Origin: a virus
Lineage: Duplodnaviria > Caudoviricetes
Reading direction: 5' to 3' (one strand)
IMG/VR virus record: IMGVR_UViG_3300021255_003843
Location: 41,496-105,495 of that record
Length of the DNA stretch: 64,000 nt
This document shows positions 1 through 64,000 of this stretch, piece after piece (within the stretch, counting starts at the first letter, position 1; each line of letters starts with the position of its first letter). The position numbers were made by a program, and so were the translations under genes. The notes beneath the pieces were generated by a model that worked only from the letters and a program-made list of their open reading frames with translations, had not been told where the DNA came from and ran no database searches.

Positions 1-3000
1 CTCATACAGACCCATACGGCCCTTCGCTTCGCTTGACACTTCCGCAATATGTGTCATTACGTCAGTGAAGCTATGCTGTGTAATCGTCGTCAAGTTTGTG
101 TTGATGGAGATTTTAGTTTTCCATGGCAGGTCATAACACTTCTGGATCTTGTCTACAAAAGCCCAACAGTTAATATTAATGTCAGGATCAACAAGGTGCG
201 CCGCACTTTGTGTAGAAATATCCGGCCACAAGATCTTGTATTGCTCGCCAGTGACACTATCCTCAAAGCCGTCCATGTTGCTGCCATACAGATCAACATA
301 GTTGATGTCATACTTCGCCTCAGGCTTCGACAGCTTTTCTAAATTATCTAAGGCATCGTCATACAGCTTCTGCTCGTCGCCGTCAACGTAATCATTCTTC
401 TGCCAGTAGCCTTCACGATAAAGATCGCCAAGCTCTGTCTTCAGAGCGTTCTCTAATTCCTTTACGTCATCCTGCGCTGATTTGAGCGCGGGATAACATA
501 CGCCGTAAGCTTCGTCGGCGAGGTCTGCAAACTTCTTTGTCAGCGGCGTAATGCCTTTCAGCTCGCCGCTCGGTACAACGTTCTGCAAAACGACATACGT
601 CTCATCTTCTTTTGTGATGATCTTGTTCGCCACGTTCGGCGTCGAAATCGTCACAGCATCAGCAGTGATTACTCTGTCGCTGACGATACGTATATACTTC
701 GTGCCGCCAACAACCAGATCACCGACCTCAGTCACATGTGTCTGTCCGTAGGGAGTGACGACGCTGCCACCCATTCCATATACTGTTTCATAACCAAGAT
801 ACCTGCGCTCTTCGTCATAGTAGTAGACATCGAGATCGCCGTTGTATCCGTTGAAAACATACTCTGTATTCACGTATGCTCTGATAAAACCGGTACGGTG
901 TTTAGCGTTGTCTTCAACATCGCCGCCGCTGCTCTTGTCGATTGTGCCAACTTCTTGAGCAGACATGCCGGCCAGAATGTTATCCGCATGATAGTTGACG
1001 TTATCGAAACGATACGCTTTCGTTTCGATAACGGTTTCAGCGTCTTTGACCTTCTGCGTGATTGTGCTGACGGTTGAATCATAGGTCAGTGTGTCGCCGG
1101 CATTCAACGTATCTTTTGTCGTGAACACCCAATAATTGCCGTAACCATTTTCAAAAGCGTAGTTACCGCTCGGTAATTCAGCGTCCGCAGTATAGGTATA
1201 GTTCTGATAGATACCTTTGATGTATTTATCTCTCGTCTGCCCGGCGGCATACACCGTACCAAACAGAGCAGACATGCGCTTGTCGGCCACAGTTTCCTTC
1301 TTGGCAGACCACGCGCCGCTCTCTTTGCGATACAGTAAAGATTTTTTCCAGTTGAACCAATAATCGCCAGGCGAATCCGCAGGATCCACGCTGTCTACGA
1401 TGACACGTTTCCATGCGGTATCGCCCTTGTCCGCCCAGCAGAAATAAAGTTCGGAAGGTGTCGTGTTGCCTTCGTACCACTTCCACCACCAGCCATAGCC
1501 GTTAAGCGACAGCGCAGAATGAGACGGTTCATCCTTCTCGTAGTACAGAGGATGTTTCACCGTCACTACTTTCACAGCTGTCTCGGCGGCTTGCTGCGTC
1601 GCCTCGTCAGCTGTTTCGTATGCGCCAAGCAAACCATTGACATTATGCTGTGCAAATAAATATACGCGATAAGGAACTGATTGTATATATTTACAATCAT
1701 TAGATGTCAGCCAGAGCGTCAGCACGCTCGGGTTCTCCTCATCGTCTATTTCTTTTAAGTAGGACTTTTCATACTTCAACGGTTCGCCGTTGTAAGGTTC
1801 ATATACAATATAAACAACCGATGCAATATCGTGCACCGGATCGCCATTGCCTTTTAATTCCGTGGCTACCCGCCACTTGAATTGTTTGTCTTCCTTCTTC
1901 GTGTAATCTGTCCTGTACATGACACCTTTTGAGTAATCGTTCGTGTTCAGGTTCAGCTTTACATGCCCGTCCTGCTCTTTCACGATCGTGCAATCAAGCT
2001 TGCAGAAATCAACGGAGCCAATCGTCTCAGACAGCGATGTGATCGCGTTGGCAAACTCCGTCGCCTTTGTATTGACGATCTCCATATACTCCGGCGCTTT
2101 CATCTGGTAATTCGCGATGCGCTGCAACATGCCGTCTGTCAGCAGACCGATGTCGCGGTAGTAATGGAAGTCCATCAGAAAGGAGAACCAGTTCGTTACT
2201 TCTTTGCGCTGAGACTCGTCTTCTGTGAAGAAGGCTTCGCTTTGCGTTTTTTGCTGACTTTCGTACAGAAAATAGGCACGTTCGTTGGCCTCGTCCCAGA
2301 CGTACATACGAGAAGCAGGGTCTAAATCGGACCAGACAACTTTAGATATTTTCTGCAGAGAATCTGAGCTATTTCCGAAGGTAAAATATCGTACAATATT
2401 GATGCCATTCTTGTCGGTCAGGTTGACCTGGCATTCGGTGCCAGGGTCAACCGCCTCACCAATGACGAGAGTGTACACGGTATGTGTGCACTCATCAATG
2501 CCGCAGTAGCCGTTTGTCTTGTCGCCATACGCGCCATAGGCGTACAGCTTCGTGATCATGTTCTCCTCATTCAGCGTGCGCGTAACGTTGCTGACGTTCG
2601 TGCCATAGTGCAACTCGATTACACCTTCGTTCATAACGTCGGGCAGCGCACCATCCTCTGGTTGAGAGAACGGGTTCAGTGGCACAATGTCAACCGTCTT
2701 CGTGTCGCCGTTATAGATCGGTTTCGCCTCGAAGAGGTCACACATGTTCGCTATTAGCTTGAAGGCCCCGGTCTTTGCAGAGGCCTTCAAGCTACGATAC
2801 TTAACAGACGTTCCATCTTTCTCATAGAAAGTGTCTACGTGGCCGGGTGTCCAACCCGTACCTTCAAGAATCGTGTCGAGCAGCATCGCCGCCGTACCGA
2901 CGTTGTTGCCTTCTTCGTCGGAGAATTCAAGCTCAAGACGTTTATGCTTCAACAGCTGGCTGACATGGCCCGCTGTAATGTTTAAGGTTTTCGTATAGTT

Positions 3001-3297
3001 GTTATGCGTGATCTTAGACTCAGACAGGATGAACCAATCGGTCCCGTCATCGTCGATCATTCTCAGCTTATATCCTTCGCGGATATAGGGGATGCGGAAA
3101 TTAGCTTCGTCGCCATCTTCGGTGTGGATCTGCTGCGGCAGAGAAAAAGAGATCTCTTTCCACCCGTTGCGCTCCGTCGTTTTTATGACGTCGTATGCCT
3201 GACCTGATACGTCAGATGTTTGGTCGTACAGTGAGCACTGCTTGTTACCTGAGTAATCAAATACATCAAGTACAAGGTTTCGTCTGTATTTGAGCAA
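1..3297 (-). CDS. Tail tip / Tal-like (tail spike, prophage endopeptidase-type) protein, runs off the window edge
   Basis: Read manually (not in ORF track). TTG start at 3297 after AGAAAGGAAGTG; N-terminus MLKYRRNLVLDVFDYSG...GWKEISFSLP...LLDTILEGTGWTPGHV is typical of tail-tip proteins; follows Dit. Full frame not checked codon by codon. Confidence 0.7.
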   Translation of the reverse strand, partial: MLKYRRNLVLDVFDYSGNKQCSLYDQTSDVSGQAYDVIKTTERNGWKEISFSLPQQIHTEDGDEANFRIPYIREGYKLRMIDDDGTDWFILSESKITHNNYTKTLNITAGHVSQLLKHKRLELEFSDEEGNNVGTAAMLLDTILEGTGWTPGHVDTFYEKDGTSVKYRSLKASAKTGAFKLIANMCDLFEAKPIYNGDTKTVDIVPLNPFSQPEDGALPDVMNEGVIELHYGTNVSNVTRTLNEENMITKLYAYGAYGDKTNGYCGIDECTHTVYTLVIGEAVDPGTECQVNLTDKNGINIVRYFTFGNSSDSLQKISKVVWSDLDPASRMYVWDEANERAYFLYESQQKTQSEAFFTEDESQRKEVTNWFSFLMDFHYYRDIGLLTDGMLQRIANYQMKAPEYMEIVNTKATEFANAITSLSETIGSVDFCKLDCTIVKEQDGHVKLNLNTNDYSKGVMYRTDYTKKEDKQFKWRVATELKGNGDPVHDIASVVYIVYEPYNGEPLKYEKSYLKEIDDEENPSVLTLWLTSNDCKYIQSVPYRVYLFAQHNVNGLLGAYETADEATQQAAETAVKVVTVKHPLYYEKDEPSHSALSLNGYGWWWKWYEGNTTPSELYFCWADKGDTAWKRVIVDSVDPADSPGDYWFNWKKSLLYRKESGAWSAKKETVADKRMSALFGTVYAAGQTRDKYIKGIYQNYTYTADAELPSGNYAFENGYGNYWVFTTKDTLNAGDTLTYDSTVSTITQKVKDAETVIETKAYRFDNVNYHADNILAGMSAQEVGTIDKSSGGDVEDNAKHRTGFIRAYVNTEYVFNGYNGDLDVYYYDEERRYLGYETVYGMGGSVVTPYGQTHVTEVGDLVVGGTKYIRIVSDRVITADAVTISTPNVANKIITKEDETYVVLQNVVPSGELKGITPLTKKFADLADEAYGVCYPALKSAQDDVKELENALKTELGDLYREGYWQKNDYVDGDEQKLYDDALDNLEKLSKPEAKYDINYVDLYGSNMDGFEDSVTGEQYKILWPDISTQSAAHLVDPDININCWAFVDKIQKCYDLPWKTKISINTNLTTITQHSFTDVMTHIAEVSSEAKGRMGLYE

Positions 3298-3319
3298 AGG
3301 TGCTCACTTCCTTTCTGTC

Positions 3320-4411
3320 TTATGCAAATGTAGGTTTATATAAAATATCGAGCTTCGTCAGATTGATAGTGCCGCCATTAGGATAAGCGCTGACATACAG
3401 CTCGTTCATTTTCAATATCTGCGCTTTGCCGTTCTTCTCATCGGTCACAGTTTTATTGATGCCAGCAGTGCTGTCGTCGGTCACGTTCACGATCTTCGCG
3501 CTCGTTCCGTCGGCGAAGTACACATACCGGTTGACCATGTCGTAATTAAACTTGCCGTCGCTCTTGAGCGTTTTACCATCTTCGCCGATCGTAATGTCGA
3601 TGTTGCGGTAAGCTGGATAGCCGGGCTCAAGCTCGATGAATCCGTAATCGTGATACAGGAAGCCAGGGCTCGACACCGTGCCGTTTGTCAGGATTGTCTG
3701 CCCGTTCAGGCTATCGCACTGCACATAATGATTGTTCGCACAAACCTCTGGCGTAATTGCAACGAAGCGGCAGTTCTGTCCCGTTGTACGGTTAGAGATC
3801 ATTAAGCCAGTGCCAACGTCGCCGGCAATCCGCACGGCGATCTTGGCGCGCTCAGTACCGGGGTTGTACAGCAGCAGCTCTTTGTTCTCGGTGATCGGCT
3901 CGCTTGCGGAAGCAAACGATGTTGTCATGTCGATTGTACCTTCAGGCAGCAAAGCAGAGTTCGCCAGCAGGCTTGCTTCGTCTTCGCAGCCATCAGGGAT
4001 AGACATATAGTCCGTTCTCGCGTAGGGGTAGTAGGCCCGTAATGAGATCGAGACGATGCCGTTCTGGTAGTTCGTCATCTGCCCGACATCAACGCCGGTC
4101 ACTGTCGCCACGTACCAGCACCAGGGACGCTTCTTGAACACAAGCCGCCCTGTTGCGTTGCGGCGGAAGACACTGTAAATCCTAGTGAGCACGCCGTTGA
4201 GCACATGTTGATCCTCATAAAAGCAGCGAAGAACAAAGTCCTTGGGTTGCAGTGTGCTACCGTAGTAATAGCCGCCGTCGTGACCGTCGAAAACTTGCTC
4301 ATGCGGTTTATGCGTAGCAGGCTTATACACGTAGGTGTTGCTCAGGTCCGGCGCATATTCAAGCTCAAGATCTGCAATGTCGATCCCGTTAAAGGTGAAT
4401 CCTCCAGTCAT
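3320..4411 (-). CDS. Distal tail protein (Dit)
   Basis: ATG at 4411 after AAGGAGG; GFTFNG start, DGGYYYGSTLQPKDFVL and GRLVFKKRPWCWY motifs; directly after the TMP. Confidence 0.8.
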   Translation of the reverse strand: MTGGFTFNGIDIADLELEYAPDLSNTYVYKPATHKPHEQVFDGHDGGYYYGSTLQPKDFVLRCFYEDQHVLNGVLTRIYSVFRRNATGRLVFKKRPWCWYVATVTGVDVGQMTNYQNGIVSISLRAYYPYARTDYMSIPDGCEDEASLLANSALLPEGTIDMTTSFASASEPITENKELLLYNPGTERAKIAVRIAGDVGTGLMISNRTTGQNCRFVAITPEVCANNHYVQCDSLNGQTILTNGTVSSPGFLYHDYGFIELEPGYPAYRNIDITIGEDGKTLKSDGKFNYDMVNRYVYFADGTSAKIVNVTDDSTAGINKTVTDEKNGKAQILKMNELYVSAYPNGGTINLTKLDILYKPTFA

Positions 4412-4430
4412 AAATAACCTCCTTCTTTTC

Positions 4431-4457
4431 CATATATATCCATTCTCGAGTGTAATC
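4431..4457 (-). promoter_or_regulatory. 27-bp repeated motif, candidate phage late promoter (copy 1)
   Basis: GATTACACTCGAGAATGGATATATATG just upstream of the Dit RBS; near-identical copies at 36107, 43806 and 59869. Confidence 0.7.
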
Positions 4458-4474
4458 ATTATTTTACGCACTTG

Positions 4475-4521
4475 TAAGCGTGCGCCCTACCCCTTTTAAA
4501 GGGGTAGGGCGCACGCGCTTA
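4475..4521 (-). terminator. Long hairpin after the TMP gene
   Basis: GCGTGCGCCCTACCCCTTT / AAAGGGGTAGGGCGCACGC inverted repeat. Confidence 0.7.
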
Positions 4522-4553
4522 TCTAGCATTTGTTTATTAAATATATATAATCC

Positions 4554-7500
4554 TTAGAAAGAATAGCTCATCGTATTAAAGCCTTGCTTCGAAAGCTCTT
4601 TAACAAACTTCTGTCCAACACGCTGCGCGACCTCGTCAAAGTCGGCGTCATCCTTGAACTGAGCTTCTGTGATGTTGATCACAAGCTCGCCAATGTTCTG
4701 GCTGTTTCCACTGAACGAGTTGCTGTCGATATTGCTGATTGTAGAACGATAACGCACAACCTTTGCCTCGTCTAAGAAGCTGCGTATCAGAGCGGTATCG
4801 TCGGCGCTAAGGAAAGCTTCGGGCTTAGCTTTAGTGCCGTCAACCCAGGCGGGACCAGTGAAATCAACTAAACCACCGGAATCAAAGCCAAATAATTTCT
4901 TAACGTTATCGGCCAGTTTGTTGGCAGTAGCAGATATTGTTTGAGCAACTTTACTCGTTGAACCAATTTTGTCTGTGCCAGAAGAAGCAGTGTCGTAATG
5001 AAGAGCTCTGGAATTGTCAACGTAAGCGCCATTGTTATCTTGAACATTGATCCTGTCAGCGTCTGTTGTGGTATTCGCATTATTGCCAGACCCAGAACCG
5101 GATCCAGATTTCTTACTCGATCCATTTGTCCCAATCCCGCTCAGACCATTATCGCTATGACTATAGACAGCATCACGCTTTTGCGCAGCAATCCAGTTAT
5201 CATACATCTCGCCCCAATCGTAAAGCATTTGTTTCTGCTCATCCTCTGAAGCATTGATGTAATCCTGACTTGCCATCATGTAATTCAGGAACAAGTCTTT
5301 GCCGCTCAAGATATCAGCGATTTCTTCCCAGTAAGTGTGCGTATAACCAATCATTTGCTCGTAGGTGTCGATCCAACCCTGGATCATCTGCTTCTGCGCA
5401 GCGTCCATTGCTAAGCCGTACTCTTCTACGTTAGCCTTCAACCAATCGAGCATACCTTCCTGGCTCATCTGCATTACCTGGTTTACCTCGTCAGCCAGAT
5501 TGTTGGCGTCTTCAAGCCAGGCTTCAAGATCTTCGCCGCCGTAGTTAACGAAATCATCGTAAGCCTGCAGCTGGCTATCGATCTGTTCCTTTTGGTAATC
5601 AGCTTCATCTTCGGCAACATCCCATGCAATCTCTTTCTCGATCTTCGCAATCTGCTCTCTCAGCTTTGCGGCATCCTTTGTGCGGGTGCTGTCCATCTCA
5701 ATCAACGCAAGCTGTTTCTTGTACTCAGAAAGCTCTTCATACTTCTCAGCTTCGTCTTCAGCGTCTTTTCTACGCTGAAGACGTTCGTCAATCAGATTCT
5801 TTTCTTCTTCAAGCGCAGCGCGTTTCTTCTCGATGTCTTTCTCAATCAAAGCCCACTCAGCGCGATAGCGCGCACGGATCGCTTCGATGATGGCGTCTTG
5901 CATGCTGACAGTACCGGCAAGCATATCACGCTCGCGCTGGATACGGTTGTTAATCTCAGTGTCAACCTCGGTTTCAAGATCGGTATGCAGCTTCAGTATC
6001 GCCTGTTCGTTCTCTTCAATCTTCTTTGTATTCTCCTGAATCGCGATGTTTGCTTCCTCGATCGCTTCTTCATAAGCGAGTACACTGTCATACAGGCTCT
6101 TCCAATCGTCGCTGTTCTTCTTCGTCCTTGCCATCTGCTTCTTCGTTGTTTCGATATGCTTCTCAAGCGTAGCAATCAGGCGCTTCTGAGCATCGTTCTC
6201 AAGCTCGATCATCCGGTTCTGGTTGCCTATCTCGCTGGCGTTTTCATACTTTGTCTCTTGATACTGGATCATCTTAATCTCGTGATTCAGCAGAGCTTGT
6301 TCGCGCTTCAGGCGTTCAAGCAGTTTCTGAGCAGCGGACTTACCTCCGCCGCCTCCGCCGCCTCCACCACCGCTACGTCCTTTACCAAGATCGGTAGTCT
6401 GGAACTGTAGTTTAATATTGCTGCCGTCGGATGTAACGACACCAGTTGCTTGCATACCCATTCGCGAAAGTGTTGCCATGATCTCTTGAATTTGAGCTTG
6501 CGCTGCACCAGTTGCTTCGTTGGCAAGCTGAGACAAGTCAACAGTTACTTGACCTTTATCAACCAGCAACTGAATTTGGGATCCGTCCAAACCAAGATTC
6601 TGCAGTTTCTCGTTGAACGTACCTTGCAGACCTTCTGTCAACATGGTGCCAGCAGTATTCAGATAATTGTCAATCGCTTGCTTATCTTCAGTTTCCCAAT
6701 CTTTAATTGCTTGCTGTACAGGGGTGCCGCCTTTTCTTAAATCTTTTTTATCTAAGCCAGTACCTTGCGCAATAGCAGAGAGCACGTCGTTACTTCTATC
6801 ACCTTTTTTGTATTTCTCTCGATAATACTGATTGTTAGCGATAGCATTGATGCCCTGCCGGAACGATTTCATATATGCATTAGAATCTTTAATGTCTCCG
6901 CTAAGTGCTCTAACGCCGCTTGCAATATCTTTTGAAGCTTTATTAAATTTATTATACTGTTCAATCTTTCTTGCAGAGAACTCGCCGTTCAAGGCGGTCA
7001 TATCATATGTAAAATCCTCTGTTGCATTGCCGATCGCATAAAGAAGATCAGCTCCACCTTCAATATCACTCAACCATTGAGCAAAATCTTCGTGACTTGC
7101 TATATAAGATTGAACAGTAGCAAGCTGTTCTGTGTTTAAATTTAGCGAACTGCTTGTACCAAATCCTTCACCAAATTGCTGCCTGGCAATTTCCATATTG
7201 TTATTGAATAATTGATCTCGATAAAGAGGAGCATAGCCAGTGCCTTGGATCAGGGCATTCCGCATCTGGTCATATGTCCATCCGTGCTCGCTATTATAAA
7301 AGATTTCATCAAAGCCGCTGCCAAGCATACGAGCTCCTTCGTCCTTCTTCAGATAATCTAAAAGCTCGGCGTCGCTATTGATGGCCGCTATCAGAGATTC
7401 CTGATCTGAACTTTGCATAGCCAATCTTGCCAAACGGTTCTTATATGTCTCCGCTTCTTTTTCAGGTTCAACATTAGCTGCTGCACCTTGCGTTAAGATT

Positions 7501-10500
7501 TCATAAGCAGTTCTGTTATCAGTTATTTCGCTAATGCCAGTAATTTGTCCATCTTTCTCTGTCAGCTGTAACCCAGACATATCAAGCAGTTGTTCGACAA
7601 GCTCTCTAATTTTTTGATTGCCATCCTTAGCCAGATCTGAAAGGCTACTGAGCTCAGGGAAAGCTCCAACAATTGCTGCTTCCAAACTATCTCGTATCTT
7701 TTGTTGATCGCCTTTTAAATCTTTTGCAAGATCTTTCAGTTTTTCAGGTGTCTTTTTATATTCTTTTATTTCTTCATCTGTGAGTTGAGCTTTTGTCTGT
7801 AGGTACTCCCAATCAGTCTCAGTAAGATTAGCTTGATTATCATACATTGTTTGAGCGATTTGAGCTGCTTGACTTGTGCGTTGAAGCTCAGAGCCTTCTG
7901 CGCTTATTAATCTTCTCTCTTCTCTGGTGGGTCCTTTTGTACGATCAATGTCTGCAAGCCTCTGCGCAAGTTCAGCGCTACCAGCTTTCAGCTCTCCATT
8001 GCGTTCTCGCTCATAAACAGTTTGATAAGCAGACCCGGCTTTAAGCGCATCTATCTGATATTTCTCAAGCTGCTGCCCAGACATCACAGCAGAGTAAGCT
8101 TCGTTAAAGCCCTGCACGTTATTTGTCAGATAATCAAGCATCGTCGGGTTATTCTTTCTCAACTCTTCGAGCTTTGCCTTGTCGCCATTGAGAGCAGCTG
8201 TAATGTATTCAGATACACCGGACGTTGTCATCCTCGTAGCGTTCGGAGCCGTAATACCGTACGCGCCGTTCAACAGCATGGCGCGAATAGCGTCAACGTC
8301 GCCTCGCTCTATAGCCGCAAGGAAATCAGTGTTACTAAGTAGATCTGTCGCAGCGGTTGTTTTATATCCATTTGTACGCTGTACTAAATCGACATAACTT
8401 CTGAAATCGCCTAAATTGCCATTACTCAGTTCGAAAGAATTCAGCATTGCTTGATAATCAGTGCTTTGATCTCCCTGTCCAAGCGCTGCTCTTGTATCCA
8501 GCGCTCGTGCCAATTGCTGAGCCCATGTCAACTGCGCGTCAGCTTTGCCGCCATACTGCATCTGCCATTGCCCATTCTCGCCGCGCACAATTTCACCAAG
8601 CTGAGAAGCACGAAGTCGTTGATTCACTTCAGCTACTTGAGCATCTGTCATGCCAGTAATCATATCGCTTGTAGACTTCTGCGTCCTACCAGGCTTAGAC
8701 ATCCCAAGCATTACCTTGATGCGCTCTAAGAAGCCTTCTGGTTGCTTAGTTTCGTATGCGGCATCACCAAGCTGATCCACCAATATTTGGTCGACAGCTG
8801 TGCTGACAGTAGTGTTGCGAAGCTTCTCAACCTCTTCCATTGCATATCCGTAATCATTTGCTAAGCTGCGTTCACCAGACTGATATTGCGCAATAACGTT
8901 GTCGCCAATATTAAAGGCATTCTTGATCGTATTCCAATCCTCTGGCCGCTGTATTCCTTGACCAGAAGTTAAGCGTTTATAAGCCTGCTGCACCTCATCG
9001 AGGTTAGTGATCTGCTGTCCAAGCTGATTCATCTGGCTAATGCTATCAATGATATTGCCGTTAGCAATCGTCGTCAGTTGATTACTGAGACCAGATAACA
9101 CTTTACCTTCTTCTTCGAGTGCGCCGATTACCTCATTGCGTATCGCATCGGCCAAAGTCTTAGCAGCTTTGGCCGCAGCTTCGCTGTCAGAGCCATACGT
9201 CGCAAGATAATCAAATAAACCAGGGAAGCTCTTTAACTGGCTTTGAATACCATCTTCTAATCCTGCAAACATATCTTTCGCACCGTCGCCAGCTTCCATC
9301 AGCTTACTGATTTCTTCCAGCGTTTTGGCAGTTGTCATTTGCGGAGTATAACCAACAAACGGATTATCTGTAAACGATTCCTGCGCTTTCTTTTTTAGAT
9401 CGTCTAATTCCTTTTGATCAACTGTTTCTCCATTGTTTTGTTTTTCAATTAACTGCAAATATCTGAGAAGCTCAGACGATTGACCAAGCTGACCAAGATA
9501 TTTTTCACCAGCCTGCTGCAAGCTCATATTATTATCAAGCACATCTTTTATCATCGCTCTATTGGAAGCGTTTGAGAAAACACCGCTTGTGTTATACAAA
9601 TTTTTCCAGTTATCATACCATAAGCCTTGCAATAAACTTTCTCCATTTTTTCCGACAAGATTACCGTTTTCATCAAACGACAGCCCGAGCCCGCTCATCA
9701 CGTCAGAACCTACATCCGAATTGGCCGCATTAAGCAAGCTAATAAAAGCAGGTAAATACTGATTTTGTCTTATAAGCTCTTCACCGACGGACAGTTTTAA
9801 ATCATCCCAATTGTCTGCAGTAACTTCTTTATCAAACCCAGAAAAACTCTTCATCGATTCTATAAAGCTTTGTGCTTCTGCAAAGTCATATGATTTCTCT
9901 TGTATGTCAGACATCTGTTGAATTGTACTAACCCAGTTGTTAATACCTTCGGTGGCAGTTTTTATCTCATCATCTGTTCCGTATAAGCCAGTAATCCAAC
10001 CAGCTTGATCAGAAGTGATCCGGCTTAATGCCTGCAAGCGATTTAAGTTACGAGTATTGTACGCCTTTCGATACTCAGCTTCCGCTAACTGGTATTCGTC
10101 AGCTTCTCTATTTCCTATCAATCCAGACATTGTATATACATTTGACAAGATTCCAGAACCGCTGTTGTTCTGCCATATTGCCTGTTCAGTCGGAGTTAAA
10201 TTATTCTCTATATATTTACCAAACGCTTGCGGTGTCGCAAATTGATTAGAGCTTATTAATCCATAGAGCTTATTAGCCAATTCATACTGGCTGTTTTCAG
10301 ATTGCATTGCTTTATACGGATTGTACAAGCTTCTGTTCTCATAAGTCAATCCGCTTAAATCTGATAAAGTCTTGCGATCAAACAGGCCATATGCGCCGCT
10401 ATAATCACTATATCTCGCGTTTAATCCAAGCTTGTTCATAGCAGCGTCAAGAATAGGAGTTCCGTATTGCGCACCAAGATAATCATAACTGTAAGCAGCA

Positions 10501-13500
10501 TCGTTCTGAGCTTGTAACAATCTCGCATTTAAGTCCGTTGAGGCCCCTGTCATCGTAATATTTCTATGCGTTACATCAGCGTTTATAAAATCATTTTTGT
10601 TAATACCGATTAAGCTGAACAAGTTTTCGTCAATAGCATCCAGTTCTGTACCATTGTTAAGATATTGACTGATTGTATTGTATGCTACAACCCTGTCATA
10701 CACATCGTTAATATTCTGTACCATTTTATCTCTAAGCGCTTCGCGGCTTGTTGTTTGAGCTGAACCATGTCCTTCAGATAAAGCTTGAATCACCATATTC
10801 GTAAGCCCATCGGACACTTGGCCACTTCTTTCTTGTAATCTTAACCATGCTGTCTTTAAGATATCCAAAGCGTTATTTCTATCGGCGGTAATCTTGCTGC
10901 TATTCAATGTTGTAATAGCGTTTGCAACATCCGATCCATACACACTGGTTATCGCAGCCAGCTCGTCTTCTGTAAGCTGAACATTAAAATTACCGCTGTT
11001 TAATTGGGCGGCGGCTTTAAGTACAAGCTTTTGAGCCTGCTCTTCTGTTGTAGCCATCGACGCTTGGTTGATATCAAAAGCAGCGTTCGGTCTGTTGTAA
11101 TTAACAGAGTTAAACCAATTTTCTTGGAACCCTTTGCCGTTCGTAAGACCCAGCTGCTCAGCTTGCGCCTGAGTCATTAAACCGGCGTGAATCGCAGAGC
11201 CATATGTGTTTACCAAAGCTTGTCTATAATCACTGCTGTTCAAATACGCCACATACTCTCGAGCAGCTGCGGCTTCATTGCCAAAGAAATCTTTGTCGCT
11301 CTTGCCAGCGTAAGTAGAAGATCCGGCTTTAATAAGCTCCTGATATTGAGACGGAATATTTGCCCAAGCAATAGTGCCAGAAGCTAACCGATTTGCAAAC
11401 TGTCCGGCGATCGCTTGATTACGCATGGTTTCAAGTTCTGTGTTGAAAGTTGTTTGCGCCTCATGTTTCTGAATTCCATTTCTTGAAAACTGGTCAGCTA
11501 ACTCAACGAGATCCTTGATCAGCGTACCGGCTTTCAAAACTTCTTCTATGCCTTCAGACTTAAACTTGATCTTAATCTCAGTTTCTAACTCTTTCTTGCG
11601 TGCCGCATCAGTAGTGTTTATCCACTCATACAGCTCTGGATATGCACTCTTGATCTCGTTTAAATACTCTCCATATTTTTTCTTAGCTTCATCGGCATTA
11701 AGATCAAAGTTGACAATATTTGAAGCGACAGATCTCAGCTGTCTGGATGTATAAAAATTGTTGCCGTTAGCGGCCAGAGGATTTTCTTCGACATATCCTT
11801 GACCGGTATATGTTGTTGAAAATTGTTTATCTTGTCCGATAGTTGTTCTATAACCAGCAGATTTTGCGGCCTGCGTAAACTGCTGAAACTCTTGTCGAGT
11901 AGACTCGTCGGTTATACTATTCGCGTAAAGTTCCATAATTCTATCAGTAAAATCAAGGCCTTTATTTTCTTTTCTGAGCTTATTCCACTCTTCTTCATCC
12001 ATTGATTTAACGAAACCGCCAAGCAGATCTTGCATATAAACATTGAACCCGTGCGCACTTTCTTCTCTTGCTTTATTTAATCTGCTATTTTCAAGTGTCA
12101 TGTACAAACCTCTGTTTGCATCAAAGTTTGTCCTATTAACACCCCACTGTTTAGCAATTAAATCGTATTGATCCGCACTCGCAGTACCAGCATTTATAGC
12201 ATTGTATGCAGCAAGTTCTTGACCATAACTCATATTACCAGACAAAATACTGGCCGTATAATCCGTTAAAGAGCTTTGTAAAACTTTACCTTGTAAATAA
12301 TCTCTGAATTGATCCAACGTATATTTGCCGGTGCCAACTTTAAGATCTTTAATCATTTTAGCAAACTCTGCGTCGTTTGTCATAACGCCCGTCAGATTAG
12401 GTATTTGTTTTTCAACATTGGATATCATATCAGCCATATCTTGATAAGAGCTGGCTTGCATGGCATATGACAACACATTTTTATATACATCTGTATATTC
12501 TTTATCATTTAAACTATAATCATTAACAAATTGATCTAAATTTCGATAAGCATTTAATCCAGCTGAAGTTTTTATTCTATTTATGTCAAAATCATCGTAA
12601 TTTAATTCAATAATATCAGACGTTTTTTGAATTATTGATTGTTTATAATTGCGATATGCTTCTTCAGCTTTATCTAAATCGTCAAAACCAAACAATTGCT
12701 TTCCATTTTCATCGGTGTAGAAATATTTGTATTTATTATTTGCTTTCTTAGCTGCATCCTGGAATTGTTGTGGTGCTTTATATGTATTTAAATATCTTTG
12801 TAAAGATTCATGTAATGCATCTGGCAAATCTTCAGGCAATACTTGAGCAGTATCTTTCAATAATTGATCCTTTAAATATTTCCGCGCTTCTTCATCTCCG
12901 CCAGTTAAGCTATCTGTATCTCCAAGAATTTGACCTATAAAAGTATCAACTTCTTCTTCTCGCTGTTGTTGATAAGCGTCGGTATATAATTTCTGAATTC
13001 CTTGTCCTTTTGACCCAATTAAATAATTCCTAAACGAGTTTAAGAACTCTTTTTGATGTTCAGGATTAAGATGCGTGATCGACGTAAATACATTTTCTGA
13101 AAACCTGGCTCTCGTTTCATTTCCAAGTTTCTTTAAAAAACTGACGCCATCATCAGTATTTAAGTATATCTTAAATTTATCGTTTAATTTAGGATCATTA
13201 ACATCTATGCCGAGCATTGAAAACAATGCCTTTTGATAGAATTCTTCATATGCTTTTTCAGAAGAAAGATCAATATCGTAAATACTATCAGGCATTATAT
13301 CCGCATAATCAAATGTTATTGCAGAAGTTGCATCAGCAATGTCAGAAGGCAACGTACCAGATGCCCAGTTGACCAAATATTTTTCATTTAATGAAGTACC
13401 TACATTTTTATGTTCAACAGAATGTTGCGATGCATTATAAGCATCTCTTAATTTATCTGGTTTATACGCCGCTTCATAAGCAGCATATTTCATATCAATA

Positions 13501-16500
13501 GTATCTTCATCTATGTCTCTTTGTAATTTATCTATATGATCCTGACCTTGAGTAACAAATATTTTCCAATTTTTGCCAGCTTCTTCTGCGCTTTCAAATC
13601 CTTTCTTAACACCGTCAAGCGTACCAGCTAAATCGTTAAGAGAACCTATAAAAGCCTGTTGATCAGAAGCGGACATATTGCCCTTTGCTTTTTCCCAAGC
13701 CTCGCCATATTTCTGAACTTCATCAATTTGTTTCTGTAAAGGTTGTAAACCTTCTTTTCTGTTTTTAGAATAAGAATCAGCTAGCTTAATTTGCTGTTGA
13801 GCCTTTAATGTCGGGTCGTTTTGATCTACAAAATTTTTACGAGCGGAACCGATAGCTCCGGCAACACCAAGAACACCAGCGATCGCGACAACGGAAGCCA
13901 GTGTGCTAACCAGACCCGCCGCGCCTTTGAAAGTGTTAGAGGCAGCATTAACGATCAGCAGTTTAGTGGCTAGCGCAGCAAGCGCGCCGCCAATCACAAC
14001 AGCAGCGGTAGACACAGGCCCAGCAACAGACGTGAGATCTTTCAGTCCACCGACAAAGCCAGTAACCATATCGACAGAGCTCACAAAGAACTGGTTGCTC
14101 GACATGCTTGAAACCAAGCCATCGTAAGTAGCCTTCAATTCTTCCATCGCAGCCGTAATACTCTTCACAGCGATAGCATACTTGCTATCTGTCGTGCCTT
14201 CACTATTCTCGGCTAAGCCAAGTAATCTGTCTAACTCAGCACCGCCGTCTTCTCCCATGCCTTCCATCAAGGTCTGGAACACGTTCGTCTGCCTGCCGCC
14301 AGCCATTGTATACGTAATGTTATTGCGCTGAATATCATTCAGACTTCCCCAAACCTTAGACAGATCGCGAAGCACATCGAAGCTGTTTCTAAAGCTCTTG
14401 CCACCGCTTTCACGTAACTGAATGCCAGCGCCGGACAGAGCTTTTTCAACATCGTTGATTGACACGGAAGCGCCCGTCTCGTCGTTGACATAACCCTGAT
14501 TCGTAACACGATTCATGCGTGAGAAGATCGTCTGCATAGCAGTACCGATTACCTGGCCGCTCATCTGAGTTTTACTGATACCGATCGTCAGCATTGACGT
14601 TAATTCTTCGTAGCTGACACCAGCAACCTTCGCAGCGGCAGCGGACTTCTGCATACCCTTGAAGATCTCATTAGCTGTCGTAGCCGCGCTGTCGCCCAAA
14701 GCGGTCAGCGCGTCCATCGCTTCTTCAGCGGAGTTTACGAGGCCGTTCTGTATAGCAGTGGTGATTGCCTTGCCGGCGTCTGTCACCTTTGCGCCAGTAA
14801 CGGTGGCGAATTTGATGATCGCGCCAGTACGGTCCTCTACCTGCTGGTCATTTAAACCCTGGCGATAAAGGTCCGACTCAACGGATGCAACGTTAGCAAC
14901 GCTCGTCTTCAGCTCGATAGCGCGATCGACCGTCGCCTTTTTGACAGCCTGCATCTGCTCATCCGTCTTCATCGTAATCGCCTGGATGCCACGCATCTGG
15001 CTATCAAACTGCACAACAAAGTTCTTAGCTTCGGTAAACGCCTGACGGATCATCTTCCTGCCGAAGCTCTGCAGCAGTTTATCCGCAGCGGTTGCCGCCG
15101 TCTCTAAACCGGCAGCAAGCATATTGCCAATTGTCTTGAAGTTGCCGGCAGTGTCGCCGAACTCCTTCATTGCTTCCTTCGTGCTCTCGAGTGCCTCACG
15201 ATAATGGTCAAGACTTGCCGTAGCAGAATCATATTGAGCCTGCGCAAGGTTCCTGTCTTCGTCGGTAGCGGCATTATCAATAGCGTTCTTGGCAGCAAGC
15301 TGCTGTTCTTCCATCCGCTTGACCATCATATCGTTGTAGTTATATTGGCTACGATACTGATCATACATGTTCTGACGCTGGAGGTAAGTGCGACTCAGAG
15401 GATCAATTGCAGTTCTCGATTGCCAGTTGCGGTTCATCTGCTCGACCTGCATCTCGGCACGCTTAGCTTGCATGATCTCTTGTTCGCCGCGAAGCTCTGC
15501 CTGCTTCTGACGCTGGCGAATACGCTCGTTGTAAGCAGCTTCTTCGCGTTTCACGTAATCATCGTTAAAGCGTTCAAGCGGCTTAAGGCGCTCATCTTTT
15601 TGTTCTTGTGTCAGATCAGACTTGCGGATTCTGTCAGCAATCTTGCGAGCATTATCTACATTTTTCTGCGCTTTATCTCTGACAGCTTCAACACCTTCAA
15701 GATACCTCGAGACATCAATATTTTGCTCGTCGTATTTACGCTTATAATCTTCGAAGGTAGTGTTTACTATCTTCGCTTCATCTTCTGTAATAAACCCAGT
15801 CTTCTGTTTCTTCCGGTTGATCCTGGCTTGCTCTTCTCTAAAATCAAGGAAAGATTTTTCTTTATCAATATCGTATTTATCAACATCGGCCATGTAGGTG
15901 CTTAACACCTGAGCAACGCGAGCTCTATCCTGCAGTTTAAGATGCTGCTGTTGAAACATCGTATTCTCGTCGATTTGCTGAGTAAGCACAGAATACGGTT
16001 CCATCTTCTTAGCAACTTCTTCGTCGCTCATGCCTTGATCTTTATATACTTTCTCCAACCTTTCACTCAGCTGAGAAACAACTTCTTTCGCTTCGTTTGC
16101 TCCTTGCTTCAGCTGCTGGAACGGGTCTTTGATAACAGTACCTTTTATTTTATCAAGCAGATTTGTTATATCTGCTTCTTTCATCTTGCCAGTTTCTTCT
16201 CTCGCACCAGCAAGATAAGTGTCAGTTTCTGCTAAACGCTCTTCGTAAAGTTTTCGCTCAGCTGGGCTGAACGGATACTTCTCACGATCCTGCAAATGTT
16301 TCTGAAGTTCATTGCGATAATCTTCGACAGCCTGCAGCTGGTTGTTATACTCTTCGAACTGAACATCGAGCGCGGAAACTTTATTGGCACGCTTACGATT
16401 TGTTTTATCTAGATTCTCATATAAGCGTTTTGCTTTAAGTTCAGTGGTGTCAGCAAAGTCTTGATTCATCTGCTGCATCAAGTCTTTGCGTCCACCAACC

Positions 16501-19500
16501 AATTCTTTAAACTCCTGCTTCATGGCAGGCGGCAGCTGATCAAACTCTTCGCCATTCTTAATAAAATCTTCAAGCTGTCTATAAACAAAGCCAACGTTCG
16601 CAGCCCTGCTTCCGTAATAAGTTTCTGCTTGAGACTTACCTTCAAGCTCATTCTCTTTCTTTAGAAGACCAGACAAGAACTGCTGCTTCACGCTGTCAAC
16701 ACTGGACCGCAAAGTGTTAGCATGTTCTTGAGCTTGAATGTAAGTATAAGCCTTACCAAGTTGAGCATTCTCATCTAAGATACGCTGACGTTGCGCTGTT
16801 ATATCGCGATAAGCCTGCATATCAATCCCGCTGCCAGCAGCGAGTTGATCAACTTCGTCGTATACGCGCGCTACTTGAGCAGCTTCGGCCTCGGCTTTCG
16901 CGAGATCACCGTCTACCGCGTAAATACGTTTAGAAGCTTCAATAGCCTCTTCTTTTGTCATATCCGGAGAATAGCGAGCCTGATCTTCCTGCGGCAACGT
17001 ACTCTTGATCTGATTCATCTGCTCTTCGTGCTGTTTCGTCTCGATCTCAATACGCTGTAATTCAGCTTGATTCTCCTGTAGCTTTTTCTCAACTGCTTCA
17101 CGCTGCAGCACGGTATCCTTGCCAGTGAAAGTAAAATCTAAACCGCCCTTCTGCCCTAAGAATAATTCTGGCAGAAGCTTCGCAGGATCGTCTGTACGGA
17201 ACACAGAGCTAATATTTGGCTGGTTGATACCTCTTTCGATGAAACCCTGGGCTGCAGTAATACCATATTCGTTCATCTTCTTTTGAACATAAGAATCGAA
17301 CGAAACCTCAGAGCCATCTTCCATTTTAATCATGCCACCTTGGGCTTTTTGATATGCTTCTTCCTCGATTTCACGCTTAGATGCTATAATCATAGCCTGC
17401 ATATCATCAAGCTCTTCTGCAGACATCGGAGCCATCGGGTTAGCAATATCATACGCCTTCATTGTGCGAAGGTTCTTCATCAACGCTTGCGTTGTTTCGC
17501 CTGCTCCGCCATAACCCATATGTTCAAGAGCTTGAAGCAGAGCGTACGTGCGTTCCATATTGACGCCTTTAGACGCAACCTGAGATACAGCGCGCATTGT
17601 TCCAACGTCTGTTGTGTTAAAAATAGAACGGAAGTTGATCTTATCAAAACCAAGATCGCGAAGTTCCTTCATGTTGATAGGAATCTCATGTCCGTTTACT
17701 GTTGCGGTGTAGATGTCCTCAGGAGAAGGAACATCCATGTTGTCGCGGCCTGTTACGTTAAACAGGCGACTAAAACGAGACGGAAGCTTAGACCATTGAG
17801 CACCAGCGTATAAAGCCTTCTTCATCTGAGGAGTTGCTTCAGTAGATGTAGCGTGCTTTAACCCGGCGGTAGCTTGGTCGTAAGTAGGTGTGCTTTGAAT
17901 TGCCGCTGCTAAAAGATCTTTATTTTCAGGAGCGTATATATCAAACATTGCTGCACGACGCGCAGAAGCGTCGGCAGCACCCATTTCGTTTGTAACATCT
18001 TGACTTGTTTGAAAGAATAAACGACGATGAAGCGGATTGTCTACATTTTTAGCCGCTTCGGCAGGCATATCTACCTTCTTAATAATGGGCTCCGTACTTC
18101 CTTCAAAATCCTGAATGGCTTTTTCTTGAATGGCAACTACTTCAGCAAACGCTTCAGCTAAATCGCCATAAATCGTTTTTGCTTTATCCCCATCTAAGTC
18201 TGCGCTACCAAGCGTCGCCAAATCCGCCTCAGAAGCGAATAAGCCACTCGTAGTTTGCCCGAAAACTTTATATATATCTCTCGCTAAATTAGCATAGTTT
18301 TTGCCAACAACAAAGTTGCCAAACAGAGAAGGGCTTCTTTGAACAGCAACTTTTTTAGCATCAGGTCTGGCAAAGTCAACAAGTTGACCCTTGTTTAATG
18401 CGAACACACCTTCGAGATCTTCGTCACTAATGGTTAAAGCTGTGCCAGTTTTTTCTTGATATTGTTGACGGATTCTTTTCAGCAAGTCAGACCTACTAAG
18501 GCCATTGATCGTTTCAAGACCTAGTATGGACGCCAGAGGAGACTTATTGATAGTCTGGTTAATAACAGAAGGGTTTGTACCAAAATCTATCCATTCACCA
18601 GAAGACATGCGCTCTGTCAATGATTCAATCTCGTTCTGCACCCAGCTTTGCACGGCACTGCTGTTCACGTTTAGCTTGCCGCTTCTGATCTGCTTACCGA
18701 GATAGTTGTCAGGATCAGCAAACAAATATTCTCTGATGCCAGCCTCAGAACTTAACAGGTTGATGCGTCTATCAAATTCGTCGATTTGTTGTTGACGCAT
18801 CTTCGGACTGAGGTTCATAAAGGCCATTGCTTGAGTGCCGATACCTTTTGCTCTTGTTTCAGCATCATCATATGTGCTCATACTCGACATGCCATAATGC
18901 TGAAGCATCGCCGTAAAACCTTTGCTGATCTCTTCAGGAGTGTGGAAGTTCGAGTACGCCTGCATGTTTTTAATCGTAGAAGCATCAACGAAGCCATGGT
19001 AATCGGTTAAGTCAATGTTGCCGCCAACGCCAGGCAAGATAAACCGACCGTTGGCGTCCGTTAAGCCGGCAGCTTTTGCCCATTCGCCAACAGTCTTATA
19101 ACCGGAGATTTGGTGGAACGTACCCTTGCCGGCAACACCCATACGGCCCTGGAAATCTTTTTCAGGTAGAATACCATCCATGAACCAGCCGATACCATCG
19201 GCAAGCTTCTGCTTCACATTTTCATCATTGATTTGAGACAGATCAACAACAGCAAAGTTGCGATTCTTGAAATTGCCATGTGTGTCCCAGCTGTTTGACC
19301 AACCTTTACCGGTTGCATCGAAGTGTTTTCTCAAGCTTTCAATGTCTTTGAATTCATAAGCAGAATCAACGAAATCATTCCAGAAATTAGCGCCCTTACC
19401 GTCGGCAGTTACAAAGCCATGCTTCTGAGCCCATTCCTGCTCACGCTTCATGACAGCTTCATAAGCTTGCTGCTCAATCATGCGGACACCAGCATGAGTA

Positions 19501-20915
19501 CCAGTGCCGTGCATATTCTGAGCAATATACCTCTTGCCGCTCGGACCAATAGGCACAGCCTTGCCACTCAGCAACTCTTCAATAAAAGCCTGCTGTTTCG
19601 GATCATTTCGATCATAACCATCAGCGCTGACAAAGATGACCTTGTCAGTAAAATCATTATGATGGCCTTCAAGGCCGAGCATTCTCGTGTTCTGCGATTC
19701 ACTGAGCATGACGCGAGAACTTTTTCCGGTATTATTAAACAGATCGCCGACAGTGTATTTAGCAATCTCATATTGCTCAAGCATATGCTTTGTAGATCTA
19801 CCGAGCTTCTCAAAACCTCTGCCAAGAGATCCCGCGTCAGACCAATCTTTGTCAGAACCAATGCCGTCAATGTCACTCATGATGCTAAGCAGACGGCCGG
19901 CAGAAGAAGAGGTCATGCGGCTTACAAGCTGGCGTGCCTCTTTGCTCGTCATATCTTCTAAGCCTTTGAAAATATCAACACGCTGGCTATCTCTGCCAGA
20001 AGCTCGCTTCACGAAAGACGTGAACAGGTTACGCCTGAAATCATCAAGCATCTGCGGAGTGATTTCTCTAATCAGAGACAGTTCACCATTGTCCTCAAGT
20101 TTCGTCATGCCTTTGACGCCGTAAGCAGCTCTCGCGGCTTCATCATTGTCTCTGATTAAATCTCTGAGCTGCGTTCGATTGTAGGCAGACAGGATGCGAG
20201 AACCACTCGGCATTGCCATAGAAGTATAGCCTTTATTCTTATAACTCTCCCTGAAACTTGCAGGAAGCAGGTCTACAGGCTGAGCAGTGGTGTTATTATT
20301 CCTGAGAATATGCCCATACCTTGCGCGCTGATATTCTGCGGTGTTAAAAGCAGGAAGAACGTTCGGGATCAGAGCTTCAACATATTTCTGATAGACATCG
20401 CTGCGAGTAATGCCGCCATGTCCCTTAGACATAAAGAACTCTTCAAAGGGTTTACTCTTCACGAACTCTCCGGCGGCCGTCTTAGCTGTCAAGCCAGCTA
20501 AGCGTGACGCCTGAGCTTTCAGCATAGAGGACAACTCGCCGGTTTCAGCGCTCAACTGCTGTCTGATCGTTTGCGAAAATCCATCAACAATGGATTTCGC
20601 AAACGACGCTCCGAAAGCACCGTCCTGCCCAAACAGAGAGCTCATAGTCCCAAGCTCTTTCAAACCACTCTGCACATCTTGTACAAAATCCTGGTCATCG
20701 GTTCTATTATTTAAGCGCGCCTTCGAGATTTTTTCTTGCAGCATATCTACGATCGAACTTGCGCGCTCAAGGCCTTCGTTTAATGCGCCCGTCATACTCG
20801 GCGCGTCTTCAAACGAGGTGCGAAGTTCGTTAAACTCTTGCTTAAAGTTCCGTAGTTGGCCTACAGCTTTATCAAGGTCTAACACTTCTACACTCAAAGA
20901 TAGTTTGTCAGACAA
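4554..20915 (-). CDS. Giant tape measure protein (5453 aa) with N-terminal two-barrel RNA polymerase domain (candidate virion RNAP)
   Basis: TP901-type TMP segment from about aa 1960 (FDSQMRGIQAIT...SGQVIGTAMQTIFSRM...AGGRQTNVF), coiled-coil C-terminus and position between chaperones and Dit. N-terminal motifs LADGIG (D573), FQGRMGVAGKG, QRSP (R860), SADLDGD (D906). Confidence 0.85.
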   Translation of the reverse strand: MSDKLSLSVEVLDLDKAVGQLRNFKQEFNELRTSFEDAPSMTGALNEGLERASSIVDMLQEKISKARLNNRTDDQDFVQDVQSGLKELGTMSSLFGQDGAFGASFAKSIVDGFSQTIRQQLSAETGELSSMLKAQASRLAGLTAKTAAGEFVKSKPFEEFFMSKGHGGITRSDVYQKYVEALIPNVLPAFNTAEYQRARYGHILRNNNTTAQPVDLLPASFRESYKNKGYTSMAMPSGSRILSAYNRTQLRDLIRDNDEAARAAYGVKGMTKLEDNGELSLIREITPQMLDDFRRNLFTSFVKRASGRDSQRVDIFKGLEDMTSKEARQLVSRMTSSSAGRLLSIMSDIDGIGSDKDWSDAGSLGRGFEKLGRSTKHMLEQYEIAKYTVGDLFNNTGKSSRVMLSESQNTRMLGLEGHHNDFTDKVIFVSADGYDRNDPKQQAFIEELLSGKAVPIGPSGKRYIAQNMHGTGTHAGVRMIEQQAYEAVMKREQEWAQKHGFVTADGKGANFWNDFVDSAYEFKDIESLRKHFDATGKGWSNSWDTHGNFKNRNFAVVDLSQINDENVKQKLADGIGWFMDGILPEKDFQGRMGVAGKGTFHQISGYKTVGEWAKAAGLTDANGRFILPGVGGNIDLTDYHGFVDASTIKNMQAYSNFHTPEEISKGFTAMLQHYGMSSMSTYDDAETRAKGIGTQAMAFMNLSPKMRQQQIDEFDRRINLLSSEAGIREYLFADPDNYLGKQIRSGKLNVNSSAVQSWVQNEIESLTERMSSGEWIDFGTNPSVINQTINKSPLASILGLETINGLSRSDLLKRIRQQYQEKTGTALTISDEDLEGVFALNKGQLVDFARPDAKKVAVQRSPSLFGNFVVGKNYANLARDIYKVFGQTTSGLFASEADLATLGSADLDGDKAKTIYGDLAEAFAEVVAIQEKAIQDFEGSTEPIIKKVDMPAEAAKNVDNPLHRRLFFQTSQDVTNEMGAADASARRAAMFDIYAPENKDLLAAAIQSTPTYDQATAGLKHATSTEATPQMKKALYAGAQWSKLPSRFSRLFNVTGRDNMDVPSPEDIYTATVNGHEIPINMKELRDLGFDKINFRSIFNTTDVGTMRAVSQVASKGVNMERTYALLQALEHMGYGGAGETTQALMKNLRTMKAYDIANPMAPMSAEELDDMQAMIIASKREIEEEAYQKAQGGMIKMEDGSEVSFDSYVQKKMNEYGITAAQGFIERGINQPNISSVFRTDDPAKLLPELFLGQKGGLDFTFTGKDTVLQREAVEKKLQENQAELQRIEIETKQHEEQMNQIKSTLPQEDQARYSPDMTKEEAIEASKRIYAVDGDLAKAEAEAAQVARVYDEVDQLAAGSGIDMQAYRDITAQRQRILDENAQLGKAYTYIQAQEHANTLRSSVDSVKQQFLSGLLKKENELEGKSQAETYYGSRAANVGFVYRQLEDFIKNGEEFDQLPPAMKQEFKELVGGRKDLMQQMNQDFADTTELKAKRLYENLDKTNRKRANKVSALDVQFEEYNNQLQAVEDYRNELQKHLQDREKYPFSPAERKLYEERLAETDTYLAGAREETGKMKEADITNLLDKIKGTVIKDPFQQLKQGANEAKEVVSQLSERLEKVYKDQGMSDEEVAKKMEPYSVLTQQIDENTMFQQQHLKLQDRARVAQVLSTYMADVDKYDIDKEKSFLDFREEQARINRKKQKTGFITEDEAKIVNTTFEDYKRKYDEQNIDVSRYLEGVEAVRDKAQKNVDNARKIADRIRKSDLTQEQKDERLKPLERFNDDYVKREEAAYNERIRQRQKQAELRGEQEIMQAKRAEMQVEQMNRNWQSRTAIDPLSRTYLQRQNMYDQYRSQYNYNDMMVKRMEEQQLAAKNAIDNAATDEDRNLAQAQYDSATASLDHYREALESTKEAMKEFGDTAGNFKTIGNMLAAGLETAATAADKLLQSFGRKMIRQAFTEAKNFVVQFDSQMRGIQAITMKTDEQMQAVKKATVDRAIELKTSVANVASVESDLYRQGLNDQQVEDRTGAIIKFATVTGAKVTDAGKAITTAIQNGLVNSAEEAMDALTALGDSAATTANEIFKGMQKSAAAAKVAGVSYEELTSMLTIGISKTQMSGQVIGTAMQTIFSRMNRVTNQGYVNDETGASVSINDVEKALSGAGIQLRESGGKSFRNSFDVLRDLSKVWGSLNDIQRNNITYTMAGGRQTNVFQTLMEGMGEDGGAELDRLLGLAENSEGTTDSKYAIAVKSITAAMEELKATYDGLVSSMSSNQFFVSSVDMVTGFVGGLKDLTSVAGPVSTAAVVIGGALAALATKLLIVNAASNTFKGAAGLVSTLASVVAIAGVLGVAGAIGSARKNFVDQNDPTLKAQQQIKLADSYSKNRKEGLQPLQKQIDEVQKYGEAWEKAKGNMSASDQQAFIGSLNDLAGTLDGVKKGFESAEEAGKNWKIFVTQGQDHIDKLQRDIDEDTIDMKYAAYEAAYKPDKLRDAYNASQHSVEHKNVGTSLNEKYLVNWASGTLPSDIADATSAITFDYADIMPDSIYDIDLSSEKAYEEFYQKALFSMLGIDVNDPKLNDKFKIYLNTDDGVSFLKKLGNETRARFSENVFTSITHLNPEHQKEFLNSFRNYLIGSKGQGIQKLYTDAYQQQREEEVDTFIGQILGDTDSLTGGDEEARKYLKDQLLKDTAQVLPEDLPDALHESLQRYLNTYKAPQQFQDAAKKANNKYKYFYTDENGKQLFGFDDLDKAEEAYRNYKQSIIQKTSDIIELNYDDFDINRIKTSAGLNAYRNLDQFVNDYSLNDKEYTDVYKNVLSYAMQASSYQDMADMISNVEKQIPNLTGVMTNDAEFAKMIKDLKVGTGKYTLDQFRDYLQGKVLQSSLTDYTASILSGNMSYGQELAAYNAINAGTASADQYDLIAKQWGVNRTNFDANRGLYMTLENSRLNKAREESAHGFNVYMQDLLGGFVKSMDEEEWNKLRKENKGLDFTDRIMELYANSITDESTRQEFQQFTQAAKSAGYRTTIGQDKQFSTTYTGQGYVEENPLAANGNNFYTSRQLRSVASNIVNFDLNADEAKKKYGEYLNEIKSAYPELYEWINTTDAARKKELETEIKIKFKSEGIEEVLKAGTLIKDLVELADQFSRNGIQKHEAQTTFNTELETMRNQAIAGQFANRLASGTIAWANIPSQYQELIKAGSSTYAGKSDKDFFGNEAAAAREYVAYLNSSDYRQALVNTYGSAIHAGLMTQAQAEQLGLTNGKGFQENWFNSVNYNRPNAAFDINQASMATTEEQAQKLVLKAAAQLNSGNFNVQLTEDELAAITSVYGSDVANAITTLNSSKITADRNNALDILKTAWLRLQERSGQVSDGLTNMVIQALSEGHGSAQTTSREALRDKMVQNINDVYDRVVAYNTISQYLNNGTELDAIDENLFSLIGINKNDFINADVTHRNITMTGASTDLNARLLQAQNDAAYSYDYLGAQYGTPILDAAMNKLGLNARYSDYSGAYGLFDRKTLSDLSGLTYENRSLYNPYKAMQSENSQYELANKLYGLISSNQFATPQAFGKYIENNLTPTEQAIWQNNSGSGILSNVYTMSGLIGNREADEYQLAEAEYRKAYNTRNLNRLQALSRITSDQAGWITGLYGTDDEIKTATEGINNWVSTIQQMSDIQEKSYDFAEAQSFIESMKSFSGFDKEVTADNWDDLKLSVGEELIRQNQYLPAFISLLNAANSDVGSDVMSGLGLSFDENGNLVGKNGESLLQGLWYDNWKNLYNTSGVFSNASNRAMIKDVLDNNMSLQQAGEKYLGQLGQSSELLRYLQLIEKQNNGETVDQKELDDLKKKAQESFTDNPFVGYTPQMTTAKTLEEISKLMEAGDGAKDMFAGLEDGIQSQLKSFPGLFDYLATYGSDSEAAAKAAKTLADAIRNEVIGALEEEGKVLSGLSNQLTTIANGNIIDSISQMNQLGQQITNLDEVQQAYKRLTSGQGIQRPEDWNTIKNAFNIGDNVIAQYQSGERSLANDYGYAMEEVEKLRNTTVSTAVDQILVDQLGDAAYETKQPEGFLERIKVMLGMSKPGRTQKSTSDMITGMTDAQVAEVNQRLRASQLGEIVRGENGQWQMQYGGKADAQLTWAQQLARALDTRAALGQGDQSTDYQAMLNSFELSNGNLGDFRSYVDLVQRTNGYKTTAATDLLSNTDFLAAIERGDVDAIRAMLLNGAYGITAPNATRMTTSGVSEYITAALNGDKAKLEELRKNNPTMLDYLTNNVQGFNEAYSAVMSGQQLEKYQIDALKAGSAYQTVYERERNGELKAGSAELAQRLADIDRTKGPTREERRLISAEGSELQRTSQAAQIAQTMYDNQANLTETDWEYLQTKAQLTDEEIKEYKKTPEKLKDLAKDLKGDQQKIRDSLEAAIVGAFPELSSLSDLAKDGNQKIRELVEQLLDMSGLQLTEKDGQITGISEITDNRTAYEILTQGAAANVEPEKEAETYKNRLARLAMQSSDQESLIAAINSDAELLDYLKKDEGARMLGSGFDEIFYNSEHGWTYDQMRNALIQGTGYAPLYRDQLFNNNMEIARQQFGEGFGTSSSLNLNTEQLATVQSYIASHEDFAQWLSDIEGGADLLYAIGNATEDFTYDMTALNGEFSARKIEQYNKFNKASKDIASGVRALSGDIKDSNAYMKSFRQGINAIANNQYYREKYKKGDRSNDVLSAIAQGTGLDKKDLRKGGTPVQQAIKDWETEDKQAIDNYLNTAGTMLTEGLQGTFNEKLQNLGLDGSQIQLLVDKGQVTVDLSQLANEATGAAQAQIQEIMATLSRMGMQATGVVTSDGSNIKLQFQTTDLGKGRSGGGGGGGGGGKSAAQKLLERLKREQALLNHEIKMIQYQETKYENASEIGNQNRMIELENDAQKRLIATLEKHIETTKKQMARTKKNSDDWKSLYDSVLAYEEAIEEANIAIQENTKKIEENEQAILKLHTDLETEVDTEINNRIQRERDMLAGTVSMQDAIIEAIRARYRAEWALIEKDIEKKRAALEEEKNLIDERLQRRKDAEDEAEKYEELSEYKKQLALIEMDSTRTKDAAKLREQIAKIEKEIAWDVAEDEADYQKEQIDSQLQAYDDFVNYGGEDLEAWLEDANNLADEVNQVMQMSQEGMLDWLKANVEEYGLAMDAAQKQMIQGWIDTYEQMIGYTHTYWEEIADILSGKDLFLNYMMASQDYINASEDEQKQMLYDWGEMYDNWIAAQKRDAVYSHSDNGLSGIGTNGSSKKSGSGSGSGNNANTTTDADRINVQDNNGAYVDNSRALHYDTASSGTDKIGSTSKVAQTISATANKLADNVKKLFGFDSGGLVDFTGPAWVDGTKAKPEAFLSADDTALIRSFLDEAKVVRYRSTISNIDSNSFSGNSQNIGELVINITEAQFKDDADFDEVAQRVGQKFVKELSKQGFNTMSYSF

Positions 20916-21097
20916 TTCAAACTCCTCCTTTGTATTTTATTGACGTATACTTACCGATATGCTACAGTCCGCAGGAGTATATGTCTTATGGATTTATAGT
21001 TTTTTAAAATTTGGTAAAAAAATAAGGGACAGGTATGCCGTACAATTCGCAGAGCTGATATTAAAAGATTTATTTTACGGAAGCGATTGAGTTTATC

Positions 21098-21126
21098 TTG
21101 ACATCCTCCCTGTGTTTGAGTACAAT
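21098..21126 (+). promoter_or_regulatory. Host sigma-A/sigma70 promoter
   Basis: TTGACA-N17-TACAAT upstream of RBS AAGGAGG and ATG 21155. Confidence 0.75.
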
Positions 21127-21154
21127 AAACGTACTAAAAACAAGGAGGTCTCCT

Positions 21155-21487
21155 ATGAACTACAATGATGACCAGGCCGACATCATGAGTATGATCGATA
21201 ATTTCAACGAAGAGGAATATTTTAAAACACATGACGTTCCTAAAGCTCAGGATGATCCTAAAGTAATTCTTGCAGAATTCCTTCAGAGATTAGAGTGGGT
21301 CTACGGCGCACGCTTAGGAATCACTGATCCTCGCAAGGCAAAACTCAATGTAGCTAAGCACTTGATGTCTGTAAACAAAAACCTCAGGCCTCACGTCTTA
21401 TATCCTGAGTTCTTCAACGGCAACGATTATCCAATTCAATCTGCTTTTGATAAAGAAGCAAATAAAGATACAGAGTATCCGTTCTAA
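21155..21487 (+). CDS. Moron-like hypothetical protein (110 aa) on the opposite strand within the tail module
   Basis: Own promoter and RBS; ends in hairpin AGAGTATCCGTT/AACGGATACTCT shared with the convergent gene. Confidence 0.7.
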   Translation: MNYNDDQADIMSMIDNFNEEEYFKTHDVPKAQDDPKVILAEFLQRLEWVYGARLGITDPRKAKLNVAKHLMSVNKNLRPHVLYPEFFNGNDYPIQSAFDKEANKDTEYPF

Positions 21488-21496
21488 CGGATACTC

Positions 21497-21922
21497 TTAT
21501 TCATCAGCCTTCTTTTTCGCAAAATTAATATTGGAAGGCAGCGTAGCCTTCACTTCAAGTTCCTTCTCCTTGACATCAAGCTCTTCTTCCTTCTCTTTAA
21601 CCTTCTTGTCGCGTTCTAAATAATTAAGCAGATTCAACATCAACTGGTTCTCTTCCTGAGTGATTGCAGGATCGATAACTTCCTCAATCGTCTTGGCAAC
21701 CCAGGCAGCAATAATGTTCATCTTGTTGTTCATGATGTTTCTTTTTTCAACTTCAAGCTTAATCGCTTCAATCAACTCTTCTTCACTGATCACTTCATCA
21801 TGGTCGAGCAGCCCTGCAATACGCAACGCTTCCTTATATCGCGGTTCAAGAAAACACAATCCGTTGCCGGCATCGACGACAACAAGCTCAATAGCCTGAT
21901 TGATAATATCGTAATAATTCAT
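21497..21922 (-). CDS. Hypothetical protein (tail module)
   Basis: ORF with RBS AGAAAGGA, in the late operon direction. Confidence 0.6.
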   Translation of the reverse strand: MNYYDIINQAIELVVVDAGNGLCFLEPRYKEALRIAGLLDHDEVISEEELIEAIKLEVEKRNIMNNKMNIIAAWVAKTIEEVIDPAITQEENQLMLNLLNYLERDKKVKEKEEELDVKEKELEVKATLPSNINFAKKKADE

Positions 21923-22057
21923 AATCAATTTCCTTTCTTCCTTTTCGATTCGAAATGTACGGGTATATTATAATATTATAATGTTCCCGTACATTTCGCT
22001 AAGGGACAATTAAACGTGTCGCCTCCGCGCATTCAAACGCGGAGGCGACACATGTTT

Positions 22058-22294
22058 TTACATTTTGCCTTCGTAAATGGCAGTAACAATGTTACCTTCA
22101 TCAGGACGCGTCGCAGCATTATCCGCCAGCTTAGCCGCCACAAAAGGATTAGGCATATTCAATTCAGCCAACGCAATTGCTGCATTAAGGAATCGACCAT
22201 ACGAAGACTTCTTGTCTACGCCGCCTTTCAGATATTTAGCGTAATTGAAAACCATACGATCGTAATAATAGTATGCACTGTTCTGATTATCCAT
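22058..22294 (-). CDS. Hypothetical protein
   Basis: ORF with RBS AAGGAG. Confidence 0.55.
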   Translation of the reverse strand: MDNQNSAYYYYDRMVFNYAKYLKGGVDKKSSYGRFLNAAIALAELNMPNPFVAAKLADNAATRPDEGNIVTAIYEGKM

Positions 22295-22386
22295 AATGAA
22301 AACTCCTTTATAAAAAATATAAAGCCGCCAAGCTTTATTGTGCCTCGTCTGTCGCAGACGTACGGTAGCTCAGTAATGCGTTTGCA

Positions 22387-22716
22387 TCACTGAGCCCAAG
22401 ACAAATCTCCAAGATCTTCTACCTTCGACATGACATTGGCCTTGCCAAGCATGTCTACGAAGCTCTGATTCATCTTCTGCGGCTTTGACATCGGGTTAGC
22501 TTCCTGTATCATTTTCCAACTGTCCTTTGCAAACGCGTTACCAGCATAGTTTACTACTGCGTCGTAATTAACACGCTTGCCCAAAGCCGCCAGGACGCTG
22601 TCGAAAAACGGAATGCTCATATCGTTTATTTTATTCTCATTTGTTTCGCCAAGGTAAACCGCGATCATTGCCACGGCTTCGTCAAGGTTTAATGATTCGT
22701 TTCCTTGGCTGCCCGG
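22387..22716 (-). CDS. Tail assembly chaperone, C-terminal (GT-like) extension reached by -1 frameshift
   Basis: The -1 frame from A AAA AAC reads KPGSQGNESLNLDEAVAMIAVYL... without a stop into ORF 22387..22674. Confidence 0.75.
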   Translation of the reverse strand, partial: PGSQGNESLNLDEAVAMIAVYLGETNENKINDMSIPFFDSVLAALGKRVNYDAVVNYAGNAFAKDSWKMIQEANPMSKPQKMNQSFVDMLGKANVMSKVEDLGDLSWAQ

Positions 22717-23195
22717 TTTTTTGCCGCCTCTTCTTTCTCGTCTATTTTATTCAGACGTTTGAAGATGCTCAATATCCTTTCAATATCGCCGGTTGTCATT
22801 GTGTCATACAATCTGGTAACTAACTTGGCGTTGTCAAATACGGCGGTTAAGAAATCAAACACAACCTGATCACCGTCTCGTTCGGGATCTATAACGCCTT
22901 TATCCCACGCCAACACGTCAGTTAACGGATATATTTCTAAGATACGATAAGCGGCAGCTGTACGGTTCCGCTGATACTTTATTTTTGTCGGGTGTATCTC
23001 AATCGTTTCCCCGTTTATTGTAACACAGTTTTCAGGATTGACCTCAGCGGGAGGAGCTCTGTTTAATTCTGTCTCCTTCGGAATCTCCTTCTGTGTTGCG
23101 TTCTCTTTTGGAATTACCTTGCGCTTTTTGTTTGCTGGAGGCGCAGGTATTGTTTCTTGTTCTGATTCTGGAATAGGTTTATCTTCTATTGCCAT
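22689..23195 (-). CDS. Tail assembly chaperone (G-like)
   Basis: Between tail tube and TMP; slippery heptamer near the 3' end. Confidence 0.75.
   Translation of the reverse strand: MAIEDKPIPESEQETIPAPPANKKRKVIPKENATQKEIPKETELNRAPPAEVNPENCVTINGETIEIHPTKIKYQRNRTAAAYRILEIYPLTDVLAWDKGVIDPERDGDQVVFDFLTAVFDNAKLVTRLYDTMTTGDIERILSIFKRLNKIDEKEEAAKNRAAKETNH
22716..22722 (-). other. Programmed -1 frameshift site A AAA AAC
   Basis: In-frame X XXY YYZ heptamer (GCA AAA AAC) joining the two chaperone frames. Confidence 0.8.
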
Positions 23196-23217
23196 CTAAA
23201 CACCTTCTTACCTTCAA

Positions 23218-23258
23218 ATAAAAAAAGGGGGAGACTACCTAAATGGTAGTCTCCCCCG
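23218..23258 (-). terminator. Intrinsic terminator after tail tube gene
   Basis: GGGGGAGACTACC/GGTAGTCTCCCCC stem followed by a T-run on the minus strand. Confidence 0.75.
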
Positions 23259-23351
23259 CATACCTTTGCGTACGGCGTATCAACCGTCTATTAGACTACC
23301 TTCTGTTAAACCTTATAAGTCATCGCAATGATATTAAACTAATTCCTTTAA

Positions 23352-24128
23352 TTAGGCAGCGACATACGCCAGGCTGTAAGCCTTGCCATCGTCGCGCTTA
23401 GCGTCCATCGTCGCCCAGGTGACGGCGTTAGTAGCAGCACTCTTGTAGCTGGTATCGAAACCGGGCATCTGGGTTACACGGCAACGGAACACCTTCATGA
23501 TAACATAACCCTTGATAGAGGCATCGGTGCAATCCTCACCAGAATTGTACACAGGCCACTTGAACACGGCTTCACCGATAGCAGAGGTTGCGTTATCGAT
23601 CATAGCCACGTTAGCACCGGTCACGGTGTACTCGTAAGAAACTTCAACTTCGCCAGTAACGTCATCAGGCAGAGTAACCTCAGCACCGGACACAGCAAAA
23701 GTATCGGGATCGCCTTCCTTAGAGGCAGCACCGGCGGAAGTACCTTCGACAAGGCCAGCGATAGAAACGGTCTTTTCGATAGGAGTATGAGCCAGAGTGA
23801 TCTTGTGGGAAGCAGCGTCAGGAATCAGATGCTCTGTGGTGTAAGTAGTATAGGTCTCGTCGGCCTTGAAGTTCGCACCGTTCGCCAGAGCAAACAGCTC
23901 AGCGTTGAACTGACCAGAGGTCATAGAGATTTCCATGGTAGATTGACCAGGGAGATACGCCACGGGAAACAGAGACCAACCAGCGTTCACTTCGGTGTAC
24001 TGGACGTTAGGGGAAGCGTTGGCTTGGGTGATTTCGTCGAAATAGAAAATACGGCCATCGCAGCGCTTAAACCAAACGCGCGGAACGTCGGCAATATAAC
24101 CTTTATAAGCGGCAACATATGTGCTCAT
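23352..24128 (-). CDS. Major tail tube protein
   Basis: About 258 aa, beta-rich, optimised codons, located before the chaperones and followed by a terminator. Confidence 0.75.
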   Translation of the reverse strand: MSTYVAAYKGYIADVPRVWFKRCDGRIFYFDEITQANASPNVQYTEVNAGWSLFPVAYLPGQSTMEISMTSGQFNAELFALANGANFKADETYTTYTTEHLIPDAASHKITLAHTPIEKTVSIAGLVEGTSAGAASKEGDPDTFAVSGAEVTLPDDVTGEVEVSYEYTVTGANVAMIDNATSAIGEAVFKWPVYNSGEDCTDASIKGYVIMKVFRCRVTQMPGFDTSYKSAATNAVTWATMDAKRDDGKAYSLAYVAA

Positions 24129-24212
24129 ATGAAGCACCTCTTTCTTGAATGTTTTTATATTCTCACCTTAGATACCTCCTACGTACTAAGATGGAAATAT
24201 CAAACCAGCGGG

Positions 24213-24680
24213 TCAATATACCCGCATGAAGCTAAAGCTGATGCCATATCTCGTATACCCGATCGTACGGGTACCAAGCTCGCCTTCTGTAACGATCCTG
24301 AATTTATAACCTGTGCCGGCTATAAAATCATTTTTATTCAGAAGTTGATTGAGTCTGTCGGCAATCAGCACTGTACGATAAAGCAACCTGTCCCTATCTG
24401 CGTTATGCAGATGTTCTTTCTTGACATAGATGTCAAAGTTTAACAGGTTGCGTTTGACATCAGGCACACCAGTGTCATCATTATTGATGAATCCGTATAT
24501 AATACGAACCTTCTCGTTTTCAACGAGATCGTTTGTATAGCTGGCCCTGATAAAGTATTTGTCAATGAAGGTGATGATATCAGTACCTTCAGGCAACAGC
24601 ATAAGTTCTTTTAACCGTTCGTCAGCAAAAAAGACCTTGCGCAGAATAGTGTTCCATTCATTGACCCACGCCGAAGGCAT
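24213..24680 (-). CDS. Tail terminator/completion protein (putative)
   Basis: Size and position; LLNFDIYVK motif typical of tail completion proteins. Confidence 0.55.
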   Translation of the reverse strand: MPSAWVNEWNTILRKVFFADERLKELMLLPEGTDIITFIDKYFIRASYTNDLVENEKVRIIYGFINNDDTGVPDVKRNLLNFDIYVKKEHLHNADRDRLLYRTVLIADRLNQLLNKNDFIAGTGYKFRIVTEGELGTRTIGYTRYGISFSFMRVY

Positions 24681-24684
24681 AACA

Positions 24685-24945
24685 TCACGTCCTTCTCTTT
24701 AGTGCGTTTTGAAAATAAATATCTCGGGCTAAATGTTTGTACCAATCATTTAGATCCCCGAGATCGAAAGATATTTGAAACTCGCTGTTGCTTGTCTCTT
24801 CGACAGTAACCGAGATTTCTGAAAGGTCAATACCTTCCACCATTGCGTCATACTTAATAAGCGCATCGATTTCTTCCGCTTGTTCACTGACCTTCTGTCG
24901 AATCATCTGCATCATTTTGTCTTCAAGACTTCCGGCGTCAACCAT
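24685..24945 (-). CDS. Hypothetical neck protein
   Basis: Coupled ORF in the connector cluster. Confidence 0.5.
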   Translation of the reverse strand: MVDAGSLEDKMMQMIRQKVSEQAEEIDALIKYDAMVEGIDLSEISVTVEETSNSEFQISFDLGDLNDWYKHLARDIYFQNALKRRT

Positions 24946-25667
24946 TACTCGATACCTCCAGCAGCCTTCTTAGCTTGCAGAGTGATGCAGCCAAACTTGT
25001 CATCGATACCGAGGCCGATGCGGTTCACGTCAACGATTTCATAATACTCATTACCCCAGAGAAATCTGTCGCCGATGCGTATGTTCTTGGATTGTTCGTT
25101 ATACTGAACCGTCATAAGCGTCAAAGCGTTCGGCGTAACACCTGGCGTTGCAGCAATAGCAGAGTATTCCGGCCTGCCGTCATAACGGTAAGCGTTCGAC
25201 GGCAGGCGGTCGACAATCTTCTTCCAGCCTTCTTCTTGAATTAGATAACCATCCGCATCTGTAAGCTCATGCACAAATCTCTCGACCGTCAGATACATGT
25301 TGCAACGTAAAGCCCGCGAAGGCAGATTGTTACTTTGTTTGTGTACTTCCCAGTCAAGAATATAGATGATGTTATTTTCGTCAATGAGGATATCGCCTTT
25401 CGTCACGCCGCTATTAATATCGCAACGGATATTCATATTGTTATCCGTATTTGTGTAGCGGCTTTTAGACGTGTCCGGATACAGCTCTCCACGGACAATC
25501 GTTTCCTTATATCCATCTTCAAATTGATCGTACCAATTATGGTACAGTTTGAAGTTCATAACAGTGTTCGGGATATCGTTATCTAAGAACTCGGTGAAAT
25601 CAGAAGCCAGCGTCGGCGGGACATAAAAGCGTCTGTTTGTACCAGACGGCACATACGGCTTAGACAT
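24945..25667 (-). CDS. Head-tail adaptor/closure protein (putative)
   Basis: Position; two beta-barrel-like halves (KGDILID, IRIGDRFLWG). Confidence 0.55.
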   Translation of the reverse strand: MSKPYVPSGTNRRFYVPPTLASDFTEFLDNDIPNTVMNFKLYHNWYDQFEDGYKETIVRGELYPDTSKSRYTNTDNNMNIRCDINSGVTKGDILIDENNIIYILDWEVHKQSNNLPSRALRCNMYLTVERFVHELTDADGYLIQEEGWKKIVDRLPSNAYRYDGRPEYSAIAATPGVTPNALTLMTVQYNEQSKNIRIGDRFLWGNEYYEIVDVNRIGLGIDDKFGCITLQAKKAAGGIE

Positions 25668-25679
25668 AAACAGCCCTCC

Positions 25680-26024
25680 TTACTTCGAGGCGCTGTCAAT
25701 CATTTCCGCTATCACTTCTGAAAGCTTCATGTCTGCACAAGACACGCCTTTATAGTGTAAAGTTTTAGGAAGCCGCGCAATTGAGTTAGCAACATCAAGC
25801 AGTTTATGCCGAATCTTATTAAAGCCCTGTATAGACTCTTCGCTCCACTCGCTCTTCTGCTTTCCTTCCTCAAACTTATAATATGCGTCCTCTACATCGA
25901 GGATGAGCCGCTTGATTTCTAACTCAAGCATATTCGTATATTCAAAAAACGTATATGTCTTTTGATTGATGTGTTCCATATTCTTATTGAGATAATCAAT
26001 AAGAACAGTAAAGTCCTTGTTCAT
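25680..26024 (-). CDS. Hypothetical protein
   Basis: ORF with RBS in the operon. Confidence 0.55.
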   Translation of the reverse strand: MNKDFTVLIDYLNKNMEHINQKTYTFFEYTNMLELEIKRLILDVEDAYYKFEEGKQKSEWSEESIQGFNKIRHKLLDVANSIARLPKTLHYKGVSCADMKLSEVIAEMIDSASK

Positions 26025-26054
26025 TTACCTTTACCTCTATCCTTATAATGGTCG

Positions 26055-27104
26055 TTAACGGCCGTAGATTTTAATCTTCGTGTTTTTGCCAAAGTTGTTG
26101 GTGTTATAAGAAAGAACGATACGATTGACAACAGCAGGCGGATTGTCAGAACCATTCCAGTTGCTATAAGCAAGCTGACCAACGGCAGTGCCGACACCGC
26201 TCGCTGTTTCGTACCTTGCAGTTTTCACTCGCGTTTCTACAAGCCAACGATTCGGCGCGATCTGTTTAGCATAGATGTCGCCATACGTAATGCGGTCAGT
26301 GTATATAGAATGGTTGGCACTGATTAAGACATTTGTTGCGCTGTCGGATGAACCTATTGAAACATTGAAACGGCTCGCTTTATCAGTCGCCGCAGGTTCA
26401 AAATTTGTTTCAATATAGAAACCGCTTGCGATATTCAGAGGCTTGCCAGTGCTGTCTTGACTAATAATAATAGACGACACATCTTCTGTCAGAGTGATCT
26501 CATTCAGCAGCGGCATCGGAGTGTCACCGTCTCCAGTGATAATTGTATCTCCGCCGCCGGAAGACACAGTGGTCCAGTAGTTGACACCTTGACCGTTTGT
26601 TGCAAGAACTTGTCCGGCAATACCGGGACGAGCCGGCGCGTCAAGCTTGCCGCTGATGTCGATCGTAGAGCCGGATCCATCCGTGTGCACTTCGGGCGCA
26701 TACAGTGTCTGCGTATTGTTGCCGACCTTAATCGTAGCAATACGAGTACCGCTCGTCTGTACAGGCGTCACGGTAACAGTTTCAGAGTTCGGCGCAAAGA
26801 TAGACTTGGTTTCACTGCCGATCTTGATGTTCGCAATACGAGTACCACTATCAACCAGAGTAGTTACAGTTACTTTCTCAGCTTCAGGAATTTCAACAGC
26901 CGGCGCATAAAGCGGAGTGCGCTTTGTGCCAACCGTAACGCCGCCGATTTCAGTACCGGACTTAACGACCTGGTCGACCTTAATAGTAGCGACGTTGCCT
27001 TCTTCATCTTTGCCGATGCCGCTATCTTCGATCTCGTCAAGACGTTGCTTCAACTGCAGCATATATAACGCTGATGCGTTATCGTCTACGATAATTCTTT
27101 CCAT
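26055..27104 (-). CDS. Fiber/decoration-like protein with three tandem ~30-aa repeats
   Basis: Repeats V.V...SGT.I..I.VG.....LYAP x3, then GQVLATNGQG fiber motif. Confidence 0.6.
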   Translation of the reverse strand: MERIIVDDNASALYMLQLKQRLDEIEDSGIGKDEEGNVATIKVDQVVKSGTEIGGVTVGTKRTPLYAPAVEIPEAEKVTVTTLVDSGTRIANIKIGSETKSIFAPNSETVTVTPVQTSGTRIATIKVGNNTQTLYAPEVHTDGSGSTIDISGKLDAPARPGIAGQVLATNGQGVNYWTTVSSGGGDTIITGDGDTPMPLLNEITLTEDVSSIIISQDSTGKPLNIASGFYIETNFEPAATDKASRFNVSIGSSDSATNVLISANHSIYTDRITYGDIYAKQIAPNRWLVETRVKTARYETASGVGTAVGQLAYSNWNGSDNPPAVVNRIVLSYNTNNFGKNTKIKIYGR

Positions 27105-27118
27105 AAGAATTCCACCTT

Positions 27119-27556
27119 TCAGTTTGTTAAACAGGCAAACCTGCTCATTTTAAAAAAGACAATTCTCCGCTCGTTTTCAAGCTGACCAATCGTATCCTGC
27201 AAATGAGCATAAGGTTTATCCGCAGACGTAACGGTCAGAGCGTCCGTGCTGTAACTGACAATGTTATTAACGTCAGATTGCACTCTTTTGAAAAAGTTAA
27301 TTTTTGCGACGAGCAATATATACTTCTCTTCGTCTATTTCAAAATCATAATTAAAAACGTCTTCACCGTATTCGTTCTTTGTCAGATACTCTTTCTTATA
27401 TTCGAAGGTTCGACCTGTATCTATGAACAGCGTTTTTATCGCGCTGATAATAAAGCGCTGGTAATCATAGTCCGTCAATATTTCCGGCGTCCTTTGCCAT
27501 GCCGTTGCTTCCTTCAGCTCGTCGATAAAATCAGATAATAGTGTCACAAGCCTCAC
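27119..27556 (-). CDS. Head-tail connector protein (putative)
   Basis: Helical 145-aa ORF shortly downstream of the capsid gene. Confidence 0.5.
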   Translation of the reverse strand: MRLVTLLSDFIDELKEATAWQRTPEILTDYDYQRFIISAIKTLFIDTGRTFEYKKEYLTKNEYGEDVFNYDFEIDEEKYILLVAKINFFKRVQSDVNNIVSYSTDALTVTSADKPYAHLQDTIGQLENERRIVFFKMSRFACLTN

Positions 27557-27568
27557 CTCCTGTTTCGG

Positions 27569-28012
27569 TTAGCCCTCTAGCCAATCCTTATTCGGTATCT
27601 TATTATTCAGGATCTTCAGCTTGCTGGCGGGCAGATCCATACCCATTGCCACTTTATAAATAGCATGCAGCTCTTCGGGATCGGAAATAGAATCAAGCCA
27701 TTCTTCAACCTTGCGAGCAGGTCCCTTGAGCGCAGCAGTGATTTCAGCGTCATTCAGATGCTTCTCGGCATCAGGATCTTCATAGATCAAAAACTTTTCG
27801 AGAGGAACGTCGTTGCCCTGATCATCGACAGGGACAAGCATCTTCTGAGAAAAGAACTTCTTGTTAGCGCAGAGCCCTTCGATAGAAGCGATTTCGTCAG
27901 AAGTAAGCATAACAAAATTACCCGTCTTAACATTGACGGACTGGTTGTTCGGCTTCATTACGCCGATATCATATTTGCAACGATTATATACACGATAATA
28001 TTCTTGCGTCAT
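27569..28012 (-). CDS. Hypothetical protein after capsid
   Basis: ORF with RBS. Confidence 0.55.
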   Translation of the reverse strand: MTQEYYRVYNRCKYDIGVMKPNNQSVNVKTGNFVMLTSDEIASIEGLCANKKFFSQKMLVPVDDQGNDVPLEKFLIYEDPDAEKHLNDAEITAALKGPARKVEEWLDSISDPEELHAIYKVAMGMDLPASKLKILNNKIPNKDWLEG

Positions 28013-28072
28013 AACCTTATCCCTTTCTTGATAAGCGGAGCTGCCGCATCAAAGCGGCAGCTCCGCGCTTTA

Positions 28073-29077
28073 TTAGTTGATCTTATAAGCGCCGATCGTG
28101 GGCACCTTGCCAACCACGAAGCCCGCACCGAACCACTGGTCCAGACGGATTTCGTAAACTAGGTCGTCAATATTCTGGGACTCGAACGCCTGCACAGTGC
28201 CTTCGTTCACAACCTTCAGGTTGCGCATATCAGCAGAGATGCTGCCGGGCAGCAGGTACAGGTAATCGATCGCCAGGGTCGGGGTCACGCCATCATCCTG
28301 CAGACTGTTCTGCATCTGGATAACGTCGCAGCCATTGTAACGGCCAAGCAGACCGTTGTCGTTATACTCGTCGATCATCTTATCGGACGGATTCACGATC
28401 ATCGCGCCGCCAGCATAAGAAGCCATGCCGGTGATGCCAGCCAGCTGACCAACAGCAGCGGCGTCGCCGAGAATGGTCACACGGCCAAGACGCTTGAAGT
28501 GAGCCAGCTGCTCGTCGAGAGTAGCCTTCACAATACCAGTGCCGGTCGCATAGAACGGCTTCTGGTAATCATCGATCGCGTTGTGCAGCACGTTTTCGAT
28601 GTGCTTCAGCTTCATGTTGGTCATTTCGCGGTTCGCTTCGCGAACGAGATCGGGCATATTCACACGGCCAGTGCGCAGGTCGAGGATATTGATGGCCGGA
28701 CGAGCGGAAATCTCCATGGTCTCCAGCATGACCTGACGATCAGCCACGTAGCTGCGCGGCGTGGTAGAACCCTTGGCCTGGATAACGGCCTTAATATTGC
28801 CGGTCTTCACATTAAACGCGGCCTTGTCGCCGTAACCAATGTTCTTGATATCAGCAACGTTGTTCAGGAAATCCAGTTCACCCTGCTGCAGTTCGTTCAC
28901 GGTAAACGCGATCGTCTGCGCCAGCTGGTGACGGTTAGTGGGATTAGGATCTTTTACGAGCTCAGAAATAATCTGGTTCGCTTCGTCGATCTGAGCGCCA
29001 TCAACACGCTCGTTGCGGGCCTGCGCGGCCAGCACCTTTACAAACCCAGAGTTGGGCTTAACAATAATTTCACTCAT
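28073..29077 (-). CDS. Major capsid protein (HK97 fold)
   Basis: 334 aa, highly biased codons, LGRYNGCDVIQM motif, after protease/decoration genes, followed by terminator hairpin. Confidence 0.8.
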   Translation of the reverse strand: MSEIIVKPNSGFVKVLAAQARNERVDGAQIDEANQIISELVKDPNPTNRHQLAQTIAFTVNELQQGELDFLNNVADIKNIGYGDKAAFNVKTGNIKAVIQAKGSTTPRSYVADRQVMLETMEISARPAINILDLRTGRVNMPDLVREANREMTNMKLKHIENVLHNAIDDYQKPFYATGTGIVKATLDEQLAHFKRLGRVTILGDAAAVGQLAGITGMASYAGGAMIVNPSDKMIDEYNDNGLLGRYNGCDVIQMQNSLQDDGVTPTLAIDYLYLLPGSISADMRNLKVVNEGTVQAFESQNIDDLVYEIRLDQWFGAGFVVGKVPTIGAYKIN

Positions 29078-29099
29078 AGTCTTTCACCTCTCAGCCTTA

Positions 29100-29534
29100 T
29101 TAACCGATCGTGCCGTCGGCCTTGACGGTGTACTCGGTACCAGCCACAGGGGTGCCAGTAACCTTGTCGGTCACAAACTCTTCGCCGACCAGCAGCGGAT
29201 GAGCACGCAGATACGCGTCGGCCTTAGTGGCATAAGCGCGGGTGTCATACTCCTGCTCGCCGCCAACGTTCAGCTCAAAGCCGTTCTCGACGAGATACAG
29301 GGGATCACCGATCGCCTTCACGATAAAACGATAGACGGGAACGCCACCATAGATAGAAGTAGCTTCCTTGCAAATAAACTTAGTAGCAGCATTAGCCGCC
29401 GGCAGTACAAACTTGCCAGCGTCAGAGCCGGTGCCAACCGCAACCAGCGCGCCGTTCTCAATGGCAGCGCCAGTGCCGTTTGTGAGTTCACCCTCATAAA
29501 CGTAGCCCTGAAGCTTCGTCATGTAACCAGCCAT
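29100..29534 (-). CDS. Capsid decoration/cement protein
   Basis: Small Gly/Ala-rich protein (IENGALVAVG) directly upstream of the MCP. Confidence 0.6.
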   Translation of the reverse strand: MAGYMTKLQGYVYEGELTNGTGAAIENGALVAVGTGSDAGKFVLPAANAATKFICKEATSIYGGVPVYRFIVKAIGDPLYLVENGFELNVGGEQEYDTRAYATKADAYLRAHPLLVGEEFVTDKVTGTPVAGTEYTVKADGTIG

Positions 29535-29600
29535 GATTTATCCCTCCAAATACAGAAAGCCGCCGGTTAAGCCCGGCGGCGCTTTTGTTTTATTTTATTC

Positions 29601-30749
29601 TCACACGGGGTCGAGCAGCGAGTAATGCTCCCGGCTCACATGTTCCTGCTCATCAAGCAGGGTATATTTCTTAGGCTGATTAATTTCAGCCATAAAAGGA
29701 TTGACACTCTCAGAGAGCTTCTTCTCCTGCTCGGCAAAAAGCTTACGGATATCTTCGACACTCGTCTGCATTTCAGCCAGTTCCTTGCGGAGTTCGGCAA
29801 TAGCATTCTGAAGGGACGCAACTTCCTTATCTTCTTCGTCCTCTTCTTTCTCTTCTTCTTCGGTCTGTTCAGCAACCTGCTCTTCAGCGGTCGCCTTTTC
29901 TTCCTCCGCAGTAGTGCGCGTAGTCGTCTCAACTACAACACGCTGCTCTGCGGAATCACCAGTATCAGTGTCATACGCGCAAGTTTCATTAATTTCAGTG
30001 TGAGTTTCTGTCACATAAACTTCAGCGTTTTCCTTATTCTCTTCAGCCTGAACGTTTTCTTCGGGCTTTACCTCGGCAGTTTCCTGCTGAGTTTCATTTT
30101 CCGCCGCCGTCTTAACTTCTGTCTCGGCGACGACAGTTTCTTCGTTCGGCATATGTTCTGCCTCCTTCGTTAGATCTTTGTTACAGGCTTCAATCTCAGC
30201 CACGAGCTGCAACGCCACAGCTTCAGGACACGCAGGGAAAGACACAACGCACATACCTTCGAGGTAGTTGCCTTCAGCCTTGTCAATAAGAATCGTCTTA
30301 TCTTCAAGCTCTTCGTAACTGCCGCAATTAATTTCAAAGCTGAACTTCAAAGCGCCTTCAGCAAATAACTCGCTGATCGCCTTGCATACAGCTTTATTGC
30401 GTTTAAGAATTCTCGCGTATCCAACAAGAGCTTCGCTTCCGTCTTCGTTGGCGACAACTTCAAACTTATAGAAGCTGCCGATCATCGAGGTAGAAAACGT
30501 TCCGGTCACAGCGTTGTAACAATGACCAAGCTTTTCGTATTGACCATTTGCCAAATTTTTTACATCTGCGCAAAGAGGCAGGCCAATATACTTTTCCTGA
30601 TTCTCTACGATCTCACTAAGGAAATCGTGTGTGCAGCGCACGCCGTTCAGGTTCGCTTCAGGAACTGTGAACAGCGTAGCTTTTACTGTCATATACAAAT
30701 CAGAACTTTGCAGCTCGGAGGCAGATGCAATAAAAGTCTTAATGAGCAT
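29601..30749 (-). CDS. Prohead protease with acidic/coiled-coil scaffold C-terminus
   Basis: ANLNG, FSFEI and CVVSFPACPEA motifs; Glu-rich tail. Confidence 0.75.
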   Translation of the reverse strand: MLIKTFIASASELQSSDLYMTVKATLFTVPEANLNGVRCTHDFLSEIVENQEKYIGLPLCADVKNLANGQYEKLGHCYNAVTGTFSTSMIGSFYKFEVVANEDGSEALVGYARILKRNKAVCKAISELFAEGALKFSFEINCGSYEELEDKTILIDKAEGNYLEGMCVVSFPACPEAVALQLVAEIEACNKDLTKEAEHMPNEETVVAETEVKTAAENETQQETAEVKPEENVQAEENKENAEVYVTETHTEINETCAYDTDTGDSAEQRVVVETTTRTTAEEEKATAEEQVAEQTEEEEKEEDEEDKEVASLQNAIAELRKELAEMQTSVEDIRKLFAEQEKKLSESVNPFMAEINQPKKYTLLDEQEHVSREHYSLLDPV

Positions 30750-30880
30750 ATTGCATTTCTCCTTTATGCTTACACATACAGCAGTAGGAGGATACTCTAT
30801 GTGTTTGCACAGATATATACAAAGACACCGTCATTTTCAGACGGCGTCGATGTAACAAATATTATACAGTTTTCGTGACA

Positions 30881-31282
30881 TCAAGACACTTCTTCCCAGC
30901 CATACACGCCAGGTTCCCATGAGTTGTTGTCAGCAATGCATATCCAAATCTTGCCATTGTGCGCGACCTTGTCGCCCTTCTGGTATGTGTTTGTGCTGTC
31001 AGGCTGTTCCCATTCATGGATTACGTCAGGATCCGGTATAAGAACTTTAGCAAACAAAGACGGAGCTTCCGGAGGAGTCCATGAAGACTGAGACGTGTGC
31101 GCCTGAAGCACCTTATACAGAATGCCATCATAACGTACACGTTCACCTACTTCTTTGTATTCATGATTATTCTTCCAACTCGGATATAACTGTATCGCAT
31201 CTAAAGCTTCCTCGTCTGTTAAAGACGTGGCAGCTTTTTCGATATATCCGCGCAGCTTCTGCGCTAATTCAACAAGCGTCAT
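30881..31282 (-). CDS. Carbohydrate-binding (CBM5/12, ChiC-like) domain protein
   Basis: Two W...Y..GD.V.(Y/H).G..(Y/W) repeats; QAHTSQSSWTP and WEPGVYGWE. Confidence 0.75.
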   Translation of the reverse strand: MTLVELAQKLRGYIEKAATSLTDEEALDAIQLYPSWKNNHEYKEVGERVRYDGILYKVLQAHTSQSSWTPPEAPSLFAKVLIPDPDVIHEWEQPDSTNTYQKGDKVAHNGKIWICIADNNSWEPGVYGWEEVS

Positions 31283-31443
31283 TCACTCACCCCCAAAAGG
31301 ATGCGCGTAGCTTCTAACTCTTGCTCCAATTCCGCAATGCGATCTTCTAATGTCTTCACGTCGTCGGGTTCGACGATCGCTTCAGCTGCTGCAATCTCAG
31401 CCTCTGTCGCGTCGCGATATGCGCCGTTATCATATATCCTCAT
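31279..31443 (-). CDS. Small coiled-coil protein (54 aa)
   Basis: Read manually: MRIYDNGAYRDATEAEIAAA...LEDRIAELEQELEATRILLGVSE; RBS GAGGTG; ATGA overlap with next gene. Confidence 0.65.
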   Translation of the reverse strand: MRIYDNGAYRDATEAEIAAAEAIVEPDDVKTLEDRIAELEQELEATRILLGVSE

Positions 31444-31466
31444 ATGTAACACCTCGTATATTTATT

Positions 31467-33050
31467 TTAACCATCGTCCATGCTGCCTTCGGGGTTCGAT
31501 GGCTTAGGTTGTTTGCCGCGCTCAGAAGCGTCGGGGTCCGAGTTGCGTTCTTCGTCCGTCATCTCTGGACGTCCGCCATCGCTATCGTTCGCAGACGTTT
31601 GACCAGCTAAAGCCCGAGGCTGCATTGTTTCGTCAGTACCATCGGCACTCTCTTTGGCACGCTGAGCCTTCTCTTTTTCAAGAGAATAGCCCTGGGTTTC
31701 CATCATTGTCTTAGTAGATACTAAGCCTTGCGTCCAAAGTTCCTTGCAGACATCGCGAAGCGCTTTGCGGCCATCCATGTCAAGCGGCATAAACTTAAAC
31801 GAAGGAACTTGGTTGACGTTATACTTATGCGTTATCGCAAGCTCTTCCTGAATGCAGACATTGATTTTATTCATTAATTCACAGATCTCGTCGCGGGCCG
31901 CATCAATTCGCATAGATGCAGTTTGCATAGATACCTGCGCCGAAGCGAAAGTGCTGCCGTCTTCGGAAACACCGTTGACGATAATACCGCTGATACCTCC
32001 AGCAGACAGGATGTCTTTATTGACATCACGATACTTGTCAAATTGGAAGAGGTCATCAAGCTTAGGCTGTATGACGTTTGCTTCCGCGAGCTGGTTAGTA
32101 ACAGCGAGCGGAAACTTAGACATCGCGTTGGAAAAGACGTTGCGTACGTCTTTGAGTTCGGTAATATCAGGCAGTATGTCCCGTCCCTTTTGTTTGTCGC
32201 CGTAAGTAACATGAACGAACGAACGGATGCCTAAGTTAAGAATAGCGTTCTCATATTTAGAGATAAGCTCTTTCTTAGCTAAAGCCGGCAAGCATGCCGC
32301 AATAAAAGGAATAGCGTAACGCATCCATCCTTCTTTCGGGCACTGAAGCACCTTCGTATACTTAGGATTCAACTGTGCGTACTGCGCGCCTTTGTTTAAA
32401 GCCTCGAAGACTTCGTCGGGATAGCCGGCGAAATACTGCTGGAGGTTATTGTCTTTGATCCAGTTTTCTCTGACGGTGTAGCTCTTCTGCCGCCACTCAT
32501 TCAGAATTGTCTGGCAATCAAAGTCAACGATCGGTTCGCCATTCAACATCGTGTTGCCGATCTTACAAAGATGGACCGGCAAAGTGATAGGCACACCATG
32601 GAAGATATAAACAAATACGTTAGAGTATTTCCAATACTCGACAGCGATGCTTTCAAGCTTTTCGCGCAGACGGATCTGTTTATAAAACTCTTCGTATATT
32701 TTATTAGTCTTGTCGTTTGTACCGACAAGGTTCCATGGCGAGCCGATAGTGTACGGCACATAGACATGACGCACGATCCCGCGAACGACGGGATCAGCGT
32801 CACAGTAGTAATCGGAAAGTTTATAGAGGTTAACGATGTTTCTCTGCTTGTCTCTTAATATGGCATCGTAATCGTAACCAACTAGGTTGCCATTAAAAGT
32901 AATATTGGAATTTGAGAACGATTGATAATCGGTGCGGTCTTCGTCATCTTTAGCGCCGGTCACCGTCTTACCTTTTCTGTCGTTAGCCGGAAGCTGATTC
33001 GCCGCAGCTTCTGCAGGCTTCTGCCTTCTGAAAAGATCAAGGAATCCCAT
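31467..33050 (-). CDS. Portal protein
   Basis: About 527 aa after the terminase; MGFLDLF start, ILSAGGIS and GGRPE C-terminal motifs. Confidence 0.85.
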   Translation of the reverse strand: MGFLDLFRRQKPAEAAANQLPANDRKGKTVTGAKDDEDRTDYQSFSNSNITFNGNLVGYDYDAILRDKQRNIVNLYKLSDYYCDADPVVRGIVRHVYVPYTIGSPWNLVGTNDKTNKIYEEFYKQIRLREKLESIAVEYWKYSNVFVYIFHGVPITLPVHLCKIGNTMLNGEPIVDFDCQTILNEWRQKSYTVRENWIKDNNLQQYFAGYPDEVFEALNKGAQYAQLNPKYTKVLQCPKEGWMRYAIPFIAACLPALAKKELISKYENAILNLGIRSFVHVTYGDKQKGRDILPDITELKDVRNVFSNAMSKFPLAVTNQLAEANVIQPKLDDLFQFDKYRDVNKDILSAGGISGIIVNGVSEDGSTFASAQVSMQTASMRIDAARDEICELMNKINVCIQEELAITHKYNVNQVPSFKFMPLDMDGRKALRDVCKELWTQGLVSTKTMMETQGYSLEKEKAQRAKESADGTDETMQPRALAGQTSANDSDGGRPEMTDEERNSDPDASERGKQPKPSNPEGSMDDG

Positions 33051-33068
33051 AGGCGATCCAACCTCCAT

Positions 33069-34724
33069 TTAGAAATAAGTGGCAATGCCTACACAAGGCT
33101 TGCCTCTCTGATATTTTTTTATATTATCTTTCTCAAGCTCGCTGATGTAATCATTTCCCATTGCTAAGCTTGAGTATCGGTCTTTATGCATTGAGTTGCG
33201 CGGCGTGTCGTATAAAACGTTACCGCTCGCACCAACCTTGCTGACAATATTGCCCATCTCAAATTGCAAAGCATCGGCCTCGTGAAATATAGCCTTCTCC
33301 TCCATCCGCATTTGCTGCGAAGGATCCTCGAGCTCAGCCTCAGAGGCTTTAATAATCCGAGAGTCAACAGGCAACTCGATTGTACGTTTCTCTAATGCGA
33401 CGCGCAGGTTTGTGTAAATACGCTGGTTCAGCGTCTGCACTGCCCTAAAAGGATGTAGCACAGGTAAAGCCGCCGCGTTCATGTTAGGAGAATCGTCGAC
33501 GACGAGAGGCGGGTATTCCTTCCCGCTCACGGAGTCGACCCATTCCTTATCAAAGAAACGGTCGAGACTGTCGCCAAGACCTCTGGCGTCGTAGATGATC
33601 TTCTCGGTATTCGGAAACTTAACATGGTAAAGCTGTCGTAGCTCCTCAGCTAACACGTCTAAGGTTTTGCCGTGGAAGCTTCGTATTAGCACAACCTTCT
33701 TGGCATAGCTACCGTCGGCTCGCTCAGTAAACTTAATCACTGTGATGATCGAGTTGTCTGCGTCCTTTGCCTCGGAGGTCGCGATATCCAATGAGATAAC
33801 GTATCTTGACTTGCTATTCTTAGGTTGTTCAAGCTCAATCTTCTTAAGCGTCCTGCAGCTTTGTGTCAACTCATAAGGGAAGGCTGAGTTATTTTCAGAG
33901 CCTAAGAATTTACATCCGTACTCCATCTGGAAGATGATATCAGGCATGCGAGCTTTCTCGCCCTCAAAGAATTGCGCATCGTTGATGCCATCCGCGATAG
34001 CGGTCTTATAGTCAAGCGCGCAGGCGAACTGCGTTCGGTCGCCCTTCGCCATGCGCTTTACAGTCTCTAAGAAGTTTGAGTAATACTGGTTATTCTTAGC
34101 GCACGCACTCGTAATCGTTACGGTTTTAGATTGAAAATCCTTGAACCCAAATGTTCTTGCATTATACCGTATCTCGTTTCTTGTCGGGGCTACAATCGCC
34201 TCAAGCTTGTCCTGGTCGACATCAAGCGCCTCATCAACAATGACGAGCTTCGCACGTTGGCCGCGAACACTCTCTAGTGCAAGGCTCCGCAGTACGCTGC
34301 CATTTTTCAGCGTACACTGCGAGCCGTTCTTGGAAATCTGAATCAAAGATCTCGCATTCGTCGCGTTGATCTCATTTGCGATATTCGGATTCTGGTCAGC
34401 GATCGACTTGAGCGTCGTCAGGACTAAGGTAGCCTGAGCCGCCGTCGCCGATACAATCAGTATCTTCGAACCTGGATAAAGGACGCCAACGGCGAATCCA
34501 GCGAGCGCGGCTACGAAAGTTTTGCCGTAGCCGCGCGAGCATGTGTCGTTACTATTGACACAGTTGCCAATCTGTCTAATTAAGACGTGTTGCGTAGGAG
34601 AAAGCTTCACAGGCGCACACGCGTCTTCTATAAAGATGTCTAAGTGTTTGCGGTAGAAGATAATCTGCTCCTCTGCCGCGTCCCAATTTGTGATGACGCC
34701 AGGCCTCACTACTGCCACAGACAC
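33069..34724 (-). CDS. terL: Terminase large subunit
   Basis: Walker A SRGYGKT, Walker B VIVDEA, nuclease motifs SLDIA...D and HKDRYSS. Confidence 0.93.
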   Translation of the reverse strand: MSVAVVRPGVITNWDAAEEQIIFYRKHLDIFIEDACAPVKLSPTQHVLIRQIGNCVNSNDTCSRGYGKTFVAALAGFAVGVLYPGSKILIVSATAAQATLVLTTLKSIADQNPNIANEINATNARSLIQISKNGSQCTLKNGSVLRSLALESVRGQRAKLVIVDEALDVDQDKLEAIVAPTRNEIRYNARTFGFKDFQSKTVTITSACAKNNQYYSNFLETVKRMAKGDRTQFACALDYKTAIADGINDAQFFEGEKARMPDIIFQMEYGCKFLGSENNSAFPYELTQSCRTLKKIELEQPKNSKSRYVISLDIATSEAKDADNSIITVIKFTERADGSYAKKVVLIRSFHGKTLDVLAEELRQLYHVKFPNTEKIIYDARGLGDSLDRFFDKEWVDSVSGKEYPPLVVDDSPNMNAAALPVLHPFRAVQTLNQRIYTNLRVALEKRTIELPVDSRIIKASEAELEDPSQQMRMEEKAIFHEADALQFEMGNIVSKVGASGNVLYDTPRNSMHKDRYSSLAMGNDYISELEKDNIKKYQRGKPCVGIATYF

Positions 34725-34731
34725 TCACTCC

Positions 34732-35631
34732 TTATACAGTGTCGAGACCCAACGACTCAACAAGATAATTGAACGAATCGATCACACGATCGACATCGTC
34801 CTTCGGCCATTTGATTTCTCTCGTACACGGGTGTCCCGTCGATTCAAGTTTAGCCGTCAGCTCTGACCAAGAGCTAAGCCCGGCCGTATCGCCGGGCTTG
34901 CGCTTGCAGGCCGCAAAGTTACCTGACTTACTTAGCAGATCGAACTGCGATATCGCGTCTTTAACAACTGAATAATCGCAGCGCCCAGCCATGAAGTCAT
35001 CTTGTGCTTTATCAGCTTGAAGGCTTGCTTTAGCAAGTTTGCGGGCAATATCGCGCAGGTTCGTATCACTAAGATCGAAGTCTTCTTCGAGGCCGCTGTA
35101 GTATTCCTCAAGGTATTCAAGCTCACTCTTCTTGAAGTACCCATTGAATTTATGGCTATAGGTTTTAACATCGGGATCCGCTTCTTCTACTACCTGGCCG
35201 TTCGCTTTCGCTTCGGCATAAGATAGGGTCTTACCGTCTTCACCGTTCTCAACGTATTGGTAGTAGACGCCCATTACTGCAGGAACCTGCTGACAGGTGA
35301 GCCGCGTAAGAATGACCTTGCGGCGATCGTCATTAGCCTTCTGGTACGTCGGATTATTTGAGGCAAGCTTCTCTGCTTTTTCTTCAGCCTTCTGCCATAT
35401 GCGCTCGTTCCACTCTCTATGGTTCTCCCAGAAGTATTCACGCATTTCGTCTTTAGACGCGCAGCGGTTGACACAATCTTTGCACCATATGTCCTTACCA
35501 AGCTGCTCGTCCCAATCACGGTTGACGTAGTAATCGGCAATCGGTTTAACGCGGCCGCACTTCAAACAGAGCTTCGTCTGTGGCGGTCGGATAATACGCT
35601 TTGGCTTAGACTCGGTTACGACATCAGGCAT
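34732..35631 (-). CDS. Terminase small subunit-like protein with N-terminal Zn finger
   Basis: CxxC...CKDC motif; directly upstream of terL as in SPbeta-like phages. Confidence 0.6.
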   Translation of the reverse strand: MPDVVTESKPKRIIRPPQTKLCLKCGRVKPIADYYVNRDWDEQLGKDIWCKDCVNRCASKDEMREYFWENHREWNERIWQKAEEKAEKLASNNPTYQKANDDRRKVILTRLTCQQVPAVMGVYYQYVENGEDGKTLSYAEAKANGQVVEEADPDVKTYSHKFNGYFKKSELEYLEEYYSGLEEDFDLSDTNLRDIARKLAKASLQADKAQDDFMAGRCDYSVVKDAISQFDLLSKSGNFAACKRKPGDTAGLSSWSELTAKLESTGHPCTREIKWPKDDVDRVIDSFNYLVESLGLDTV

Positions 35632-36016
35632 AAATGCGTACCTTCCTTATTGGCGCTCCGTGTTCAACGAGAGCGTCAATAAGCTCTTCGCTCTCCTTCG
35701 TCTTCGGGAGTTCCTCGCTTGTTGCGACGGCACTCTCAAGCTTTGCCCACTCCTTCTCTGCTTCTATGTTCGCGTAGTACGCAACAAGGAGTTTGAATAA
35801 AGCCGCCGTCTTCTTATACTTGTAGGTCTTGATGCCGTACTCGTCCTCCCGGATAAAAGTAGGCTGGATCCCATGTTCGTTTAAGTAGATATACTCACGT
35901 TTCGTCTGCGTTGAGTATTCCATATCAAAAGCCCTCTTGGGAGGGTTGAGCTTATGGATAGCAGGATGCTCGGACGTCTCTGCTACAAACGTACAATCAT
36001 CGCGATCATATTTCAT
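35624..36016 (-). CDS. Hypothetical protein, first gene of the late operon
   Basis: RBS GAGGTG; overlaps the next gene. Confidence 0.6.
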   Translation of the reverse strand: MKYDRDDCTFVAETSEHPAIHKLNPPKRAFDMEYSTQTKREYIYLNEHGIQPTFIREDEYGIKTYKYKKTAALFKLLVAYYANIEAEKEWAKLESAVATSEELPKTKESEELIDALVEHGAPIRKVRIYA

Positions 36017-36106
36017 AAATGAATCACCTCAAAAAAGTTAATCAAAATAAGAGACGCTTAACAAAAGTGCGTCTCTTTTTTAGAGACGTTGGAGCACGTC
36101 TCTCTC

Positions 36107-36133
36107 CATATATATCAATTCTCGAATGTAATC
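36107..36133 (-). promoter_or_regulatory. 27-bp motif, candidate late promoter (copy 2) at head of morphogenesis operon
   Basis: GATTACATTCGAGAATTGATATATATG. Confidence 0.7.
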
Positions 36134-36296
36134 ACAAAAATGGGATGGAAAATGGGAGTAGGAAAAGATCATATCCCCCGTGAGTTTCTTGATGAAAACT
36201 TTTTCAGCGTAAACCCCACCCCCGTAAAAAGTTTTCACTGAAACCAATGAACCCCTGGCGATATGGCGGCCGATCCGCATGAGGAAAACGCTGCCA

Positions 36297-36592
36297 AATA
36301 AAAAAAGCGACCTGCTGGAACAGGCCGCAAAGGAGGATTCTTATGAAAAAGTACACTCTATCTGTCCGTAGCACCGCAACTCGCAGAGAAGACCCTGTTT
36401 ACGACAACAATCTTTCGAAGATGAACATGGCTGCAACCATTTTCACCGTCAGAAAGGTGCCGCAGGTCGTCATTTTCGACAATGAGGAAGAAGAAATCAT
36501 TTTCCTCGCCGAGAATGGAACCGTTAAGGTGGATCATCTGCCTTAAAAATCCTCCCGCCCTTGATCTTAGCACAGACTTGTGCGCAGGTCAA
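36297..36592 (-). ncRNA. Antisense unit 1 (sigma-A promoter to intrinsic terminator) covering ORF 36343-36546
   Basis: TTGACC(36592-87)-N17-TAAGAT(36569-64) with extended TG; terminator GCGGCCTG/CAGGTCGC plus T7 at 36297-36328. Confidence 0.55.
36343..36546 (+). CDS. Small early hypothetical protein
   Basis: RBS AAGGAGG. Confidence 0.65.
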   Translation: MKKYTLSVRSTATRREDPVYDNNLSKMNMAATIFTVRKVPQVVIFDNEEEEIIFLAENGTVKVDHLP

Positions 36593-36668
36593 GGGCACTT
36601 TTCTGCCAATTAGCGGATGCGTAAATCCGCTGATGATATATCAACAAAACAAAACAGGAGGAAGAACA

Positions 36669-37007
36669 ATGTTTAACATCAATAACATGTCCCGTAGCTA
36701 CGATGCCAACTCAACCGTCTCAAAGAAACACAACAATCCTATTCCTAATTGGCTTCATGCCAAGTTTCTTCTCTGGGGTTATGATCCAATAACCGACGAC
36801 GAATATCTGTTAGGAGAAACAACTGATAAACGCATCGCTCGAAGCTGGGTTAAGGAAATAAAGCGCGATCACTACACTCGAATTGTTGTTGAATTTCCTG
36901 GATCCTATTGCACTACAGCACATGAGCTGCGCTGGTGCGACGCTAAAGCAAATCCTGAAACAGTTTATTTCACTCTAAACGATAAGAGTGAAGAGATTCC
37001 ATTTTAA
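36669..37007 (+). CDS. Early hypothetical protein ending in an SSB-like tail (EEIPF)
   Basis: RBS AGGAGG, ATG 36669. Confidence 0.65.
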   Translation: MFNINNMSRSYDANSTVSKKHNNPIPNWLHAKFLLWGYDPITDDEYLLGETTDKRIARSWVKEIKRDHYTRIVVEFPGSYCTTAHELRWCDAKANPETVYFTLNDKSEEIPF

Positions 37008-37017
37008 GGAGGAACCC

Positions 37018-37167
37018 ATGATCATTATTATTCTCATCGCTGTTGCAATCTTTTTGATTTCCATTAACGATATCCTCGACGCCGTTGACGAGATGCGCTG
37101 GCAGTTCAACATGCTGCCAGCGCGTTTCTGGAAACAGAACTATAAAACGCATCGGCGTTTTTATTGA
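37018..37167 (+). CDS. Small membrane peptide (49 aa)
   Basis: Read manually: MIIIILIAVAIFLISINDILDAVDEMRW...; RBS AAGGAGG. Confidence 0.6.
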   Translation: MIIIILIAVAIFLISINDILDAVDEMRWQFNMLPARFWKQNYKTHRRFY

Positions 37168-37256
37168 CCCGTCTGATGAGAGCTGGATAGCAACCAGCCG
37201 AAACGCGCTTTGGCGCGTCACGGGAAGCCAATACCCGTTGCGGTTTCATTCTCCGC

Positions 37257-37537
37257 AAAACAAAACCCCGGTGCACGAACACCGGGGCCTGGCGTCCACG
37301 AAAGGAGGTGATTCCTGTGGACACCGTAGCTCTGACAGCAGAGCAATGTGTATGGTTTCTGACCATCACAGCGCCATATCGCAGAACTCTGCTGAAGAAG
37401 CTGTCCACCGGCGAGTATGTGCTCGTATGGGATGCGGCAACGCATGAGTACATACTGACAAAGGTGGATTAACAGCTCACCGAGAAGGTTCACGCCCTTC
37501 TCGGTTTCAGTTTACCAGACACGTGAAGCCGTGTCAA
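37257..37537 (-). ncRNA. Antisense unit 2 covering ORF 37317-37472
   Basis: TTGACA(37537-32)-N17-TAAACT(37514-09) with extended TG; terminator CCCCGGTG/CACCGGGG plus TTTTGTTTT. Confidence 0.6.
37317..37472 (+). CDS. Small hypothetical protein (51 aa)
   Basis: Read manually: GTG start after AAGGAGGTG; MDTVALTAEQCVWFL...ILTKVD. Confidence 0.6.
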   Translation: MDTVALTAEQCVWFLTITAPYRRTLLKKLSTGEYVLVWDAATHEYILTKVD

Positions 37538-37796
37538 GATGTTAACGATTTGTTAAGTTGGATTCATAAAGAATTCCATCTTTTCATTTCGTTTTCAAAA
37601 ACCCTCGCCATCGGCAAATGATCCTGATAACACATCAGATTTGTTTGTCGATGCTTCCTGTGGTATCGGACAAGCTGGCCCTTTACAGCTTGTCCGTTTT
37701 GATATATGCTGGTTAAGAAATTGACGCTTAACCACTTCGCTAATGTCAATTATCGTAACTTGGCTGGCGAGCCTTGTACGCGGAAGGAGGAAAATG

Positions 37797-37893
37797 GAAA
37801 AGGCTCCTGCCATCAACAGGAGCCATAGGAGGAAGGGATGTGAGTATCATCAACCTTCATCAGCATTATAGCATAATCACAGCTGTAATGCAA
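37797..37893 (-). ncRNA. sigma-A promoter plus ~62-nt sRNA complementary to the RBS/start of the RNAP gene at 37983
   Basis: TTGCAT(37893-88)-N17-TATAAT(37870-65) with extended TG; terminator GGCTCCTG/CAGGAGCC plus TTTT; body pairs 9+16 nt with 37969-37999. Confidence 0.7.
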
Positions 37894-37982
37894 GCACATC
37901 GTGCGGCGATTAAGCATAGGCCTAGCCGTGGCAAGCGGTAAACTAACAGCAACTCAACAAACAAAAATTAGGAGGAAAAACC

Positions 37983-40493
37983 ATGAGTATCATTAATTTA
38001 GTGAAATCCAACACCCTGTCTGTCGAAGAAACCAACGGAACCGGTGTCACTTTGAACACCGAAAACCATGCGTTCGGTCTGACTCCCGCGTTCACTCGCT
38101 TCTCCCCCGATTACTTCCAGATCATCGACACTGGAGATATGGATCGCGGAGAAATCCCCGCAGTTCAGAACTATCTCGACAACATCATCGACAACGGCAT
38201 CCAGGATGGAAGCCGTCGCTACATCCCGGTTTTCGCCGGTTCCAGCAACCAGCGCAATGGTCAGTTTGTAATGTGCTGGGACAAAATCTGGAACGACGTT
38301 ACATCCTGGTGCTGTGCCGGTCTCGATTGCAGGAAATTGCCTGTAGGCAAGCTCGCCAAATACATGGCACTCATGTTCTCAACCGTTCGTTCCTGGGATG
38401 CTGTGTTTCCCGATGGTGGACTCTATGGGGTGTTCAAGTACCCACATCCCAGCACCTGGGGCGTGTTCCCTGACGTTGACATTGACGCTGTTGGCCTGTT
38501 CAATAAGGTCACTCCGTGGGCTGTAAACAAAGAACTGGTCCTCGGTTCTGACAAAGAGACCAACAAGATCACTGATGGTATCGCTCTGTTCGTTCTGGAC
38601 GATACTCAGCTCAACTCTCATCAGAAGAAAGAGATCATCAAGAAAGCAGAAGCTTTCACCGTCAGAGCTCCCATGGTCAAAGGTCTCTTCGTTCCTGTTC
38701 TCAAATCCGCATTGATCAAGTGGTTCGAAGATCATCCCGAAGCGTCGTCTATTCAGAAGGACGCTTGGGGCAACGAACAGAACCTGCTCGACCTCCAGGT
38801 CATCACCTTCAAGTCTGTCTTCAAAGCTTGGAAGTGCATCAAGCAGTGGTCCGAGTACGTTGAAGGCTTCGATACCTACGAGCACCATGTGTGGGTCTGC
38901 ATCGCGGCGCACGGGGAGCGTTGGGCTTCCCTGCCGTATCAGCAGCTCCAAACCCTCAACGCCAACAATGCGCAGGTCGAGGAGCTCGCGCGCACCAGCG
39001 CGAGCTTCCTCATCGACAATGCCAAGATCGGTAAGCTTGGCAAGATCATCGGAGGAAACCTTGGCAAGATCGTCGACATCTTCCCGGATATGCTGCATGA
39101 TCCCTTCGTCCGTGAGCAGCTGCAGCGGAAGTGGATTAGCCGCTGCAAGCAGATGTATGGCGGCCGCATCCTGCATGTCAGCCATAATCTGTTCTGCTCC
39201 AGCGACATCATTGCCGTTATTGAAGGGTTGACTGGTCAGTCCGTTCATGGCGTGCTGCCTGCCAATACCGTGCACACTCAGGCCTTTGGTTACGACAGGA
39301 AGCTGGGCTGCACTCGCTGCCCGCATCTCGACAACGCGTGGGTCACTCCGCGCAACATCAAGGTTCCTGAGGAATATCTTGGCCTGTACATGGGCACCAC
39401 AATCTTCTACAGCTGCAATGACAACACCATGAAGGTTCATCAGATGGACTTTGACGGTGATCACAGCAACGTTACCGACAATCCACTGCTCATCAAGCTG
39501 GCTGAGTACAGCCATGCCAGCTATGGCGATTCCTGCCTGCTGTACGCGGCCATGGACGATGGCACCGCGCCGAAGACGACGTCTGATTATAAGACTGAGT
39601 TCAACGAGCTGTGCCGCAACAGCTTCAAGGCTCCGATCGGCCTGTACGCCAACACCCTGACCAAGGTTTGGGCTCTGCGTAACATGATGGAAAAGACCAG
39701 CGCTCAGGCTAAGAACCTGTGGGTGTGGATCGCCTGCCTGACCAGGAAGGGCAACACCTGCATTGATGAAGCTGGCGGACATGGCAAAGACAGCTCCGTC
39801 GGCATCGCGGAAGACGTGGTCGAACGGTTCCGTCGGACAAAGAAGCCATGGTTCCATGGTTATGCCAAGGGCACGATCAATCCTCAGGGTCAGATCGTCC
39901 GCGCTGACGCCGACTACAAGTACGAGTTCAAGCCGTTCCACACTGTCGACGTCTATAGCGCCATCTGCCGGATGCTTGTGCCGACAGAGGCTGAAACAGT
40001 GATCGATCTGTCCGCTTATTCCATTATTTACTCCAAAGAAGTAGCGGCCAGGATCGTTCGTACCCTTATGAAGGATTCCAATGTCCGCACCCGTCGTGCG
40101 GCCATGAAGGATCTTTCTGATACCTTCGCCGATCTCGTCTGCGCAGCCAACCATGAAGAAGTGCTGATCGCTCAGAGCAGCAGCCTGGCCGCTGTGCCGA
40201 ACTTCACCATGGATAAGGTCGATCTGATCCGCGCCAAGTGCGAGCAGATCGCTCTGAACTGCGGCTACACGCTGGACGACGCTGTCGACATTCTGGTCTT
40301 CAATCTGTTCTACAAGACCAGCGCGACCAGTGCGAAAACCTCCATGATGAAGCGCTGGTTCTTCATCGCCTTCGGTGACATCGTGTTCGAAAACGCGCAG
40401 CGCAACCTGTCCGTTGAACTCACGACCACCGACAACTACGAAGACGCCTCCGAGGAGGAGGATGACGACGCGATCGATCAGTTGGAAGACTGA
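37983..40493 (+). CDS. Single-subunit two-barrel (YonO/RdRP-like) DNA-dependent RNA polymerase, early non-virion
   Basis: ITDGIA, FTVRAPMVKG, TRCPHL (R445), QMDFDGD (D489, nt 39447-39461), IGLYANTLTK. Confidence 0.85.
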   Translation: MSIINLVKSNTLSVEETNGTGVTLNTENHAFGLTPAFTRFSPDYFQIIDTGDMDRGEIPAVQNYLDNIIDNGIQDGSRRYIPVFAGSSNQRNGQFVMCWDKIWNDVTSWCCAGLDCRKLPVGKLAKYMALMFSTVRSWDAVFPDGGLYGVFKYPHPSTWGVFPDVDIDAVGLFNKVTPWAVNKELVLGSDKETNKITDGIALFVLDDTQLNSHQKKEIIKKAEAFTVRAPMVKGLFVPVLKSALIKWFEDHPEASSIQKDAWGNEQNLLDLQVITFKSVFKAWKCIKQWSEYVEGFDTYEHHVWVCIAAHGERWASLPYQQLQTLNANNAQVEELARTSASFLIDNAKIGKLGKIIGGNLGKIVDIFPDMLHDPFVREQLQRKWISRCKQMYGGRILHVSHNLFCSSDIIAVIEGLTGQSVHGVLPANTVHTQAFGYDRKLGCTRCPHLDNAWVTPRNIKVPEEYLGLYMGTTIFYSCNDNTMKVHQMDFDGDHSNVTDNPLLIKLAEYSHASYGDSCLLYAAMDDGTAPKTTSDYKTEFNELCRNSFKAPIGLYANTLTKVWALRNMMEKTSAQAKNLWVWIACLTRKGNTCIDEAGGHGKDSSVGIAEDVVERFRRTKKPWFHGYAKGTINPQGQIVRADADYKYEFKPFHTVDVYSAICRMLVPTEAETVIDLSAYSIIYSKEVAARIVRTLMKDSNVRTRRAAMKDLSDTFADLVCAANHEEVLIAQSSSLAAVPNFTMDKVDLIRAKCEQIALNCGYTLDDAVDILVFNLFYKTSATSAKTSMMKRWFFIAFGDIVFENAQRNLSVELTTTDNYEDASEEEDDDAIDQLED

Positions 40494-40601
40494 TCGTCGC
40501 GTCGCTCAGGCGTCACGCTCCGTCGCGCAAAGAGCGGCCATGCTGTGGCAAGCGGCAATTCTCTGTAATAATAAAAAACAAAAAAATGGGAGGAAAACAC
40601 A

Positions 40602-41108
40602 ATGTCTATCACTTTGAAGTCTATGCGCGCTGGTAAGGTTTCCGTCAATGAGTTCAATACCTATCCCGAGATGCTGCCCGTTCTCATGAAGATCCATGGC
40701 ATGAATCTGCCTTACTACATCCTCGAAGATGGCAAGATGATCTTCCAGGGCAACCTGGAGTTCGTCGAGAAGGAGAAGGACGCACCCGTCTCTTATACCC
40801 TGAAGACGATGAACGAGGATGGTATGACTGACACCGCTCAATTCACCAATTTCGCCGACCTGTCTATCGCTGCCGCAGTGGCAGACATCAACCATATGCC
40901 GTGGTTCGTAGTCGATAACCATTCCGGCAAGATCATTCGTCAGGGTAATATCGAGCGCGTTGCCGCCATCAAGAGCGGCAACGCGCCGGAGACCTGCGTC
41001 GCCGAAGAGCCTGTCCCCGAAACTCCTGACGTCGACGTCGATATAGACGCTACGCTTGATGAGATGAACGATCTCATCGGAGATCTCGGCGCTCTTGACA
41101 ATATCTAA
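40602..41108 (+). CDS. Hypothetical protein, acidic C-terminus
   Basis: RBS GGGAGG. Confidence 0.65.
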   Translation: MSITLKSMRAGKVSVNEFNTYPEMLPVLMKIHGMNLPYYILEDGKMIFQGNLEFVEKEKDAPVSYTLKTMNEDGMTDTAQFTNFADLSIAAAVADINHMPWFVVDNHSGKIIRQGNIERVAAIKSGNAPETCVAEEPVPETPDVDVDIDATLDEMNDLIGDLGALDNI

Positions 41109-41170
41109 GTCTGAGCTTCACACCACAGGCCGCCGTGTGCGGCCTGCGAGTGAGCCCCAGGCTCAAATAC

Positions 41171-41342
41171 AAAAGCCAGATGGATGCGGCCATCTGGCGG
41201 AAGGAGGTTACCCATGTACGGCTACTGCACTGACTGTGGCTATATGGGGCTCGTTGGTAACGAGTGGATTCTCTTCGCGACAGAAGAAGAATACCATGAG
41301 TACCTCCAGCCCGATGATACCACAGACTAACACGTAAGTCAA
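41171..41342 (-). ncRNA. Antisense unit 4 covering ORF 41214-41330
   Basis: TTGACT(41342-37)-N17-TATCAT(41319-14) with extended TG; terminator GCCAGATGG/CCATCTGGC plus TTTT. Confidence 0.6.
41214..41330 (+). CDS. Small protein (38 aa) MYGYCTDCGYMGLVGNEWILFATEEEYHEYL...
   Basis: Read manually; RBS AAGGAGG. Confidence 0.65.
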   Translation: MYGYCTDCGYMGLVGNEWILFATEEEYHEYLQPDDTTD

Positions 41343-41572
41343 GCTATGACCTGAGTACGTCGTTAAACTGCTCCGGCTTGTCTGCGCCGTAAAGACAGGC
41401 TTCTTATCCCGCAGCGCGGCTCCCCCTTTTTTCCGGCCCCATATTTTTCCCGCTTCCGCTCGCTCCGCTCCACCTCGCCTTCGGCTCGCTCCGCTCCGCT
41501 TCGCTGCTTGCGTGCGCTTCCGCGCTTGTTTCCGGATGTTGCTCTATCGTGTGATTCTGTCCGAGTTTTCCT

Positions 41573-41662
41573 GATAACTTATCTGGAAAAGTCAGGATGA
41601 GCGGCATCCTGCGATAATTTATCCATCCTTCATGTCAGGAAGAAGTTTGCAGATAAATTATC
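41573..41662. repeat. Three palindromes GATAAnTTATC at 39-40 bp spacing
   Basis: Copies at 41573, 41613 and 41652. Confidence 0.7.
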
Positions 41663-41708
41663 TGGATTTCTCAGGCAAGTCTCATGCGTCTCGCAAAATT
41701 GAGTATGG

Positions 41709-41740
41709 GCGCGCTGAGGACAGCGCGCGCCATGGTGATA
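41709..41740 (+). promoter_or_regulatory. AGGA-loop hairpin element, copy 1
   Basis: GCGCGCTG-AGGA-CAGCGCGC-GCCATGGTG. Confidence 0.7.
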
Positions 41741-41780
41741 GCTTCGTTTATCGAAATAACTTGAAGGAGGAAGCTGCGCT

Positions 41781-41942
41781 ATGGCGCTCGTGGTATTCAT
41801 AATCCTGATAACAATCATCATGCTTGGTGACATCATCGTGGATCTATTGGATCAATTCTTGTGGCCGCTCATACTGCGTCGGGACGCACTGCATGTAGAT
41901 AAGCGGAAACGTCCAAAACGCCAGAAATGGCAGTATCGTTAA
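41781..41942 (+). CDS. Small membrane peptide (53 aa) with basic tail
   Basis: Read manually: MALVVFIILITIIMLGDIIVDLLDQFLW...KRKRPKRQKWQYR; RBS AAGGAGG. Confidence 0.6.
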   Translation: MALVVFIILITIIMLGDIIVDLLDQFLWPLILRRDALHVDKRKRPKRQKWQYR

Positions 41943-42016
41943 AAACTCTACTGAATAAAAAAGCCGGACGCCCAATGAAAGGCGTCCGGCTTTCGTGAAT
42001 GAAGGAGGAAATCACT

Positions 42017-42490
42017 ATGTGCAAAATCACTGATGTTACTATTGTTACCGACGGCGCTTGCTCCGGCAATCCTGGTCCCGGAGGCTGGTGCGCTCTCATG
42101 ATCTGCGAAGGCAAGGAGCGCTCACTGCACGGCCACAAGACGCAGACCACCAACAATGAGATGGAACTCACTGCCGTGGTCCAGGGTCTTCAGGTGCTGC
42201 GCTATCCCTGCACGGTGAAGGTACTGACCGACAGCGCTTACATCGTCAACCAGATCAATGGCGGTTATCTCGAGAAGTGGGCCAGCAATGGCTGGCGCAC
42301 CTCGACGAACCAGCCGGTGCAAAACCTGCACCTGTGGCAGGACCTGCGTGCAATGCTCAATGTGCACACCGTCACCTTCGTCAAGGTGAAGGGTCACAGC
42401 GGCGATCCGCTCAACGAGAGAGCGGACCATGAAGCCTGCTGCGAGCGTGATCTTGCGAAAATCATGGCGTTCTCCGTAACGCCCGTGTAA
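42017..42490 (+). CDS. rnhA: Ribonuclease HI
   Basis: TDGACSGNPGPGGW, TTNNEMEL, TDSAY, VKGHSG..NERAD motifs. Confidence 0.95.
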   Translation: MCKITDVTIVTDGACSGNPGPGGWCALMICEGKERSLHGHKTQTTNNEMELTAVVQGLQVLRYPCTVKVLTDSAYIVNQINGGYLEKWASNGWRTSTNQPVQNLHLWQDLRAMLNVHTVTFVKVKGHSGDPLNERADHEACCERDLAKIMAFSVTPV

Positions 42491-42507
42491 TACAAGGAGG
42501 TTGTCAT

Positions 42508-42687
42508 ATGAGAAAGAACACTGGACTTATTCTCGCGATGCTGTTTATGATGTGCGTCGCTTTCGTAGCCGGTTGGCTGATCACTACGCATCATCTGGTG
42601 ATCGAGTGCGACCATCCAAAGAATACGATCTACGTGACAGACATGTTCGGCCAGGAGTGGATCTACGATTACAATTGTGTCCGCTGA
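42508..42687 (+). CDS. Small membrane-anchored protein (59 aa)
   Basis: Read manually: MRKNTGLILAMLFMMCVAFVAGW...; RBS AAGGAGG. Confidence 0.6.
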   Translation: MRKNTGLILAMLFMMCVAFVAGWLITTHHLVIECDHPKNTIYVTDMFGQEWIYDYNCVR

Positions 42688-42712
42688 TGTCACAGGTCGA
42701 ACCCGTAAAGGT

Positions 42713-42744
42713 GCGCGGCGAGGACGCCGCGCGCCATGGTGATA
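42713..42744 (+). promoter_or_regulatory. AGGA-loop hairpin element, copy 2
   Basis: GCGCGGCG-AGGA-CGCCGCGC-GCCATGGTG. Confidence 0.7.
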
Positions 42745-42778
42745 TAACGCACTTCTAATAAGTGTTGAATGAAGGAGA

Positions 42779-43117
42779 ATGAGTATGTATCAGTATAAGG
42801 TTCAGATGATCAACCACAATATGCCGTCCAGGCATTATACGCTGCAGCACAGGCTGAACACCTGGCTCGAGGCTACCGGCACGACCAAGGCAGAACTCTC
42901 CCGTGCCTGCCAGGCCTACGCTTCTCACTATCGCATGAACTTCTCTAAGACGAACATCGCTCATTATTCTGCAGGACGCTGCTGCCCGAAGACGGACACT
43001 CTCGCGATCCTGAGCCATGTCATGGGAGTCTCTGAGCAGTGGCTCACTGGCTACGGTCCGGAATCTCTGCGTGTCACCAGAACTCTGGTATCTACGACAC
43101 GCTACACCAGGGTATGA
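42779..43117 (+). CDS. XRE-family helix-turn-helix regulator
   Basis: TKAELSR...SKTNIAHYSAGRCCPKTDTLAILSHVMGVSEQWLTG. Confidence 0.8.
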   Translation: MSMYQYKVQMINHNMPSRHYTLQHRLNTWLEATGTTKAELSRACQAYASHYRMNFSKTNIAHYSAGRCCPKTDTLAILSHVMGVSEQWLTGYGPESLRVTRTLVSTTRYTRV

Positions 43118-43710
43118 CACAGATGAGAGCGTGCTGAAATATGCACGCTCTCTTTTTTCAGAATCCTGGATGAAACTCAGGCTATTCTGTACAGAAGGGT
43201 CGCGATCACTGAACGATCGGGGGACAAGCTATATAATAAATACGATGTCCCCGGATGCACGAGCTCCACTGGTAGAAAAACACCATAATGCACGAAACAT
43301 TTTGGTTAGGGAGCAATGACGTGGAATAGTTGGGAATGTAAGTGAAATCAGGGGAAATGATAGGGGAGAGAACAGTTCTTTTCCTGTTTTTCCTATTTTC
43401 TATTCCTTTTTCATGCTCAATGACCACAGCAGTGCTCCTTAATACCCCACTTTTCTATATAAGCACCAATTGTAGTTTTCTACACTGATAGAGACGGCCG
43501 TGTGTTCACGCTTCGTGAATACCCGTTGCGTATCGCTACACTGGTAGATACACACATTCCGTCTCTAACGATAGACCCATAGGGTTCCTACTAACAACAT
43601 CTAAGCGCTCCCTTTCCTCCACGCCTTTTGGATAGGCGGGGAAAGGGAGCTTATTCATGACCGTGCTTCTCTCATATTCGTTTCTAAACAACACATATGT
43701 ATCTAACATT

Positions 43711-43752
43711 ACGAAAAGGGGAGGGCTGCTGGCGCAGCCCTCCCCTTTTCGT
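43711..43752. terminator. Strong bidirectional terminator hairpin
   Basis: ACGAAAAGGGGAGGGCTGC/GCAGCCCTCCCCTTTTCGT. Confidence 0.8.
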
Positions 43753-43805
43753 GTAAATCAACGTTTTTCGTTTGCATATTCGAAGGTCCGCTTCGCGTCC
43801 CTTCT

Positions 43806-43832
43806 CATATATATCCATTCTCGAATGTAATC
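43806..43832 (-). promoter_or_regulatory. 27-bp motif (copy 3), not followed by a gene with an RBS
   Basis: GATTACATTCGAGAATGGATATATATG. Confidence 0.7.
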
Positions 43833-43930
43833 GCACCTACATACTTTATCTGATATAGTACATCGACAGATGATGTATATATATCTGGTTGAATTTTTAA
43901 CCAGATTATCCTGGACATACCTCGCCTTAA

Positions 43931-43960
43931 CCGCGCTGAGGACAGCGCGGGCCATGATGG
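43931..43960 (+). promoter_or_regulatory. AGGA-loop hairpin element, copy 3
   Basis: CCGCGCTG-AGGA-CAGCGCGG-GCCATGATG. Confidence 0.7.
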
Positions 43961-43976
43961 AACTTACGGGGACTCC

Positions 43977-44005
43977 ATTATACTGTCGCCGTGAAACCCT
44001 GTCAA
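43977..44005 (-). promoter_or_regulatory. Consensus sigma-A promoter
   Basis: TTGACA-N17-TATAAT on the minus strand, facing AGGA hairpin copy 3. Confidence 0.75.
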
Positions 44006-44076
44006 GTTAAATTTTTATTACAAATTTTCGTCGTCTTGCGCTGCAATGGACGATGTAAACCCGCCAGGAGGACCAT

Positions 44077-44331
44077 ATGGAAGAAGAGTTCAAAGAAGGA
44101 GATCTTGTCGTCATCAAACAGAGCAAACATTGCTTAGTTGAAGACATCAGACAAGAACATCGCAAAGCATTTGAGATTCTTTGCGCGACGCCGCACGCAG
44201 TGAGAGATTATAAGAAATCATCAAATCTACTTTATGTTCCGGTTCTGGAAGGCAATGCCACAATTGTCTTGAGTCCGGAATGGTTTGAGCACGCTGACGA
44301 TCCCATCGAGAACAATCCTGACCTGTACTGA
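44077..44331 (+). CDS. Small SH3/KOW-like paralog 1
   Basis: FKEGDLVVIK...PEWFEH...PDLY. Confidence 0.65.
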   Translation: MEEEFKEGDLVVIKQSKHCLVEDIRQEHRKAFEILCATPHAVRDYKKSSNLLYVPVLEGNATIVLSPEWFEHADDPIENNPDLY

Positions 44332-44366
44332 CGCCACTTCCCCGCTCCGCCGTTACGCAGACGGGG

Positions 44367-44400
44367 GCGGCCTGAGGACAGGCCGCGCCAGGATGAAGGG
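44367..44400 (+). promoter_or_regulatory. AGGA-loop hairpin element, copy 4
   Basis: GCGGCCTG-AGGA-CAGGCCGC-GCCAGGATG. Confidence 0.7.
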
Positions 44401-44453
44401 TTTGACGCCCTTCGGAAATAACAAACGTGCGGCAGAGCCGCGAGGAGGAAATT

Positions 44454-44642
44454 ATGGAGCGTGAATATTTCTTTAACCAGAGCAAAGCTTTTGATCCGAC
44501 CGCCGGCTGCGCCCTGAACCGCATCGAAGCGGAGCAGAAAAGAAAAAGGAATAAGGAAGCCTGGCTCGAGATCGCCCGCAAGATGTGTTCTAAGCCTCAG
44601 CATCTCTTTGTTCCGGTAGGTGAACTGGTTGTGAAAGCCTGA
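44454..44642 (+). CDS. Small hypothetical protein
   Basis: ATG after GAGGAGG. Confidence 0.6.
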   Translation: MEREYFFNQSKAFDPTAGCALNRIEAEQKRKRNKEAWLEIARKMCSKPQHLFVPVGELVVKA

Positions 44643-44680
44643 TCCCGCCGGGAAAAGAAGCTTGACTTCAGCAACGAAAG

Positions 44681-44714
44681 GCGGCCTGAGGACAGGCCGC
44701 GCCAGGGTGAAGGG
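44681..44714 (+). promoter_or_regulatory. AGGA-loop hairpin element, copy 5
   Basis: GCGGCCTG-AGGA-CAGGCCGC-GCCAGGGTG. Confidence 0.7.
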
Positions 44715-44886
44715 TTATACGGCCCTTGCCCGACGAATCGCAAAACAAAAGCGATTCGTCGCAAAATCAAGACTCGTTACGCGCTGCAGACAAATGCTCC
44801 GGCGCGAAACGATATATTTTGATGCGAAAAGCATCCGACAAAATGGCAGACGCCAAACGCCCACAGGGCAGAAAGAGAGAGAGAGT

Positions 44887-45306
44887 ATGAATAAGCTGTT
44901 TATCATGGGTCACCTCACCGCCGACGCTACCGTCCGCACCGTCAATGTCGCTGGCGTTCCTACGCCTGTTGCCACCTTCACCGTCGCTGCCAACTATGGA
45001 CGCCGCAACGAGAATGGTGACCGCAACGTCCAGTTCGTGCGCTGCACCGCGTGGCGTGAATTCGCCAGCAAGCTCGCGCCGTACCTGAAGAAGGGCACCC
45101 AGGTGGCCGTCGAAGGTCCGTGCCGCGTCTCCGTGTACCAGAGCAACCAGGACCGCACCTGGCGTGGTCAGCTCGAGATCCCGACGATCGAGAGCTTCGA
45201 GTTCCTGAGCGCCCAGAAGAGGGACGAAGCGGCTGAACCCGCAGAAGCGCCCGCTCCTGAGACGCCCGCTGCTCCCGCCGCCGATGACGGCTACCCCTTC
45301 GATTAA
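44887..45306 (+). CDS. ssb: Single-stranded DNA-binding protein 1
   Basis: MNKLFIMGHLTADA, ATFTVAAN, YLKKGTQVAVEG, acidic DDGYPFD tail. Confidence 0.88.
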   Translation: MNKLFIMGHLTADATVRTVNVAGVPTPVATFTVAANYGRRNENGDRNVQFVRCTAWREFASKLAPYLKKGTQVAVEGPCRVSVYQSNQDRTWRGQLEIPTIESFEFLSAQKRDEAAEPAEAPAPETPAAPAADDGYPFD

Positions 45307-45323
45307 TGAAAAGAGGAATCTGA

Positions 45324-45428
45324 ATGGATCCGTATTCTGAGTTCTGTACTGTCGAAGACGCGCTGGACTGGTTCACCGGCGAAGCGCTCTTCGAGCTTCA
45401 CGAATTCGAGGAATCCGAAAACGAATAA
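45324..45428 (+). CDS. Very acidic 34-aa peptide
   Basis: Read manually: MDPYSEFCTVEDALDWFTGEALFELHEFEESENE; RBS AAGAGG. Confidence 0.5.
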   Translation: MDPYSEFCTVEDALDWFTGEALFELHEFEESENE

Positions 45429-45459
45429 GGCGGGCTTGTCCCGCCTTTTTATGCAGCGC

Positions 45460-45628
45460 AGCCCGTCAATGTCGGACAAGCTGTACTTCCAAGAATAAGT
45501 GGTTGAAACCGACCATATTGATAGTTGCCAGGTCAAGTAACTGTTCAATGGGGACAAGCCACTTCATGGGACAACTCCTCCGCGCGCCGAGACGCCCTCC
45601 TCCTCCTGGGGCGTCTCGGCTTATTTTT
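45460..45628 (+). ncRNA. Candidate structured small RNA with C-rich loops and terminator
   Basis: Long interrupted hairpin at about 45498-45564, CTCCTCC motifs, terminator GCCGAGACGCC/GGCGTCTCGGC plus TTATTTTT. Confidence 0.4.
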
Positions 45629-45703
45629 CGTCAGCGAAGTCTTTTGAAGGCCGCCGTCTGGCCCGGACCGCAATAACTTGTATTATCGAATCGGAGGCGG
45701 AAG

Positions 45704-45994
45704 ATGACTGAACAGGCGCGTGGTTTCAAAGAAGGCGATCTGGTTGTTGTAAAGCCAGAATATGCAGATGTGATGTACGAAGCATACAAACACCTCATAT
45801 TGTACGGTACGCCTAAGTCTAAGCTTGGTAAAAACATTGCTCTCGGAGAACCCGCTATCGTTCTTCGCGTTTGGGATGACGAAATGTGGATAACCGACAA
45901 AGATGACAGAACGGGAGAATTCATTGCACCTCTAACGCAATGGTTTACGTTTTATAAAAATAAAGCAATGGATGCAATTGATCATCTCCTGTAG
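45704..45994 (+). CDS. SH3/KOW-like paralog 2
   Basis: FKEGDLVVVKPEY...IDHLL. Confidence 0.7.
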   Translation: MTEQARGFKEGDLVVVKPEYADVMYEAYKHLILYGTPKSKLGKNIALGEPAIVLRVWDDEMWITDKDDRTGEFIAPLTQWFTFYKNKAMDAIDHLL

Positions 45995-46004
45995 GAGGAT
46001 TAAA

Positions 46005-46286
46005 ATGAGTAGTTTTGAAATTGGCGACATCGTAGTCGTCAAGCCAGAATATGCCTCATCCTTCAGAAACATATACGAAGGGCATGAGAGTTTGTTCAAT
46101 AGACATAAAGTTCGCTTCGGAATCAGCGTTTCGGAAGGCGCACCAGCGCGTGTCGTGCATACCACTTATGACGGCATCGACCTGACCGATCTCGACAATA
46201 CACTCAGCCCCAACTCCTGGCTCTGCACCGAGAGAGAATGGTTTGAGCTCTATCAAGAGCGAGGACCGATCGAGCAGCTCTTGTGA
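46005..46286 (+). CDS. SH3/KOW-like paralog 3
   Basis: FEIGDIVVVKPEY...IEQLL. Confidence 0.7.
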   Translation: MSSFEIGDIVVVKPEYASSFRNIYEGHESLFNRHKVRFGISVSEGAPARVVHTTYDGIDLTDLDNTLSPNSWLCTEREWFELYQERGPIEQLL

Positions 46287-46293
46287 GGTAACT

Positions 46294-46617
46294 ATGGATT
46301 ATTTTCACGTTGGAGATATCGTCGTAGTAAAGCCTGAATATAGCGAAGAGCTGATAAGAAGCTATTCGTCTGGCTACAGCGACGCAAAATGCAAATTTGG
46401 TCGCGCTGTTGCGCGTGGCGCTCCAGCCAAGGTCGTCCACTGTCACAAAAGCGAAATTGTCAAAGTGTCAGACTACACGAAAGAGTATCTAACTTTTGGT
46501 GGCAGCAGCGGATGGCTAACAGATCTTGAGGAAACGCTGCAATGCGAGGATTATTTGCACCTAAGCAGCGCCTACTTTGACCTTTATATGCCTCCGATAC
46601 CTGATGGTCTGCTGTAG
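46294..46617 (+). CDS. SH3/KOW-like paralog 4
   Basis: FHVGDIVVVKPEY...PDGLL. Confidence 0.7.
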   Translation: MDYFHVGDIVVVKPEYSEELIRSYSSGYSDAKCKFGRAVARGAPAKVVHCHKSEIVKVSDYTKEYLTFGGSSGWLTDLEETLQCEDYLHLSSAYFDLYMPPIPDGLL

Positions 46618-46627
46618 GAGTTTTATA

Positions 46628-46870
46628 ATGTGTTATGTGCATGAAATAGAAACGTTTCACGAAGGTGAAATCGTCGAAATGACAGACCATGTGAAAAAGT
46701 TACCACGACTAAAAGAAGCCCGTATTTTACAGGATGACAAATTCCTAATAAAAGATGTAGGCGTAAACGGTATTTTAAAAATACAGAATATAAGAAACAA
46801 CGAAGATTACTATGTCAAAAACATTTCATTGCAGCACATAGTTCCTGAAGTTGAAACATGTCTTCTGTAG
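46628..46870 (+). CDS. SH3/KOW-like paralog 5
   Basis: FHEGEIVEM...ETCLL. Confidence 0.65.
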   Translation: MCYVHEIETFHEGEIVEMTDHVKKLPRLKEARILQDDKFLIKDVGVNGILKIQNIRNNEDYYVKNISLQHIVPEVETCLL

Positions 46871-47183
46871 GAGCGCCCATGCCAACATCAGTGTATCAGC
46901 CGGACCAGTTTGTCGTCGCGCTGCTGTAATTATTGCGTGCCCCTTTGATCATCACCCGTGCAAATCGGGCAGGGGCTATACTCAACCTCCTTTCTGGACG
47001 CTGGCAAGCCGTCCAATGAAGCTTGCCAACAGGTTTGCGGTACTCGCCTGCCCTAATATAAAAAACCGTTGTGAGTAGACAGTCATGGCAGTGTGTCTGC
47101 AAGTCCCGGGAGTCCTCCAAGTGCAGGTAAATGCATAGCCTCGAACTCCCGGGGCGGACGTTCTATTTTGAAAGGAGACGCTC

Positions 47184-47639
47184 ATGCTGAGATTTGTCAA
47201 AGGTGATTTGCTTGAAGCAAAAGAAGATTTCATCTGCCATCAGGTCAACTGCATGAGCGCAATGGGCTCAGGCATTGCTAACCAGATCGCGGACAAATGG
47301 CCTCAAGTAAAAACACTGTATTTATCAAAATGCCAGATGTTTGATGACAGAAGACTTCTGTTGGGCAAAGTTCAGTCTATAAAAATCGATGAACATCAAT
47401 ACGTACTGAATATTTTCAGCCAGTATACTTATGGCAGCGACAAAAATACGGTCTATACAAACTATCCAGCTTTGCAGAAAGCGTTGTATCTGGCTCGTTT
47501 GCCTGATAAAAGCTATGCTTTTCCGTACCACTTTGGATGCGGCTTAGCGAACGGCGACTGGACAACTGTTCGTTCGCTAATTGAGAAAATACTGGCCTAT
47601 GACCACGAAGTTGTTATTTACAAGAGGTACGCCACATGA
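47184..47639 (+). CDS. Macrodomain protein (Poa1p/DarG-like ADP-ribose hydrolase)
   Basis: KGDLL, HQVNCMSAMGSGIA, AFPYHFGCGLANGDW. Confidence 0.88.
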   Translation: MLRFVKGDLLEAKEDFICHQVNCMSAMGSGIANQIADKWPQVKTLYLSKCQMFDDRRLLLGKVQSIKIDEHQYVLNIFSQYTYGSDKNTVYTNYPALQKALYLARLPDKSYAFPYHFGCGLANGDWTTVRSLIEKILAYDHEVVIYKRYAT

Positions 47640-47905
47640 AAGGAAACGCTAAGCTATACAAACCAGGCGACGAAGTGTTCGTCTCCGACGATATTATGTA
47701 TATGAATACCAGTGACGGCGTAGGCATTGCAGAAGCGATGAAAACAATGGCCGGCCAACGTCTGACAATCAAAGCTATTTCCGATGGATATCCGAAGTGT
47801 GGCTTGTGTTATATCGTAAAAGAAAATACTTTCTTATGGCAGGATGAAATGTTGGAGCCCATTAGCAACATTGACATGACCGCCATGGACAGCCTGCTTT
47901 TATGA
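47636..47905 (+). CDS. SH3/KOW-like paralog 6
   Basis: YKPGDEVFV...WQDEMLEP...DSLLL. Confidence 0.7.
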   Translation: MKGNAKLYKPGDEVFVSDDIMYMNTSDGVGIAEAMKTMAGQRLTIKAISDGYPKCGLCYIVKENTFLWQDEMLEPISNIDMTAMDSLLL

Positions 47906-47915
47906 GGTAATAACT

Positions 47916-48197
47916 ATGTTTCAAGAAGGAGATCTCGTCGTAGCGAAAAACCCGGCAAGAATGCGAGAAACATATAAAGATTGGGCCAAACGATACCCGG
48001 ATGAACGCATCAAGTATGAACTCGGGCTGAAATTTGCTGACGGTGCGCCTCTTGAAATTATCAGGATGAGAGGAGCCACCGGCGTAGTTCTCGGCCCAGT
48101 TGGTTCGTCATGCACAGACAACGACAAAACGCTCTGGCTCAACTCAGGCGATCTTGCGCTTTGCGACGACATGCAGCCTGTGTCTGATTTATTGTGA
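47916..48197 (+). CDS. SH3/KOW-like paralog 7
   Basis: FQEGDLVVAK...VSDLL. Confidence 0.7.
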   Translation: MFQEGDLVVAKNPARMRETYKDWAKRYPDERIKYELGLKFADGAPLEIIRMRGATGVVLGPVGSSCTDNDKTLWLNSGDLALCDDMQPVSDLL

Positions 48198-48204
48198 GGT
48201 AGCT

Positions 48205-48414
48205 ATGTTTCGAGTAGGCGATATAGCAATAGCCAATGAACGCGCCAAAGGCGTTTATTCAATAACCAAGCCAGGCTGGATCGGCACAGTTATCAGGGTT
48301 TATCCTGGTTTCATTACAGTAGCCGGAAAAGAAGGCAATTTCACTGTATGTTCGGAACACTTCGATCTTTATAAGGATCCTCTTGATATCAAAGACATCT
48401 CGCGGTTGATATGA
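48205..48414 (+). CDS. SH3/KOW-like paralog 8
   Basis: FRVGDIAIA...YSITKPGWIGTV...SRLI. Confidence 0.7.
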   Translation: MFRVGDIAIANERAKGVYSITKPGWIGTVIRVYPGFITVAGKEGNFTVCSEHFDLYKDPLDIKDISRLI

Positions 48415-48422
48415 CCGCATAT

Positions 48423-48495
48423 GGCCTCTTAGCTCAGCCGGTAGAGCAGCTGACTGTTAATCAGCCGGTCGCGCGTTCAAATCGCGCAGAGGCCT
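48423..48495 (+). tRNA. tRNA-Asn (GTT)
   Basis: GGCCTCT/AGAGGCC acceptor, GCTGA-CTGTTAA-TCAGC anticodon arm, GTTCAAAT T-loop; no encoded CCA. Confidence 0.88.
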
Positions 48496-48667
48496 CGTCG
48501 GGACGATCTGCCGGAAAATGGCGCAGATCACGCGCAACGCTGTTGGAACAGAAGGCTTGGGTTGCGCAACTTGTCAGCAAAAGAAATATCTATAGTTTTT
48601 AGCCATTTCCATGCCTTGCTTACAGCTGACAGCCCTGCCGCTGGGGTCATAATACAGCGGATTTTAT

Positions 48668-48860
48668 GGAGACTTAGCTCAACTGGGAGAGCGCCAGCGT
48701 TGCTCAGCGTAGGTCAGATGTATAGTCAGGAACTGACCAAAGCGTTTCGGCTCGGCAATATAACTCACCCCGTGATATTAAACGTTGCCATATTTTGTTG
48801 AGGACAGAATAAGCGGATGCACGCAAGAGGTCGGCGATTCGAACCCGCCAGTCTCCACCA
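48668..48860 (+). ncRNA. tRNA-like RNA (193 nt) with ~117-nt structured insert in the anticodon arm
   Basis: GGAGACT/AGTCTCC-ACCA acceptor, AGCTCAACTGGGAGAGC D-arm, TTCGAAC T-loop; Ala-like TGCACGCAAGAGGTC on the 3' side. Confidence 0.7.
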
Positions 48861-48959
48861 GGTGCTGCCTTACAGGGGGCAGTATGCCGGAGTCATGACC
48901 GGCACTTCTGTACGTCGTTTTGGCACCGGTTTGGGCGCTATAATCTAACTGGTGCACGT

Positions 48960-49033
48960 GGGGATTTAGCTCATCAGGTCAGAGCAGCGCTCTTATAAAG
49001 CGCAGGTGCATGGTTCAAGTCCATGAATCCCTA
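48960..49033 (+). tRNA. tRNA-Ile (TAT)
   Basis: GGGGATT/AATCCCT acceptor, GCGCT-CTTATAA-AGCGC anticodon arm, GGTTCAAGTCC. Confidence 0.85.
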
Positions 49034-49106
49034 TTTGCCCGTGACCATGGAAACACGGGCAAGACGCATCGCCTCTTTAAAATATAGCCGGCGTGTCCGG
49101 CTATAT

Positions 49107-49178
49107 AGGGGAGTAGCCAAACGGAAAGGCACGGGACTTTGACTCCCGCATGTGAAGGTTCAACTCCTTCCTCCCCTG
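49107..49178 (+). tRNA. tRNA-Gln (TTG)
   Basis: AGGGGAG/CTCCCCT acceptor, CGGGA-CTTTGAC-TCCCG anticodon arm, GGTTCAACTCC. Confidence 0.88.
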
Positions 49179-49199
49179 CTACGAAATCAAGGAGCTTAT

Positions 49200-49448
49200 A
49201 TGGCGTGTAAATTCAAACCCGGCGACGTGATCGTCGGCAACGATCTCGCTGACGAACGTTACTTTATCACTAACAAAGGCTGGATCGGTCAGGTCATTTC
49301 TGTAAGCCGGGACTGCTTTAGCGCAAAAACGCTTTACAAAAGCGGCAAGCTTGGCACACTTTTTCCTGCCCTTGGTTACGAATACTTTAACGTGCTCGAA
49401 CCAGAATTCGACGCCAAGCATATTAAACAGATGGCAATGATATTATAG
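49200..49448 (+). CDS. SH3/KOW-like paralog 9
   Basis: FKPGDVIVG...YFITNKGWIGQV...AMIL. Confidence 0.7.
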   Translation: MACKFKPGDVIVGNDLADERYFITNKGWIGQVISVSRDCFSAKTLYKSGKLGTLFPALGYEYFNVLEPEFDAKHIKQMAMIL

Positions 49449-49458
49449 GAGCGACCGT

Positions 49459-49701
49459 ATGCTGTCACAAACAAAATTTCAGATAGGCGATTATGTGATC
49501 GGCACAAAGGAAGCTACCGCGCACTATGCGATCACAAAAGAGGGCTGGACCGGTCAGATAACGGAAATACGGAAATATACTATCATGGTGTACGGCAAAG
49601 ACAACTGTGACCGTGACAGATGGTTCGAAGTAGAGCCTAAATATTTTGAATCATGTGATTCGCAAAATTTCAATCAGAACGAGTTTCAGCAGATATTGTA
49701 G
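49459..49701 (+). CDS. SH3/KOW-like paralog 10
   Basis: FQIGDYVIG...YAITKEGWTGQI...QQIL. Confidence 0.7.
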   Translation: MLSQTKFQIGDYVIGTKEATAHYAITKEGWTGQITEIRKYTIMVYGKDNCDRDRWFEVEPKYFESCDSQNFNQNEFQQIL

Positions 49702-49710
49702 GGAGAAACC

Positions 49711-49947
49711 ATGGATCGCAACACTCGATATAAAGTAGGCGACATCGTGCGGTGCTATCGGAAGTTTATTGATGTTCCGGAAGAAACGCTGTTCGAAATT
49801 GTCCAAGTAAACGCCTATTCTTATTATACTACATATCTCATCACGCCGGCCACGATGGATGGCAAGCGTTATTATGTTCGCGCGGAAAGTATTCGCAAGG
49901 CGAGCGTGAACGATTTTGACAAGCGGAAAATTAAAACTCTGCTGTAA
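49711..49947 (+). CDS. SH3/KOW-like paralog 11
   Basis: YKVGDIVRC...IKTLL. Confidence 0.7.
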   Translation: MDRNTRYKVGDIVRCYRKFIDVPEETLFEIVQVNAYSYYTTYLITPATMDGKRYYVRAESIRKASVNDFDKRKIKTLL

Positions 49948-49956
49948 GGAGACAAC

Positions 49957-50289
49957 ATGTTTAGTCCATTGAATTATTCGCCGGAAGATCTGTTCGATGA
50001 CGAAAACAAAGACGGCCTCGACAGCGAGCGCTTTGTCGTCGGCGACAGTGTATACATTCATCCGGACCTGCGCGAAACCGACAAGGGTGCGTCCGTGACG
50101 GAAGATATGCTCAACTATGCCGGTTCGCTTGCCAGAATCGTGAGAGTGCTGGGCAACTCGTATAAGCTCGATGTTGATGATGCAGACTGGGTCTGGGATG
50201 ATTACTGTCTTCTGAGTCAGAATGAGTTCGCGCAATATATTACTGGCGTTGCCAAGGTAGAAATCAAACGGCTGGAGGGCTTGATATGA
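49957..50289 (+). CDS. SH3/KOW-like paralog 12
   Basis: FVVGDSVYI...WDDYCL...EGLI. Confidence 0.7.
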   Translation: MFSPLNYSPEDLFDDENKDGLDSERFVVGDSVYIHPDLRETDKGASVTEDMLNYAGSLARIVRVLGNSYKLDVDDADWVWDDYCLLSQNEFAQYITGVAKVEIKRLEGLI

Positions 50290-50591
50290 GCTACGATATC
50301 TTCGACATTCACAACGAAGAGGGCATATGCGCCAAATTGTTCGATGTTGGTGATAAAGTAATCATCCGTTCTGACATCAGACCGACCAATAAACACCCGA
50401 CGATCACATCGCAAATGGCGGCCTTGGCAGGCAAAGAAGGTACCGTTGTCCGTAAAAACGGTGACGCTTCTTATCTTCTTGATATTTCAGGAGGCGAATA
50501 CGGCTACGTCTGGTGCGATTACTGTTTCGAGCCTCCGGACACAGGCGCTGCTAATTCACAAATAACCGAGTCTATGCCGGTTCTGCTGTAA
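50286..50591 (+). CDS. SH3/KOW-like paralog 13
   Basis: FDVGDKVII...WCDYCFEP...MPVLL. Confidence 0.7.
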   Translation: MSYDIFDIHNEEGICAKLFDVGDKVIIRSDIRPTNKHPTITSQMAALAGKEGTVVRKNGDASYLLDISGGEYGYVWCDYCFEPPDTGAANSQITESMPVLL

Positions 50592-50792
50592 TTTTAACGC
50601 TATAAACAGCCCGCTCATTAAAAGCGGGCTGTTTATATAGAACACCTCGGAAAGGAGGGAGTATATGGTTCGGGTGAGATCGCCCAGCGCATATTCATAA
50701 AACCTTTGACCCAGTTCCATATCTTGTTTGCAGATGCAAACACCAATAAAACCCAATTTAAAACAAATTTCAAAACAAAAAGGAGAAACACT

Positions 50793-51398
50793 ATGATTTC
50801 TATCACCCTGCTCACCAATGCTGGCCGTCAGACTACTCCCGTGTCCGAAGATACCTCTATCCGCGAAGTGCTGGATTCCAAGCACATCAACTATGCCGCC
50901 TCCGTCGTTCAGCTGGATGGCTGCGCGCTGCGCCCCGGCGACATGGATAAGACCTTCGCCGAAATGGGCATCAAAGACAGCTGCTATCTGACAGCCGTCG
51001 TTAAGGCGGATAATGCTGCCAAGGTCACCGTGGTTGGCGAAGCCGCCGTTGTCACCTCCGCGCTGAAGCTGGCAGACATCAAGACCGCCAAGAAGTATCG
51101 CCCGGAAGCCTTGGAGCTGAAGAAGGACAAGGATGTCATCTTCGCTGTTGACACCACTGATCGTTCCGCCGGCTCCATCAATATCCACGGCGCAACCTTC
51201 TCCAACGCCACGGACGCTGATGGCTATGCCACCATCACCATGACCGTGGATCGCGGCGAGGATGTTGAGAAGACTCTGCTCGATAAGATCGGCATGGGCC
51301 TGCTGCTGTTGAATCAGGTCGAGGAAGCCTTCGGCGAACAGCTGGCGTCCATCCAGGCTGATCAGGCGAAGATCAAGTCTCTGATCGACATCAAGTAA
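50793..51398 (+). CDS. Ubiquitin-like (beta-grasp) domain fused to a C-terminal helical domain
   Basis: ATG 50793 after AAAGGAG; VSEDTSIREVL...LDG..L...DKTFAEMGIKDSCYLTAVVKADNA matches the Ub fold pattern; directly upstream of E2/JAB/E1. Confidence 0.75.
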   Translation: MISITLLTNAGRQTTPVSEDTSIREVLDSKHINYAASVVQLDGCALRPGDMDKTFAEMGIKDSCYLTAVVKADNAAKVTVVGEAAVVTSALKLADIKTAKKYRPEALELKKDKDVIFAVDTTDRSAGSINIHGATFSNATDADGYATITMTVDRGEDVEKTLLDKIGMGLLLLNQVEEAFGEQLASIQADQAKIKSLIDIK

Positions 51399-51411
51399 TT
51401 CCTGACACGAC

Positions 51412-51447
51412 AAGGCGGCGTCCCCATTCAAGGGACGCCGCCTTTTT
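51412..51447 (+). terminator. Internal terminator/attenuator after the Ubl gene
   Basis: AAGGCGGCGTCCC/GGGACGCCGCCTT plus TTT. Confidence 0.7.
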
Positions 51448-51480
51448 CGGAAGCCTCTTAAATGAAAGGACATTATTTCC

Positions 51481-52890
51481 ATGTTCGGAAATACGTTTAA
51501 TGAAATCAAATATTTTGGCGACGCGTTCGCCGAACAACACGAGAAGTTGAGCAGGATCACGCAGCGCGGAAATTATCAGAATGATAAGACGATGCTGGCG
51601 TTTGCACGAGCCCTTCTATTTAACAGGCTCCCGGAAGGCGAAACCTTCTCCATCAATATCTACCCCATCGACAGCCCGATCTATCAGGACATGATGGACC
51701 ATCCAAAGGAGAAGGACGAGCTGCACAATCAGCTGTTCGTTTTCTACAAGGAAGACGATACAATCGACGAAGCGCAGGTCAACGCGTTCTACGCCAAGTA
51801 TCCTACGTTCCATATCATGCAGCAGCATATGGACTTCTTCTCATCGTGCGCAAAAGCCTGGTGCTACAACGATACTGAGAACATTTCCGCCATCCTGTTT
51901 CTGCAGGAAGCGAATGTGCGCAAGATGCACCTGCTGTTCTCCATGCTCTCCGCCTACTTCAAGCCTCTGTGCCCGGTCATGACCGGCTATGAGAAGACAG
52001 ATTTCTGCCCGTCCATGACCAAGCGCGCTTCTCAGCCCTTTGAGGAGTGCATGGCTCACCTGGCGCATGAGTATGGCATCGATCAGGAGTATATGGCGTT
52101 CATGATCCGGAACTACACCCGGAACAACGTACGTGTCGTTATCGATCAGGCTGAACGCACTCTGGCTGAACGGCGGGACACGCTGCAGCGTAATATCGAA
52201 GAGTACACTAATCTATACCGCGCTTTCAAGCAGGCTTCTGATAACGTTGAACTGCTGAAATCTCGCCCCGTCGAAGAAGATACAGAGCTCGTAGATTTCT
52301 TCAAGGCACATAAGAATATCAGGCTGTTCGACGTCAGCGGCGATATGCTCAAGTTCTATGTACTGGGTACTCTTGAGTGGTTTGATCTTGAATTCTATCA
52401 TCGCGCGGCGAGGAACGATAATGCCATCTACCGCATCAACGCGCCACGGGCTTTCTCTGAGCTGGAAGACCGCAAACTGTTGATGGACGCCATCTTCTCC
52501 GATGATCCGATTTTCAAAATCCGCATGTGCTCATCCTATGGTCTGTCTATCACCGGCGATGTGGACGTCTGGGCTAACTATAACTATCCCGCGGATATAC
52601 TTAAGCAGTATATTCCGAATCCGCATATTCAGTATCACCGCTGCCTCGGCGACCATCGTGATCCGATCCGCCGCGCGCTGAGAGACAATAACATGCCGCT
52701 CGCCATCGAGCAGTGTATCGCCTCCGCTCAGTCCGTCAATATTGCGGAGCGCAGCGTCACCTTCGATCCGTTCATGAAGAACGTATTCAGCTCCACAAAC
52801 AAGATTCTGGTGGATATGAAAGGCAAAGAATATACGCCCGTCGAGGCTCTGAAATATCTGAAAAAGAAAGCGCAGGCTGAGAGCAAATGA
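51481..52890 (+). CDS. Prokaryotic E2-like conjugating-enzyme domain protein with long N-terminal/coiled-coil region
   Basis: C-terminal PNPHIQYHRCLG (H...C-x-G) motif; operon context with Ubl, JAB and E1. Confidence 0.65.
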   Translation: MFGNTFNEIKYFGDAFAEQHEKLSRITQRGNYQNDKTMLAFARALLFNRLPEGETFSINIYPIDSPIYQDMMDHPKEKDELHNQLFVFYKEDDTIDEAQVNAFYAKYPTFHIMQQHMDFFSSCAKAWCYNDTENISAILFLQEANVRKMHLLFSMLSAYFKPLCPVMTGYEKTDFCPSMTKRASQPFEECMAHLAHEYGIDQEYMAFMIRNYTRNNVRVVIDQAERTLAERRDTLQRNIEEYTNLYRAFKQASDNVELLKSRPVEEDTELVDFFKAHKNIRLFDVSGDMLKFYVLGTLEWFDLEFYHRAARNDNAIYRINAPRAFSELEDRKLLMDAIFSDDPIFKIRMCSSYGLSITGDVDVWANYNYPADILKQYIPNPHIQYHRCLGDHRDPIRRALRDNNMPLAIEQCIASAQSVNIAERSVTFDPFMKNVFSSTNKILVDMKGKEYTPVEALKYLKKKAQAESK

Positions 52891-53735
52891 AAACGATAAA
52901 GATCACGGAAGCCGATAAGGCCGCCATCAGGGAAGAGTTTGAGAAAACTCTGGCTGATTACCGGCTTCCGAACGGCGAGTTCAAGTTTACAAAATCCTTC
53001 GCCGCCCGCAAAGCGGCGAAGGATGAGCGCATCACGCTCTATTATACGCCGGACGCATATCTGAAGATCACCGCTCTGGTGAACAAGTTCGATACAGAGG
53101 TAGGCTGGCATGGTCTCGTCCGTAAGGTAGACGATAAGACTTACCTGATCTATGACATCCTGGTCTATAAGCAGGAGGTCACCGGCGCAACCGTCAACAC
53201 GGATCAGGATGAGTATGTCGAATTCCTGAAGAATCTCACCGACGAGCAGGCCGAGCATATGTTCTATCACGGCCACAGCCATGTCAATATGGGTGTGTTC
53301 GCCTCCTCTGTGGATATGGATCACCGCGCACGCCTGATCCAGTGTGCTGATGAAAACGGTTTCTGGATTTTTCAAATTTGGAACAAACGTAAGGAAGTTT
53401 CGACCGTACTCTATGACCTCGCCAATAATGTTCTGTATGACTCGGATGACATCGATATGACCGTCCTGTTCGCGGACGGCTCCGACGTTACGGAGTTCAC
53501 TGCGAACGCGGATAAGCTCGTCGTAAAAAAAAATACCTTGCCCGCTCAGGTCAAGATCGACAGCAAGTGGTCGGGCGGCTCTTACAATACCGCGCAAAAA
53601 GAGCCCGAAAAGTCCAAAAAGGCAGAAAAAGCTAAGGATAAGAAGAAGTACGAGGACTATGACGACGACCTGATTGACGATGGCACTAAGCCTTATGGCT
53701 ATGGCTATGGTTACGGGTATGGCTACAATTACTAA
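52887..53735 (+). CDS. JAB/MPN metallopeptidase (deubiquitinase-like)
   Basis: EVGWHG and HGHSHVNMGVFASSVD (HxH-x7-S-x2-D); GY-repeat tail. Confidence 0.88.
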   Translation: MKTIKITEADKAAIREEFEKTLADYRLPNGEFKFTKSFAARKAAKDERITLYYTPDAYLKITALVNKFDTEVGWHGLVRKVDDKTYLIYDILVYKQEVTGATVNTDQDEYVEFLKNLTDEQAEHMFYHGHSHVNMGVFASSVDMDHRARLIQCADENGFWIFQIWNKRKEVSTVLYDLANNVLYDSDDIDMTVLFADGSDVTEFTANADKLVVKKNTLPAQVKIDSKWSGGSYNTAQKEPEKSKKAEKAKDKKKYEDYDDDLIDDGTKPYGYGYGYGYGYNY

Positions 53736-53746
53736 GGAGAGAAGAC

Positions 53747-54418
53747 ATGGATCTTTCTAAATCCTATGAATTCTTCCAGCCTTCCATGTGCGACGGCCGC
53801 ATCCACATCATCGGATGCGGCTCCGTCGGCTCTACAGTGGCGGAACTGCTGGTTCGCTACGGCCTGACCAATATCACGCTCTATGATTTTGATCATGTCG
53901 AGGCTCACAACATCGCTAATCAGATGTTCGATAGTACCGACATCGGCAAGGAAAAGGTCACAGCCGTGGCCGATCATCTGATCGCTATCAATCCGGAGCT
54001 GCGGGACACTCTGCGCATCGCCGATAAGGGCTATACAAATCAGAAGCTCTCCGGCTATGTATTCCTGTGTGTCGACAATATCGACCTTCGACGCAAGATC
54101 GCCGAGGAAAACAGGAACAATGTATTTATCAAGGCGATGTTCGATTTCAGGACCCGCCTGACCGACGCCCAGCACTACGCTGCGGATTGGTCTGACGAAA
54201 AGCACAAGGAAGCCTTCATCAATTCTATGCAATTCTCGCACGAGGAGGCGTCCAAGGAGACGCCTATGTCCGCCTGCCATGTCACCCTCAGTGTGGCGGC
54301 GACAGTGCGCCTGATCTGCACCTACGGGGTCGTCAACTTCATTGACTTCCTCAAGAAAGGGACCCTCAAGAAGACCGTACTCATCAACACAGAGCTCTGG
54401 GACTTGATGGGTATCTAA
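53747..54418 (+). CDS. ThiF/E1-like activating enzyme
   Basis: IIGCGSVGS, YDFDHVEAHNIANQ, GKEKV, CVDN, late Cys in SAC. Confidence 0.92.
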   Translation: MDLSKSYEFFQPSMCDGRIHIIGCGSVGSTVAELLVRYGLTNITLYDFDHVEAHNIANQMFDSTDIGKEKVTAVADHLIAINPELRDTLRIADKGYTNQKLSGYVFLCVDNIDLRRKIAEENRNNVFIKAMFDFRTRLTDAQHYAADWSDEKHKEAFINSMQFSHEEASKETPMSACHVTLSVAATVRLICTYGVVNFIDFLKKGTLKKTVLINTELWDLMGI

Positions 54419-54435
54419 AATAACAGGAGAGGCTT

Positions 54436-55626
54436 ATGTTTGGATATTTCTACTTCACCAGGCGCGCTATCGCAAAGAAAAGTGGGCAAACAAAGTTCAT
54501 AAGCCTCTTGACCTGTGAACCACCGGAACCAGGCGACGCTGACAGCTTCATCTACGGCACCGCTTCCACGAAAACTATCAAGTGTGCAGAGCTTCCTGCC
54601 GAATTCGCGGGTCTGTTCGATGCCGTCGAGGCCGAAAAGGCCCTCGACGGCGTGCTTGCCTACGCCGAAGAGCACCTGACCGGTGATCCGTCGACCTGGT
54701 ACAAGCATTACACGATCCCGAAGCGCTCCGGCGAGCCTCGTCCTATCGACGAGCCGCTGCCGGAGCTGTCTGCTTATCTGTACAATCTGATGGGGATCCT
54801 GCGCAAGAAGTTTTTTGCCATGTACCACGACTCCGCTTATGCGTATGTCAAGTACCGCAATACGAAGCAGTGCCTGGAACAGCATCAGCGCAACACCAAT
54901 TTCGTCAAGATGGATTTCAAAAACTTCTTCGGCAGCACAACGCTGTATGAAGCTATGACCATCCTGCCGAAAATCTACCCATTCAATTTCTTCTGCGAAA
55001 CTGAAGCCAGAAAGGCAAAGCTGCGCAAGGCGCTGTCTTACACTTTTCTGAACGGTGGTCTGCCGCAGGGCACCTGCATATCGCCTATGCTTACTAATCT
55101 TCTGATGATCCCGTTTGATTATGAGATAAATCACAGAGGGATGGGTTTGAACATGACCTATACTAGATACGCAGACGATCTACTTTTCTCAAGCAAGTCG
55201 ATGCGCATATGGAATCGGGAACAAGCCAATAATATGCGTAAGTGTATGGTTAAGGAAGTATATCGGATCCTGCGTCAGTGTGGTTACCCATACCGTCTGA
55301 ATGCGAAAAAGACCAAAGTCTGCTCCCGCCTTGGCAAGAACTGGAATCTCGGCCTCATGCTGAATCAGTACGATGAAATCACCATCGGGCACGAGAACAT
55401 CCGCAAACTCAAGGCAGATCTGTGGAACCTGGTGCAATCGGTTTCTAAATCAAAACCGATTGCAAAAGAGTGGCTTCAAAAGTTTGAGGGCCGCTATCAT
55501 TATTACAGGCTCATCCAGCCGACGCGGGTAGACCAGCTCGCTTCAGCAGCCGTCAGCAAAGGCTATCGCTATTACTGGATGGATATAAACGCAATATTCA
55601 GATTAGCGCGGCTGAGAGCCCAATAA
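54436..55626 (+). CDS. Retron-type reverse transcriptase
   Basis: IPKRSGEPRPIDEP, HDSAYAY...CLEQH (region X), DFKNFF, LPQGTCISP, YTRYADD, LNAKKT, NLGL (VTG position); no maturase or endonuclease extension. Confidence 0.88.
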   Translation: MFGYFYFTRRAIAKKSGQTKFISLLTCEPPEPGDADSFIYGTASTKTIKCAELPAEFAGLFDAVEAEKALDGVLAYAEEHLTGDPSTWYKHYTIPKRSGEPRPIDEPLPELSAYLYNLMGILRKKFFAMYHDSAYAYVKYRNTKQCLEQHQRNTNFVKMDFKNFFGSTTLYEAMTILPKIYPFNFFCETEARKAKLRKALSYTFLNGGLPQGTCISPMLTNLLMIPFDYEINHRGMGLNMTYTRYADDLLFSSKSMRIWNREQANNMRKCMVKEVYRILRQCGYPYRLNAKKTKVCSRLGKNWNLGLMLNQYDEITIGHENIRKLKADLWNLVQSVSKSKPIAKEWLQKFEGRYHYYRLIQPTRVDQLASAAVSKGYRYYWMDINAIFRLARLRAQ

Positions 55627-55632
55627 CCATTG

Positions 55633-55848
55633 AGTAAACGCCGGGGGCGTCATGCACATGTAAGTATACAGGAATAAGCATTGCGGCTTATAAGGAACTT
55701 ACGCGCTTGATGTCATCAGGCGAACGTCATTACTTCAGAGACTCCTCCTCCTTTGCTAGTACGCCAGGAGGCAGCTAAAGCTGCCTCCTGGCTCCCTAGC
55801 AAAGTCGTCGGTAACTTGTTAGAAAAAGATGACGTCCCCGGTTTTACT
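55633..55848 (+). ncRNA. Retron msr-msd ncRNA located 3' of the RT
   Basis: a1/a2 arms 55633-55653 and 55829-55848 pair over 20 bp (2 GU, 1 bulge); unpaired G55654 opposite G55828; short msr stems at 55675-55690 and 55704-55722; msd hairpin 55751-55804. Confidence 0.82.
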
Positions 55849-55918
55849 ATTTTCCTACGTTCCGGCCAATGTTTTTCTGTCGGAGCGCATTGTTTTACTT
55901 TCAGAAAGGGGCGGTTTC

Positions 55919-58672
55919 ACGAGTACGAAAAGCTATTTAAGCAGTCAAATCCGCCTGATTTCACTCACTACCTACGACCTCCTCACCGAAGAGGAACGCA
56001 CTGTTTACTTCAAGATCGCCGAGCTCAAGAATAAGCTGAACGATCGTACCGGAGAGCGCGAGCAGATCCTTGAACAGAAGAAGATTCTGCAGCAGCAGCT
56101 CTCACAGCTCATTGCCTCCCATGAACATGTACCTCGGTCTGTCAACCTGGATGCCGTGCTCGATCCTACGTTACCGGTGCGCCCGCCGGGGGTTTCCTGG
56201 AAAACTCTCCGGCCTACCAGACGCATCGCCGAGTTCGTGTCCGAAGAAAGCAGGCTCCTTCAGCTGGAGCCTAATGCCATCTCCTTTGACAAGATCATCG
56301 TCAAGTGGAAATCGCTGGACATTCTGCGTCAAATCATACTGAACGGCTTCACCATGCCGGTCATGAATGGGGCGGGAGAGATCGTTGTCAAGCGCTACCG
56401 CTTCCACACAGCCAGCGCGGGACAATTGCGCACCGATAAGGTGCAGTTTATCGCGGAAGACGCCTGGTCCCGCATCGCGCCAGGTATTATGTGCGGTCTG
56501 ACCTGGAACATCATCAACCAAAAAGGCGGCATCAATACCTCAAAGCTGATGGCTTATCTGTCCCTGCCAAGCTCGGCAACCGATCCCTTTGACCTCGACA
56601 TCGATCGCTGTATCGTCGTGGATGATTTTGAAGCGCCTGTTACAGGCATGATGGATTACATTAAGCCGGATTACACGATAGAACGTGGCGTTCGCACAGT
56701 TACAATCAATCATACCGATGGCAGCGGCATGATGCTTCCTTCCGTGTCTCGGTGGAACTTCATGATTCGTGGACCTTGGCTCAAAGGATTGCTCTGTTCG
56801 TTTGACTTCCTGCGCTTCTGCTCTGTCAATCACTGCGAGCCGAAGCTTACAGATGTCTGGGGACAGGAGCATGATTTGATGGCGGAAGATATTCAGGTTA
56901 TCTTCACCAAGAGCCAGCTGAAGCTGTGGAAATACTACGACAGCTGGGATCAGTACAAAACCTGCTTCAAGGAGTGTGGCTGTCACTTCGGTCGCACGAA
57001 TATGGAAGAGGCTTACATCCAAAACTCGGAAACCAACTATCAATTTCTTCAAACACTGGTCGATTTTCCAGACGAAAATCTCAGAGAATTTATCAGGCCA
57101 ACTTATGATCGCATCAAAACCCTGTCAACTGACCGGGAGCACATGCTGCATGCGTTGGGCGCAGATGATTTCTCTGAAATTCCGTACCGAAACGCGCTGC
57201 AAATCTATCCCGAGCTTCTGCGCGAAGCGTATTCGCGTGACTCACTGAAGGCAATCAAGAAACGCTGGACGCTGGACGCCAGGTCTGGCAAGATCCGCTG
57301 TAAAAATAAGCGTCTCTTTGCCATCCCGGATTTCTATGCCGCGTGCCAGTTCTGGTTCCTTCATGAGCAGGAACCCGTGGGCCTTTTGCAGAACGGCGAG
57401 GTGTTCGCAAGGCCTTTTATGCAAACGGATGAGGTTGATGTATTAAGGAGTCCACATCTGTATTTTGAACATGCACTCCGAAAAGTCAACCATGATCCAA
57501 ACATCGCCAGCTGGTTTTATACCAATGGAATTTACACCAGCTGCCACGATCTGATCAGCAGAATCCTCCAATTCGATGTAGACGGGGACCAGCTAAACGT
57601 CCTGTCAGATCAGATCATTTTGAAAGTAGCCAGGCAGAACCTGGAAAAGTACGACATCGTCCCACTATTCTACGACGCCACGAAAGCTCCTCCGGAACAG
57701 GTTACCTCAGAAGCTTTGTTTCACGGCGTCAAGCGCGCGCATGACTACAGCGGCATCGGTCAGATCTCCAACTCGCTTACGCGGCTTTGGAACAGACCTA
57801 ACCCTGATTTTACGTCTGCTGCGCTGCTGTGCTATTACAATAACCTGACGATTGACGGCGCAAAAACCGGGTCCGTCAATTCCTACGACAAATACCCGGA
57901 AATCTCTGCCCGCATTAACAAAGCGATCGGCGGCCCTAATGGGAGAATGCCATACTGGTTTCAGTTCTCCAAGAACGGCCGGCGCGCAGACACGGCTACG
58001 AAAAAGAAGAAGTTGTGCGCAAAGCCTAATGATTCCACGATGAATCGGCTTTGCGCTTTATTTGATGATATAGGAATAATCAATATGAATGCGGCAGGCG
58101 TTCCGCCATTCAACGGCAATATGTTTCTGGAGAATCCGGTCATGGATTATAACGAACAGGCTGTTGAACTTTTTAATACGCTGGACGCCAGTAATCTCCA
58201 GTCTCGTATCGAAGGCGCTTCCATGATGGATATTATGGAAAAGTACAACGCCATCGGCTACGAGGCTTTGAAGGAACTGATCACAGACAAGCTGACCGAC
58301 CTGTGCGGCAGCCTGGAAAACGCTTATCCGTCCATTGCCTACTATCTTTTCATAGGCGAAGGCGCGGACAAAGCTTCCCATAAGCAAATGTTCTGGCGCG
58401 TGTTCGGCGACATCGCGCTGCGCAACCTGAAGTTCAACCTGATGACCTCTGTCTCGTGTCCTCACTGCGGCATGAAACTGCCGGTATGGGAGGAGGGGCA
58501 TGTCTGCTCTCCTGTAGCCCACGGTTTCTTCACCTGTGAAGATTGTGGGCAGTGGTGTCCTCGCACCAACAGCAGGCAGCGCCGCTGTGCCGCATGTCAG
58601 AAGGAGTATCGTAGGGCTTCGCTCGTCGCGCACAATCAGAAGTATCGCGCCATCAAAAAGGAGACGGCCTGA
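55919..58672 (+). CDS. YonO-like single-subunit RNA polymerase with C-terminal Zn ribbons (candidate late RNAP); start uncertain
   Basis: SAGQLR, HTDGSG, FMIRGPWLKG, LRSPHL, QFDVDGD (nt 57575-57589), IGQISNSLT, IDGAKT; CxxC pairs at the C-terminus. RBS AGAAAGGGG sits 7 nt before an in-frame ACG at 55919. Confidence 0.88.
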   Translation, partial: TSTKSYLSSQIRLISLTTYDLLTEEERTVYFKIAELKNKLNDRTGEREQILEQKKILQQQLSQLIASHEHVPRSVNLDAVLDPTLPVRPPGVSWKTLRPTRRIAEFVSEESRLLQLEPNAISFDKIIVKWKSLDILRQIILNGFTMPVMNGAGEIVVKRYRFHTASAGQLRTDKVQFIAEDAWSRIAPGIMCGLTWNIINQKGGINTSKLMAYLSLPSSATDPFDLDIDRCIVVDDFEAPVTGMMDYIKPDYTIERGVRTVTINHTDGSGMMLPSVSRWNFMIRGPWLKGLLCSFDFLRFCSVNHCEPKLTDVWGQEHDLMAEDIQVIFTKSQLKLWKYYDSWDQYKTCFKECGCHFGRTNMEEAYIQNSETNYQFLQTLVDFPDENLREFIRPTYDRIKTLSTDREHMLHALGADDFSEIPYRNALQIYPELLREAYSRDSLKAIKKRWTLDARSGKIRCKNKRLFAIPDFYAACQFWFLHEQEPVGLLQNGEVFARPFMQTDEVDVLRSPHLYFEHALRKVNHDPNIASWFYTNGIYTSCHDLISRILQFDVDGDQLNVLSDQIILKVARQNLEKYDIVPLFYDATKAPPEQVTSEALFHGVKRAHDYSGIGQISNSLTRLWNRPNPDFTSAALLCYYNNLTIDGAKTGSVNSYDKYPEISARINKAIGGPNGRMPYWFQFSKNGRRADTATKKKKLCAKPNDSTMNRLCALFDDIGIINMNAAGVPPFNGNMFLENPVMDYNEQAVELFNTLDASNLQSRIEGASMMDIMEKYNAIGYEALKELITDKLTDLCGSLENAYPSIAYYLFIGEGADKASHKQMFWRVFGDIALRNLKFNLMTSVSCPHCGMKLPVWEEGHVCSPVAHGFFTCEDCGQWCPRTNSRQRRCAACQKEYRRASLVAHNQKYRAIKKETA

Positions 58673-59175
58673 TGTATTATTATCTCGCCATCGTTACCAA
58701 TAAGAACATGCTGCGTGGGAACATTGTTCCTTCCTACATCCTTTGCAAAACTAACGGCAACGCATCGACGCGCTCTCCATGGCGCGTCGTGCGTCCCGAA
58801 AGCGTCGTTGGCGCTATGCCTAAGGTGCTCGTCACAACCTTGGTTGGGCATGAGGAAATGATTGACTTCCTTTCCTGCTACCGCACCAGGGATAAGATGC
58901 ACTCCAAACATAAGCGCAACGGCAAAGCGGCTAAAAAATACTATCCTATAGGCGCTCTGTTTTGGTTCCCGTGCGACATATACGGTTATCAGAGAGGGCC
59001 CGCGCTGTTCATCAAGCGTGTGCCCGATCCGAAGTATGCCAGCGCGACAGACCAGGGCTTCAACCGCCTCAAGGAATTCTGGAATACAAAGCCGCTCATG
59101 AGCGAGGTCTTGAGCAGGGATCGCACGATGTATAACATCGAGTCATCCAACGTCAAGCCTCGTCTCCCACAATAA
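58672..59175 (+). CDS. Hypothetical basic protein
   Basis: Coupled to the RNAP stop; RBS AAGGAG. Confidence 0.6.
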   Translation: MYYYLAIVTNKNMLRGNIVPSYILCKTNGNASTRSPWRVVRPESVVGAMPKVLVTTLVGHEEMIDFLSCYRTRDKMHSKHKRNGKAAKKYYPIGALFWFPCDIYGYQRGPALFIKRVPDPKYASATDQGFNRLKEFWNTKPLMSEVLSRDRTMYNIESSNVKPRLPQ

Positions 59176-59198
59176 CTACAAAAGAAAGGAGTCTTGTA

Positions 59199-59870
59199 AT
59201 GCCCGTAAAGAAAGCTGAAGCGGCCGCAGAAGCGGAACCGCAGACCAAGCGCTCTGTTTTCGACACCCTGAGTCATATCGATGTCAACGAGCATACCGAG
59301 CAGAAGAATGGACTCACCTATCTGTCCTGGGCATGGGCCTGGGGCGAGCTGAAAAAGCGTTATCCCCGTTCCTTCTATACTATTTATCACAACAAGGACG
59401 ATTGGAACTACTTTACCGATGGCAAGACCTGCTGGGTCCGTACCGGTGTCACCGTCGTCGATGAAGAGGAAGCTCAGGAGTATATCGAAGAGCTTCCCGT
59501 TATGGATTTCAAGAACGCTTCTGTTCCGCTGGGTCAGGTTACTTCTACGCAGGTGAACAAGACGATCCAGCGTTCTCTGACCAAGGCGATCGCTCGTCAT
59601 GGTCTTGGCCTCTACATCTATGCCGGCGAAGATTTGCCGGAGGAAACCGAAGAGGTAAAGAAGAAGAAGGCGGACCTGCAAACTGTCATGACTGAGGTGG
59701 ATAAGAAGATCAAGGGGATCATCCATCCCATGTCGCCTGAAGAAAAGCGCCGTTTCGCCGCCGAAAAGGTGGAGCCGGTGCTTGGTATGCAAAACTATCT
59801 GAAATGTGTCGACGTGGATAAGCTGACAAAGCTTCTCGAAACCCTGAGTGAACAGGCTCCCGCAGCCTGA
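59199..59870 (+). CDS. Sak3/Rad52-like single-strand annealing protein (DUF1071)
   Basis: LTYLSWAWAW, LPVMDFKN, QRSLTKAIARHGLGLYIYAGED. Confidence 0.88.
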   Translation: MPVKKAEAAAEAEPQTKRSVFDTLSHIDVNEHTEQKNGLTYLSWAWAWGELKKRYPRSFYTIYHNKDDWNYFTDGKTCWVRTGVTVVDEEEAQEYIEELPVMDFKNASVPLGQVTSTQVNKTIQRSLTKAIARHGLGLYIYAGEDLPEETEEVKKKKADLQTVMTEVDKKIKGIIHPMSPEEKRRFAAEKVEPVLGMQNYLKCVDVDKLTKLLETLSEQAPAA

Positions 59871-59895
59871 TTACATTCGAGAATGGATATATATG
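59869..59895 (+). promoter_or_regulatory. 27-bp motif (copy 4) upstream of the ssb-primase/helicase genes
   Basis: GATTACATTCGAGAATGGATATATATG, identical to copy 3. Confidence 0.7.
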
Positions 59896-59961
59896 AGAAG
59901 GGAACGTTCCCGGCTCATATAAAAGCCACATCCATCGAAATGAAAAAAGGAGATTAAAACA

Positions 59962-60375
59962 ATGGCTAATGATGCAACCGTATTCCTGCATGGCAATATC
60001 GTCCGCGATCCTGAAGTGCGCGAGGTCGGTCCCAACAAGTCCAAGGTAACATCCTTCACTGTCGCCGTCAGCACCACCAACAAGCGTCCCGATGGCACGT
60101 ATGATACCAACTACTATGATGTATCCTTCTGGGGTCCTCGCGGAGAAGCCTTCGCGGAGCGTGCCGGCAAGGGCACGGCGGTCGCCGTTGTGGGCGACCT
60201 GTGTCTGTCCGAATACGTAAGCCAGAAAGATAACCAGAAGCACAGCCGCCTGCGTGTGGAGTGCTATAAGGTTAAGATCACTTCCCAGAAAAAGGAAGCG
60301 GACGGCGCGCAGGCGGCCGCTCGTAAGGCCGCCGCAGCGCCGATGCCTGAAGCCGACGATCCCTTCGGCGGTTGA
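59962..60375 (+). CDS. ssb: Single-stranded DNA-binding protein 2
   Basis: GNIVRDPE, SFTVAV, KGTAVAVVG, tail DDPFGG. Confidence 0.88.
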   Translation: MANDATVFLHGNIVRDPEVREVGPNKSKVTSFTVAVSTTNKRPDGTYDTNYYDVSFWGPRGEAFAERAGKGTAVAVVGDLCLSEYVSQKDNQKHSRLRVECYKVKITSQKKEADGAQAAARKAAAAPMPEADDPFGG

Positions 60376-60512
60376 CAGGCATAACTGATTAAACGAAAAC
60401 AGAGCCGTCCCCGCTTTAGCGGGGACGGCGATGGATACCTAAAGCAGACGAAACGTAATAGCCGACGAAATAAACATTGAAGCTGACGAAAAAGAAAGAA
60501 AGAAGAATCGCT

Positions 60513-62360
60513 ATGGAAAATATTACATCTTCTGTCAAAGCCCTGGCCGCCAAGTATCTGGCTCCTTATCGGGTGCGCAATGGCGAAATTGTTCCGAAAT
60601 ACTGCCCCTTCTGCGGCGGTGGCGATTCCAAAGATCAGGATACCTTTGCAGTAGGTCTGTATAACGGCGCATTCAACTGCAAACGCGGTCAGTGCAACAA
60701 GTCCGGCAGCTTCCGTGAGCTGTGCAATTTCTTCGGCGAGGAAGCGCCGGAAGAAATTGCGATCAGCATGACCAGCACCAAGCCAAGGAAGTTATACGCC
60801 CGCCCCAACGCTGCGGATATTCTGCCCCTGACAGAAGAGGCGATTGCTTACTTCGAGCGTCGGCACATCTCTGTGGATACCCTCAACGCTTACAAGGTAG
60901 GCTGCGATCGTGAAGGCAACATCGTTTTCCCGTTCTACCGGGACGACAAGCTTATCTACGTCAAGTACCGTGAGCCCCGCCGCTACGATAAGGCCACCAG
61001 CAAGCGCAGCAAAGAATGGCAGATGTCCAATACCGAACCCATACTGTTCGGTATGGACATGGTGTCATTCCGCAAGCCACTGGTCATCACCGAAGGCGAG
61101 ATCGATACCCTGTCTCTGTATGAAGCGGGCGTCACCAACGCCGTGTCCGTTCCCGCTGGCTGCAATAATATGGAGTGGATCGAAATCTGCTGGTCATGGC
61201 TTGAAAAGTTCCAGCAAATCATCCTCTTCGGCGATATGGACGACCCGGGCATTGCCATGATGTCCAACCTTATGGCTCGCCTTGGTGAAGATCGCTGCAT
61301 GATCCCTCAGGAATACCCTGAAGCTATTGTCAACGGTAAAGACTACGGCCGCATATGCAAGGATGCCAACGAGATCCTGATCGCCTGCGGTAAGGATACG
61401 CTTCGCGCTCTTGTAGAGCAGTGCGAGCCGGCTCCTGTGCAGGGCATCCTGAACCTGGCCTCCGTGCAGTTTGTGGATCCTACCTCTATCCCGCGCATCT
61501 ATACACGCATTCCTGCGCTGGACAATGCGATCGGCGGCCTGGCTGAGGGCACCCTTACCATCTGCTCCGGTCAGCGCGGTTCCGGCAAGTCCACCATCGG
61601 CGGCCAGTTCTGCCTGAACGCCATCGAGCAGGGTCACTCTGTGTGTGCCTATTCCGGCGAGCTTTCTTCCTACAACTTCCTGCAGTGGATCATGCTGCAG
61701 GCTACCGAAAGCAAGTACATTGAGGTCGCGGTGGATCCTAAGTCAGGTAAGCGCTTTGCCATGGTTCCAAAGGAAATCCAGCAGCGTATCCGCGCTTATC
61801 TGGATGGCAAGTTCATGCTGTTCGATAACACCATCGTCTCCAAGAAGCCCACCCAGGAAGCGATTCTGGATGTATTCACCATCTGCGCTCGCCGCTATGG
61901 CTGCAAGCTGTTCCTGGTCGATAACCTTATGTCCGCCCTGCAGTGCAGCGCCGACGAGCAGAATACCGCTCAGTCTGACTTTGTGAAAGATCTCAAGAAC
62001 TTTGCAACCAAGAATAAAGTAGCCGTCATTCTGGTGTGCCATCCTCGCAAAACAAAGCCCGACGCCGTCTTCTCCAATGATGACGTCGCGGGTTCGTCCA
62101 ACATTACCAATCTGGCTGACAACGTGTTCGCCCTCGAGAAGCCCAACATCCGGGTTACCAAGAACCGTGAGTTCGGCATCGAGCCGGTCATCGCCTGCTC
62201 CTTTGATCCCTGTAATCGCCGCATCTTCCAGACGTCGGCTGGGGATCGCACCGTTTACAGCTGGGATCACTCCGGCATTATGCTGCCCGAGCAGCCCGCA
62301 TGTGAGCTGGCCGAGTTTGCCGTGCATCACGGCGAACCCGTCGGGGAACAGCCCTTCTAA
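60513..62360 (+). CDS. Primase-helicase (Zn finger, TOPRIM, DnaB-like; T7 gp4/Twinkle type)
   Basis: CPFC...C..C, ITEGEID, DMDDPG, KDANE, GQRGSGKST, FLVDNL, HPRK. Confidence 0.92.
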   Translation: MENITSSVKALAAKYLAPYRVRNGEIVPKYCPFCGGGDSKDQDTFAVGLYNGAFNCKRGQCNKSGSFRELCNFFGEEAPEEIAISMTSTKPRKLYARPNAADILPLTEEAIAYFERRHISVDTLNAYKVGCDREGNIVFPFYRDDKLIYVKYREPRRYDKATSKRSKEWQMSNTEPILFGMDMVSFRKPLVITEGEIDTLSLYEAGVTNAVSVPAGCNNMEWIEICWSWLEKFQQIILFGDMDDPGIAMMSNLMARLGEDRCMIPQEYPEAIVNGKDYGRICKDANEILIACGKDTLRALVEQCEPAPVQGILNLASVQFVDPTSIPRIYTRIPALDNAIGGLAEGTLTICSGQRGSGKSTIGGQFCLNAIEQGHSVCAYSGELSSYNFLQWIMLQATESKYIEVAVDPKSGKRFAMVPKEIQQRIRAYLDGKFMLFDNTIVSKKPTQEAILDVFTICARRYGCKLFLVDNLMSALQCSADEQNTAQSDFVKDLKNFATKNKVAVILVCHPRKTKPDAVFSNDDVAGSSNITNLADNVFALEKPNIRVTKNREFGIEPVIACSFDPCNRRIFQTSAGDRTVYSWDHSGIMLPEQPACELAEFAVHHGEPVGEQPF

Positions 62361-62391
62361 TCATTCTACATCGAAAGGAGCGTGGTCTCCT

Positions 62392-63651
62392 TTGGAAGAT
62401 ATCTACGCTCTTCGTCCTGGTGAAATGCAGGACGATTATTTGTATCGTCTCGGTTGCCTGAAAGAAGCCGGGACGATACAGCTCACCTGGCCGGAACTGA
62501 CAAGCGTGCTCAACAGCGTCTTGCGCCAGCGTCTTCCGGCCTGGGACGCCTCCAGCTGGCGCAAGCGCTTCCGCCGTCTGCAAAAGAATCCGCCTGTTCA
62601 CGATAACGCGTCGGAAGAAGAGGCGGAAGACGAGGAAGAAACCATTGACCCGGAAGAACTTCTACCTTTCGAGGAGGAACCAGCCGGTCCCTTCAATCAG
62701 TTGGCGGAGGTGCGCAGGCAGCGGCAGCTGATCCAAGATATCCGTGTCGATCAGAACCGAGTTATGCGTCAGGCCGCACGAGCCGAGTCGCTGCAGGACA
62801 TCATGCGGCAGGAGATCAGGCGCTATGATCCGCCAGAGATCACTGTCGATATAGATCCGTCCGATCAGCGCGCCCTCTATGCGCTGCTGTCGGACGTGCA
62901 CTACGGTATTCAGTTCCACAATAAAGCAGGCAGTTACAGCCCGCAGATCGCCGAGGAAAGGATCATGCTCTACGCGGAGCACATCTGTCAAATCGGTTTC
63001 GCCAACGACATCAGTACGGTTTATGTGTCCCTACTTGGTGATATGATCTCGGGCAATATCCATCAAACCGTACGCCTCGAGAACCGGGAAGACCTGGTAC
63101 GCCAGATCATCGGCGTGTCAGAGATCACCGCGCGTTTCCTGCACCGCCTGTGCGAGCAGTTTGCCGAGGTCTATGTCAACTCTGTGCCAGGCAATCACTC
63201 CCGCATCGATAAGAGCTTCGAGGACGCGTCGCGCGGCGAGAAGCTGGACGATCTCGTGTTCTGGTACTGCAAGACCAAGTTCGAGCATGTGCAAAACATC
63301 TCCTTCATCGAAAACGACATCGATCCAACCATCGGCATGTTCTCTATTGCCGGTAAGAATTACGTCTGTGTTCACGGCGATTTTGACAGCGACCTCGCTG
63401 TCTCCGCTATGAAGATCCAGCGTCTTATCCGGGATCCAATCGACTACATCATGGCGGCCCACCTGCATGTGCCTAACATCAGGCTTGAACACACCGGTTA
63501 TATCCGCAACGGTTCTGTCTGTGGATCTGGTGATGAGTACACCGCCAAGAAGCGTCTCTATTCGCCGCCATATCAGCTGTGTCTTATCGTGTCCGATCAT
63601 GGCGTTGAAAGTCTGCATCCTATTCGTTTGAGTGAGGAGGCTGTGCTGTGA
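62392..63651 (+). CDS. Calcineurin-like metallophosphoesterase/nuclease
   Basis: TTG start after AAAGGAG; LSDVHYG, LGDMISG, PGNHSR, HGD, AHLH. Confidence 0.85.
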   Translation: MEDIYALRPGEMQDDYLYRLGCLKEAGTIQLTWPELTSVLNSVLRQRLPAWDASSWRKRFRRLQKNPPVHDNASEEEAEDEEETIDPEELLPFEEEPAGPFNQLAEVRRQRQLIQDIRVDQNRVMRQAARAESLQDIMRQEIRRYDPPEITVDIDPSDQRALYALLSDVHYGIQFHNKAGSYSPQIAEERIMLYAEHICQIGFANDISTVYVSLLGDMISGNIHQTVRLENREDLVRQIIGVSEITARFLHRLCEQFAEVYVNSVPGNHSRIDKSFEDASRGEKLDDLVFWYCKTKFEHVQNISFIENDIDPTIGMFSIAGKNYVCVHGDFDSDLAVSAMKIQRLIRDPIDYIMAAHLHVPNIRLEHTGYIRNGSVCGSGDEYTAKKRLYSPPYQLCLIVSDHGVESLHPIRLSEEAVL

Positions 63652-64000
63652 GTCTTTTGAAACCGAATCACATCTATTCGTACTCGCAGCTGACATCCTT
63701 TGCGGAGTGTCCTTACTCCTTTTACCTCCAGCGTGTGGAGCACCTGCCTCAGAAGTCTAATGGCTTTGCCGAGCAGGGCACTCTGATTCATGACCTCATC
63801 GACAAGTGGGCAAAGGGCGAGCTCCAGCAGAGCGAACTCGTGCCCGAATATATCAGGCGTTATCCGGAAGAAGTGGTCACACAGTTCCCGCGCATCCTGG
63901 CAGCTAAAGGCTATACAGAAAAGACCTATGAAGCCGGGCTCCGGTATTTCGAGAACTTCGATGCTTTCGAGGATCTTGAAATCATCGGCACGGAAACGGA
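63648..64000 (+). CDS. PD-(D/E)XK nuclease (AddB/Cas4-like), partial
   Basis: Read manually: GTG start after GAGGAGG; YSYSQLTSFAECPYSFYL...GTLIHDLI. Confidence 0.75.
   Translation, partial: MSLLKPNHIYSYSQLTSFAECPYSFYLQRVEHLPQKSNGFAEQGTLIHDLIDKWAKGELQQSELVPEYIRRYPEEVVTQFPRILAAKGYTEKTYEAGLRYFENFDAFEDLEIIGTET

Follow-up and report, generated by a model that had tools for sequence, protein, structure and literature searches.

Three predicted two-barrel RNA polymerases, one of them fused to a giant tape measure protein, in an uncultured long-tailed phage

All cellular transcription is carried out by two-barrel polymerases, and the single-chain versions encoded by phages are their simplest working forms and the nearest relatives of the eukaryotic RNA-silencing polymerases. 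A staged programme is known from phage N4, in which a virion RNAP, RNAP II and the host RNAP act as a three-stage cascade. The giant N4 virion polymerase is ejected and, aided by SSB, reads DNA hairpin promoters with loops of 3 nt. The enzymes of N4 belong to the T7-like rather than the two-barrel type, and the third polymerase, used for late genes, is that of the host. SPbeta encodes one two-barrel enzyme, YonO, which transcribes its late structural and lysis operon (Forrest et al. 2017, PMC5467207). Thermus phage P23-45 encodes two, the virion protein gp96, which is fused to the tape measure protein, and the free enzyme gp64 (Chaban et al. 2024, PMC10770324). The original prediction, which proposed three DxDGD polymerases for the phage described here, had cited these precedents (one in SPbeta, two in P23-45) correctly. 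No published description of three such polymerases in one phage was found in the literature.

The phage is uncultured and long-tailed, with a genome of 105 kb; all coordinates refer to the window, a 64,000-nt stretch of that genome. A six-frame translation of the window contains exactly three D.DGD motifs, each inside a two-barrel RNA polymerase homologue. Mononucleotide shuffles contain a mean of 0.17 such motifs, and none of 200 shuffles reaches three. The motifs and the genes that carry them are as follows.

18186-18200, minus strand: DLDGD, residues 906-910 of the tape measure protein
39447-39461, plus strand: DFDGD, in P0002
57575-57589, plus strand: DVDGD, in P0003
4554-20915, minus strand: giant tape measure protein gene, a single open frame of 5453 residues with an N-terminal RNA polymerase domain
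37983-40493, plus strand: RNAP-2 (P0002), 836 residues, YonO-like clade a, with an acidic C-terminal tail
55829-58672, plus strand: RNAP-3 (P0003), 947 residues, clade b, with C-terminal CxxC pairs

The three polymerases have a common motif order (DG, R..KG, RxP, DxDGD). The basic residues of the second (beta-like) barrel are R591/K597 in the tape measure protein, R228/K233 in P0002 and R314/K319 in P0003, with R-to-D spacings of 46, 44 and 43, respectively. The predicted trio is thus borne out by a two-barrel motif set with intact catalytic residues in all three proteins, and by two-barrel fold models of the tape-measure domain and P0002. A phylogeny of the three domains places them in separate clades, with support of 100/99 for the tape-measure clade, 100/100 for clade a, and 99/99 for clade b together with SPbeta YonO. 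Clades a and b also differ in their C-terminal tails, which are acidic in the former and zinc-ribbon-like (CxxC) in the latter. By sequence, the phage encodes three related cell-type two-barrel RNA polymerases, one more than in the published P23-45 scheme. With three polymerases of its own, the phage probably runs most of its gene-expression programme itself.

P0003 is assigned by sequence as the orthologue of YonO. It shares 35% identity with yonO (E 1e-121) and matches phrog_8308 (E 1.5e-174) and the Pfam RdRP family PF05183 (26 bits against a cut-off of 23.8), and it has the same C-terminal CxxC pairs as YonO; its two-barrel fold is predicted from the 35% identity. Unlike the present phage, SPbeta has only this one enzyme of the kind, and its tape measure protein lacks a polymerase domain. 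The start originally given for RNAP-3, 55919, needs correction, as this position is an ACG codon and ATG 55829 is the only in-frame start near the 5' end.

P0002 is more distant from YonO (tblastn E 2e-12; phrog_8308, E 4e-58) and belongs to a second, old YonO-like lineage. Residues D198, G199, R228, K233, R445, P447, D489, D491 and D493 are invariant across 25 homologues. Its model (pLDDT 88) matches QDE-1 in Foldseek with E 6e-16 and RDR2 with a TM score of 0.58, and P23-45 gp96 (8h2m) only weakly (E 0.19). When the sequences of P0002 and P0003 were searched against the PDB nothing significant was found, and a YonO-like profile matched RDR2 weakly (E 0.09).

The third polymerase lies in the gene located between the head genes and the Dit gene, with Dit directly downstream. 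The product of this gene matches PF10145 (PhageMin_Tail, E 7e-25) and nine tape-measure PHROGs, so that the polymerase core and PF10145 are found in the same 5453-residue frame, as had been claimed. The gene contains the following features.

17544-20000, minus strand: two-barrel RNA polymerase core, residues ~306-1124
19122-19154, minus strand: FQGRMGVAGKG, basic motif of the second barrel, residues 588-598
14298-14918, minus strand: PhageMin_Tail domain, residues ~2000-2206 (PF10145, 88.6 bits against a cut-off of 33.2)
13839-14030, minus strand: two hydrophobic membrane-type segments, residues 2296-2359 (Kyte-Doolittle window scan)

The N-terminal domain has no Pfam or PHROG match of its own, and its likeness to other polymerases is seen by profile-to-profile comparison only. 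Its profile aligns with that of the YonO-like family in hhalign (97%, E 9e-11, 428 columns), lining up DG, R..KG, S..K, Q, RxP and DxDGD in order. The DLDGD motif pairs with DFDGD of P0002, and FQGRMGVAGKG with FTVRAPMVKG. In the tape-measure family, D906 and D908 are kept in 39/39 and D910 in 38/38 of the members with a residue there; Q589 is kept in 39/39, and R591, K597 and G598 in 38/38. An AlphaFold model of the domain (pLDDT 83, pTM 0.79) superimposes on maize RDR2 (VIA-align Z 20.1, 514 residues, 3.8 A), QDE-1 (Z ~20; Foldseek E 1.6e-11), and P23-45 gp64 and P74-26 gp62 (Z 15). The best solved matches of this model and that of P0002 belong to the same two-barrel fold class, namely QDE-1, RDR2 and gp66, the virion RNAP of crAss-like phage phi14:2 (PDB 6VR4), at a sequence identity of only 10-13%. 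Unlike the domain described here, gp66 is not part of a tape measure protein, while QDE-1 and RDR2 are cellular RNA-silencing enzymes. Both the profile alignment and the model indicate that the tape-measure domain is a third, more distant member of the YonO-like polymerases.

The overall arrangement resembles that of P23-45, which also has a giant tape measure protein (gp96, 5002 residues, compared to 5453 here) whose N-terminal ~1100 residues hold a DxDGD two-barrel polymerase, a free paralogous polymerase near the start of a genome arm, two classes of DNA signals of its own, and polymerases proposed to have arisen by gene duplication within the phage. The source, however, is not a Thermus phage, and it carries three phage polymerases instead of two. 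The tape-measure domain also differs from gp96 in lacking a sequence match to it, and there is no HExxH metallopeptidase motif. Searches of its profile against PDB sequences returned nothing significant, with gp96 not among the matches, and tblastn against isolated phages gave no match. The gp96 structure (8h2m) is likewise missing from the fold matches of the model, whereas gp64 and gp62 are present. As a result, the fusion may be independent of gp96, and its role may differ. A fusion experimentally known from one Thermus phage family also exists in a family of giant proteins, at least 35 in number, that is unrelated in sequence.

By analogy with gp96 of P23-45, for which this has been shown, the N-terminal ~1100 residues of the tape measure protein would be a polymerase built into the tail, ejected with the DNA, and making the first transcripts. 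The domain might instead be an inactive relic, a primer-maker for replication, or an RNA-templated polymerase, given that its best fold matches are the eukaryotic RNA-dependent polymerases RDR2 and QDE-1 and that it has no detectable likeness to gp96, the one proven case. We regard this as improbable. The catalytic and basic residues are kept in all aligned members despite an overall identity of 25-50%, which argues against a relic; YonO, a proven DNA-dependent enzyme, shares these nearest relatives; and a location at the tip of an ejected protein fits a first-wave enzyme.

The trio is not confined to this genome. Among 23 related viral records, 14 carry the tape-measure N-domain inside open frames of 2818-7271 residues; TAG codons interrupt the corresponding frame of one record, G002. 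Each of the 8 relatives with a completeness of 76-100% and a detected fused domain also has two free YonO-like genes, and the trio therefore marks a phage clade. Some of the relatives are proviruses, and the nearest named ones infect Bacillus and clostridia. A megablast search with 24 kb gave no match, and an Rfam search found only three tRNAs. Three diverged copies per genome represent a natural experiment, with a tail-ruler fusion, an acidic tail and zinc-ribbon-like ends, that bears on the evolution of promoter choice, timing and delivery around a single catalytic core.

We consider it rather likely that three active single-chain two-barrel polymerases share out the transcription programme of the phage. 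The virion enzyme would act first, on the region of RNAP-2; P0002, the free enzyme of the old clade a lineage with its acidic tail, would then transcribe units preceded by a hairpin signal, which include the RNAP-3 gene further downstream; and P0003, with its zinc-ribbon-like tail, would transcribe the late structural genes, as YonO does, from units preceded by a 27-nt motif. This wiring is the most likely one. Both of the repeated upstream motifs that had been described are real and rare, and are kept at matching positions in the closest relative.

The first signal is a GC-rich hairpin with an AGGA loop, followed by GCCA(T/G)G(G/A)TGA. It is present in five copies, all on the plus strand and all past the RNAP-2 gene at 37983, as had been predicted.

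41709-41740, plus strand: hairpin 1 plus GCCATGGTGATA, preceded by 370 nt without coding sequence, with the RNase H gene (41999) downstream
42713-42744, plus strand: hairpin 2, ~35 nt upstream of the ORF at 42779
43706-43750, no strand assigned: strong two-way intrinsic terminator hairpin flanked by A and T runs, read from the sequence
43931-43962, plus strand: hairpin 3, between the strong terminator and the ORF at 44077
44367-44398, plus strand: hairpin 4, between ORFs 44077-44331 and 44427-44642
44681-44712, plus strand: hairpin 5, upstream of the SSB gene (SSB domain in ORF 44662-45306)

Three further copies occur in a related genome, G001. All eight hairpins are 100% paired, with compensatory changes in 6/8 pairs, and their DNA folding energies range from -11.5 to -16.5 kcal/mol (z -4.4 to -5.1). 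A covariance model of the hairpin found no copy in addition to these eight. Hairpin families of the same type are located directly after the clade a gene in G001, G019 and G021/G022; the more distant families resemble the AGGA hairpins in type only. A reading of the AGGA loops as ribosome-binding sites with ATG/GTG starts is rejected. Hairpin 2 is not a gene start, since its ATG GTG is followed by ATA TAA, and the ORFs that follow hairpins 1, 3 and 4 are shorter than 25 codons.

We propose that the hairpins are phage-specific signals preceding early genes of DNA metabolism (RNase H, SSB). The stop codons of the small ORFs before them are 36-40 nt away, and start codons follow them, so that the hairpins could also be sequence-specific stop or RNA-processing signals between genes. 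Stable GC-rich stems would suit such a role, and the virion enzyme of P23-45 has a conserved 26-nt hairpin-like terminator motif. However, the AGGA hairpins have no T run after them, and the loop and the 12 nt downstream of it are conserved, which would be needless in a simple terminator. Hairpin 1 is preceded by 370 non-coding nucleotides and hairpin 3 by a strong terminator, places where a stop would be useless and a start is needed; the genes downstream of hairpin 3 require a new start. A stop or processing role is therefore held to be unlikely, though it deserves some weight.

If the hairpins are promoters, the enzyme that reads them need not be P0002. In an N4-like wiring, the tape-measure virion enzyme would read them, aided by SSB, while P0002 would be made by the host polymerase and have another task, such as the middle genes. 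The hairpins are the most numerous signal and are packed within 3 kb before small early genes, a clustering like that of the 14 promoters read by the virion enzyme of P23-45. Being downstream of the P0002 gene, the hairpins cannot serve it, and the SSB gene comes after hairpin 5. The position of the hairpin families just past the clade a gene in relatives has been counted in favor of this wiring as well. Against it, the virion enzyme should by the logic of P23-45 transcribe the gene of the next polymerase, which the hairpins do not, and the N4 enzyme belongs to the unrelated T7-like family, so that the analogy is one of function only. We judge the N4-like wiring to be unlikely, and retain the assignment of the hairpins to P0002 as the most likely one. 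A similar hairpin followed by ATGGTGA is present in an SPbeta-like provirus that has only the clade b enzyme, which argues against tying hairpins to clade a. No like hairpin was found in the SPbeta region between yonN and yonK.

The host polymerase may also have a share. On the minus strand, a perfect sigma-70 consensus (TTGACA-17-TATAAT) occupies 44005-43977, while 36592-36564 is a conserved sigma-70-like site within an inverted repeat that G001 shares. Together with four palindromic operator-like sites, the perfect consensus suggests some host polymerase input and a repressor. Apart from a 27-mer at the divergent junction, ~2 kb from the P0002 gene, no repeated promoter-like motif was found upstream of that gene. 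It is a serious possibility, although we put it short of an even chance, that the programme is not self-contained and that the host enzyme transcribes part of it, such as a lysogeny-control region or the first genes, P0002 among them; the occurrence of proviruses among the relatives fits this picture, and the host enzyme is still in use in the published systems that have two phage polymerases. On the other hand, sigma-70-like sites are not enriched between 35 and 51 kb (20 observed, 16.1 expected), a Pfam search found no sigma factor gene, and the structural and replication units carry the phage-specific 27-mer. A Pfam search for T7-like polymerases also gave no match, but its control gave no signal either.

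The boldest form of our proposal, a fully host-independent three-step relay from a tail-injected to an early to a late enzyme, one of them recognizing DNA hairpins with 4-nt loops and the whole kept across a clade of 90-150-kb long-tailed phages, is put forward tentatively, and we think it rather doubtful. If true, the fixed 4-nt-loop hairpin would be the first structure-specific promoter for the two-barrel superfamily. By analogy, such a programme of three stages, the first run by an ejected giant virion polymerase, would resemble that of N4, from which it would differ in its two-barrel enzymes and in hairpin loops of 4 nt.

The second signal is a 27-nt motif, CATATATATC(C/A)ATTCTCGA(A/G)TGTAATC. 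The whole 105-kb genome has four copies, all within the window, where none is expected by chance; as written they are at 4431, 36107 and 43806 on the plus strand and at 59869 on the minus strand. We favor reading them in the opposite direction, as listed below.

4431-4457, minus strand: 27-mer between the terminator hairpin of the tape measure gene and the Dit gene
36107-36133, minus strand: 27-mer at the divergent junction, pointing into the structural operon, with a matching copy in G001
43806-43832, minus strand: 27-mer opposing the plus-strand genes, with a matching copy in G001 at 84-105
59869-59895, plus strand: 27-mer pointing into the ORF at 59962 and the primase-helicase gene (60477-62360)

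In this direction the motif reads GATTACAYTCGAGAATKGATATATATG followed by a purine-rich stretch, and three units have it directly upstream: the structural operon, the genes of the distal tail and the primase-helicase gene. Beyond the junction copy, the first ORF begins at 36016, and the large terminase and portal genes come after it. The copy at 4431-4457 ends 8 nt before a GGAGG ribosome-binding site and 19 nt before the Dit ATG at 4411; G001 has a matching copy after its giant ORF. The originally proposed association of the motif with replication and structural genes fits the placement of the three copies before these units; it does not fit the fourth (1/4), which opposes the genes and points into ~95 nt ending at the terminator at 43706-43750. 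A phage-specific motif on late genes distinguishes this phage from P23-45, whose late genes use the host enzyme.

The forward reading, with CATATAT... downstream, appears less likely. It would leave 2/4 copies antisense and leaders of more than 200 nt, and the sequence past GAATG is not kept in G001, whereas a purine-rich run is kept on the opposite side. Three matching places in G001 carry an identical 22-nt core, with relative orientation unchanged. An exact search of a viral contig collection with the 27-mer gave no match. Being short and sharply defined, the hairpin and the 27-mer offer handles on promoter recognition by YonO-type enzymes and could yield orthogonal transcription parts. The more distant relative G019 has a linear motif of its own, ending in TATAAGGGGAG; all of its copies (5/5) point with the genes, which also speaks against the forward reading of the 27-mer, and one of them is located 22 nt before the structural operon.

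The D.DGD motif occurs exactly three times in the six reading frames of the window, compared to a mean of 0.17 in shuffled sequence (three were reached in 0 of 200 shuffles). All three copies lie within long open reading frames, namely the free polymerase genes P0002 (37983–40493, plus strand, 836 residues) and P0003 (55829–58672, plus strand, 947 residues), and a region near the N-terminus of the 5453-residue tape measure protein, referred to here as the N-domain. Each carries the same motifs in the same order (DG, R..KG, RxP and DxDGD), and the R-to-D spacing is 46 residues in the N-domain, 44 in P0002 and 43 in P0003. The original prediction of three DxDGD polymerases in one phage is thus borne out.

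Across 83% of its length, P0003 shares 35% identity with SPbeta YonO (E 1e-121). It also scores above the Pfam RdRP threshold, and its match to PHROG 8308 (E 1.5e-174) runs from end to end. Its sole usable start codon is the ATG at 55829; the start first assigned to it, 55919, is an ACG codon. P0002 matches the same PHROG (E 4e-58), as well as P0003 (E 1e-18) and YonO (E 2e-12). Residues D198, G199, R228, K233, R445, P447, D489, D491, G492 and D493 of P0002 do not vary across 25 aligned homologues. The AlphaFold model of P0002 (pLDDT 88, pTM 0.86) finds only two-barrel polymerases as fold matches, among them QDE-1 (E 6e-16), P23-45 gp64 (E 2e-4) and phi14:2 gp66, and compares to RDR2 with a TM-score of 0.58 and an rmsd of ~7 Å over ~900 columns. 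The ribosome-binding site and first codons of P0002 (AGGAGGAA...ATG AGT ATC ATT AA, 37969–37996) are present in a second copy 143 nt upstream (37826–37853), which precedes a short ORF (37774–37941). This copy may be a duplication remnant or may belong to a leader peptide.

The identity of the giant protein as a tape measure is supported by matches to nine tape-measure PHROGs, a PhageMin_Tail domain (residues ~2000–2206) and two hydrophobic segments (residues 2296–2359). Its first 1500 residues match no family in Pfam or PHROG. An exhaustive HMMER search with residues 130–1290 returned 80 proteins; ~35 are full-length giants of 3.7–6.8 thousand residues, all with the domain at the N-terminus. 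Overall identity within this family is 25–50%. Counting the sequences that have a residue at each position (38 or 39), Q589, R591, K597, G598, K649, Q695, P862, N873, D906, D908 and D910 are always conserved, and R860 and K913 are found in 37/39 and 37/38, respectively. The family profile matches that of the YonO-like family with 97% probability (E 9e-11, 428 columns), pairing every motif with its counterpart. The AlphaFold model of the N-domain (pLDDT 83, pTM 0.79) aligns with maize RDR2 (Z 20.1, 514 residues, 3.8 Å), QDE-1 (Z ~20), and P23-45 gp64 and P74-26 gp62 (Z 15), while multisubunit beta-prime subunits are matched over the catalytic barrel only (Z ~8). Foldseek results are concordant (E 1.6e-11). 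The profile and fold matches provide strong evidence that residues ~306–1124 are a two-barrel polymerase with an intact active site. Overall, all three proteins are very probably genuine two-barrel polymerases with intact active sites.

The tape measure-fused polymerase gp96 of Thermus phage P23-45 appeared in neither the N-domain profile search nor the fold matches, and so the fusion described here may have arisen independently. Far from the polymerase core, residues ~3575–3632 weakly match PF21867 (E 0.005, below cut-off), a family annotated as 'virion DNA-directed RNA polymerase domain'. A glycine run is located near the C-terminus (residue 4849).

Pattern searches gathered 24 related viral loci, and 23 records were searched for the N-domain, which is present in 14 within open frames of 2818–7271 residues, the frame in G002 being interrupted by in-frame TAG codons. 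All eight of these that are 76–100% complete (G002, G003, G004, G006, G008, G009, G019 and G021) also encode two separate YonO-like genes, as does G022 (62% complete). The N-domain is missing from a group of SPbeta-like records, which carry a single YonO-like gene. DxDGD is kept in all rows of the polymerase alignment. The maximum-likelihood tree contains three separate supported groups. The tape-measure domains form one (support 100/99), P0002 belongs to a second, clade a (100/100), and the third, clade b (99/99), joins P0003 to SPbeta YonO and the second paralogues. Clade a proteins have acidic C-terminal tails, with 40–56% D/E in the last 25 residues (52% in P0002, tail at 40415–40493). Clade b proteins, including YonO, have a basic tail preceded by two or three CxxC pairs (58450–58672 in P0003). 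These C-terminal tails may set partner or promoter choice. Judged by sequence, the clade-wide occurrence of the trio, the tree and the distinct C-termini indicate that the trio is old and conserved, with specialised members. In G002, in-frame TAG codons are found in the tape-measure N-domain (5) and the clade b gene (4), with 0 in the clade a gene, which suggests that this relative decodes TAG as an amino acid in its late genes.

The viral record (105,495 bp, no terminal repeats found) is estimated to be 95% complete, and the window covers its bases 41496–105495. The genes form two arms that diverge at ~36.0–36.6 kb of the window.

Gene arms of the phage (window coordinates)
33069–34724, minus arm: large terminase
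31467–33068, minus arm: portal
28073–29077, minus arm: major head protein
4554–20915, minus arm: giant ORF (tape measure protein)
3320–4471, minus arm: Dit (ATG at 4411)
minus arm: minor tail protein
plus arm: small ORFs and P0002
41999–42490, plus arm: RNase H
within 44662–45306, plus arm: SSB
48423–49179, plus arm: three tRNA genes, Asn(gtt), Ile(tat) and Gln(ttg)
53747–55626, plus arm: ThiF/E1 gene (PF00899, E 4e-22) and reverse transcriptase (RVT_1, E 8e-18)
plus arm: P0003, Sak annealing protein and primase-helicase

The tRNA genes sit within an array of small paralogous ORFs. The reverse transcriptase is directly 3' of the ThiF/E1-like gene, and the pair is immediately upstream of P0003.

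A linear 27-mer occurs four times in the whole genome (zero expected by chance).

Copies of the 27-mer
36107: in the reading GATTACAYTCGAGAATKGATATATATG, directed into the structural operon (leader ~90 nt)
4431: after the terminator hairpin of the tape measure gene, with its end 8 nt short of the Dit ribosome-binding site, GGAGG
59869: in the reading GATTACAYTCGAGAATKGATATATATG, directed to the ORF at 59962 and the primase-helicase gene
43806: in the reading GATTACAYTCGAGAATKGATATATATG, directed against the plus-arm genes, into ~95 nt ending at a two-way terminator (43706–43750)

G001 is the closest relative, with a P0002 homologue of 75% identity. It carries the 22-nt core of the 27-mer, unchanged, at three matching places and in the same relative orientation (the junction, directly after the giant ORF, and the early arm), amid poorly conserved DNA. 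In the reading GATTACAYTCGAGAATKGATATATATG, a purine-rich run follows every copy of the 27-mer (GAAAAGAAG, GAGAGAGAC, AGAAGGGAC, AGAAGGGAA); sequences on the other side are not alike between the two phages. The more distant G019 has its own linear motif (...GGTATAAGGGGAG) in five copies, of which one lies 22 nt ahead of the structural operon and another precedes the clade b polymerase gene. All five are oriented with the genes, which supports the chosen direction and a promoter role for the 27-mer. The copy at 43806, like its G001 counterpart, opposes the genes and possibly drives a short antisense or primer RNA.

A second element, a hairpin, occurs in five plus-strand copies between 41.7 and 44.7 kb (41709, 42713, 43931, 44367 and 44681). 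It consists of an 8-bp GC-rich stem and an AGGA loop, followed by GCCA(T/G)G(G/A)TGA. A covariance model found no weaker copies in the window (next hit E 0.7). G001 has three copies, with a GGGA loop, in the matching place. Every position pairs in all eight copies, with compensatory changes in 6 of the 8 pairs, and the observed score was matched by 0 of 500 shuffles. As single-stranded DNA, the hairpins fold with -11.5 to -16.5 kcal/mol. The next ORF is 30–260 nt away, and hairpins 4 and 5 lie 36–40 nt past the preceding stop codon. A start signal is favoured over a stop signal, since hairpin 1 is preceded by 370 nt of non-coding DNA and hairpin 3 by a strong terminator. A role as translation starts was rejected: hairpin 2 is followed by ATG GTG ATA TAA, and hairpins 1, 3 and 4 by ORFs of <25 codons. 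In G019 and G021/G022, repeat families of similar type (GC-rich stem, 4-nt loop CAAG, then a box ending GGTGA or CGTGAA) are located just downstream of the clade a gene; they are beyond the reach of the covariance model, and the likeness is in type only. The hairpins cannot be tied to clade a, because one similar element exists in an SPbeta-like provirus with a clade b enzyme only.

By analogy with P23-45, the tape-measure domain is probably carried in the tail and would make the first transcripts. YonO transcribes the SPbeta late operon (PMC5467207). This role, the orthology of P0003 with YonO and the placement of the 27-mer point to P0003 as the reader of the 27-mer units, including the structural operon, an assignment with an even chance of being right. 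That P0002 reads the hairpins is a more tentative proposal. P23-45 and its Thermus relatives combine a tape-measure fusion, one free polymerase and two promoter classes (PMC10770324). Their gp96-type fusion is known by experiment from P23-45, whose gp96 is the only experimentally proven tape-measure polymerase. The paper on P23-45 also lists many viruses with two polymerase genes, with no case like this phage in the parts of its table considered here (PMC10770324). Full-text literature searches turned up no account of three two-barrel polymerases in one phage, nor any that pairs YonO-type enzymes with a tape-measure fusion. Phage N4 likewise relies on three polymerases, two of them T7-like and one supplied by its host, whereas all three here are phage-encoded two-barrel enzymes.

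Sigma-70-like sites in 35–51 kb are not enriched (20 observed, 16.1 expected), and the search for sigma factor genes gave none. The host polymerase may nevertheless transcribe part of the genome, in view of the perfect consensus site and the palindromes described below. Upstream of P0002, conservation in non-coding DNA is limited to the 27-mer at the junction and the hairpin that flanks it, a short directly repeated sequence (two copies of AAAATGGGA), a hairpin resembling a terminator, and an inverted repeat (GCCCTTGA...TCAAGGGC, 36555–36600) conserved with G001. The inverted repeat encloses a minus-strand sigma-70-like site facing a conserved terminator (36328–36307); the two may form a small antisense RNA unit at the junction. 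The ~600 nt at 43440–44060 have no credible ORF and contain a long hairpin (43609–43650), the two-way terminator, a 27-mer, hairpin 3 and a perfect sigma-70 consensus, TTGACA-17-TATAAT (44005–43977, minus strand). From this site, an RNA of ~250 nt would run back across the other signals. A near-perfect palindrome, TTTCCAGATAAnTTATCTGGAAA, is present in four copies in non-coding DNA, two just upstream of hairpin 1 (window 41564–41594 and 41646–41666) and two at genome positions 22811–22839 and 24823–24851; it resembles the operator of a dimeric repressor.

Follow-up and report, generated by a model that had tools for sequence, protein, structure and literature searches.

An animal-gut phage that has not been cultured, with a genome of 105 kb, encodes a tape measure protein (TMP) of 5,453 amino acids that carries an RNA polymerase (RNAP)-type domain near its front end. 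Within the window, by which we mean the whole 64,000-nucleotide stretch that was analyzed, the TMP gene, its parts, and the neighboring tail genes are arranged as follows.

1..3297, minus strand: Tal, a YomG-like tail tip protein with YOMG_N and Prophage_tail domains; runs off the window
3320..4471, minus strand: distal tail protein (Dit), directly downstream of the TMP gene (Pfam Sipho_tail; phrog_33 Dit)
4554..20915, minus strand: giant TMP gene, 5453 aa, with the frame open for 5453 codons
13839..14030, minus strand: hydrophobic, membrane-spanning-like segments, TMP aa 2296-2359 (Kyte-Doolittle 19-residue means 1.9-2.2)
14298..14909, minus strand: PhageMin_Tail (PF10145) tape-measure domain, TMP aa 2003-2206 (Pfam E 1.6e-24)
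14916..17135, minus strand: poorly conserved, E/K/R/Q-rich linker, TMP aa 1261-2000 (E+K+R+Q 35-38%)
17136..20084, minus strand: single-chain two-barrel RNAP domain (YonO/QDE-1/RDR-like), TMP aa ~278-1260, assigned by profile, fold and conservation
20085..20915, minus strand: helical N-terminal extension, TMP aa 1-277, with family conservation from residue 1
23352..24137, minus strand: YomU-like tail tube gene, upstream of the TMP gene (48-53% identity to the PF27173 YomU_Tube genes of relatives)

The TMP gene starts with TTG (20915-20913), preceded at a spacing of 8 nt by AAGGAGG (20930-20924). By its tape-measure domain, PHROG matches, hydrophobic segments and gene order, the 5453-aa ORF is a genuine tape measure protein. 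The PHROG matches are the tape-measure families phrog_4211, phrog_28 and phrog_1533, and tblastn with the tape-measure domain region matched solely annotated TMPs of Bacillota phages. The initial annotation had the TMP-like segment beginning near aa 1960, which is close to the Pfam domain start at aa 2003; some 3000 more tape residues follow the membrane-like segments. The order tube, two small ORFs, TMP, Dit, Tal is the same in six relatives, in which the gene at the position of Dit is 47% identical and the gene following Dit is 49% identical to Tal.

Pfam and PHROG searches of aa 1-2000 matched no family. For aa 1-420, AF2 predicts mainly helices (pLDDT 77.5), with no PDB fold match at E <= 0.001, and aa 1-277 also lie outside the profile alignment to free YonO-like RNAPs described below. 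Family conservation and occupancy fall within the linker, which is probably a coiled coil. Farther along the tape, PF21867 (vRNAP_dom_2) scored at aa ~3575-3632 with an E value of 0.051, under the cut-off, and was set aside as noise.

Motifs, profile and predicted fold of the polymerase domain

Two motif blocks of the TMP and two free-standing polymerase genes on the opposite strand are relevant here.

18177..18338, minus strand: RSP...D906-x-D908-x-D910..K913, TMP aa 860-913, metal-binding loop of the beta'-like double-psi beta-barrel (DPBB-A)
19122..19199, minus strand: DG...QxR.....KG, TMP aa 573-598, basic-residue hairpin of the beta-like barrel (DPBB-B)
37983..40493, plus strand: second free YonO-like RNAP, 836 aa, DFDGD at 489 (phrog_8308 E 4.4e-58)
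55829..58672, plus strand: free YonO homologue, 947 aa, DVDGD at 583 (SPbeta yonO match)

The 947-aa enzyme is 35% identical to SPbeta yonO over 83% of its length (E 3e-121) and matches Pfam RdRP (PF05183; E 4.8e-6) and phrog_8308 (E 1.5e-174). Its 836-aa paralogue is 24% identical to it (E 1e-18), and free RNAPs are kept in the TMP relatives as well.

The motifs from which a polymerase domain had been proposed are where the initial annotation put them: DGIG at 573-576, FQGRMGVAGKG at 588-598, RSP at 860-862 and DLDGD at 906-910 (nt 18186-18200). That annotation was also correct on the distance between R and D, which are 46 aa apart in the TMP, 43 aa in the 947-aa RNAP and 44 aa in the 836-aa RNAP (RCP). 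In six frames of the window D.DGD occurs three times, once in each large ORF (the TMP and the two free RNAPs); we estimate that chance alone would yield roughly 1-2 such pentapeptides per window. A chance origin is nonetheless rejected on conservation, profile and fold evidence, because the ordered motifs are invariant or nearly so in 31 sequences and fall on the right elements by profile and fold.

The conservation set consisted of 31 diverged giant TMPs with 25-49% overall identity. Q589, R591, K597 and G598 are present in every member and D573, of the conserved pair D573-G574, in 28; D906, D908 and D910 are likewise found in 31/31, R860 and K913 each in 30/31, and P862 is nearly invariant. 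Fifteen members have A or S in place of the glycine of DxDGD, leaving DxDxD intact. Two-barrel polymerases as a whole are described as sharing the DxDxD signature, and two basic residues from the beta-like barrel are a further feature of them (PMC7824862). Conservation drops past aa ~1250. Between K597 and R860 the family has a connector of 260-331 aa, compared with ~221 aa in free YonO-like enzymes.

Comparison of the family profile with that of the YonO-like family using hhalign gave Prob 92.6, E 4.6e-7 and a score of 73.5, with an alignment collinear over 745 columns (query 278-1260, template 45-876; ~17% identity). As controls, the reversed profile scored 28.6 and five shuffles 15-20, with E values of 0.07 or worse. 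In this alignment aa 573-598 pair with HTDGxG ... R..(W/I)KG of the YonO-like family, and D906/D908/D910 with DVDGD of the 947-aa YonO homologue. BLASTP of the TMP domain against the 947-aa RNAP found one 86-residue patch in which RSP and DxDGD are aligned (E 0.002). PDB sequence searches, with phmmer (aa 1-1500) or an HMM from the family alignment, gave chance-level matches only, and aa 1-1300 had no tblastn match among 50,697 phage records, which include SPbeta.

The AF2 model of aa 270-1260 has a pLDDT of 84.7 and a pTM of 0.82. When it was compared without bias to 48,161 PDB chains, the top five matches were all single-chain two-barrel RNAPs. RDR2 matched with VIA Z 15.7-17.8 (521 residues aligned at Z 15.7), QDE-1 with Z ~15 (14.9 in the 48,161-chain comparison; Foldseek E 3e-11) and P74-26 gp62 with Z 14.7; these matches aligned 430-550 residues. 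P23-45 gp96 followed at Z 11.5-11.8, and the largest subunits of multisubunit RNAPs scored below the single-chain enzymes (Z ~8). Bare DPBB domains matched with Z 6-7 on the barrel bearing DxDxD (model residues 505-670), and cellular RNAP largest subunits and isolated DPBB domains together align on model residues 504-770. In model numbering the basic-residue hairpin corresponds to strands E319-323/E327-334, and the DxDxD loop precedes strand E641-646. The top BFVD matches of the model are phage proteins named "RNA-dependent RNA polymerase" (E 1e-12).

A predicted structure lacking two double-psi barrels or the DxDGD loop would have refuted the initial annotation. The model, with its matches to RDR2, QDE-1 and DPBB domains, did not do so; in the predicted, not experimentally determined, structure, aa ~278-1260 contain two DPBB domains that form the catalytic core within one chain. 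The central proposal, which places a YonO/eukaryotic-RdRP-like two-barrel domain within the N-terminal quarter of a true tape measure protein, is borne out by profile (E 4.6e-7), fold and PF10145. The domain is a complete single-chain two-barrel RNAP of the YonO/QDE-1/RDR clade, and its activity is inferred.

Distribution and known relatives

Thirty metagenomic proteins of 3699-6777 aa share the RNAP-TMP architecture. Mis-assembly or a chimeric ORF as the source of the fusion was rejected because these are 30 independent assemblies. The family is known from metagenomes only; a search of the isolated phages in the GenBank phage collection found no member. Other routes to relatives yielded little: a word-index homologue search with the polymerase region gave two matches only, a degenerate DNA pattern search found two true relatives and one chance match (L012), and the TMP protein as query against genome and viral contigs returned no relatives. 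Genomes of relatives include a 92-kb IMG/VR record, a 110-kb contig binned with a Ruminococcus MAG and Logan contigs of 82-103 kb. Perkons, whose TMP is the best isolated-phage match to the tape domain, has a TMP of 2439 aa with only ~495 aa before that domain.

That the host belongs to the Bacillota is uncertain and rests on circumstantial evidence: YonO homologues are found solely in phages of Bacillota, the tail module is SPbeta-like, and one relative was binned with a Ruminococcus MAG. Also uncertain is a tail length of ~0.5 um, which is arithmetic without a virion image, since it depends on the residues counted as tape and the linker at 1261-2000 may count. For P23-45, a preprint gives about 800 nm for 5002 residues; were the tape to scale as it does in other siphophages, a tail of 0.5-0.9 um would be predicted.

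The closest functional precedent is gp96 of Thermus phage P23-45 (Chaban et al., 2024; PMC10770324; PDB 8H2M/8H2N): its aa 327-1124 are an active virion RNAP, fused to the TMP, by which pre-early genes are transcribed. P74-26, G20c and TSP4 belong with P23-45 in this respect. Both proteins are giant TMPs (5002 versus 5453 aa) whose N-terminal part holds a single-chain two-barrel RNAP (aa 327-1124 versus ~278-1260), both have the DxDGD loop and lack cysteine, and in P23-45, too, the genome has a gene for a free RNAP from the same broad clade. However, P23-45 has one free RNAP rather than two, and the gut phage is SPbeta-like and not thermophilic. Comparing the family profile with gp96 aa 1-1300 by hhalign revealed no sequence similarity (E 0.37), and the structural match (~365 residues aligned) is weaker than those to RDR2, QDE-1 and gp62. 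In addition, no metallopeptidase domain was found in the gut-phage TMP, unlike P23-45 gp96. Whereas gp96 is flat and without a clamp and has a shortened connector between its barrels (PMC10770324), the K597-R860 connector is longer than that of free enzymes, which argues against a gp96-like shortened connector. The parallel to P23-45 drawn in the initial annotation therefore holds only as an analogy, a two-barrel RNAP at a TMP N terminus, as no sequence similarity was detected and the fold is nearer to QDE-1 and RDR2. Given the hhalign result and the lower Z rank, we infer a polymerase that works like gp96 without being a member of its family. Since no similarity to gp96 was detected, the fusion looks independent of that in P23-45; we lean toward this origin, which is inferred and not shown.

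SPbeta YonO is an RNAP that transcribes DNA processively (Forrest et al., 2017; PMC5467207). YonO and the free paralogues are of the same clade as the fused domain, are collinear with it over both barrels and have DG, R..KG, RSP and DxDGD in common with it, although the sequence similarity is only remote. YonO differs in being free-standing and cytoplasmic and in transcribing late genes, and the YonO-like free enzymes have 19-27 cysteines versus none, a shorter connector and no 277-aa helical N terminus. The strongest structural matches are to QDE-1 (Neurospora) and RDR2 (Arabidopsis, maize), at Z 15-18 and an rmsd of 3.9-5 A over 510-550 residues, but these two are only 11-13% identical, are RNA-templated enzymes of eukaryotic RNA silencing and are neither fused to nor delivered by a virion protein. 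Gp66 of crAss-like phage phi14:2 (PDB 6VR4) is similarly a virion-packaged single-chain two-barrel RNAP inside a very large protein; however, phi14:2 is a podovirus, the carrier is not a tape measure, and the model matches gp66 only weakly (Foldseek E 8.5e-3; 521 residues at Z 6.7).

The entire 5453-aa TMP contains no cysteine, where 57-91 would be expected, and the first 1300 aa are free of it in 27 of the 30 relatives. The free paralogues have 23 (947 aa) and 19 (836 aa), the median for free YonO-like RNAPs is 27, and gp96 is likewise cysteine-free. From these counts, the fused polymerase is under a selective regime unlike that of its cytoplasmic paralogues.

Possible roles of the fused polymerase

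If the N terminus of the TMP is an RNAP, what does it do? In the absence of biochemical data, we infer that it is very likely catalytically active. That it is delivered into the cell as a virion RNAP and starts transcription is a further inference, without proteomic or transcript data, that we hold to be fairly probable. In the most likely mechanism, the fusion protein, synthesized late, would be assembled into the lumen of the tail in its role as TMP; on infection the TMP would be expelled with the N-terminal polymerase adjoining the leading DNA end. The injected polymerase would then transcribe the first phage genes without host RNAP, and the two free YonO-type RNAPs would take over later gene classes. 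No promoter motif was found among repeated exact 10-mers in the intergenic DNA of the 105-kb genome, a crude test that does not exclude promoters. Because the connector is long, unlike that of the flat, clamp-less gp96, how a folded polymerase of ~110 kDa would fit in and pass through the tail tube is unexplained.

It is possible, although unlikely, that the polymerase is injected to do another job, such as making RNA primers for replication, copying RNA as QDE-1 and RDR2 do, or acting mainly as a motor that pulls in the genome while transcribing it. The closest solved folds, QDE-1 and RDR2, are RNA-dependent or dual-template enzymes, and the two free YonO-type RNAPs could already cover phage transcription. 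However, YonO, the characterized phage member of the clade, is a processive DNA-dependent RNAP (PMC5467207), the sole characterized TMP fusion transcribes pre-early genes (PMC10770324), and the phage encodes its own primase-helicase.

Another possibility is that the polymerase works solely inside the producing cell, or is separated from the TMP by cleavage ahead of assembly, so that the fusion is merely a device for co-expression. As the TMP gene sits within the late structural block, the polymerase would be present in the producing cell too; the poorly conserved linker between the domains and one short contig in which the TMP gene is split over several ORFs also fit. We nonetheless consider this quite improbable, since the fusion is retained in ~30 relatives down to 25% identity and no free-standing, full-length form of the fused polymerase was found among 1.84 billion representatives. 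Moreover, the polymerase part is cysteine-free like the rest of the TMP and unlike the free paralogues, an absence that is hard to reconcile with purely cytoplasmic work. That the domain is an inactive relic now serving as a structural plug, a tail-assembly element or a DNA-end-binding element is very improbable: there are no activity data and the DxDGD glycine is replaced in 15/31 members, but none of the 31 sequences, which are otherwise only 25-49% identical, departs from the three aspartates or from the second barrel's basic residues, and the replacement by A or S spares the DxDxD signature (PMC7824862).

A tail-borne, injected RNAP that starts phage transcription is thus, overall, the best explanation and a likely one, for which there is as yet no biochemical, proteomic or transcript evidence, nor an isolate or RNA data set of this phage. 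When the TMP-fused virion RNAP was reported in 2024, the association was called unsuspected (PMC10770324), and in the literature searchable here only one group of Thermus phages is documented to have it. The same architecture, from a different polymerase lineage, now appears in mesophilic gut phages with ~30 diverged relatives. On a broader proposal we are evenly divided: that this is a second, independent TMP-polymerase fusion, in widespread ~100-kb SPbeta-like siphophages of ruminant-gut Bacillota, in which a YonO-type RNAP was duplicated and one copy was fused, purged of cysteine and kept with a full-size connector, giving three YonO-type RNAPs and a cascade free of host RNAP. If so, injection through a long non-contractile tail would be recurrent and not an oddity of Thermus phages.

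If the fused enzyme is active and injected, sending a polymerase through the long tail of a siphovirus would be a general way to start infection without host RNAP. The family would also supply a new set of compact variants of the minimal YonO-type RNAP, an enzyme of interest for work on RNAP evolution and on orthogonal transcription tools. Finally, the free and fused enzymes would form a natural cytoplasmic and tail-borne pair, differing in cysteine content (19-27 versus none) and connector length, that is relevant to the question of how a tail tube can store a ~110-kDa enzyme and let it through.

Polymerase Motifs in the N-Terminal Part of a Giant Tape Measure Protein

The window covers bases 41496–105495 of an IMG/VR virus record of 105,495 bp, estimated to be 95% complete. 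An uninterrupted reading frame of 5453 codons, with AAGGAGG 8 nt before its TTG start, occupies window positions 4554–20915 on the minus strand. The initial annotation had placed the polymerase-type motifs DGxG, FQGR, RSP, and DLDGD in its product, and we find every one where it was claimed: DGIG at residue 573, FQGRMGVAGKG at 588–598, RSP at 860–862, and DLDGD at 906–910 (nt 18186–18200). Over all six frames, the pattern D.DGD occurs three times, each inside a large ORF.

ORFs carrying the D.DGD pattern
4554–20915, minus strand: giant ORF, 5453 aa
37983–40493: free YonO-like protein, 836 aa
55829–58672: free YonO homologue, 947 aa

The spacings between the conserved arginine and aspartate, previously given as 46 residues in the giant protein versus 44 and 43 in the free polymerases, were also reproduced (44 in the 836-aa protein and 43 in the 947-aa protein).

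Judged by sequence and gene order, the giant ORF is the tape measure protein (TMP) gene. Residues 2003–2206 match Pfam PhageMin_Tail (E = 1.6e-24) and three PHROG tape-measure families, and hydrophobic segments follow at 2296–2359. Upstream, YonB (an SPbeta-type capsid protein), YomX, YomW, and the YomU tail tube all have homologues, which are followed by two small ORFs; Dit and a YomG-like Tal come downstream. This order is identical in six relatives. Ten consecutive glycines (residues 4849–4858; 6342–6371, minus strand) lie close to the conserved C-terminal part, and the family consensus contains a comparable glycine-rich stretch. Some relatives carry GIY-YIG (and NUMOD) homing-endonuclease-like ORFs around the tail-tube gene, where the window has none.

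Homing-endonuclease-like ORFs near the tail-tube gene
L004 (locus of one relative), 2983–3573 and 4291–4968
Another relative, 6024–6698

When 1.84 billion representatives were searched with residues 101–1300 using phmmer, 81 matches were obtained, of which 30 are proteins of 3699–6777 aa that align at their own residues ~100–1300. The remainder are short and fragment-like, except for one 1339-aa ORF on a contig whose TMP reads as a series of abutting ORFs. The ten relatives checked individually all come from Logan and ENA assemblies. In an alignment of 31 sequences (25%–49% identical to the window TMP), conservation extends from residue 1 to ~1250 and collapses beyond. Seven residues do not vary (Q589, R591, K597, G598, D906, D908, and D910); R860 and K913 each occur in 30 of the 31 sequences and D573 in 28. 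Since the fourth loop position may be G, A, or S, the conserved signature is DxDxD.

At one locus (L003:451–12325; Logan SRR12177861_85), the giant TMP appears as abutting or overlapping ORFs of 1339, 1049, 109, 236, 357, and 850+ aa, the first of which stops just past the polymerase domain. Frameshifts, sequencing errors, or a true split could account for this arrangement.

Predicted Fold and Relationship to YonO

The initial annotation had read the TMP N terminus as a two-barrel RNA polymerase (RNAP), a reading that a predicted structure lacking two double-psi beta-barrels (DPBBs) and the DxDGD loop would have refuted. An AlphaFold2 model of residues 270–1260, built from an alignment of 27 sequences (mean pLDDT 84.7, pTM 0.82), did not refute it. 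Foldseek against the PDB placed QDE-1 (E = 3e-11) and RDR2 first, followed by P74-26 gp62, crAss-like phi14:2 gp66, AR9, and bacterial beta'. With VIA-align, scores were highest for maize RDR2 (Z 17.8, 512 residues aligned, rmsd 3.9) and QDE-1 (Z ~15, 530–549 aligned), then gp62 (Z 14.7) and Thermus phage P23-45 gp96 (Z 11.6, 364 aligned). A Foldseek-independent search of 48,161 chains returned the same five single-chain two-barrel RNAPs at the top. Below them came multisubunit RNAPs, both cellular and viral, matched through their largest subunits (Z ~8), and then DPBB domains, either isolated or designed (Z 6–7), which matched the DxDxD-bearing barrel. In BFVD, the best hits are phage proteins that carry the annotation RNA-dependent RNA polymerase.

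Homology supports the same reading. The 947-aa protein is, by sequence comparison, a clear YonO homologue (35% identity to SPbeta yonO over 83% of its length, E = 3e-121), and its matches in 39 phage records are all from Bacillota phages or uncultured samples. In SPbeta, the late genes are transcribed by YonO itself, a processive DNA-dependent RNAP (PMC5467207). Aligned by BLASTP, the TMP domain and the 947-aa protein share only a single patch, in which RSP and DxDGD line up (E = 0.002). Comparison of the TMP family profile with a YonO-like profile using hhalign gave a probability of 92.6, an E value of 4.6e-7, and a score of 73.5, versus 28.6 (E = 0.066) for the reversed template and 15–20 for five column shuffles. 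The alignment is collinear, pairing TMP residues 278–1260 with YonO-like residues 45–876 and keeping DG, R..KG, RSP, and DxDGD in register. As two relatives also encode orthologues of the free RNAPs, the multi-polymerase arrangement is conserved.

In the uncultured Ruminococcus sp. RUG14314 MAG (contig CADBUP010000171, G002:C171:28882–33717), the 947-aa RNAP has an orthologue broken into four collinear pieces with gaps of ≤1.4 kb between them, which could reflect introns, homing-endonuclease insertions, or assembly errors. In the window, the 947-aa homologue is directly preceded by a reverse transcriptase gene (54436–55626, plus strand; RVT_1, E = 7.9e-18; phrog_2825).

Comparison with P23-45 gp96

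Residues 327–1124 of gp96 form an active TMP-fused virion RNAP whose targets are the pre-early genes, that of the free RNAP among them (PMC10770324). A fusion of this kind is already known, and fold and homology support the reading of the window TMP as carrying a two-barrel RNAP. Both TMPs are of the same size class, have the RNAP in the same position, contain the DxDGD loop but no cysteine, and come from genomes that encode a free paralogue. However, the window RNAP has no detectable sequence similarity to gp96 (TMP family profile against gp96 residues 1–1300 by hhalign, E = 0.37), and its structural match to gp96 is weaker than to RDR2, QDE-1, or gp62. The window phage also differs in having two free RNAPs rather than one, and no peptidase domain was found. 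Because each fused RNAP most resembles the free RNAP of its own phage, we somewhat favor two separate duplication-and-fusion events.

Residues 1–277 (20085–20915, minus strand) form a helical extension that is conserved across the family, is not present in free YonO-like RNAPs, and has no fold match in the PDB. The activity of gp96 does not depend on its first 326 residues, and a shortened connector between its barrels yields a flat, clamp-less enzyme whose shape the authors tie to passage through the tail (PMC10770324). In contrast, the connector in the TMP family is long (260–331 aa, versus ~221 aa in free YonO-like enzymes), and accommodating this bulkier domain in the tail is the chief difficulty left unexplained.

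In the full-text literature searched, two-barrel RNAPs were tied to TMPs only in the P23-45 paper (PMC10770324) and its preprint; a jumbo-phage survey mentions YonO and TMPs, but separately (PMC7824862). Among the phage records searched, the TMP N-terminal domain had no match. The best tape-domain match among isolated phages is the TMP of Psychrobacillus phage Perkons, which is 2439 aa long, has only ~495 residues ahead of the tape domain, and carries no fusion.

Cysteine Content, Possible Role, and Host

The 5453-aa TMP contains no cysteine, where the phage's structural genes would predict 57 and the whole set of its other ORFs 91 (P about 1e-25 to 1e-40). The first 1300 residues are likewise cysteine-free in 27 of 30 relatives (P0002–P0048), as is the whole of P23-45 gp96 (5002 aa; L002:8288–23296). 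Among free YonO-like enzymes the median is 27 cysteines, and the phage's own free RNAPs have 23 and 19, which suggests that conditions differ between the fused copy and its free paralogues. Tal and Dit of the same phage have 12 and 6. We infer that cysteine is selected against in a protein that is stored in the tail lumen in an extended or metastable state, is exposed to the extracellular environment, and has to pass through a narrow channel. The polymerase domain appears subject to the same regime, which would fit a virion-borne enzyme and not one confined to the cytoplasm.

In siphophage tails, the C terminus of the TMP is at the tail tip, so the N-terminal polymerase would be head-proximal, beside the leading DNA end, and last out. 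We propose that the fusion is made late and built in as the TMP, is expelled upon infection, and transcribes whichever genes arrive in the cell first, after which the two free YonO-type enzymes would take over. There are good reasons to propose injection and an early transcriptional role, although neither has experimental data behind it. By arithmetic, 3500 tape residues would give a tail of ~0.5 μm, or ~0.63 μm if the linker (residues 1261–2000) is counted as tape. A preprint gives about 800 nm for the 5002 aa of P23-45, and by analogy such scaling would put this tail above 0.63 μm.

Sequencing runs containing the window sequence are animal gut metagenomes, and one independent bovine-gut study contains a quarter of the words sampled from that sequence. 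The 110-kb contig that carries one relative (47% identity) was binned with an uncultured rumen Ruminococcus MAG, and another relative (36%) is a 92-kb IMG/VR record. Given this evidence, the AAGGAGG ribosome-binding site, and the affinities of YonO and of the tail module, the host probably belongs to Bacillota, although this is unproven. In one relative (L010; IMG/VR UViG_3300029305_007380), the TMP frame running down from 11513 is interrupted by 17 TAG codons but by neither TAA nor TGA over the 3837 codons examined, and its YonO orthologue (G001:C1:65596–68391) contains six in-frame TAG, which suggests that this phage decodes TAG as an amino acid.

Follow-up and report, generated by a model that had tools for sequence, protein, structure and literature searches.

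Known cases in which a phage antisense RNA blocks ribosome binding concern antirepressor and cII-type switch genes, and antisense countertranscripts such as CopA of R1, RNAIII of pIP501 and RNAI of pT181 are familiar from plasmids. The sar RNA of P22, an untranslated RNA of 68-69 nt made from its own opposite-strand promoter and ended by an intrinsic terminator, prevents translation of a key gene of the lytic switch by pairing at its ribosome-binding site, and the c4 RNA of P1 and P7 (immI), a phage antisense RNA of about 77 nt, represses icd-ant translation (PMC12197685). SPbeta encodes type I antitoxin RNAs in the SR4/bsrG and SR6/yonT-yoyJ systems, and SR6 acts both by occluding the ribosome-binding site of yoyJ and by bringing about cleavage by RNase III (PMC8270828). 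No antisense RNA against a phage-encoded RNA polymerase was found in the literature that we looked at, and the term 'RNA polymerase' is absent from the text of the 2025 review of phage small RNAs (PMC12197685).

The DNA analysed here is a 64,000-nt stretch (the window) of the 105,495-bp genome of an uncultured phage of the Caudoviricetes (IMG/VR record IMGVR_UViG_3300021255_003843, positions 41,496 to 105,495). Upstream of one of its RNA polymerase genes, that for a YonO-like enzyme, it carries an imperfect copy of that gene's translation initiation region (the mimic), enclosed by a minus-strand promoter and terminator; the mimic DNA is the template for the pairing segment of a predicted small RNA. 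The repeat, the promoter and the terminator are present and non-random. We class the small RNA unit as putative phage antisense control with a polymerase as its proposed target, a variant beyond the known antirepressor and cII-type cases.

Like sar, the predicted RNA is short, has its own opposite-strand promoter and intrinsic terminator, and has a ribosome-binding site as its putative target; however, sar overlaps the real ant ribosome-binding site and is truly cis-encoded, whereas the RNA described here overlaps a mimic 143 nt upstream of the true initiation site and would reach the latter by a pairing that is imperfect and includes G-U pairs and an internal loop. The resemblance to c4 lies in the predicted action in trans on a ribosome-binding region via two short complementary blocks, in the presence of copies of the target sequence near the RNA gene, and in the small number of base changes in the pairing segments that set heteroimmunity, which may be compared with the allele-specific seeds described below. 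However, c4 is processed out of a same-strand operon transcript and is directed against an antirepressor operon, whereas the RNA here would be read from its own convergent promoter and directed against an RNA polymerase; no similarity to c4 was detected by sequence or Rfam at the small-RNA locus. SPbeta resembles the present phage in having a YonO polymerase together with convergent genes for small RNAs under host promoters, but SR4 and SR6 guard conserved toxic peptides, whereas here the enclosed ORF is not conserved and the matched target is the polymerase. The plasmid countertranscripts are comparable as constitutive short antisense RNAs encoded within the leader of a gene essential for replication or expression, with stem-loops for first contact and allele-specific sequence; they are, however, strictly leader-acting, via leader-peptide coupling or attenuation, neither of which is evident here.

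The gene downstream of the mimic had been labelled an RNA polymerase in the preliminary description of this DNA, and the label proved well founded. Its 836-aa product aligns with SPbeta yonO in tblastn (E ~1e-12 to 2e-12 over 61% of the protein) and matches phrog_8308 (E 4e-58), its tblastn homologues include proteins annotated as DNA-directed RNA polymerase, and the DFDGD sequence at residues 489-493 (the DxDGD metal-binding motif) is invariant in 14 homologues. PF05183 was found in remote homologues; a Pfam search with the polymerase and neighbouring proteins gave no direct match, and a PDB profile search with the 836-aa protein gave no sequence match. A search for near-identical DNA among 50,697 phage records likewise returned no match. 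A candidate host-type promoter lies upstream on the coding strand (Table 1), and at the homologous position two related loci (L010 and L011) have TTGACT-16-TATAAT. If the polymerase mRNA starts at this promoter, its leader would be about 265 nt long and would contain the perfect complement of the small RNA.

Table 1. Positions in the window of the polymerase gene, the mimic and the predicted small RNA unit.
Feature	Position	Strand	Details
Candidate host-type promoter	37682..37710	+	TTTACA-17-TATGCT, in/after + strand terminator hairpin 37667-37696
Predicted small RNA, ~65 nt (60-69)	37795..37858	-	start G 37858
Intrinsic-terminator hairpin of predicted small RNA	37802..37824	-	GGCTCCTGTTGATGGCAGGAGCC then TTTTCCATTT
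Mimic of polymerase translation-initiation region	37826..37856	+	TAGGAGGAA, 6 nt, TGAGTATCATCAACCT
Sigma-A/sigma-70-type promoter of predicted small RNA	37865..37893	-	TTGCAT-17-TGcTATAAT
Proposed target	37969..37999	+	SD, spacer, ATG, codons 2-6 of polymerase gene
YonO-like single-subunit RNA polymerase gene, 836 aa	37983..40493	+	tblastn, phrog_8308, DFDGD

It had also been claimed that an imperfect direct repeat of the polymerase initiation region lies between a minus-strand promoter and terminator, and that its 16-nt block contains three C-to-T differences. The sequence agrees on each of these points: 37826-37853 aligns in register with 37969-37996 at 75% identity over 28 nt; the repeat is flanked by the promoter at 37893-37865 and the hairpin at 37824-37802; and the 16-nt block of the window contains three differences in all, each a C in the mimic and a T in the target. 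The match consists of 9 nt that are exact, a 6-nt spacer that differs and 10 nt that are exact. The 10-mer TGAGTATCAT occurs just twice in the 105,495-bp genome, in the mimic and in the target, and among 7,626 pairs of GGAGG-anchored sites these two form the sole genuine pair with at least 13/16 matches at the same offset, the other two pairs that reach at least 13/16 being palindromes that match themselves.

The minus-strand promoter has its -35 hexamer at 37893-37888 and an extended -10 region (TGc-TATAAT, hexamer 37870-37865) after a 17-nt spacer. It scored 12 in the promoter scan, with the TG present, and was left unlisted by one scan because the -35 matches the consensus at 3/6 positions only. 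In the two relatives that carry other versions of the unit (L003 and L018) both hexamers are invariant and two spacer positions vary, and the terminator has an invariant stem with a variable loop. The U-tract of the window runs from about 37801 to 37789 (UUUUCCAUUUUCC) and is interrupted; it is cleaner in relatives (TTTTTTATTTT), and in L003 and L018 the tract is UUUUUUAUUUU. The length of the predicted RNA is given as a range because the 3' end may lie at different places within the U-tract. The RNA is predicted to fold (-24.4 kcal/mol) into a 5' hairpin of nt 1-27 (37858-37832), with a 7-nt loop, AUACUCA, that complements the start-codon region, followed by a single-stranded linker, CUCCUAU (anti-SD), the terminator hairpin and the U-tract, and the predictions for L003 and L018 show the same three-part arrangement. 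The predicted start falls at the exact base of the 5' hairpin in 3/3 versions, and the pair G11-C19 of the window is replaced by a compensatory A-U in L003. Rfam 15 at the gathering threshold found three tRNAs only in the whole window, with no family at the locus, and a covariance search of 36000-38100 with E up to 1 gave no match at 37700-38000.

The short region between promoter and terminator has no conserved ORF on the minus strand, where a TTG frame reads through the terminator and is without counterpart in L003. On the plus strand a mini-ORF begins at the mimic and has 33 aa in the window, 11 aa in L003 and 10 aa in L018; it contains no long hydrophobic segment. The 33-aa ORF was ruled out as a leader peptide or toxin, as the relatives share only Met-Ser, and the unit does not qualify as a type I toxin-antitoxin locus, the length and sequence of the ORF being unconserved and its frame broken by a 1-nt indel in the alignment of the three versions.

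The predicted duplex of the RNA with the polymerase start has an energy of -32.9 kcal/mol and comprises 9 bp and 16 bp separated by a 6x6 internal loop; the 9-bp block covers the Shine-Dalgarno sequence and the 16-bp block spans the start codon to codon 6. The earlier suggestion that the C-to-T differences leave G-U pairing is in keeping with the computed duplex, in which all 16 bp of that block form. After unfolding of both RNAs the net gain for the window pair is -19.8 kcal/mol. Among 26,360 windows of the 105-kb genome the polymerase start was the best non-self site, with a second-best site of nearly equal energy (-32.2 kcal/mol) at 58482-58537, within another gene. The complementarity to the Shine-Dalgarno sequence and start codon exceeds chance: 0/2,000 shuffles in which the anti-SD was kept reached the observed duplex energy. 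A fold of the polymerase leader (37717-38030) did not sequester the true ribosome-binding site in plus-strand structure. The preliminary description had proposed a small RNA from a host-type promoter with its 5' part pairing with the polymerase Shine-Dalgarno sequence and start codon; the pairing has gained comparative support from three matched alleles, and we infer the expression of the RNA and the repression.

Three allelic versions of the unit were found (window/L017, L003 and L018), and each is matched to its own polymerase start. Codon 2 of the polymerase and the corresponding codon of the mimic are AGT/AGT in the window and L017, TCT/TCT in L003 and TCC/TCC in L018. As the polymerase genes differ by only ~11% in nucleotides overall, an independent identical two-base change in the mimic would be expected at about 1-in-1000. 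Cognate duplexes have energies of -32.9, -32.3 and -30.5 kcal/mol, compared with -19.2 to -29.7 kcal/mol for swapped pairs, and the cognate net cofold gains are -19.8, -15.9 and -14.3, the cognate pair being best in each row and column. Regulator and target therefore co-vary across these relatives, with a marginal preference of the L018 RNA for its own target (-30.5 vs -29.7) and with only three independent alleles on which the co-variation rests. Short-patch gene conversion could mimic such co-variation. Two pattern scans of IMG/VR returned no further alleles of this type (type-A).

In the 16-nt block of the window and L003 every difference between mimic and target is a C in the copy and a T in the target or an A in the copy and a G in the target, and these give G-U pairs only if the RNA is the minus strand. 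In L018 the difference in the two 7-bp blocks beside the start codon is G-U compatible and lies next to a one-base bulge, and the mimic diverges from the target further downstream. When the three versions are aligned, the terminator stem, the Shine-Dalgarno sequence, the -10 and the -35 are invariant and the pairing segment is the most variable part. To judge from these alignments, the pairing segment varies between close relatives and tracks its own polymerase start, as a specificity determinant would. The first 18 nt of the polymerase gene have 72% identity vs 89% overall, within the lowest 7% of windows, which is a trend only. L003 and L018 carry an extra cassette that is absent from the window, and in a second unit of L003 an unbroken run of 17 bases matches the polymerase SD-ATG exactly.

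A different minus-strand promoter-terminator cassette (type-B) occupies the same position in 13/13 more distant relatives, with the promoter 21-59 nt from the polymerase ATG and a conserved terminator in all; a metagenome scan for further loci added one type-B locus (L012). The anti-SD segment of type-B does not favour the polymerase start of its own phage (diagonal -14.7 vs off-diagonal -14.4), so that polymerase-specific pairing is limited to one small clade and the pairing potential of type-B is generic anti-SD only. Polymerase-specific pairing in this cassette was accordingly rejected for 12 relatives, cognate pairs being no better, with the second unit of L003 as the exception. The type-B hairpin and Shine-Dalgarno sequence are conserved in all relatives, with an ORF behind them only in L009 (41 aa).

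The early region of the window, coded on the plus strand, contains five strong minus-strand promoters with 17-nt spacers, the mimic unit included, each followed 60-260 nt downstream by a minus-strand terminator that abuts a Shine-Dalgarno sequence; the four other units are plain cis-antisense units. In 11 related loci there are ~29 minus-strand vs 2 plus-strand host-type promoters and 29 minus-strand vs 9 plus-strand terminators. A module of A-run, GC hairpin and AGGAGG precedes real plus-strand genes at 36308-36345, 37267-37310 and 41176-41215. As the hairpin-plus-SD module also stands before real genes (36343, 37308, 41213 and the 41-aa ORF of L009), the mimic may originally have been the start of an ordinary gene. 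The region is mosaic, and a 58-aa gene still present in L005 has its start in the Shine-Dalgarno sequence and ATG at 37784-37796.

Our preferred reading, held with slightly better than even confidence, is that a minus-strand RNA of ~65 nt templated by the mimic represses translation of the YonO-like polymerase. Host RNA polymerase would start at the minus-strand promoter and make an untranslated RNA ending at 37824-37789. Because the 5' part of this RNA, its first 33 nt, would be templated by a copy of the polymerase ribosome-binding region, it could pair with the real site downstream; pairing would keep the 30S subunit off the polymerase mRNA and probably also draw RNase III, with the result that less YonO-like polymerase would be made. 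Should the mRNA start at the 37682-37710 promoter, the RNA would also be perfectly antisense to a 62-nt stretch of the leader, giving two binding sites per message. The pairing signals and the matched alleles point to an RNA brake on polymerase synthesis, and it is from the pairing geometry only that we infer translational repression. A possible overlap with the leader also lends itself to a reading that we regard as unlikely, in which the RNA is real and its working target is the perfectly complementary leader, or convergent transcription (as a countertranscript, by promoter collision or by RNase III), in the way that plasmids control copy number; that the mimic resembles the true ribosome-binding site would then be a by-product of the origin of the cassette. 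The plus-strand promoter, near-consensus at the homologous place in L010, would make the leader overlap the RNA, the distant relatives (13/13) keep a minus-strand promoter and terminator without polymerase-specific pairing, and the four other units of the window are plain cis-antisense; yet this would leave unexplained why codon 2 of the polymerase is matched by the mimic in each of its three states, why most mimic-target differences are G-U compatible and why the second unit of L003 matches the polymerase SD-ATG over 17 bases.

Less probable again is that the functional element is the plus-strand hairpin and strong Shine-Dalgarno sequence in the polymerase leader, with or without the mini-ORF, serving to stabilise the mRNA or to load ribosomes, in the manner of the STAB-SD of Bacillus cryIIIA or of 5' stem-loops by which RNase J1 is blocked, with the minus-strand signals secondary. 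The recurrence of the module before real plus-strand genes and the retention of the type-B hairpin and Shine-Dalgarno sequence in all relatives, even though an ORF follows only in L009, would suit such a role, and the compensatory pair in the 5' hairpin is equally compensatory on the plus strand. However, the hairpins have an A-run before them and no T-run after them, which fits termination on the minus strand only; the variants in the type-B stem of L002 and in the window hairpin 36308-36327 are G-U on the minus strand and C-A on the plus, a distinction that over all minus-strand hairpins (17 G-U vs 10 A-C) is too noisy to settle the strand; the minus-strand promoters keep their hexamers and spacer length while the spacer sequences vary; and a stabiliser would have no reason to copy the first six codons of the polymerase. 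We consider it very improbable that the mimic lacks a function and is either a duplicate of the polymerase start in decay or what mosaic recombination has left of a small early gene. A relic would be at home in a mosaic region where L005 still has the 58-aa gene, where L003 and L018 have an extra cassette and where each phage has its own break in the enclosed ORF, but a neutral one would not keep step with the polymerase start across AGT, TCT and TCC, nor combine a diverging middle with unchanged promoter hexamers and terminator stem, nor show cognate pairing as the best in all three phages.

The genome encodes a tyrosine integrase elsewhere (PF00589, 68.5 bits, at G000:25560-26087); neither an HTH_3 repressor nor a serine recombinase was found in it, and a scan of 185,579 species genomes gave no prophage copy. 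From the integrase and the analogy with P1/P7 c4, a role of the small RNA in latency or superinfection immunity may be proposed as speculation. A wider scheme, tentative and in our estimation improbable, starts from the small number of host-type promoters on the early coding strand of this phage family: a polymerase carried by the phage may therefore transcribe the early genes. The scheme would reserve host RNA polymerase for antisense RNAs that silence these genes, with the mimic unit, as their specialised member, shutting off the phage's own YonO-like polymerase by means of a movable copy of its ribosome-binding site and the seed alleles acting as immunity specificities between sibling phages. 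If true, this would be an RNA-only immunity where a classical repressor of host promoters cannot reach early transcription.

If the small RNA is real, it would exemplify a design trick in which a copy of the ribosome-binding region is kept in non-coding DNA and transcribed backwards; because the copy sits there, no promoter would be needed inside the target gene. The three naturally matched alleles are a ready-made compensatory-mutation experiment. The excess of minus-strand over plus-strand promoters in the 11 early regions suggests a whole antisense layer in this uncultured phage group, and the RNA, if real, would give a handle on how phages with YonO-like polymerases time or silence their own transcription machinery.

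The preliminary description had claimed that the initiation region of the 836-aa polymerase gene is repeated upstream, and the repeat proved to be real: positions 37826-37853 and 37969-37996 align over nine exact bases (TAGGAGGAA), a differing 6-nt spacer, ten exact bases (TGAGTATCAT) and a partly matching tail. The 10-mer has no further occurrence in the genome, and of 7,626 GGAGG-anchored site pairs no genuine pair apart from the upstream copy, here termed the mimic, and the polymerase start reached 13 of 16 in-register matches. The mimic does lie, as had also been proposed, between a minus-strand promoter and a terminator (see table). The promoter combines a poor -35 with a perfect, extended -10, and was overlooked by a standard promoter scan because of the former; the predicted transcript starts at the G at 37858.

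Coordinates and strands of features in the window and, where indicated, the whole genome (G000)
Feature	Position	Strand	Details
Small-RNA promoter	37893-37865	minus	TTGCAT, 17 nt, TGc-TATAAT
Small-RNA terminator	37824-37789	minus	9-10-bp GC hairpin, U-rich tail
Promoter / terminator pair 1	36564-92 / 36308-27	minus	
Promoter / terminator pair 2	37509-37 / 37267-86	minus	
Promoter / terminator pair 3	37865-93 / 37802-24	minus	unit with the mimic
Promoter / terminator pair 4	41314-42 / 41176-97	minus	
Promoter / terminator pair 5	43977-44005 / 43719-44	minus	
Terminator-promoter composite	37667-37710	plus	terminator hairpin, -35-like TTTACA in loop, then TATGCT
Candidate promoter	37682-37710	plus	promoter scan
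5,453-aa single ORF	4554-20915	minus	among virion genes
947-aa polymerase paralogue	55829-58672		second YonO-like gene
Tyrosine integrase domain	G000:C1:25560-26087		PF00589, 68.5 bits; in 426-aa frame, outside window

By sequence, the 836-aa ORF (37983-40493, plus strand) is a YonO-like single-subunit RNA polymerase: it matched yonO of SPbeta and genes of Goe phages that carry the annotation DNA-directed RNA polymerase (tblastn, E about 1e-12) as well as phrog_8308 (4e-58), DFDGD was unchanged across 14 homologues, and PF05183 was present in remote ones. The source record (IMG/VR virus; 105,495 bp, estimated completeness 95%) carries its structural genes, including terminase, portal and a 5,453-aa ORF, on the minus strand up to about 36016, with plus-strand genes beyond. 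An ORF as large as the latter (5,453 aa) points to a giant injected protein, which may include a polymerase module like those of N4-like and crAss-like phages.

The predicted small RNA, 5'-GAAGGUUGAUGAUACUCACAUCCCUUCCUCCUAU followed by the terminator, folds into three parts. Its 5' hairpin starts at nucleotide 1 and has a 7-nt loop, AUACUCA, complementary to the start-codon region; next come the anti-SD, a single-stranded linker of sequence CUCCUAU, and the terminator. The RNA's computed duplex with the polymerase initiation region has an energy of -32.9 kcal/mol: 9 bp cover the SD and a further 16 bp span the start codon through codon 6, with a 6x6 loop in between. None of 2,000 shuffles in which the anti-SD was kept and the rest randomised attained this energy; the net gain was -19.8 kcal/mol once unfolding of both partners was counted. 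When both strands of the genome were scanned (26,360 windows), the polymerase start was the top pairing site, the RNA's own template excluded. The runner-up (58482-58537, -32.2 kcal/mol), in the 3' part of the second YonO-like gene, is probably due to chance.

The 90% cluster of the polymerase has four members. The unit of L017 is identical to that of the window; the polymerase genes of two other related phage loci, L003 and L018, show 89% nucleotide identity to the window's and are accompanied by the same type of unit, but with an altered pairing segment. At codon 2 the polymerase genes of the window, L003 and L018 have AGT, TCT and TCC, respectively, and in each case the upstream mimic has the same codon. 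Cognate duplexes reached -32.9, -32.3 and -30.5 kcal/mol, respectively, compared with -19.2 to -29.7 kcal/mol for swapped ones, and in the matrix of net cofold energies the cognate pair was top in each row and column. Wherever else mimic and target differ within the 16-nt block in the window and L003, the change is copy-C/target-T or copy-A/target-G; exactly these two kinds would yield G-U pairs with a minus-strand RNA. In L018 the two 7-bp blocks adjoining the start codon contain one G-U-compatible difference and a single bulged base, and the copy departs from the target past them. In a three-way alignment, the terminator stem, the SD and both promoter hexamers (-10 and -35) were unchanged, the terminator loop and two promoter spacer positions differed, and variation was greatest in the pairing segment; one G-C pair of the 5' hairpin is replaced by A-U. 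L003 has a second unit, whose template equals the polymerase SD-ATG over 17 contiguous identical bases. Co-variation supports the view that the predicted RNA would exert antisense translational control of the phage polymerase. An indel disrupts the plus-strand frame in the alignment, and the mini-ORFs (33, 11 and 10 aa) share only Met-Ser. The unit does not qualify as a type I toxin-antitoxin module, as there is no conserved peptide.

On the simplest reading, a constitutive, host-made small RNA would mask the SD and AUG and so titrate polymerase translation. An mRNA from the candidate plus-strand promoter would have a polymerase leader of about 265 nt that includes the perfect complement of the RNA, so cis-antisense effects may supplement or supplant the trans effect. 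The homologous site reads TTGACT-16-TATAAT in L010 and L011, and is near-consensus in L010. Folding of the leader revealed no sequestration of the ribosome-binding site by its own structure. Two side observations concern this region. The motif GTGGCAAGCGG, preceded by a GCC(T)A..C.G lead-in, occurs at 37926-37943 and 40545-40556, about 45-55 nt ahead of the start codons of the polymerase gene and of the next gene (ATG at 40602). L003 and L018 retain this motif, a possible phage-polymerase promoter or leader element. Also, an SD and ATG (GGAAGGAGGAAAATGG) within 37757-37797 correspond by homology to the beginning of a 58-aa gene in L005 (2608-2797); the window is without the body of this gene, and the remnant provides the interrupted U-tract of the small RNA.

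The unit had no match in Rfam. In its predicted function it resembles P22 sar, which has its own promoter on the opposite strand and blocks a ribosome-binding site, and P1/P7 c4, which pairs in trans through two blocks and has specificity alleles; the allele-specific seeds are, by analogy, like c4 heteroimmunity. Unlike sar and c4, the unit is a mimic transcribed backwards, with a phage RNA polymerase as predicted target. The genome encodes a tyrosine integrase, which makes a temperate lifestyle possible, and with it an immunity role for the predicted RNA; searches for a repressor and for a prophage copy found neither.

Five strong promoters, all on the minus strand and all with 17-nt spacers, lie in the early region of the window, out of 13 of that strength on both strands of the genome; each of the five has a minus-strand terminator 60-260 nt downstream (36297-44005 overall). 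Four of the five terminators abut the SD of a plus-strand reading frame. The small-RNA unit stands apart in what it covers, a mimic and not a genuine gene start. The pattern recurs in eleven related loci, which together have about 29 distinct minus-strand host-type promoters versus 2 on the plus strand, and 29 minus-strand terminators versus 9.

We also inspected 13 further loci (listed as L002, L004-L016 and L024), with polymerases 46-79% identical to the window's or, in L024, barely recognisable. All the distant loci examined have a different cassette (type B) in place of the window-type unit. After its conserved minus-strand terminator (AAAAGCCGGGTG-loop-CACCCGGC) comes (A)AGGAGG on the plus strand, and its minus-strand promoter (TTGACC-17-TATAAT or TAGAAT, or TTGCAA-17-TGgTACAAT) lies 60-250 nt to the right, with its -35 edge 21-59 nt from the polymerase ATG. 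The stem carries a compensatory change in L005 (GCCAGGTG/CACCTGGC), and the changes in L002 give G-U on the minus strand and C-A on the plus strand; only in L009 does an ORF follow the SD. Long versions (L010, L013-L016; e.g. L013:1960-2152) have two hairpins with a common loop, GTTACCAGCA, and a minus-strand promoter within a long palindrome (CCCCATTTG...CAAATGGGG). At L024:8774-11723 (minus) the cassette stands ahead of the gene for a 937-aa protein whose similarity to the two YonO-like proteins of the window is confined to the surroundings of a DNDGD/DFDGD motif (E about 4e-4); here the regulatory cassette seems better conserved than the gene behind it. The anti-SD segments of the predicted type B RNAs showed no preference for the cognate polymerase start (diagonal mean -14.7 versus off-diagonal -14.4 kcal/mol). 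Therefore, as judged from these comparisons, a predicted antisense unit precedes the polymerase gene family-wide, and the mimic specific to the polymerase arose as an innovation in the clade formed by the window, L003 and L018.
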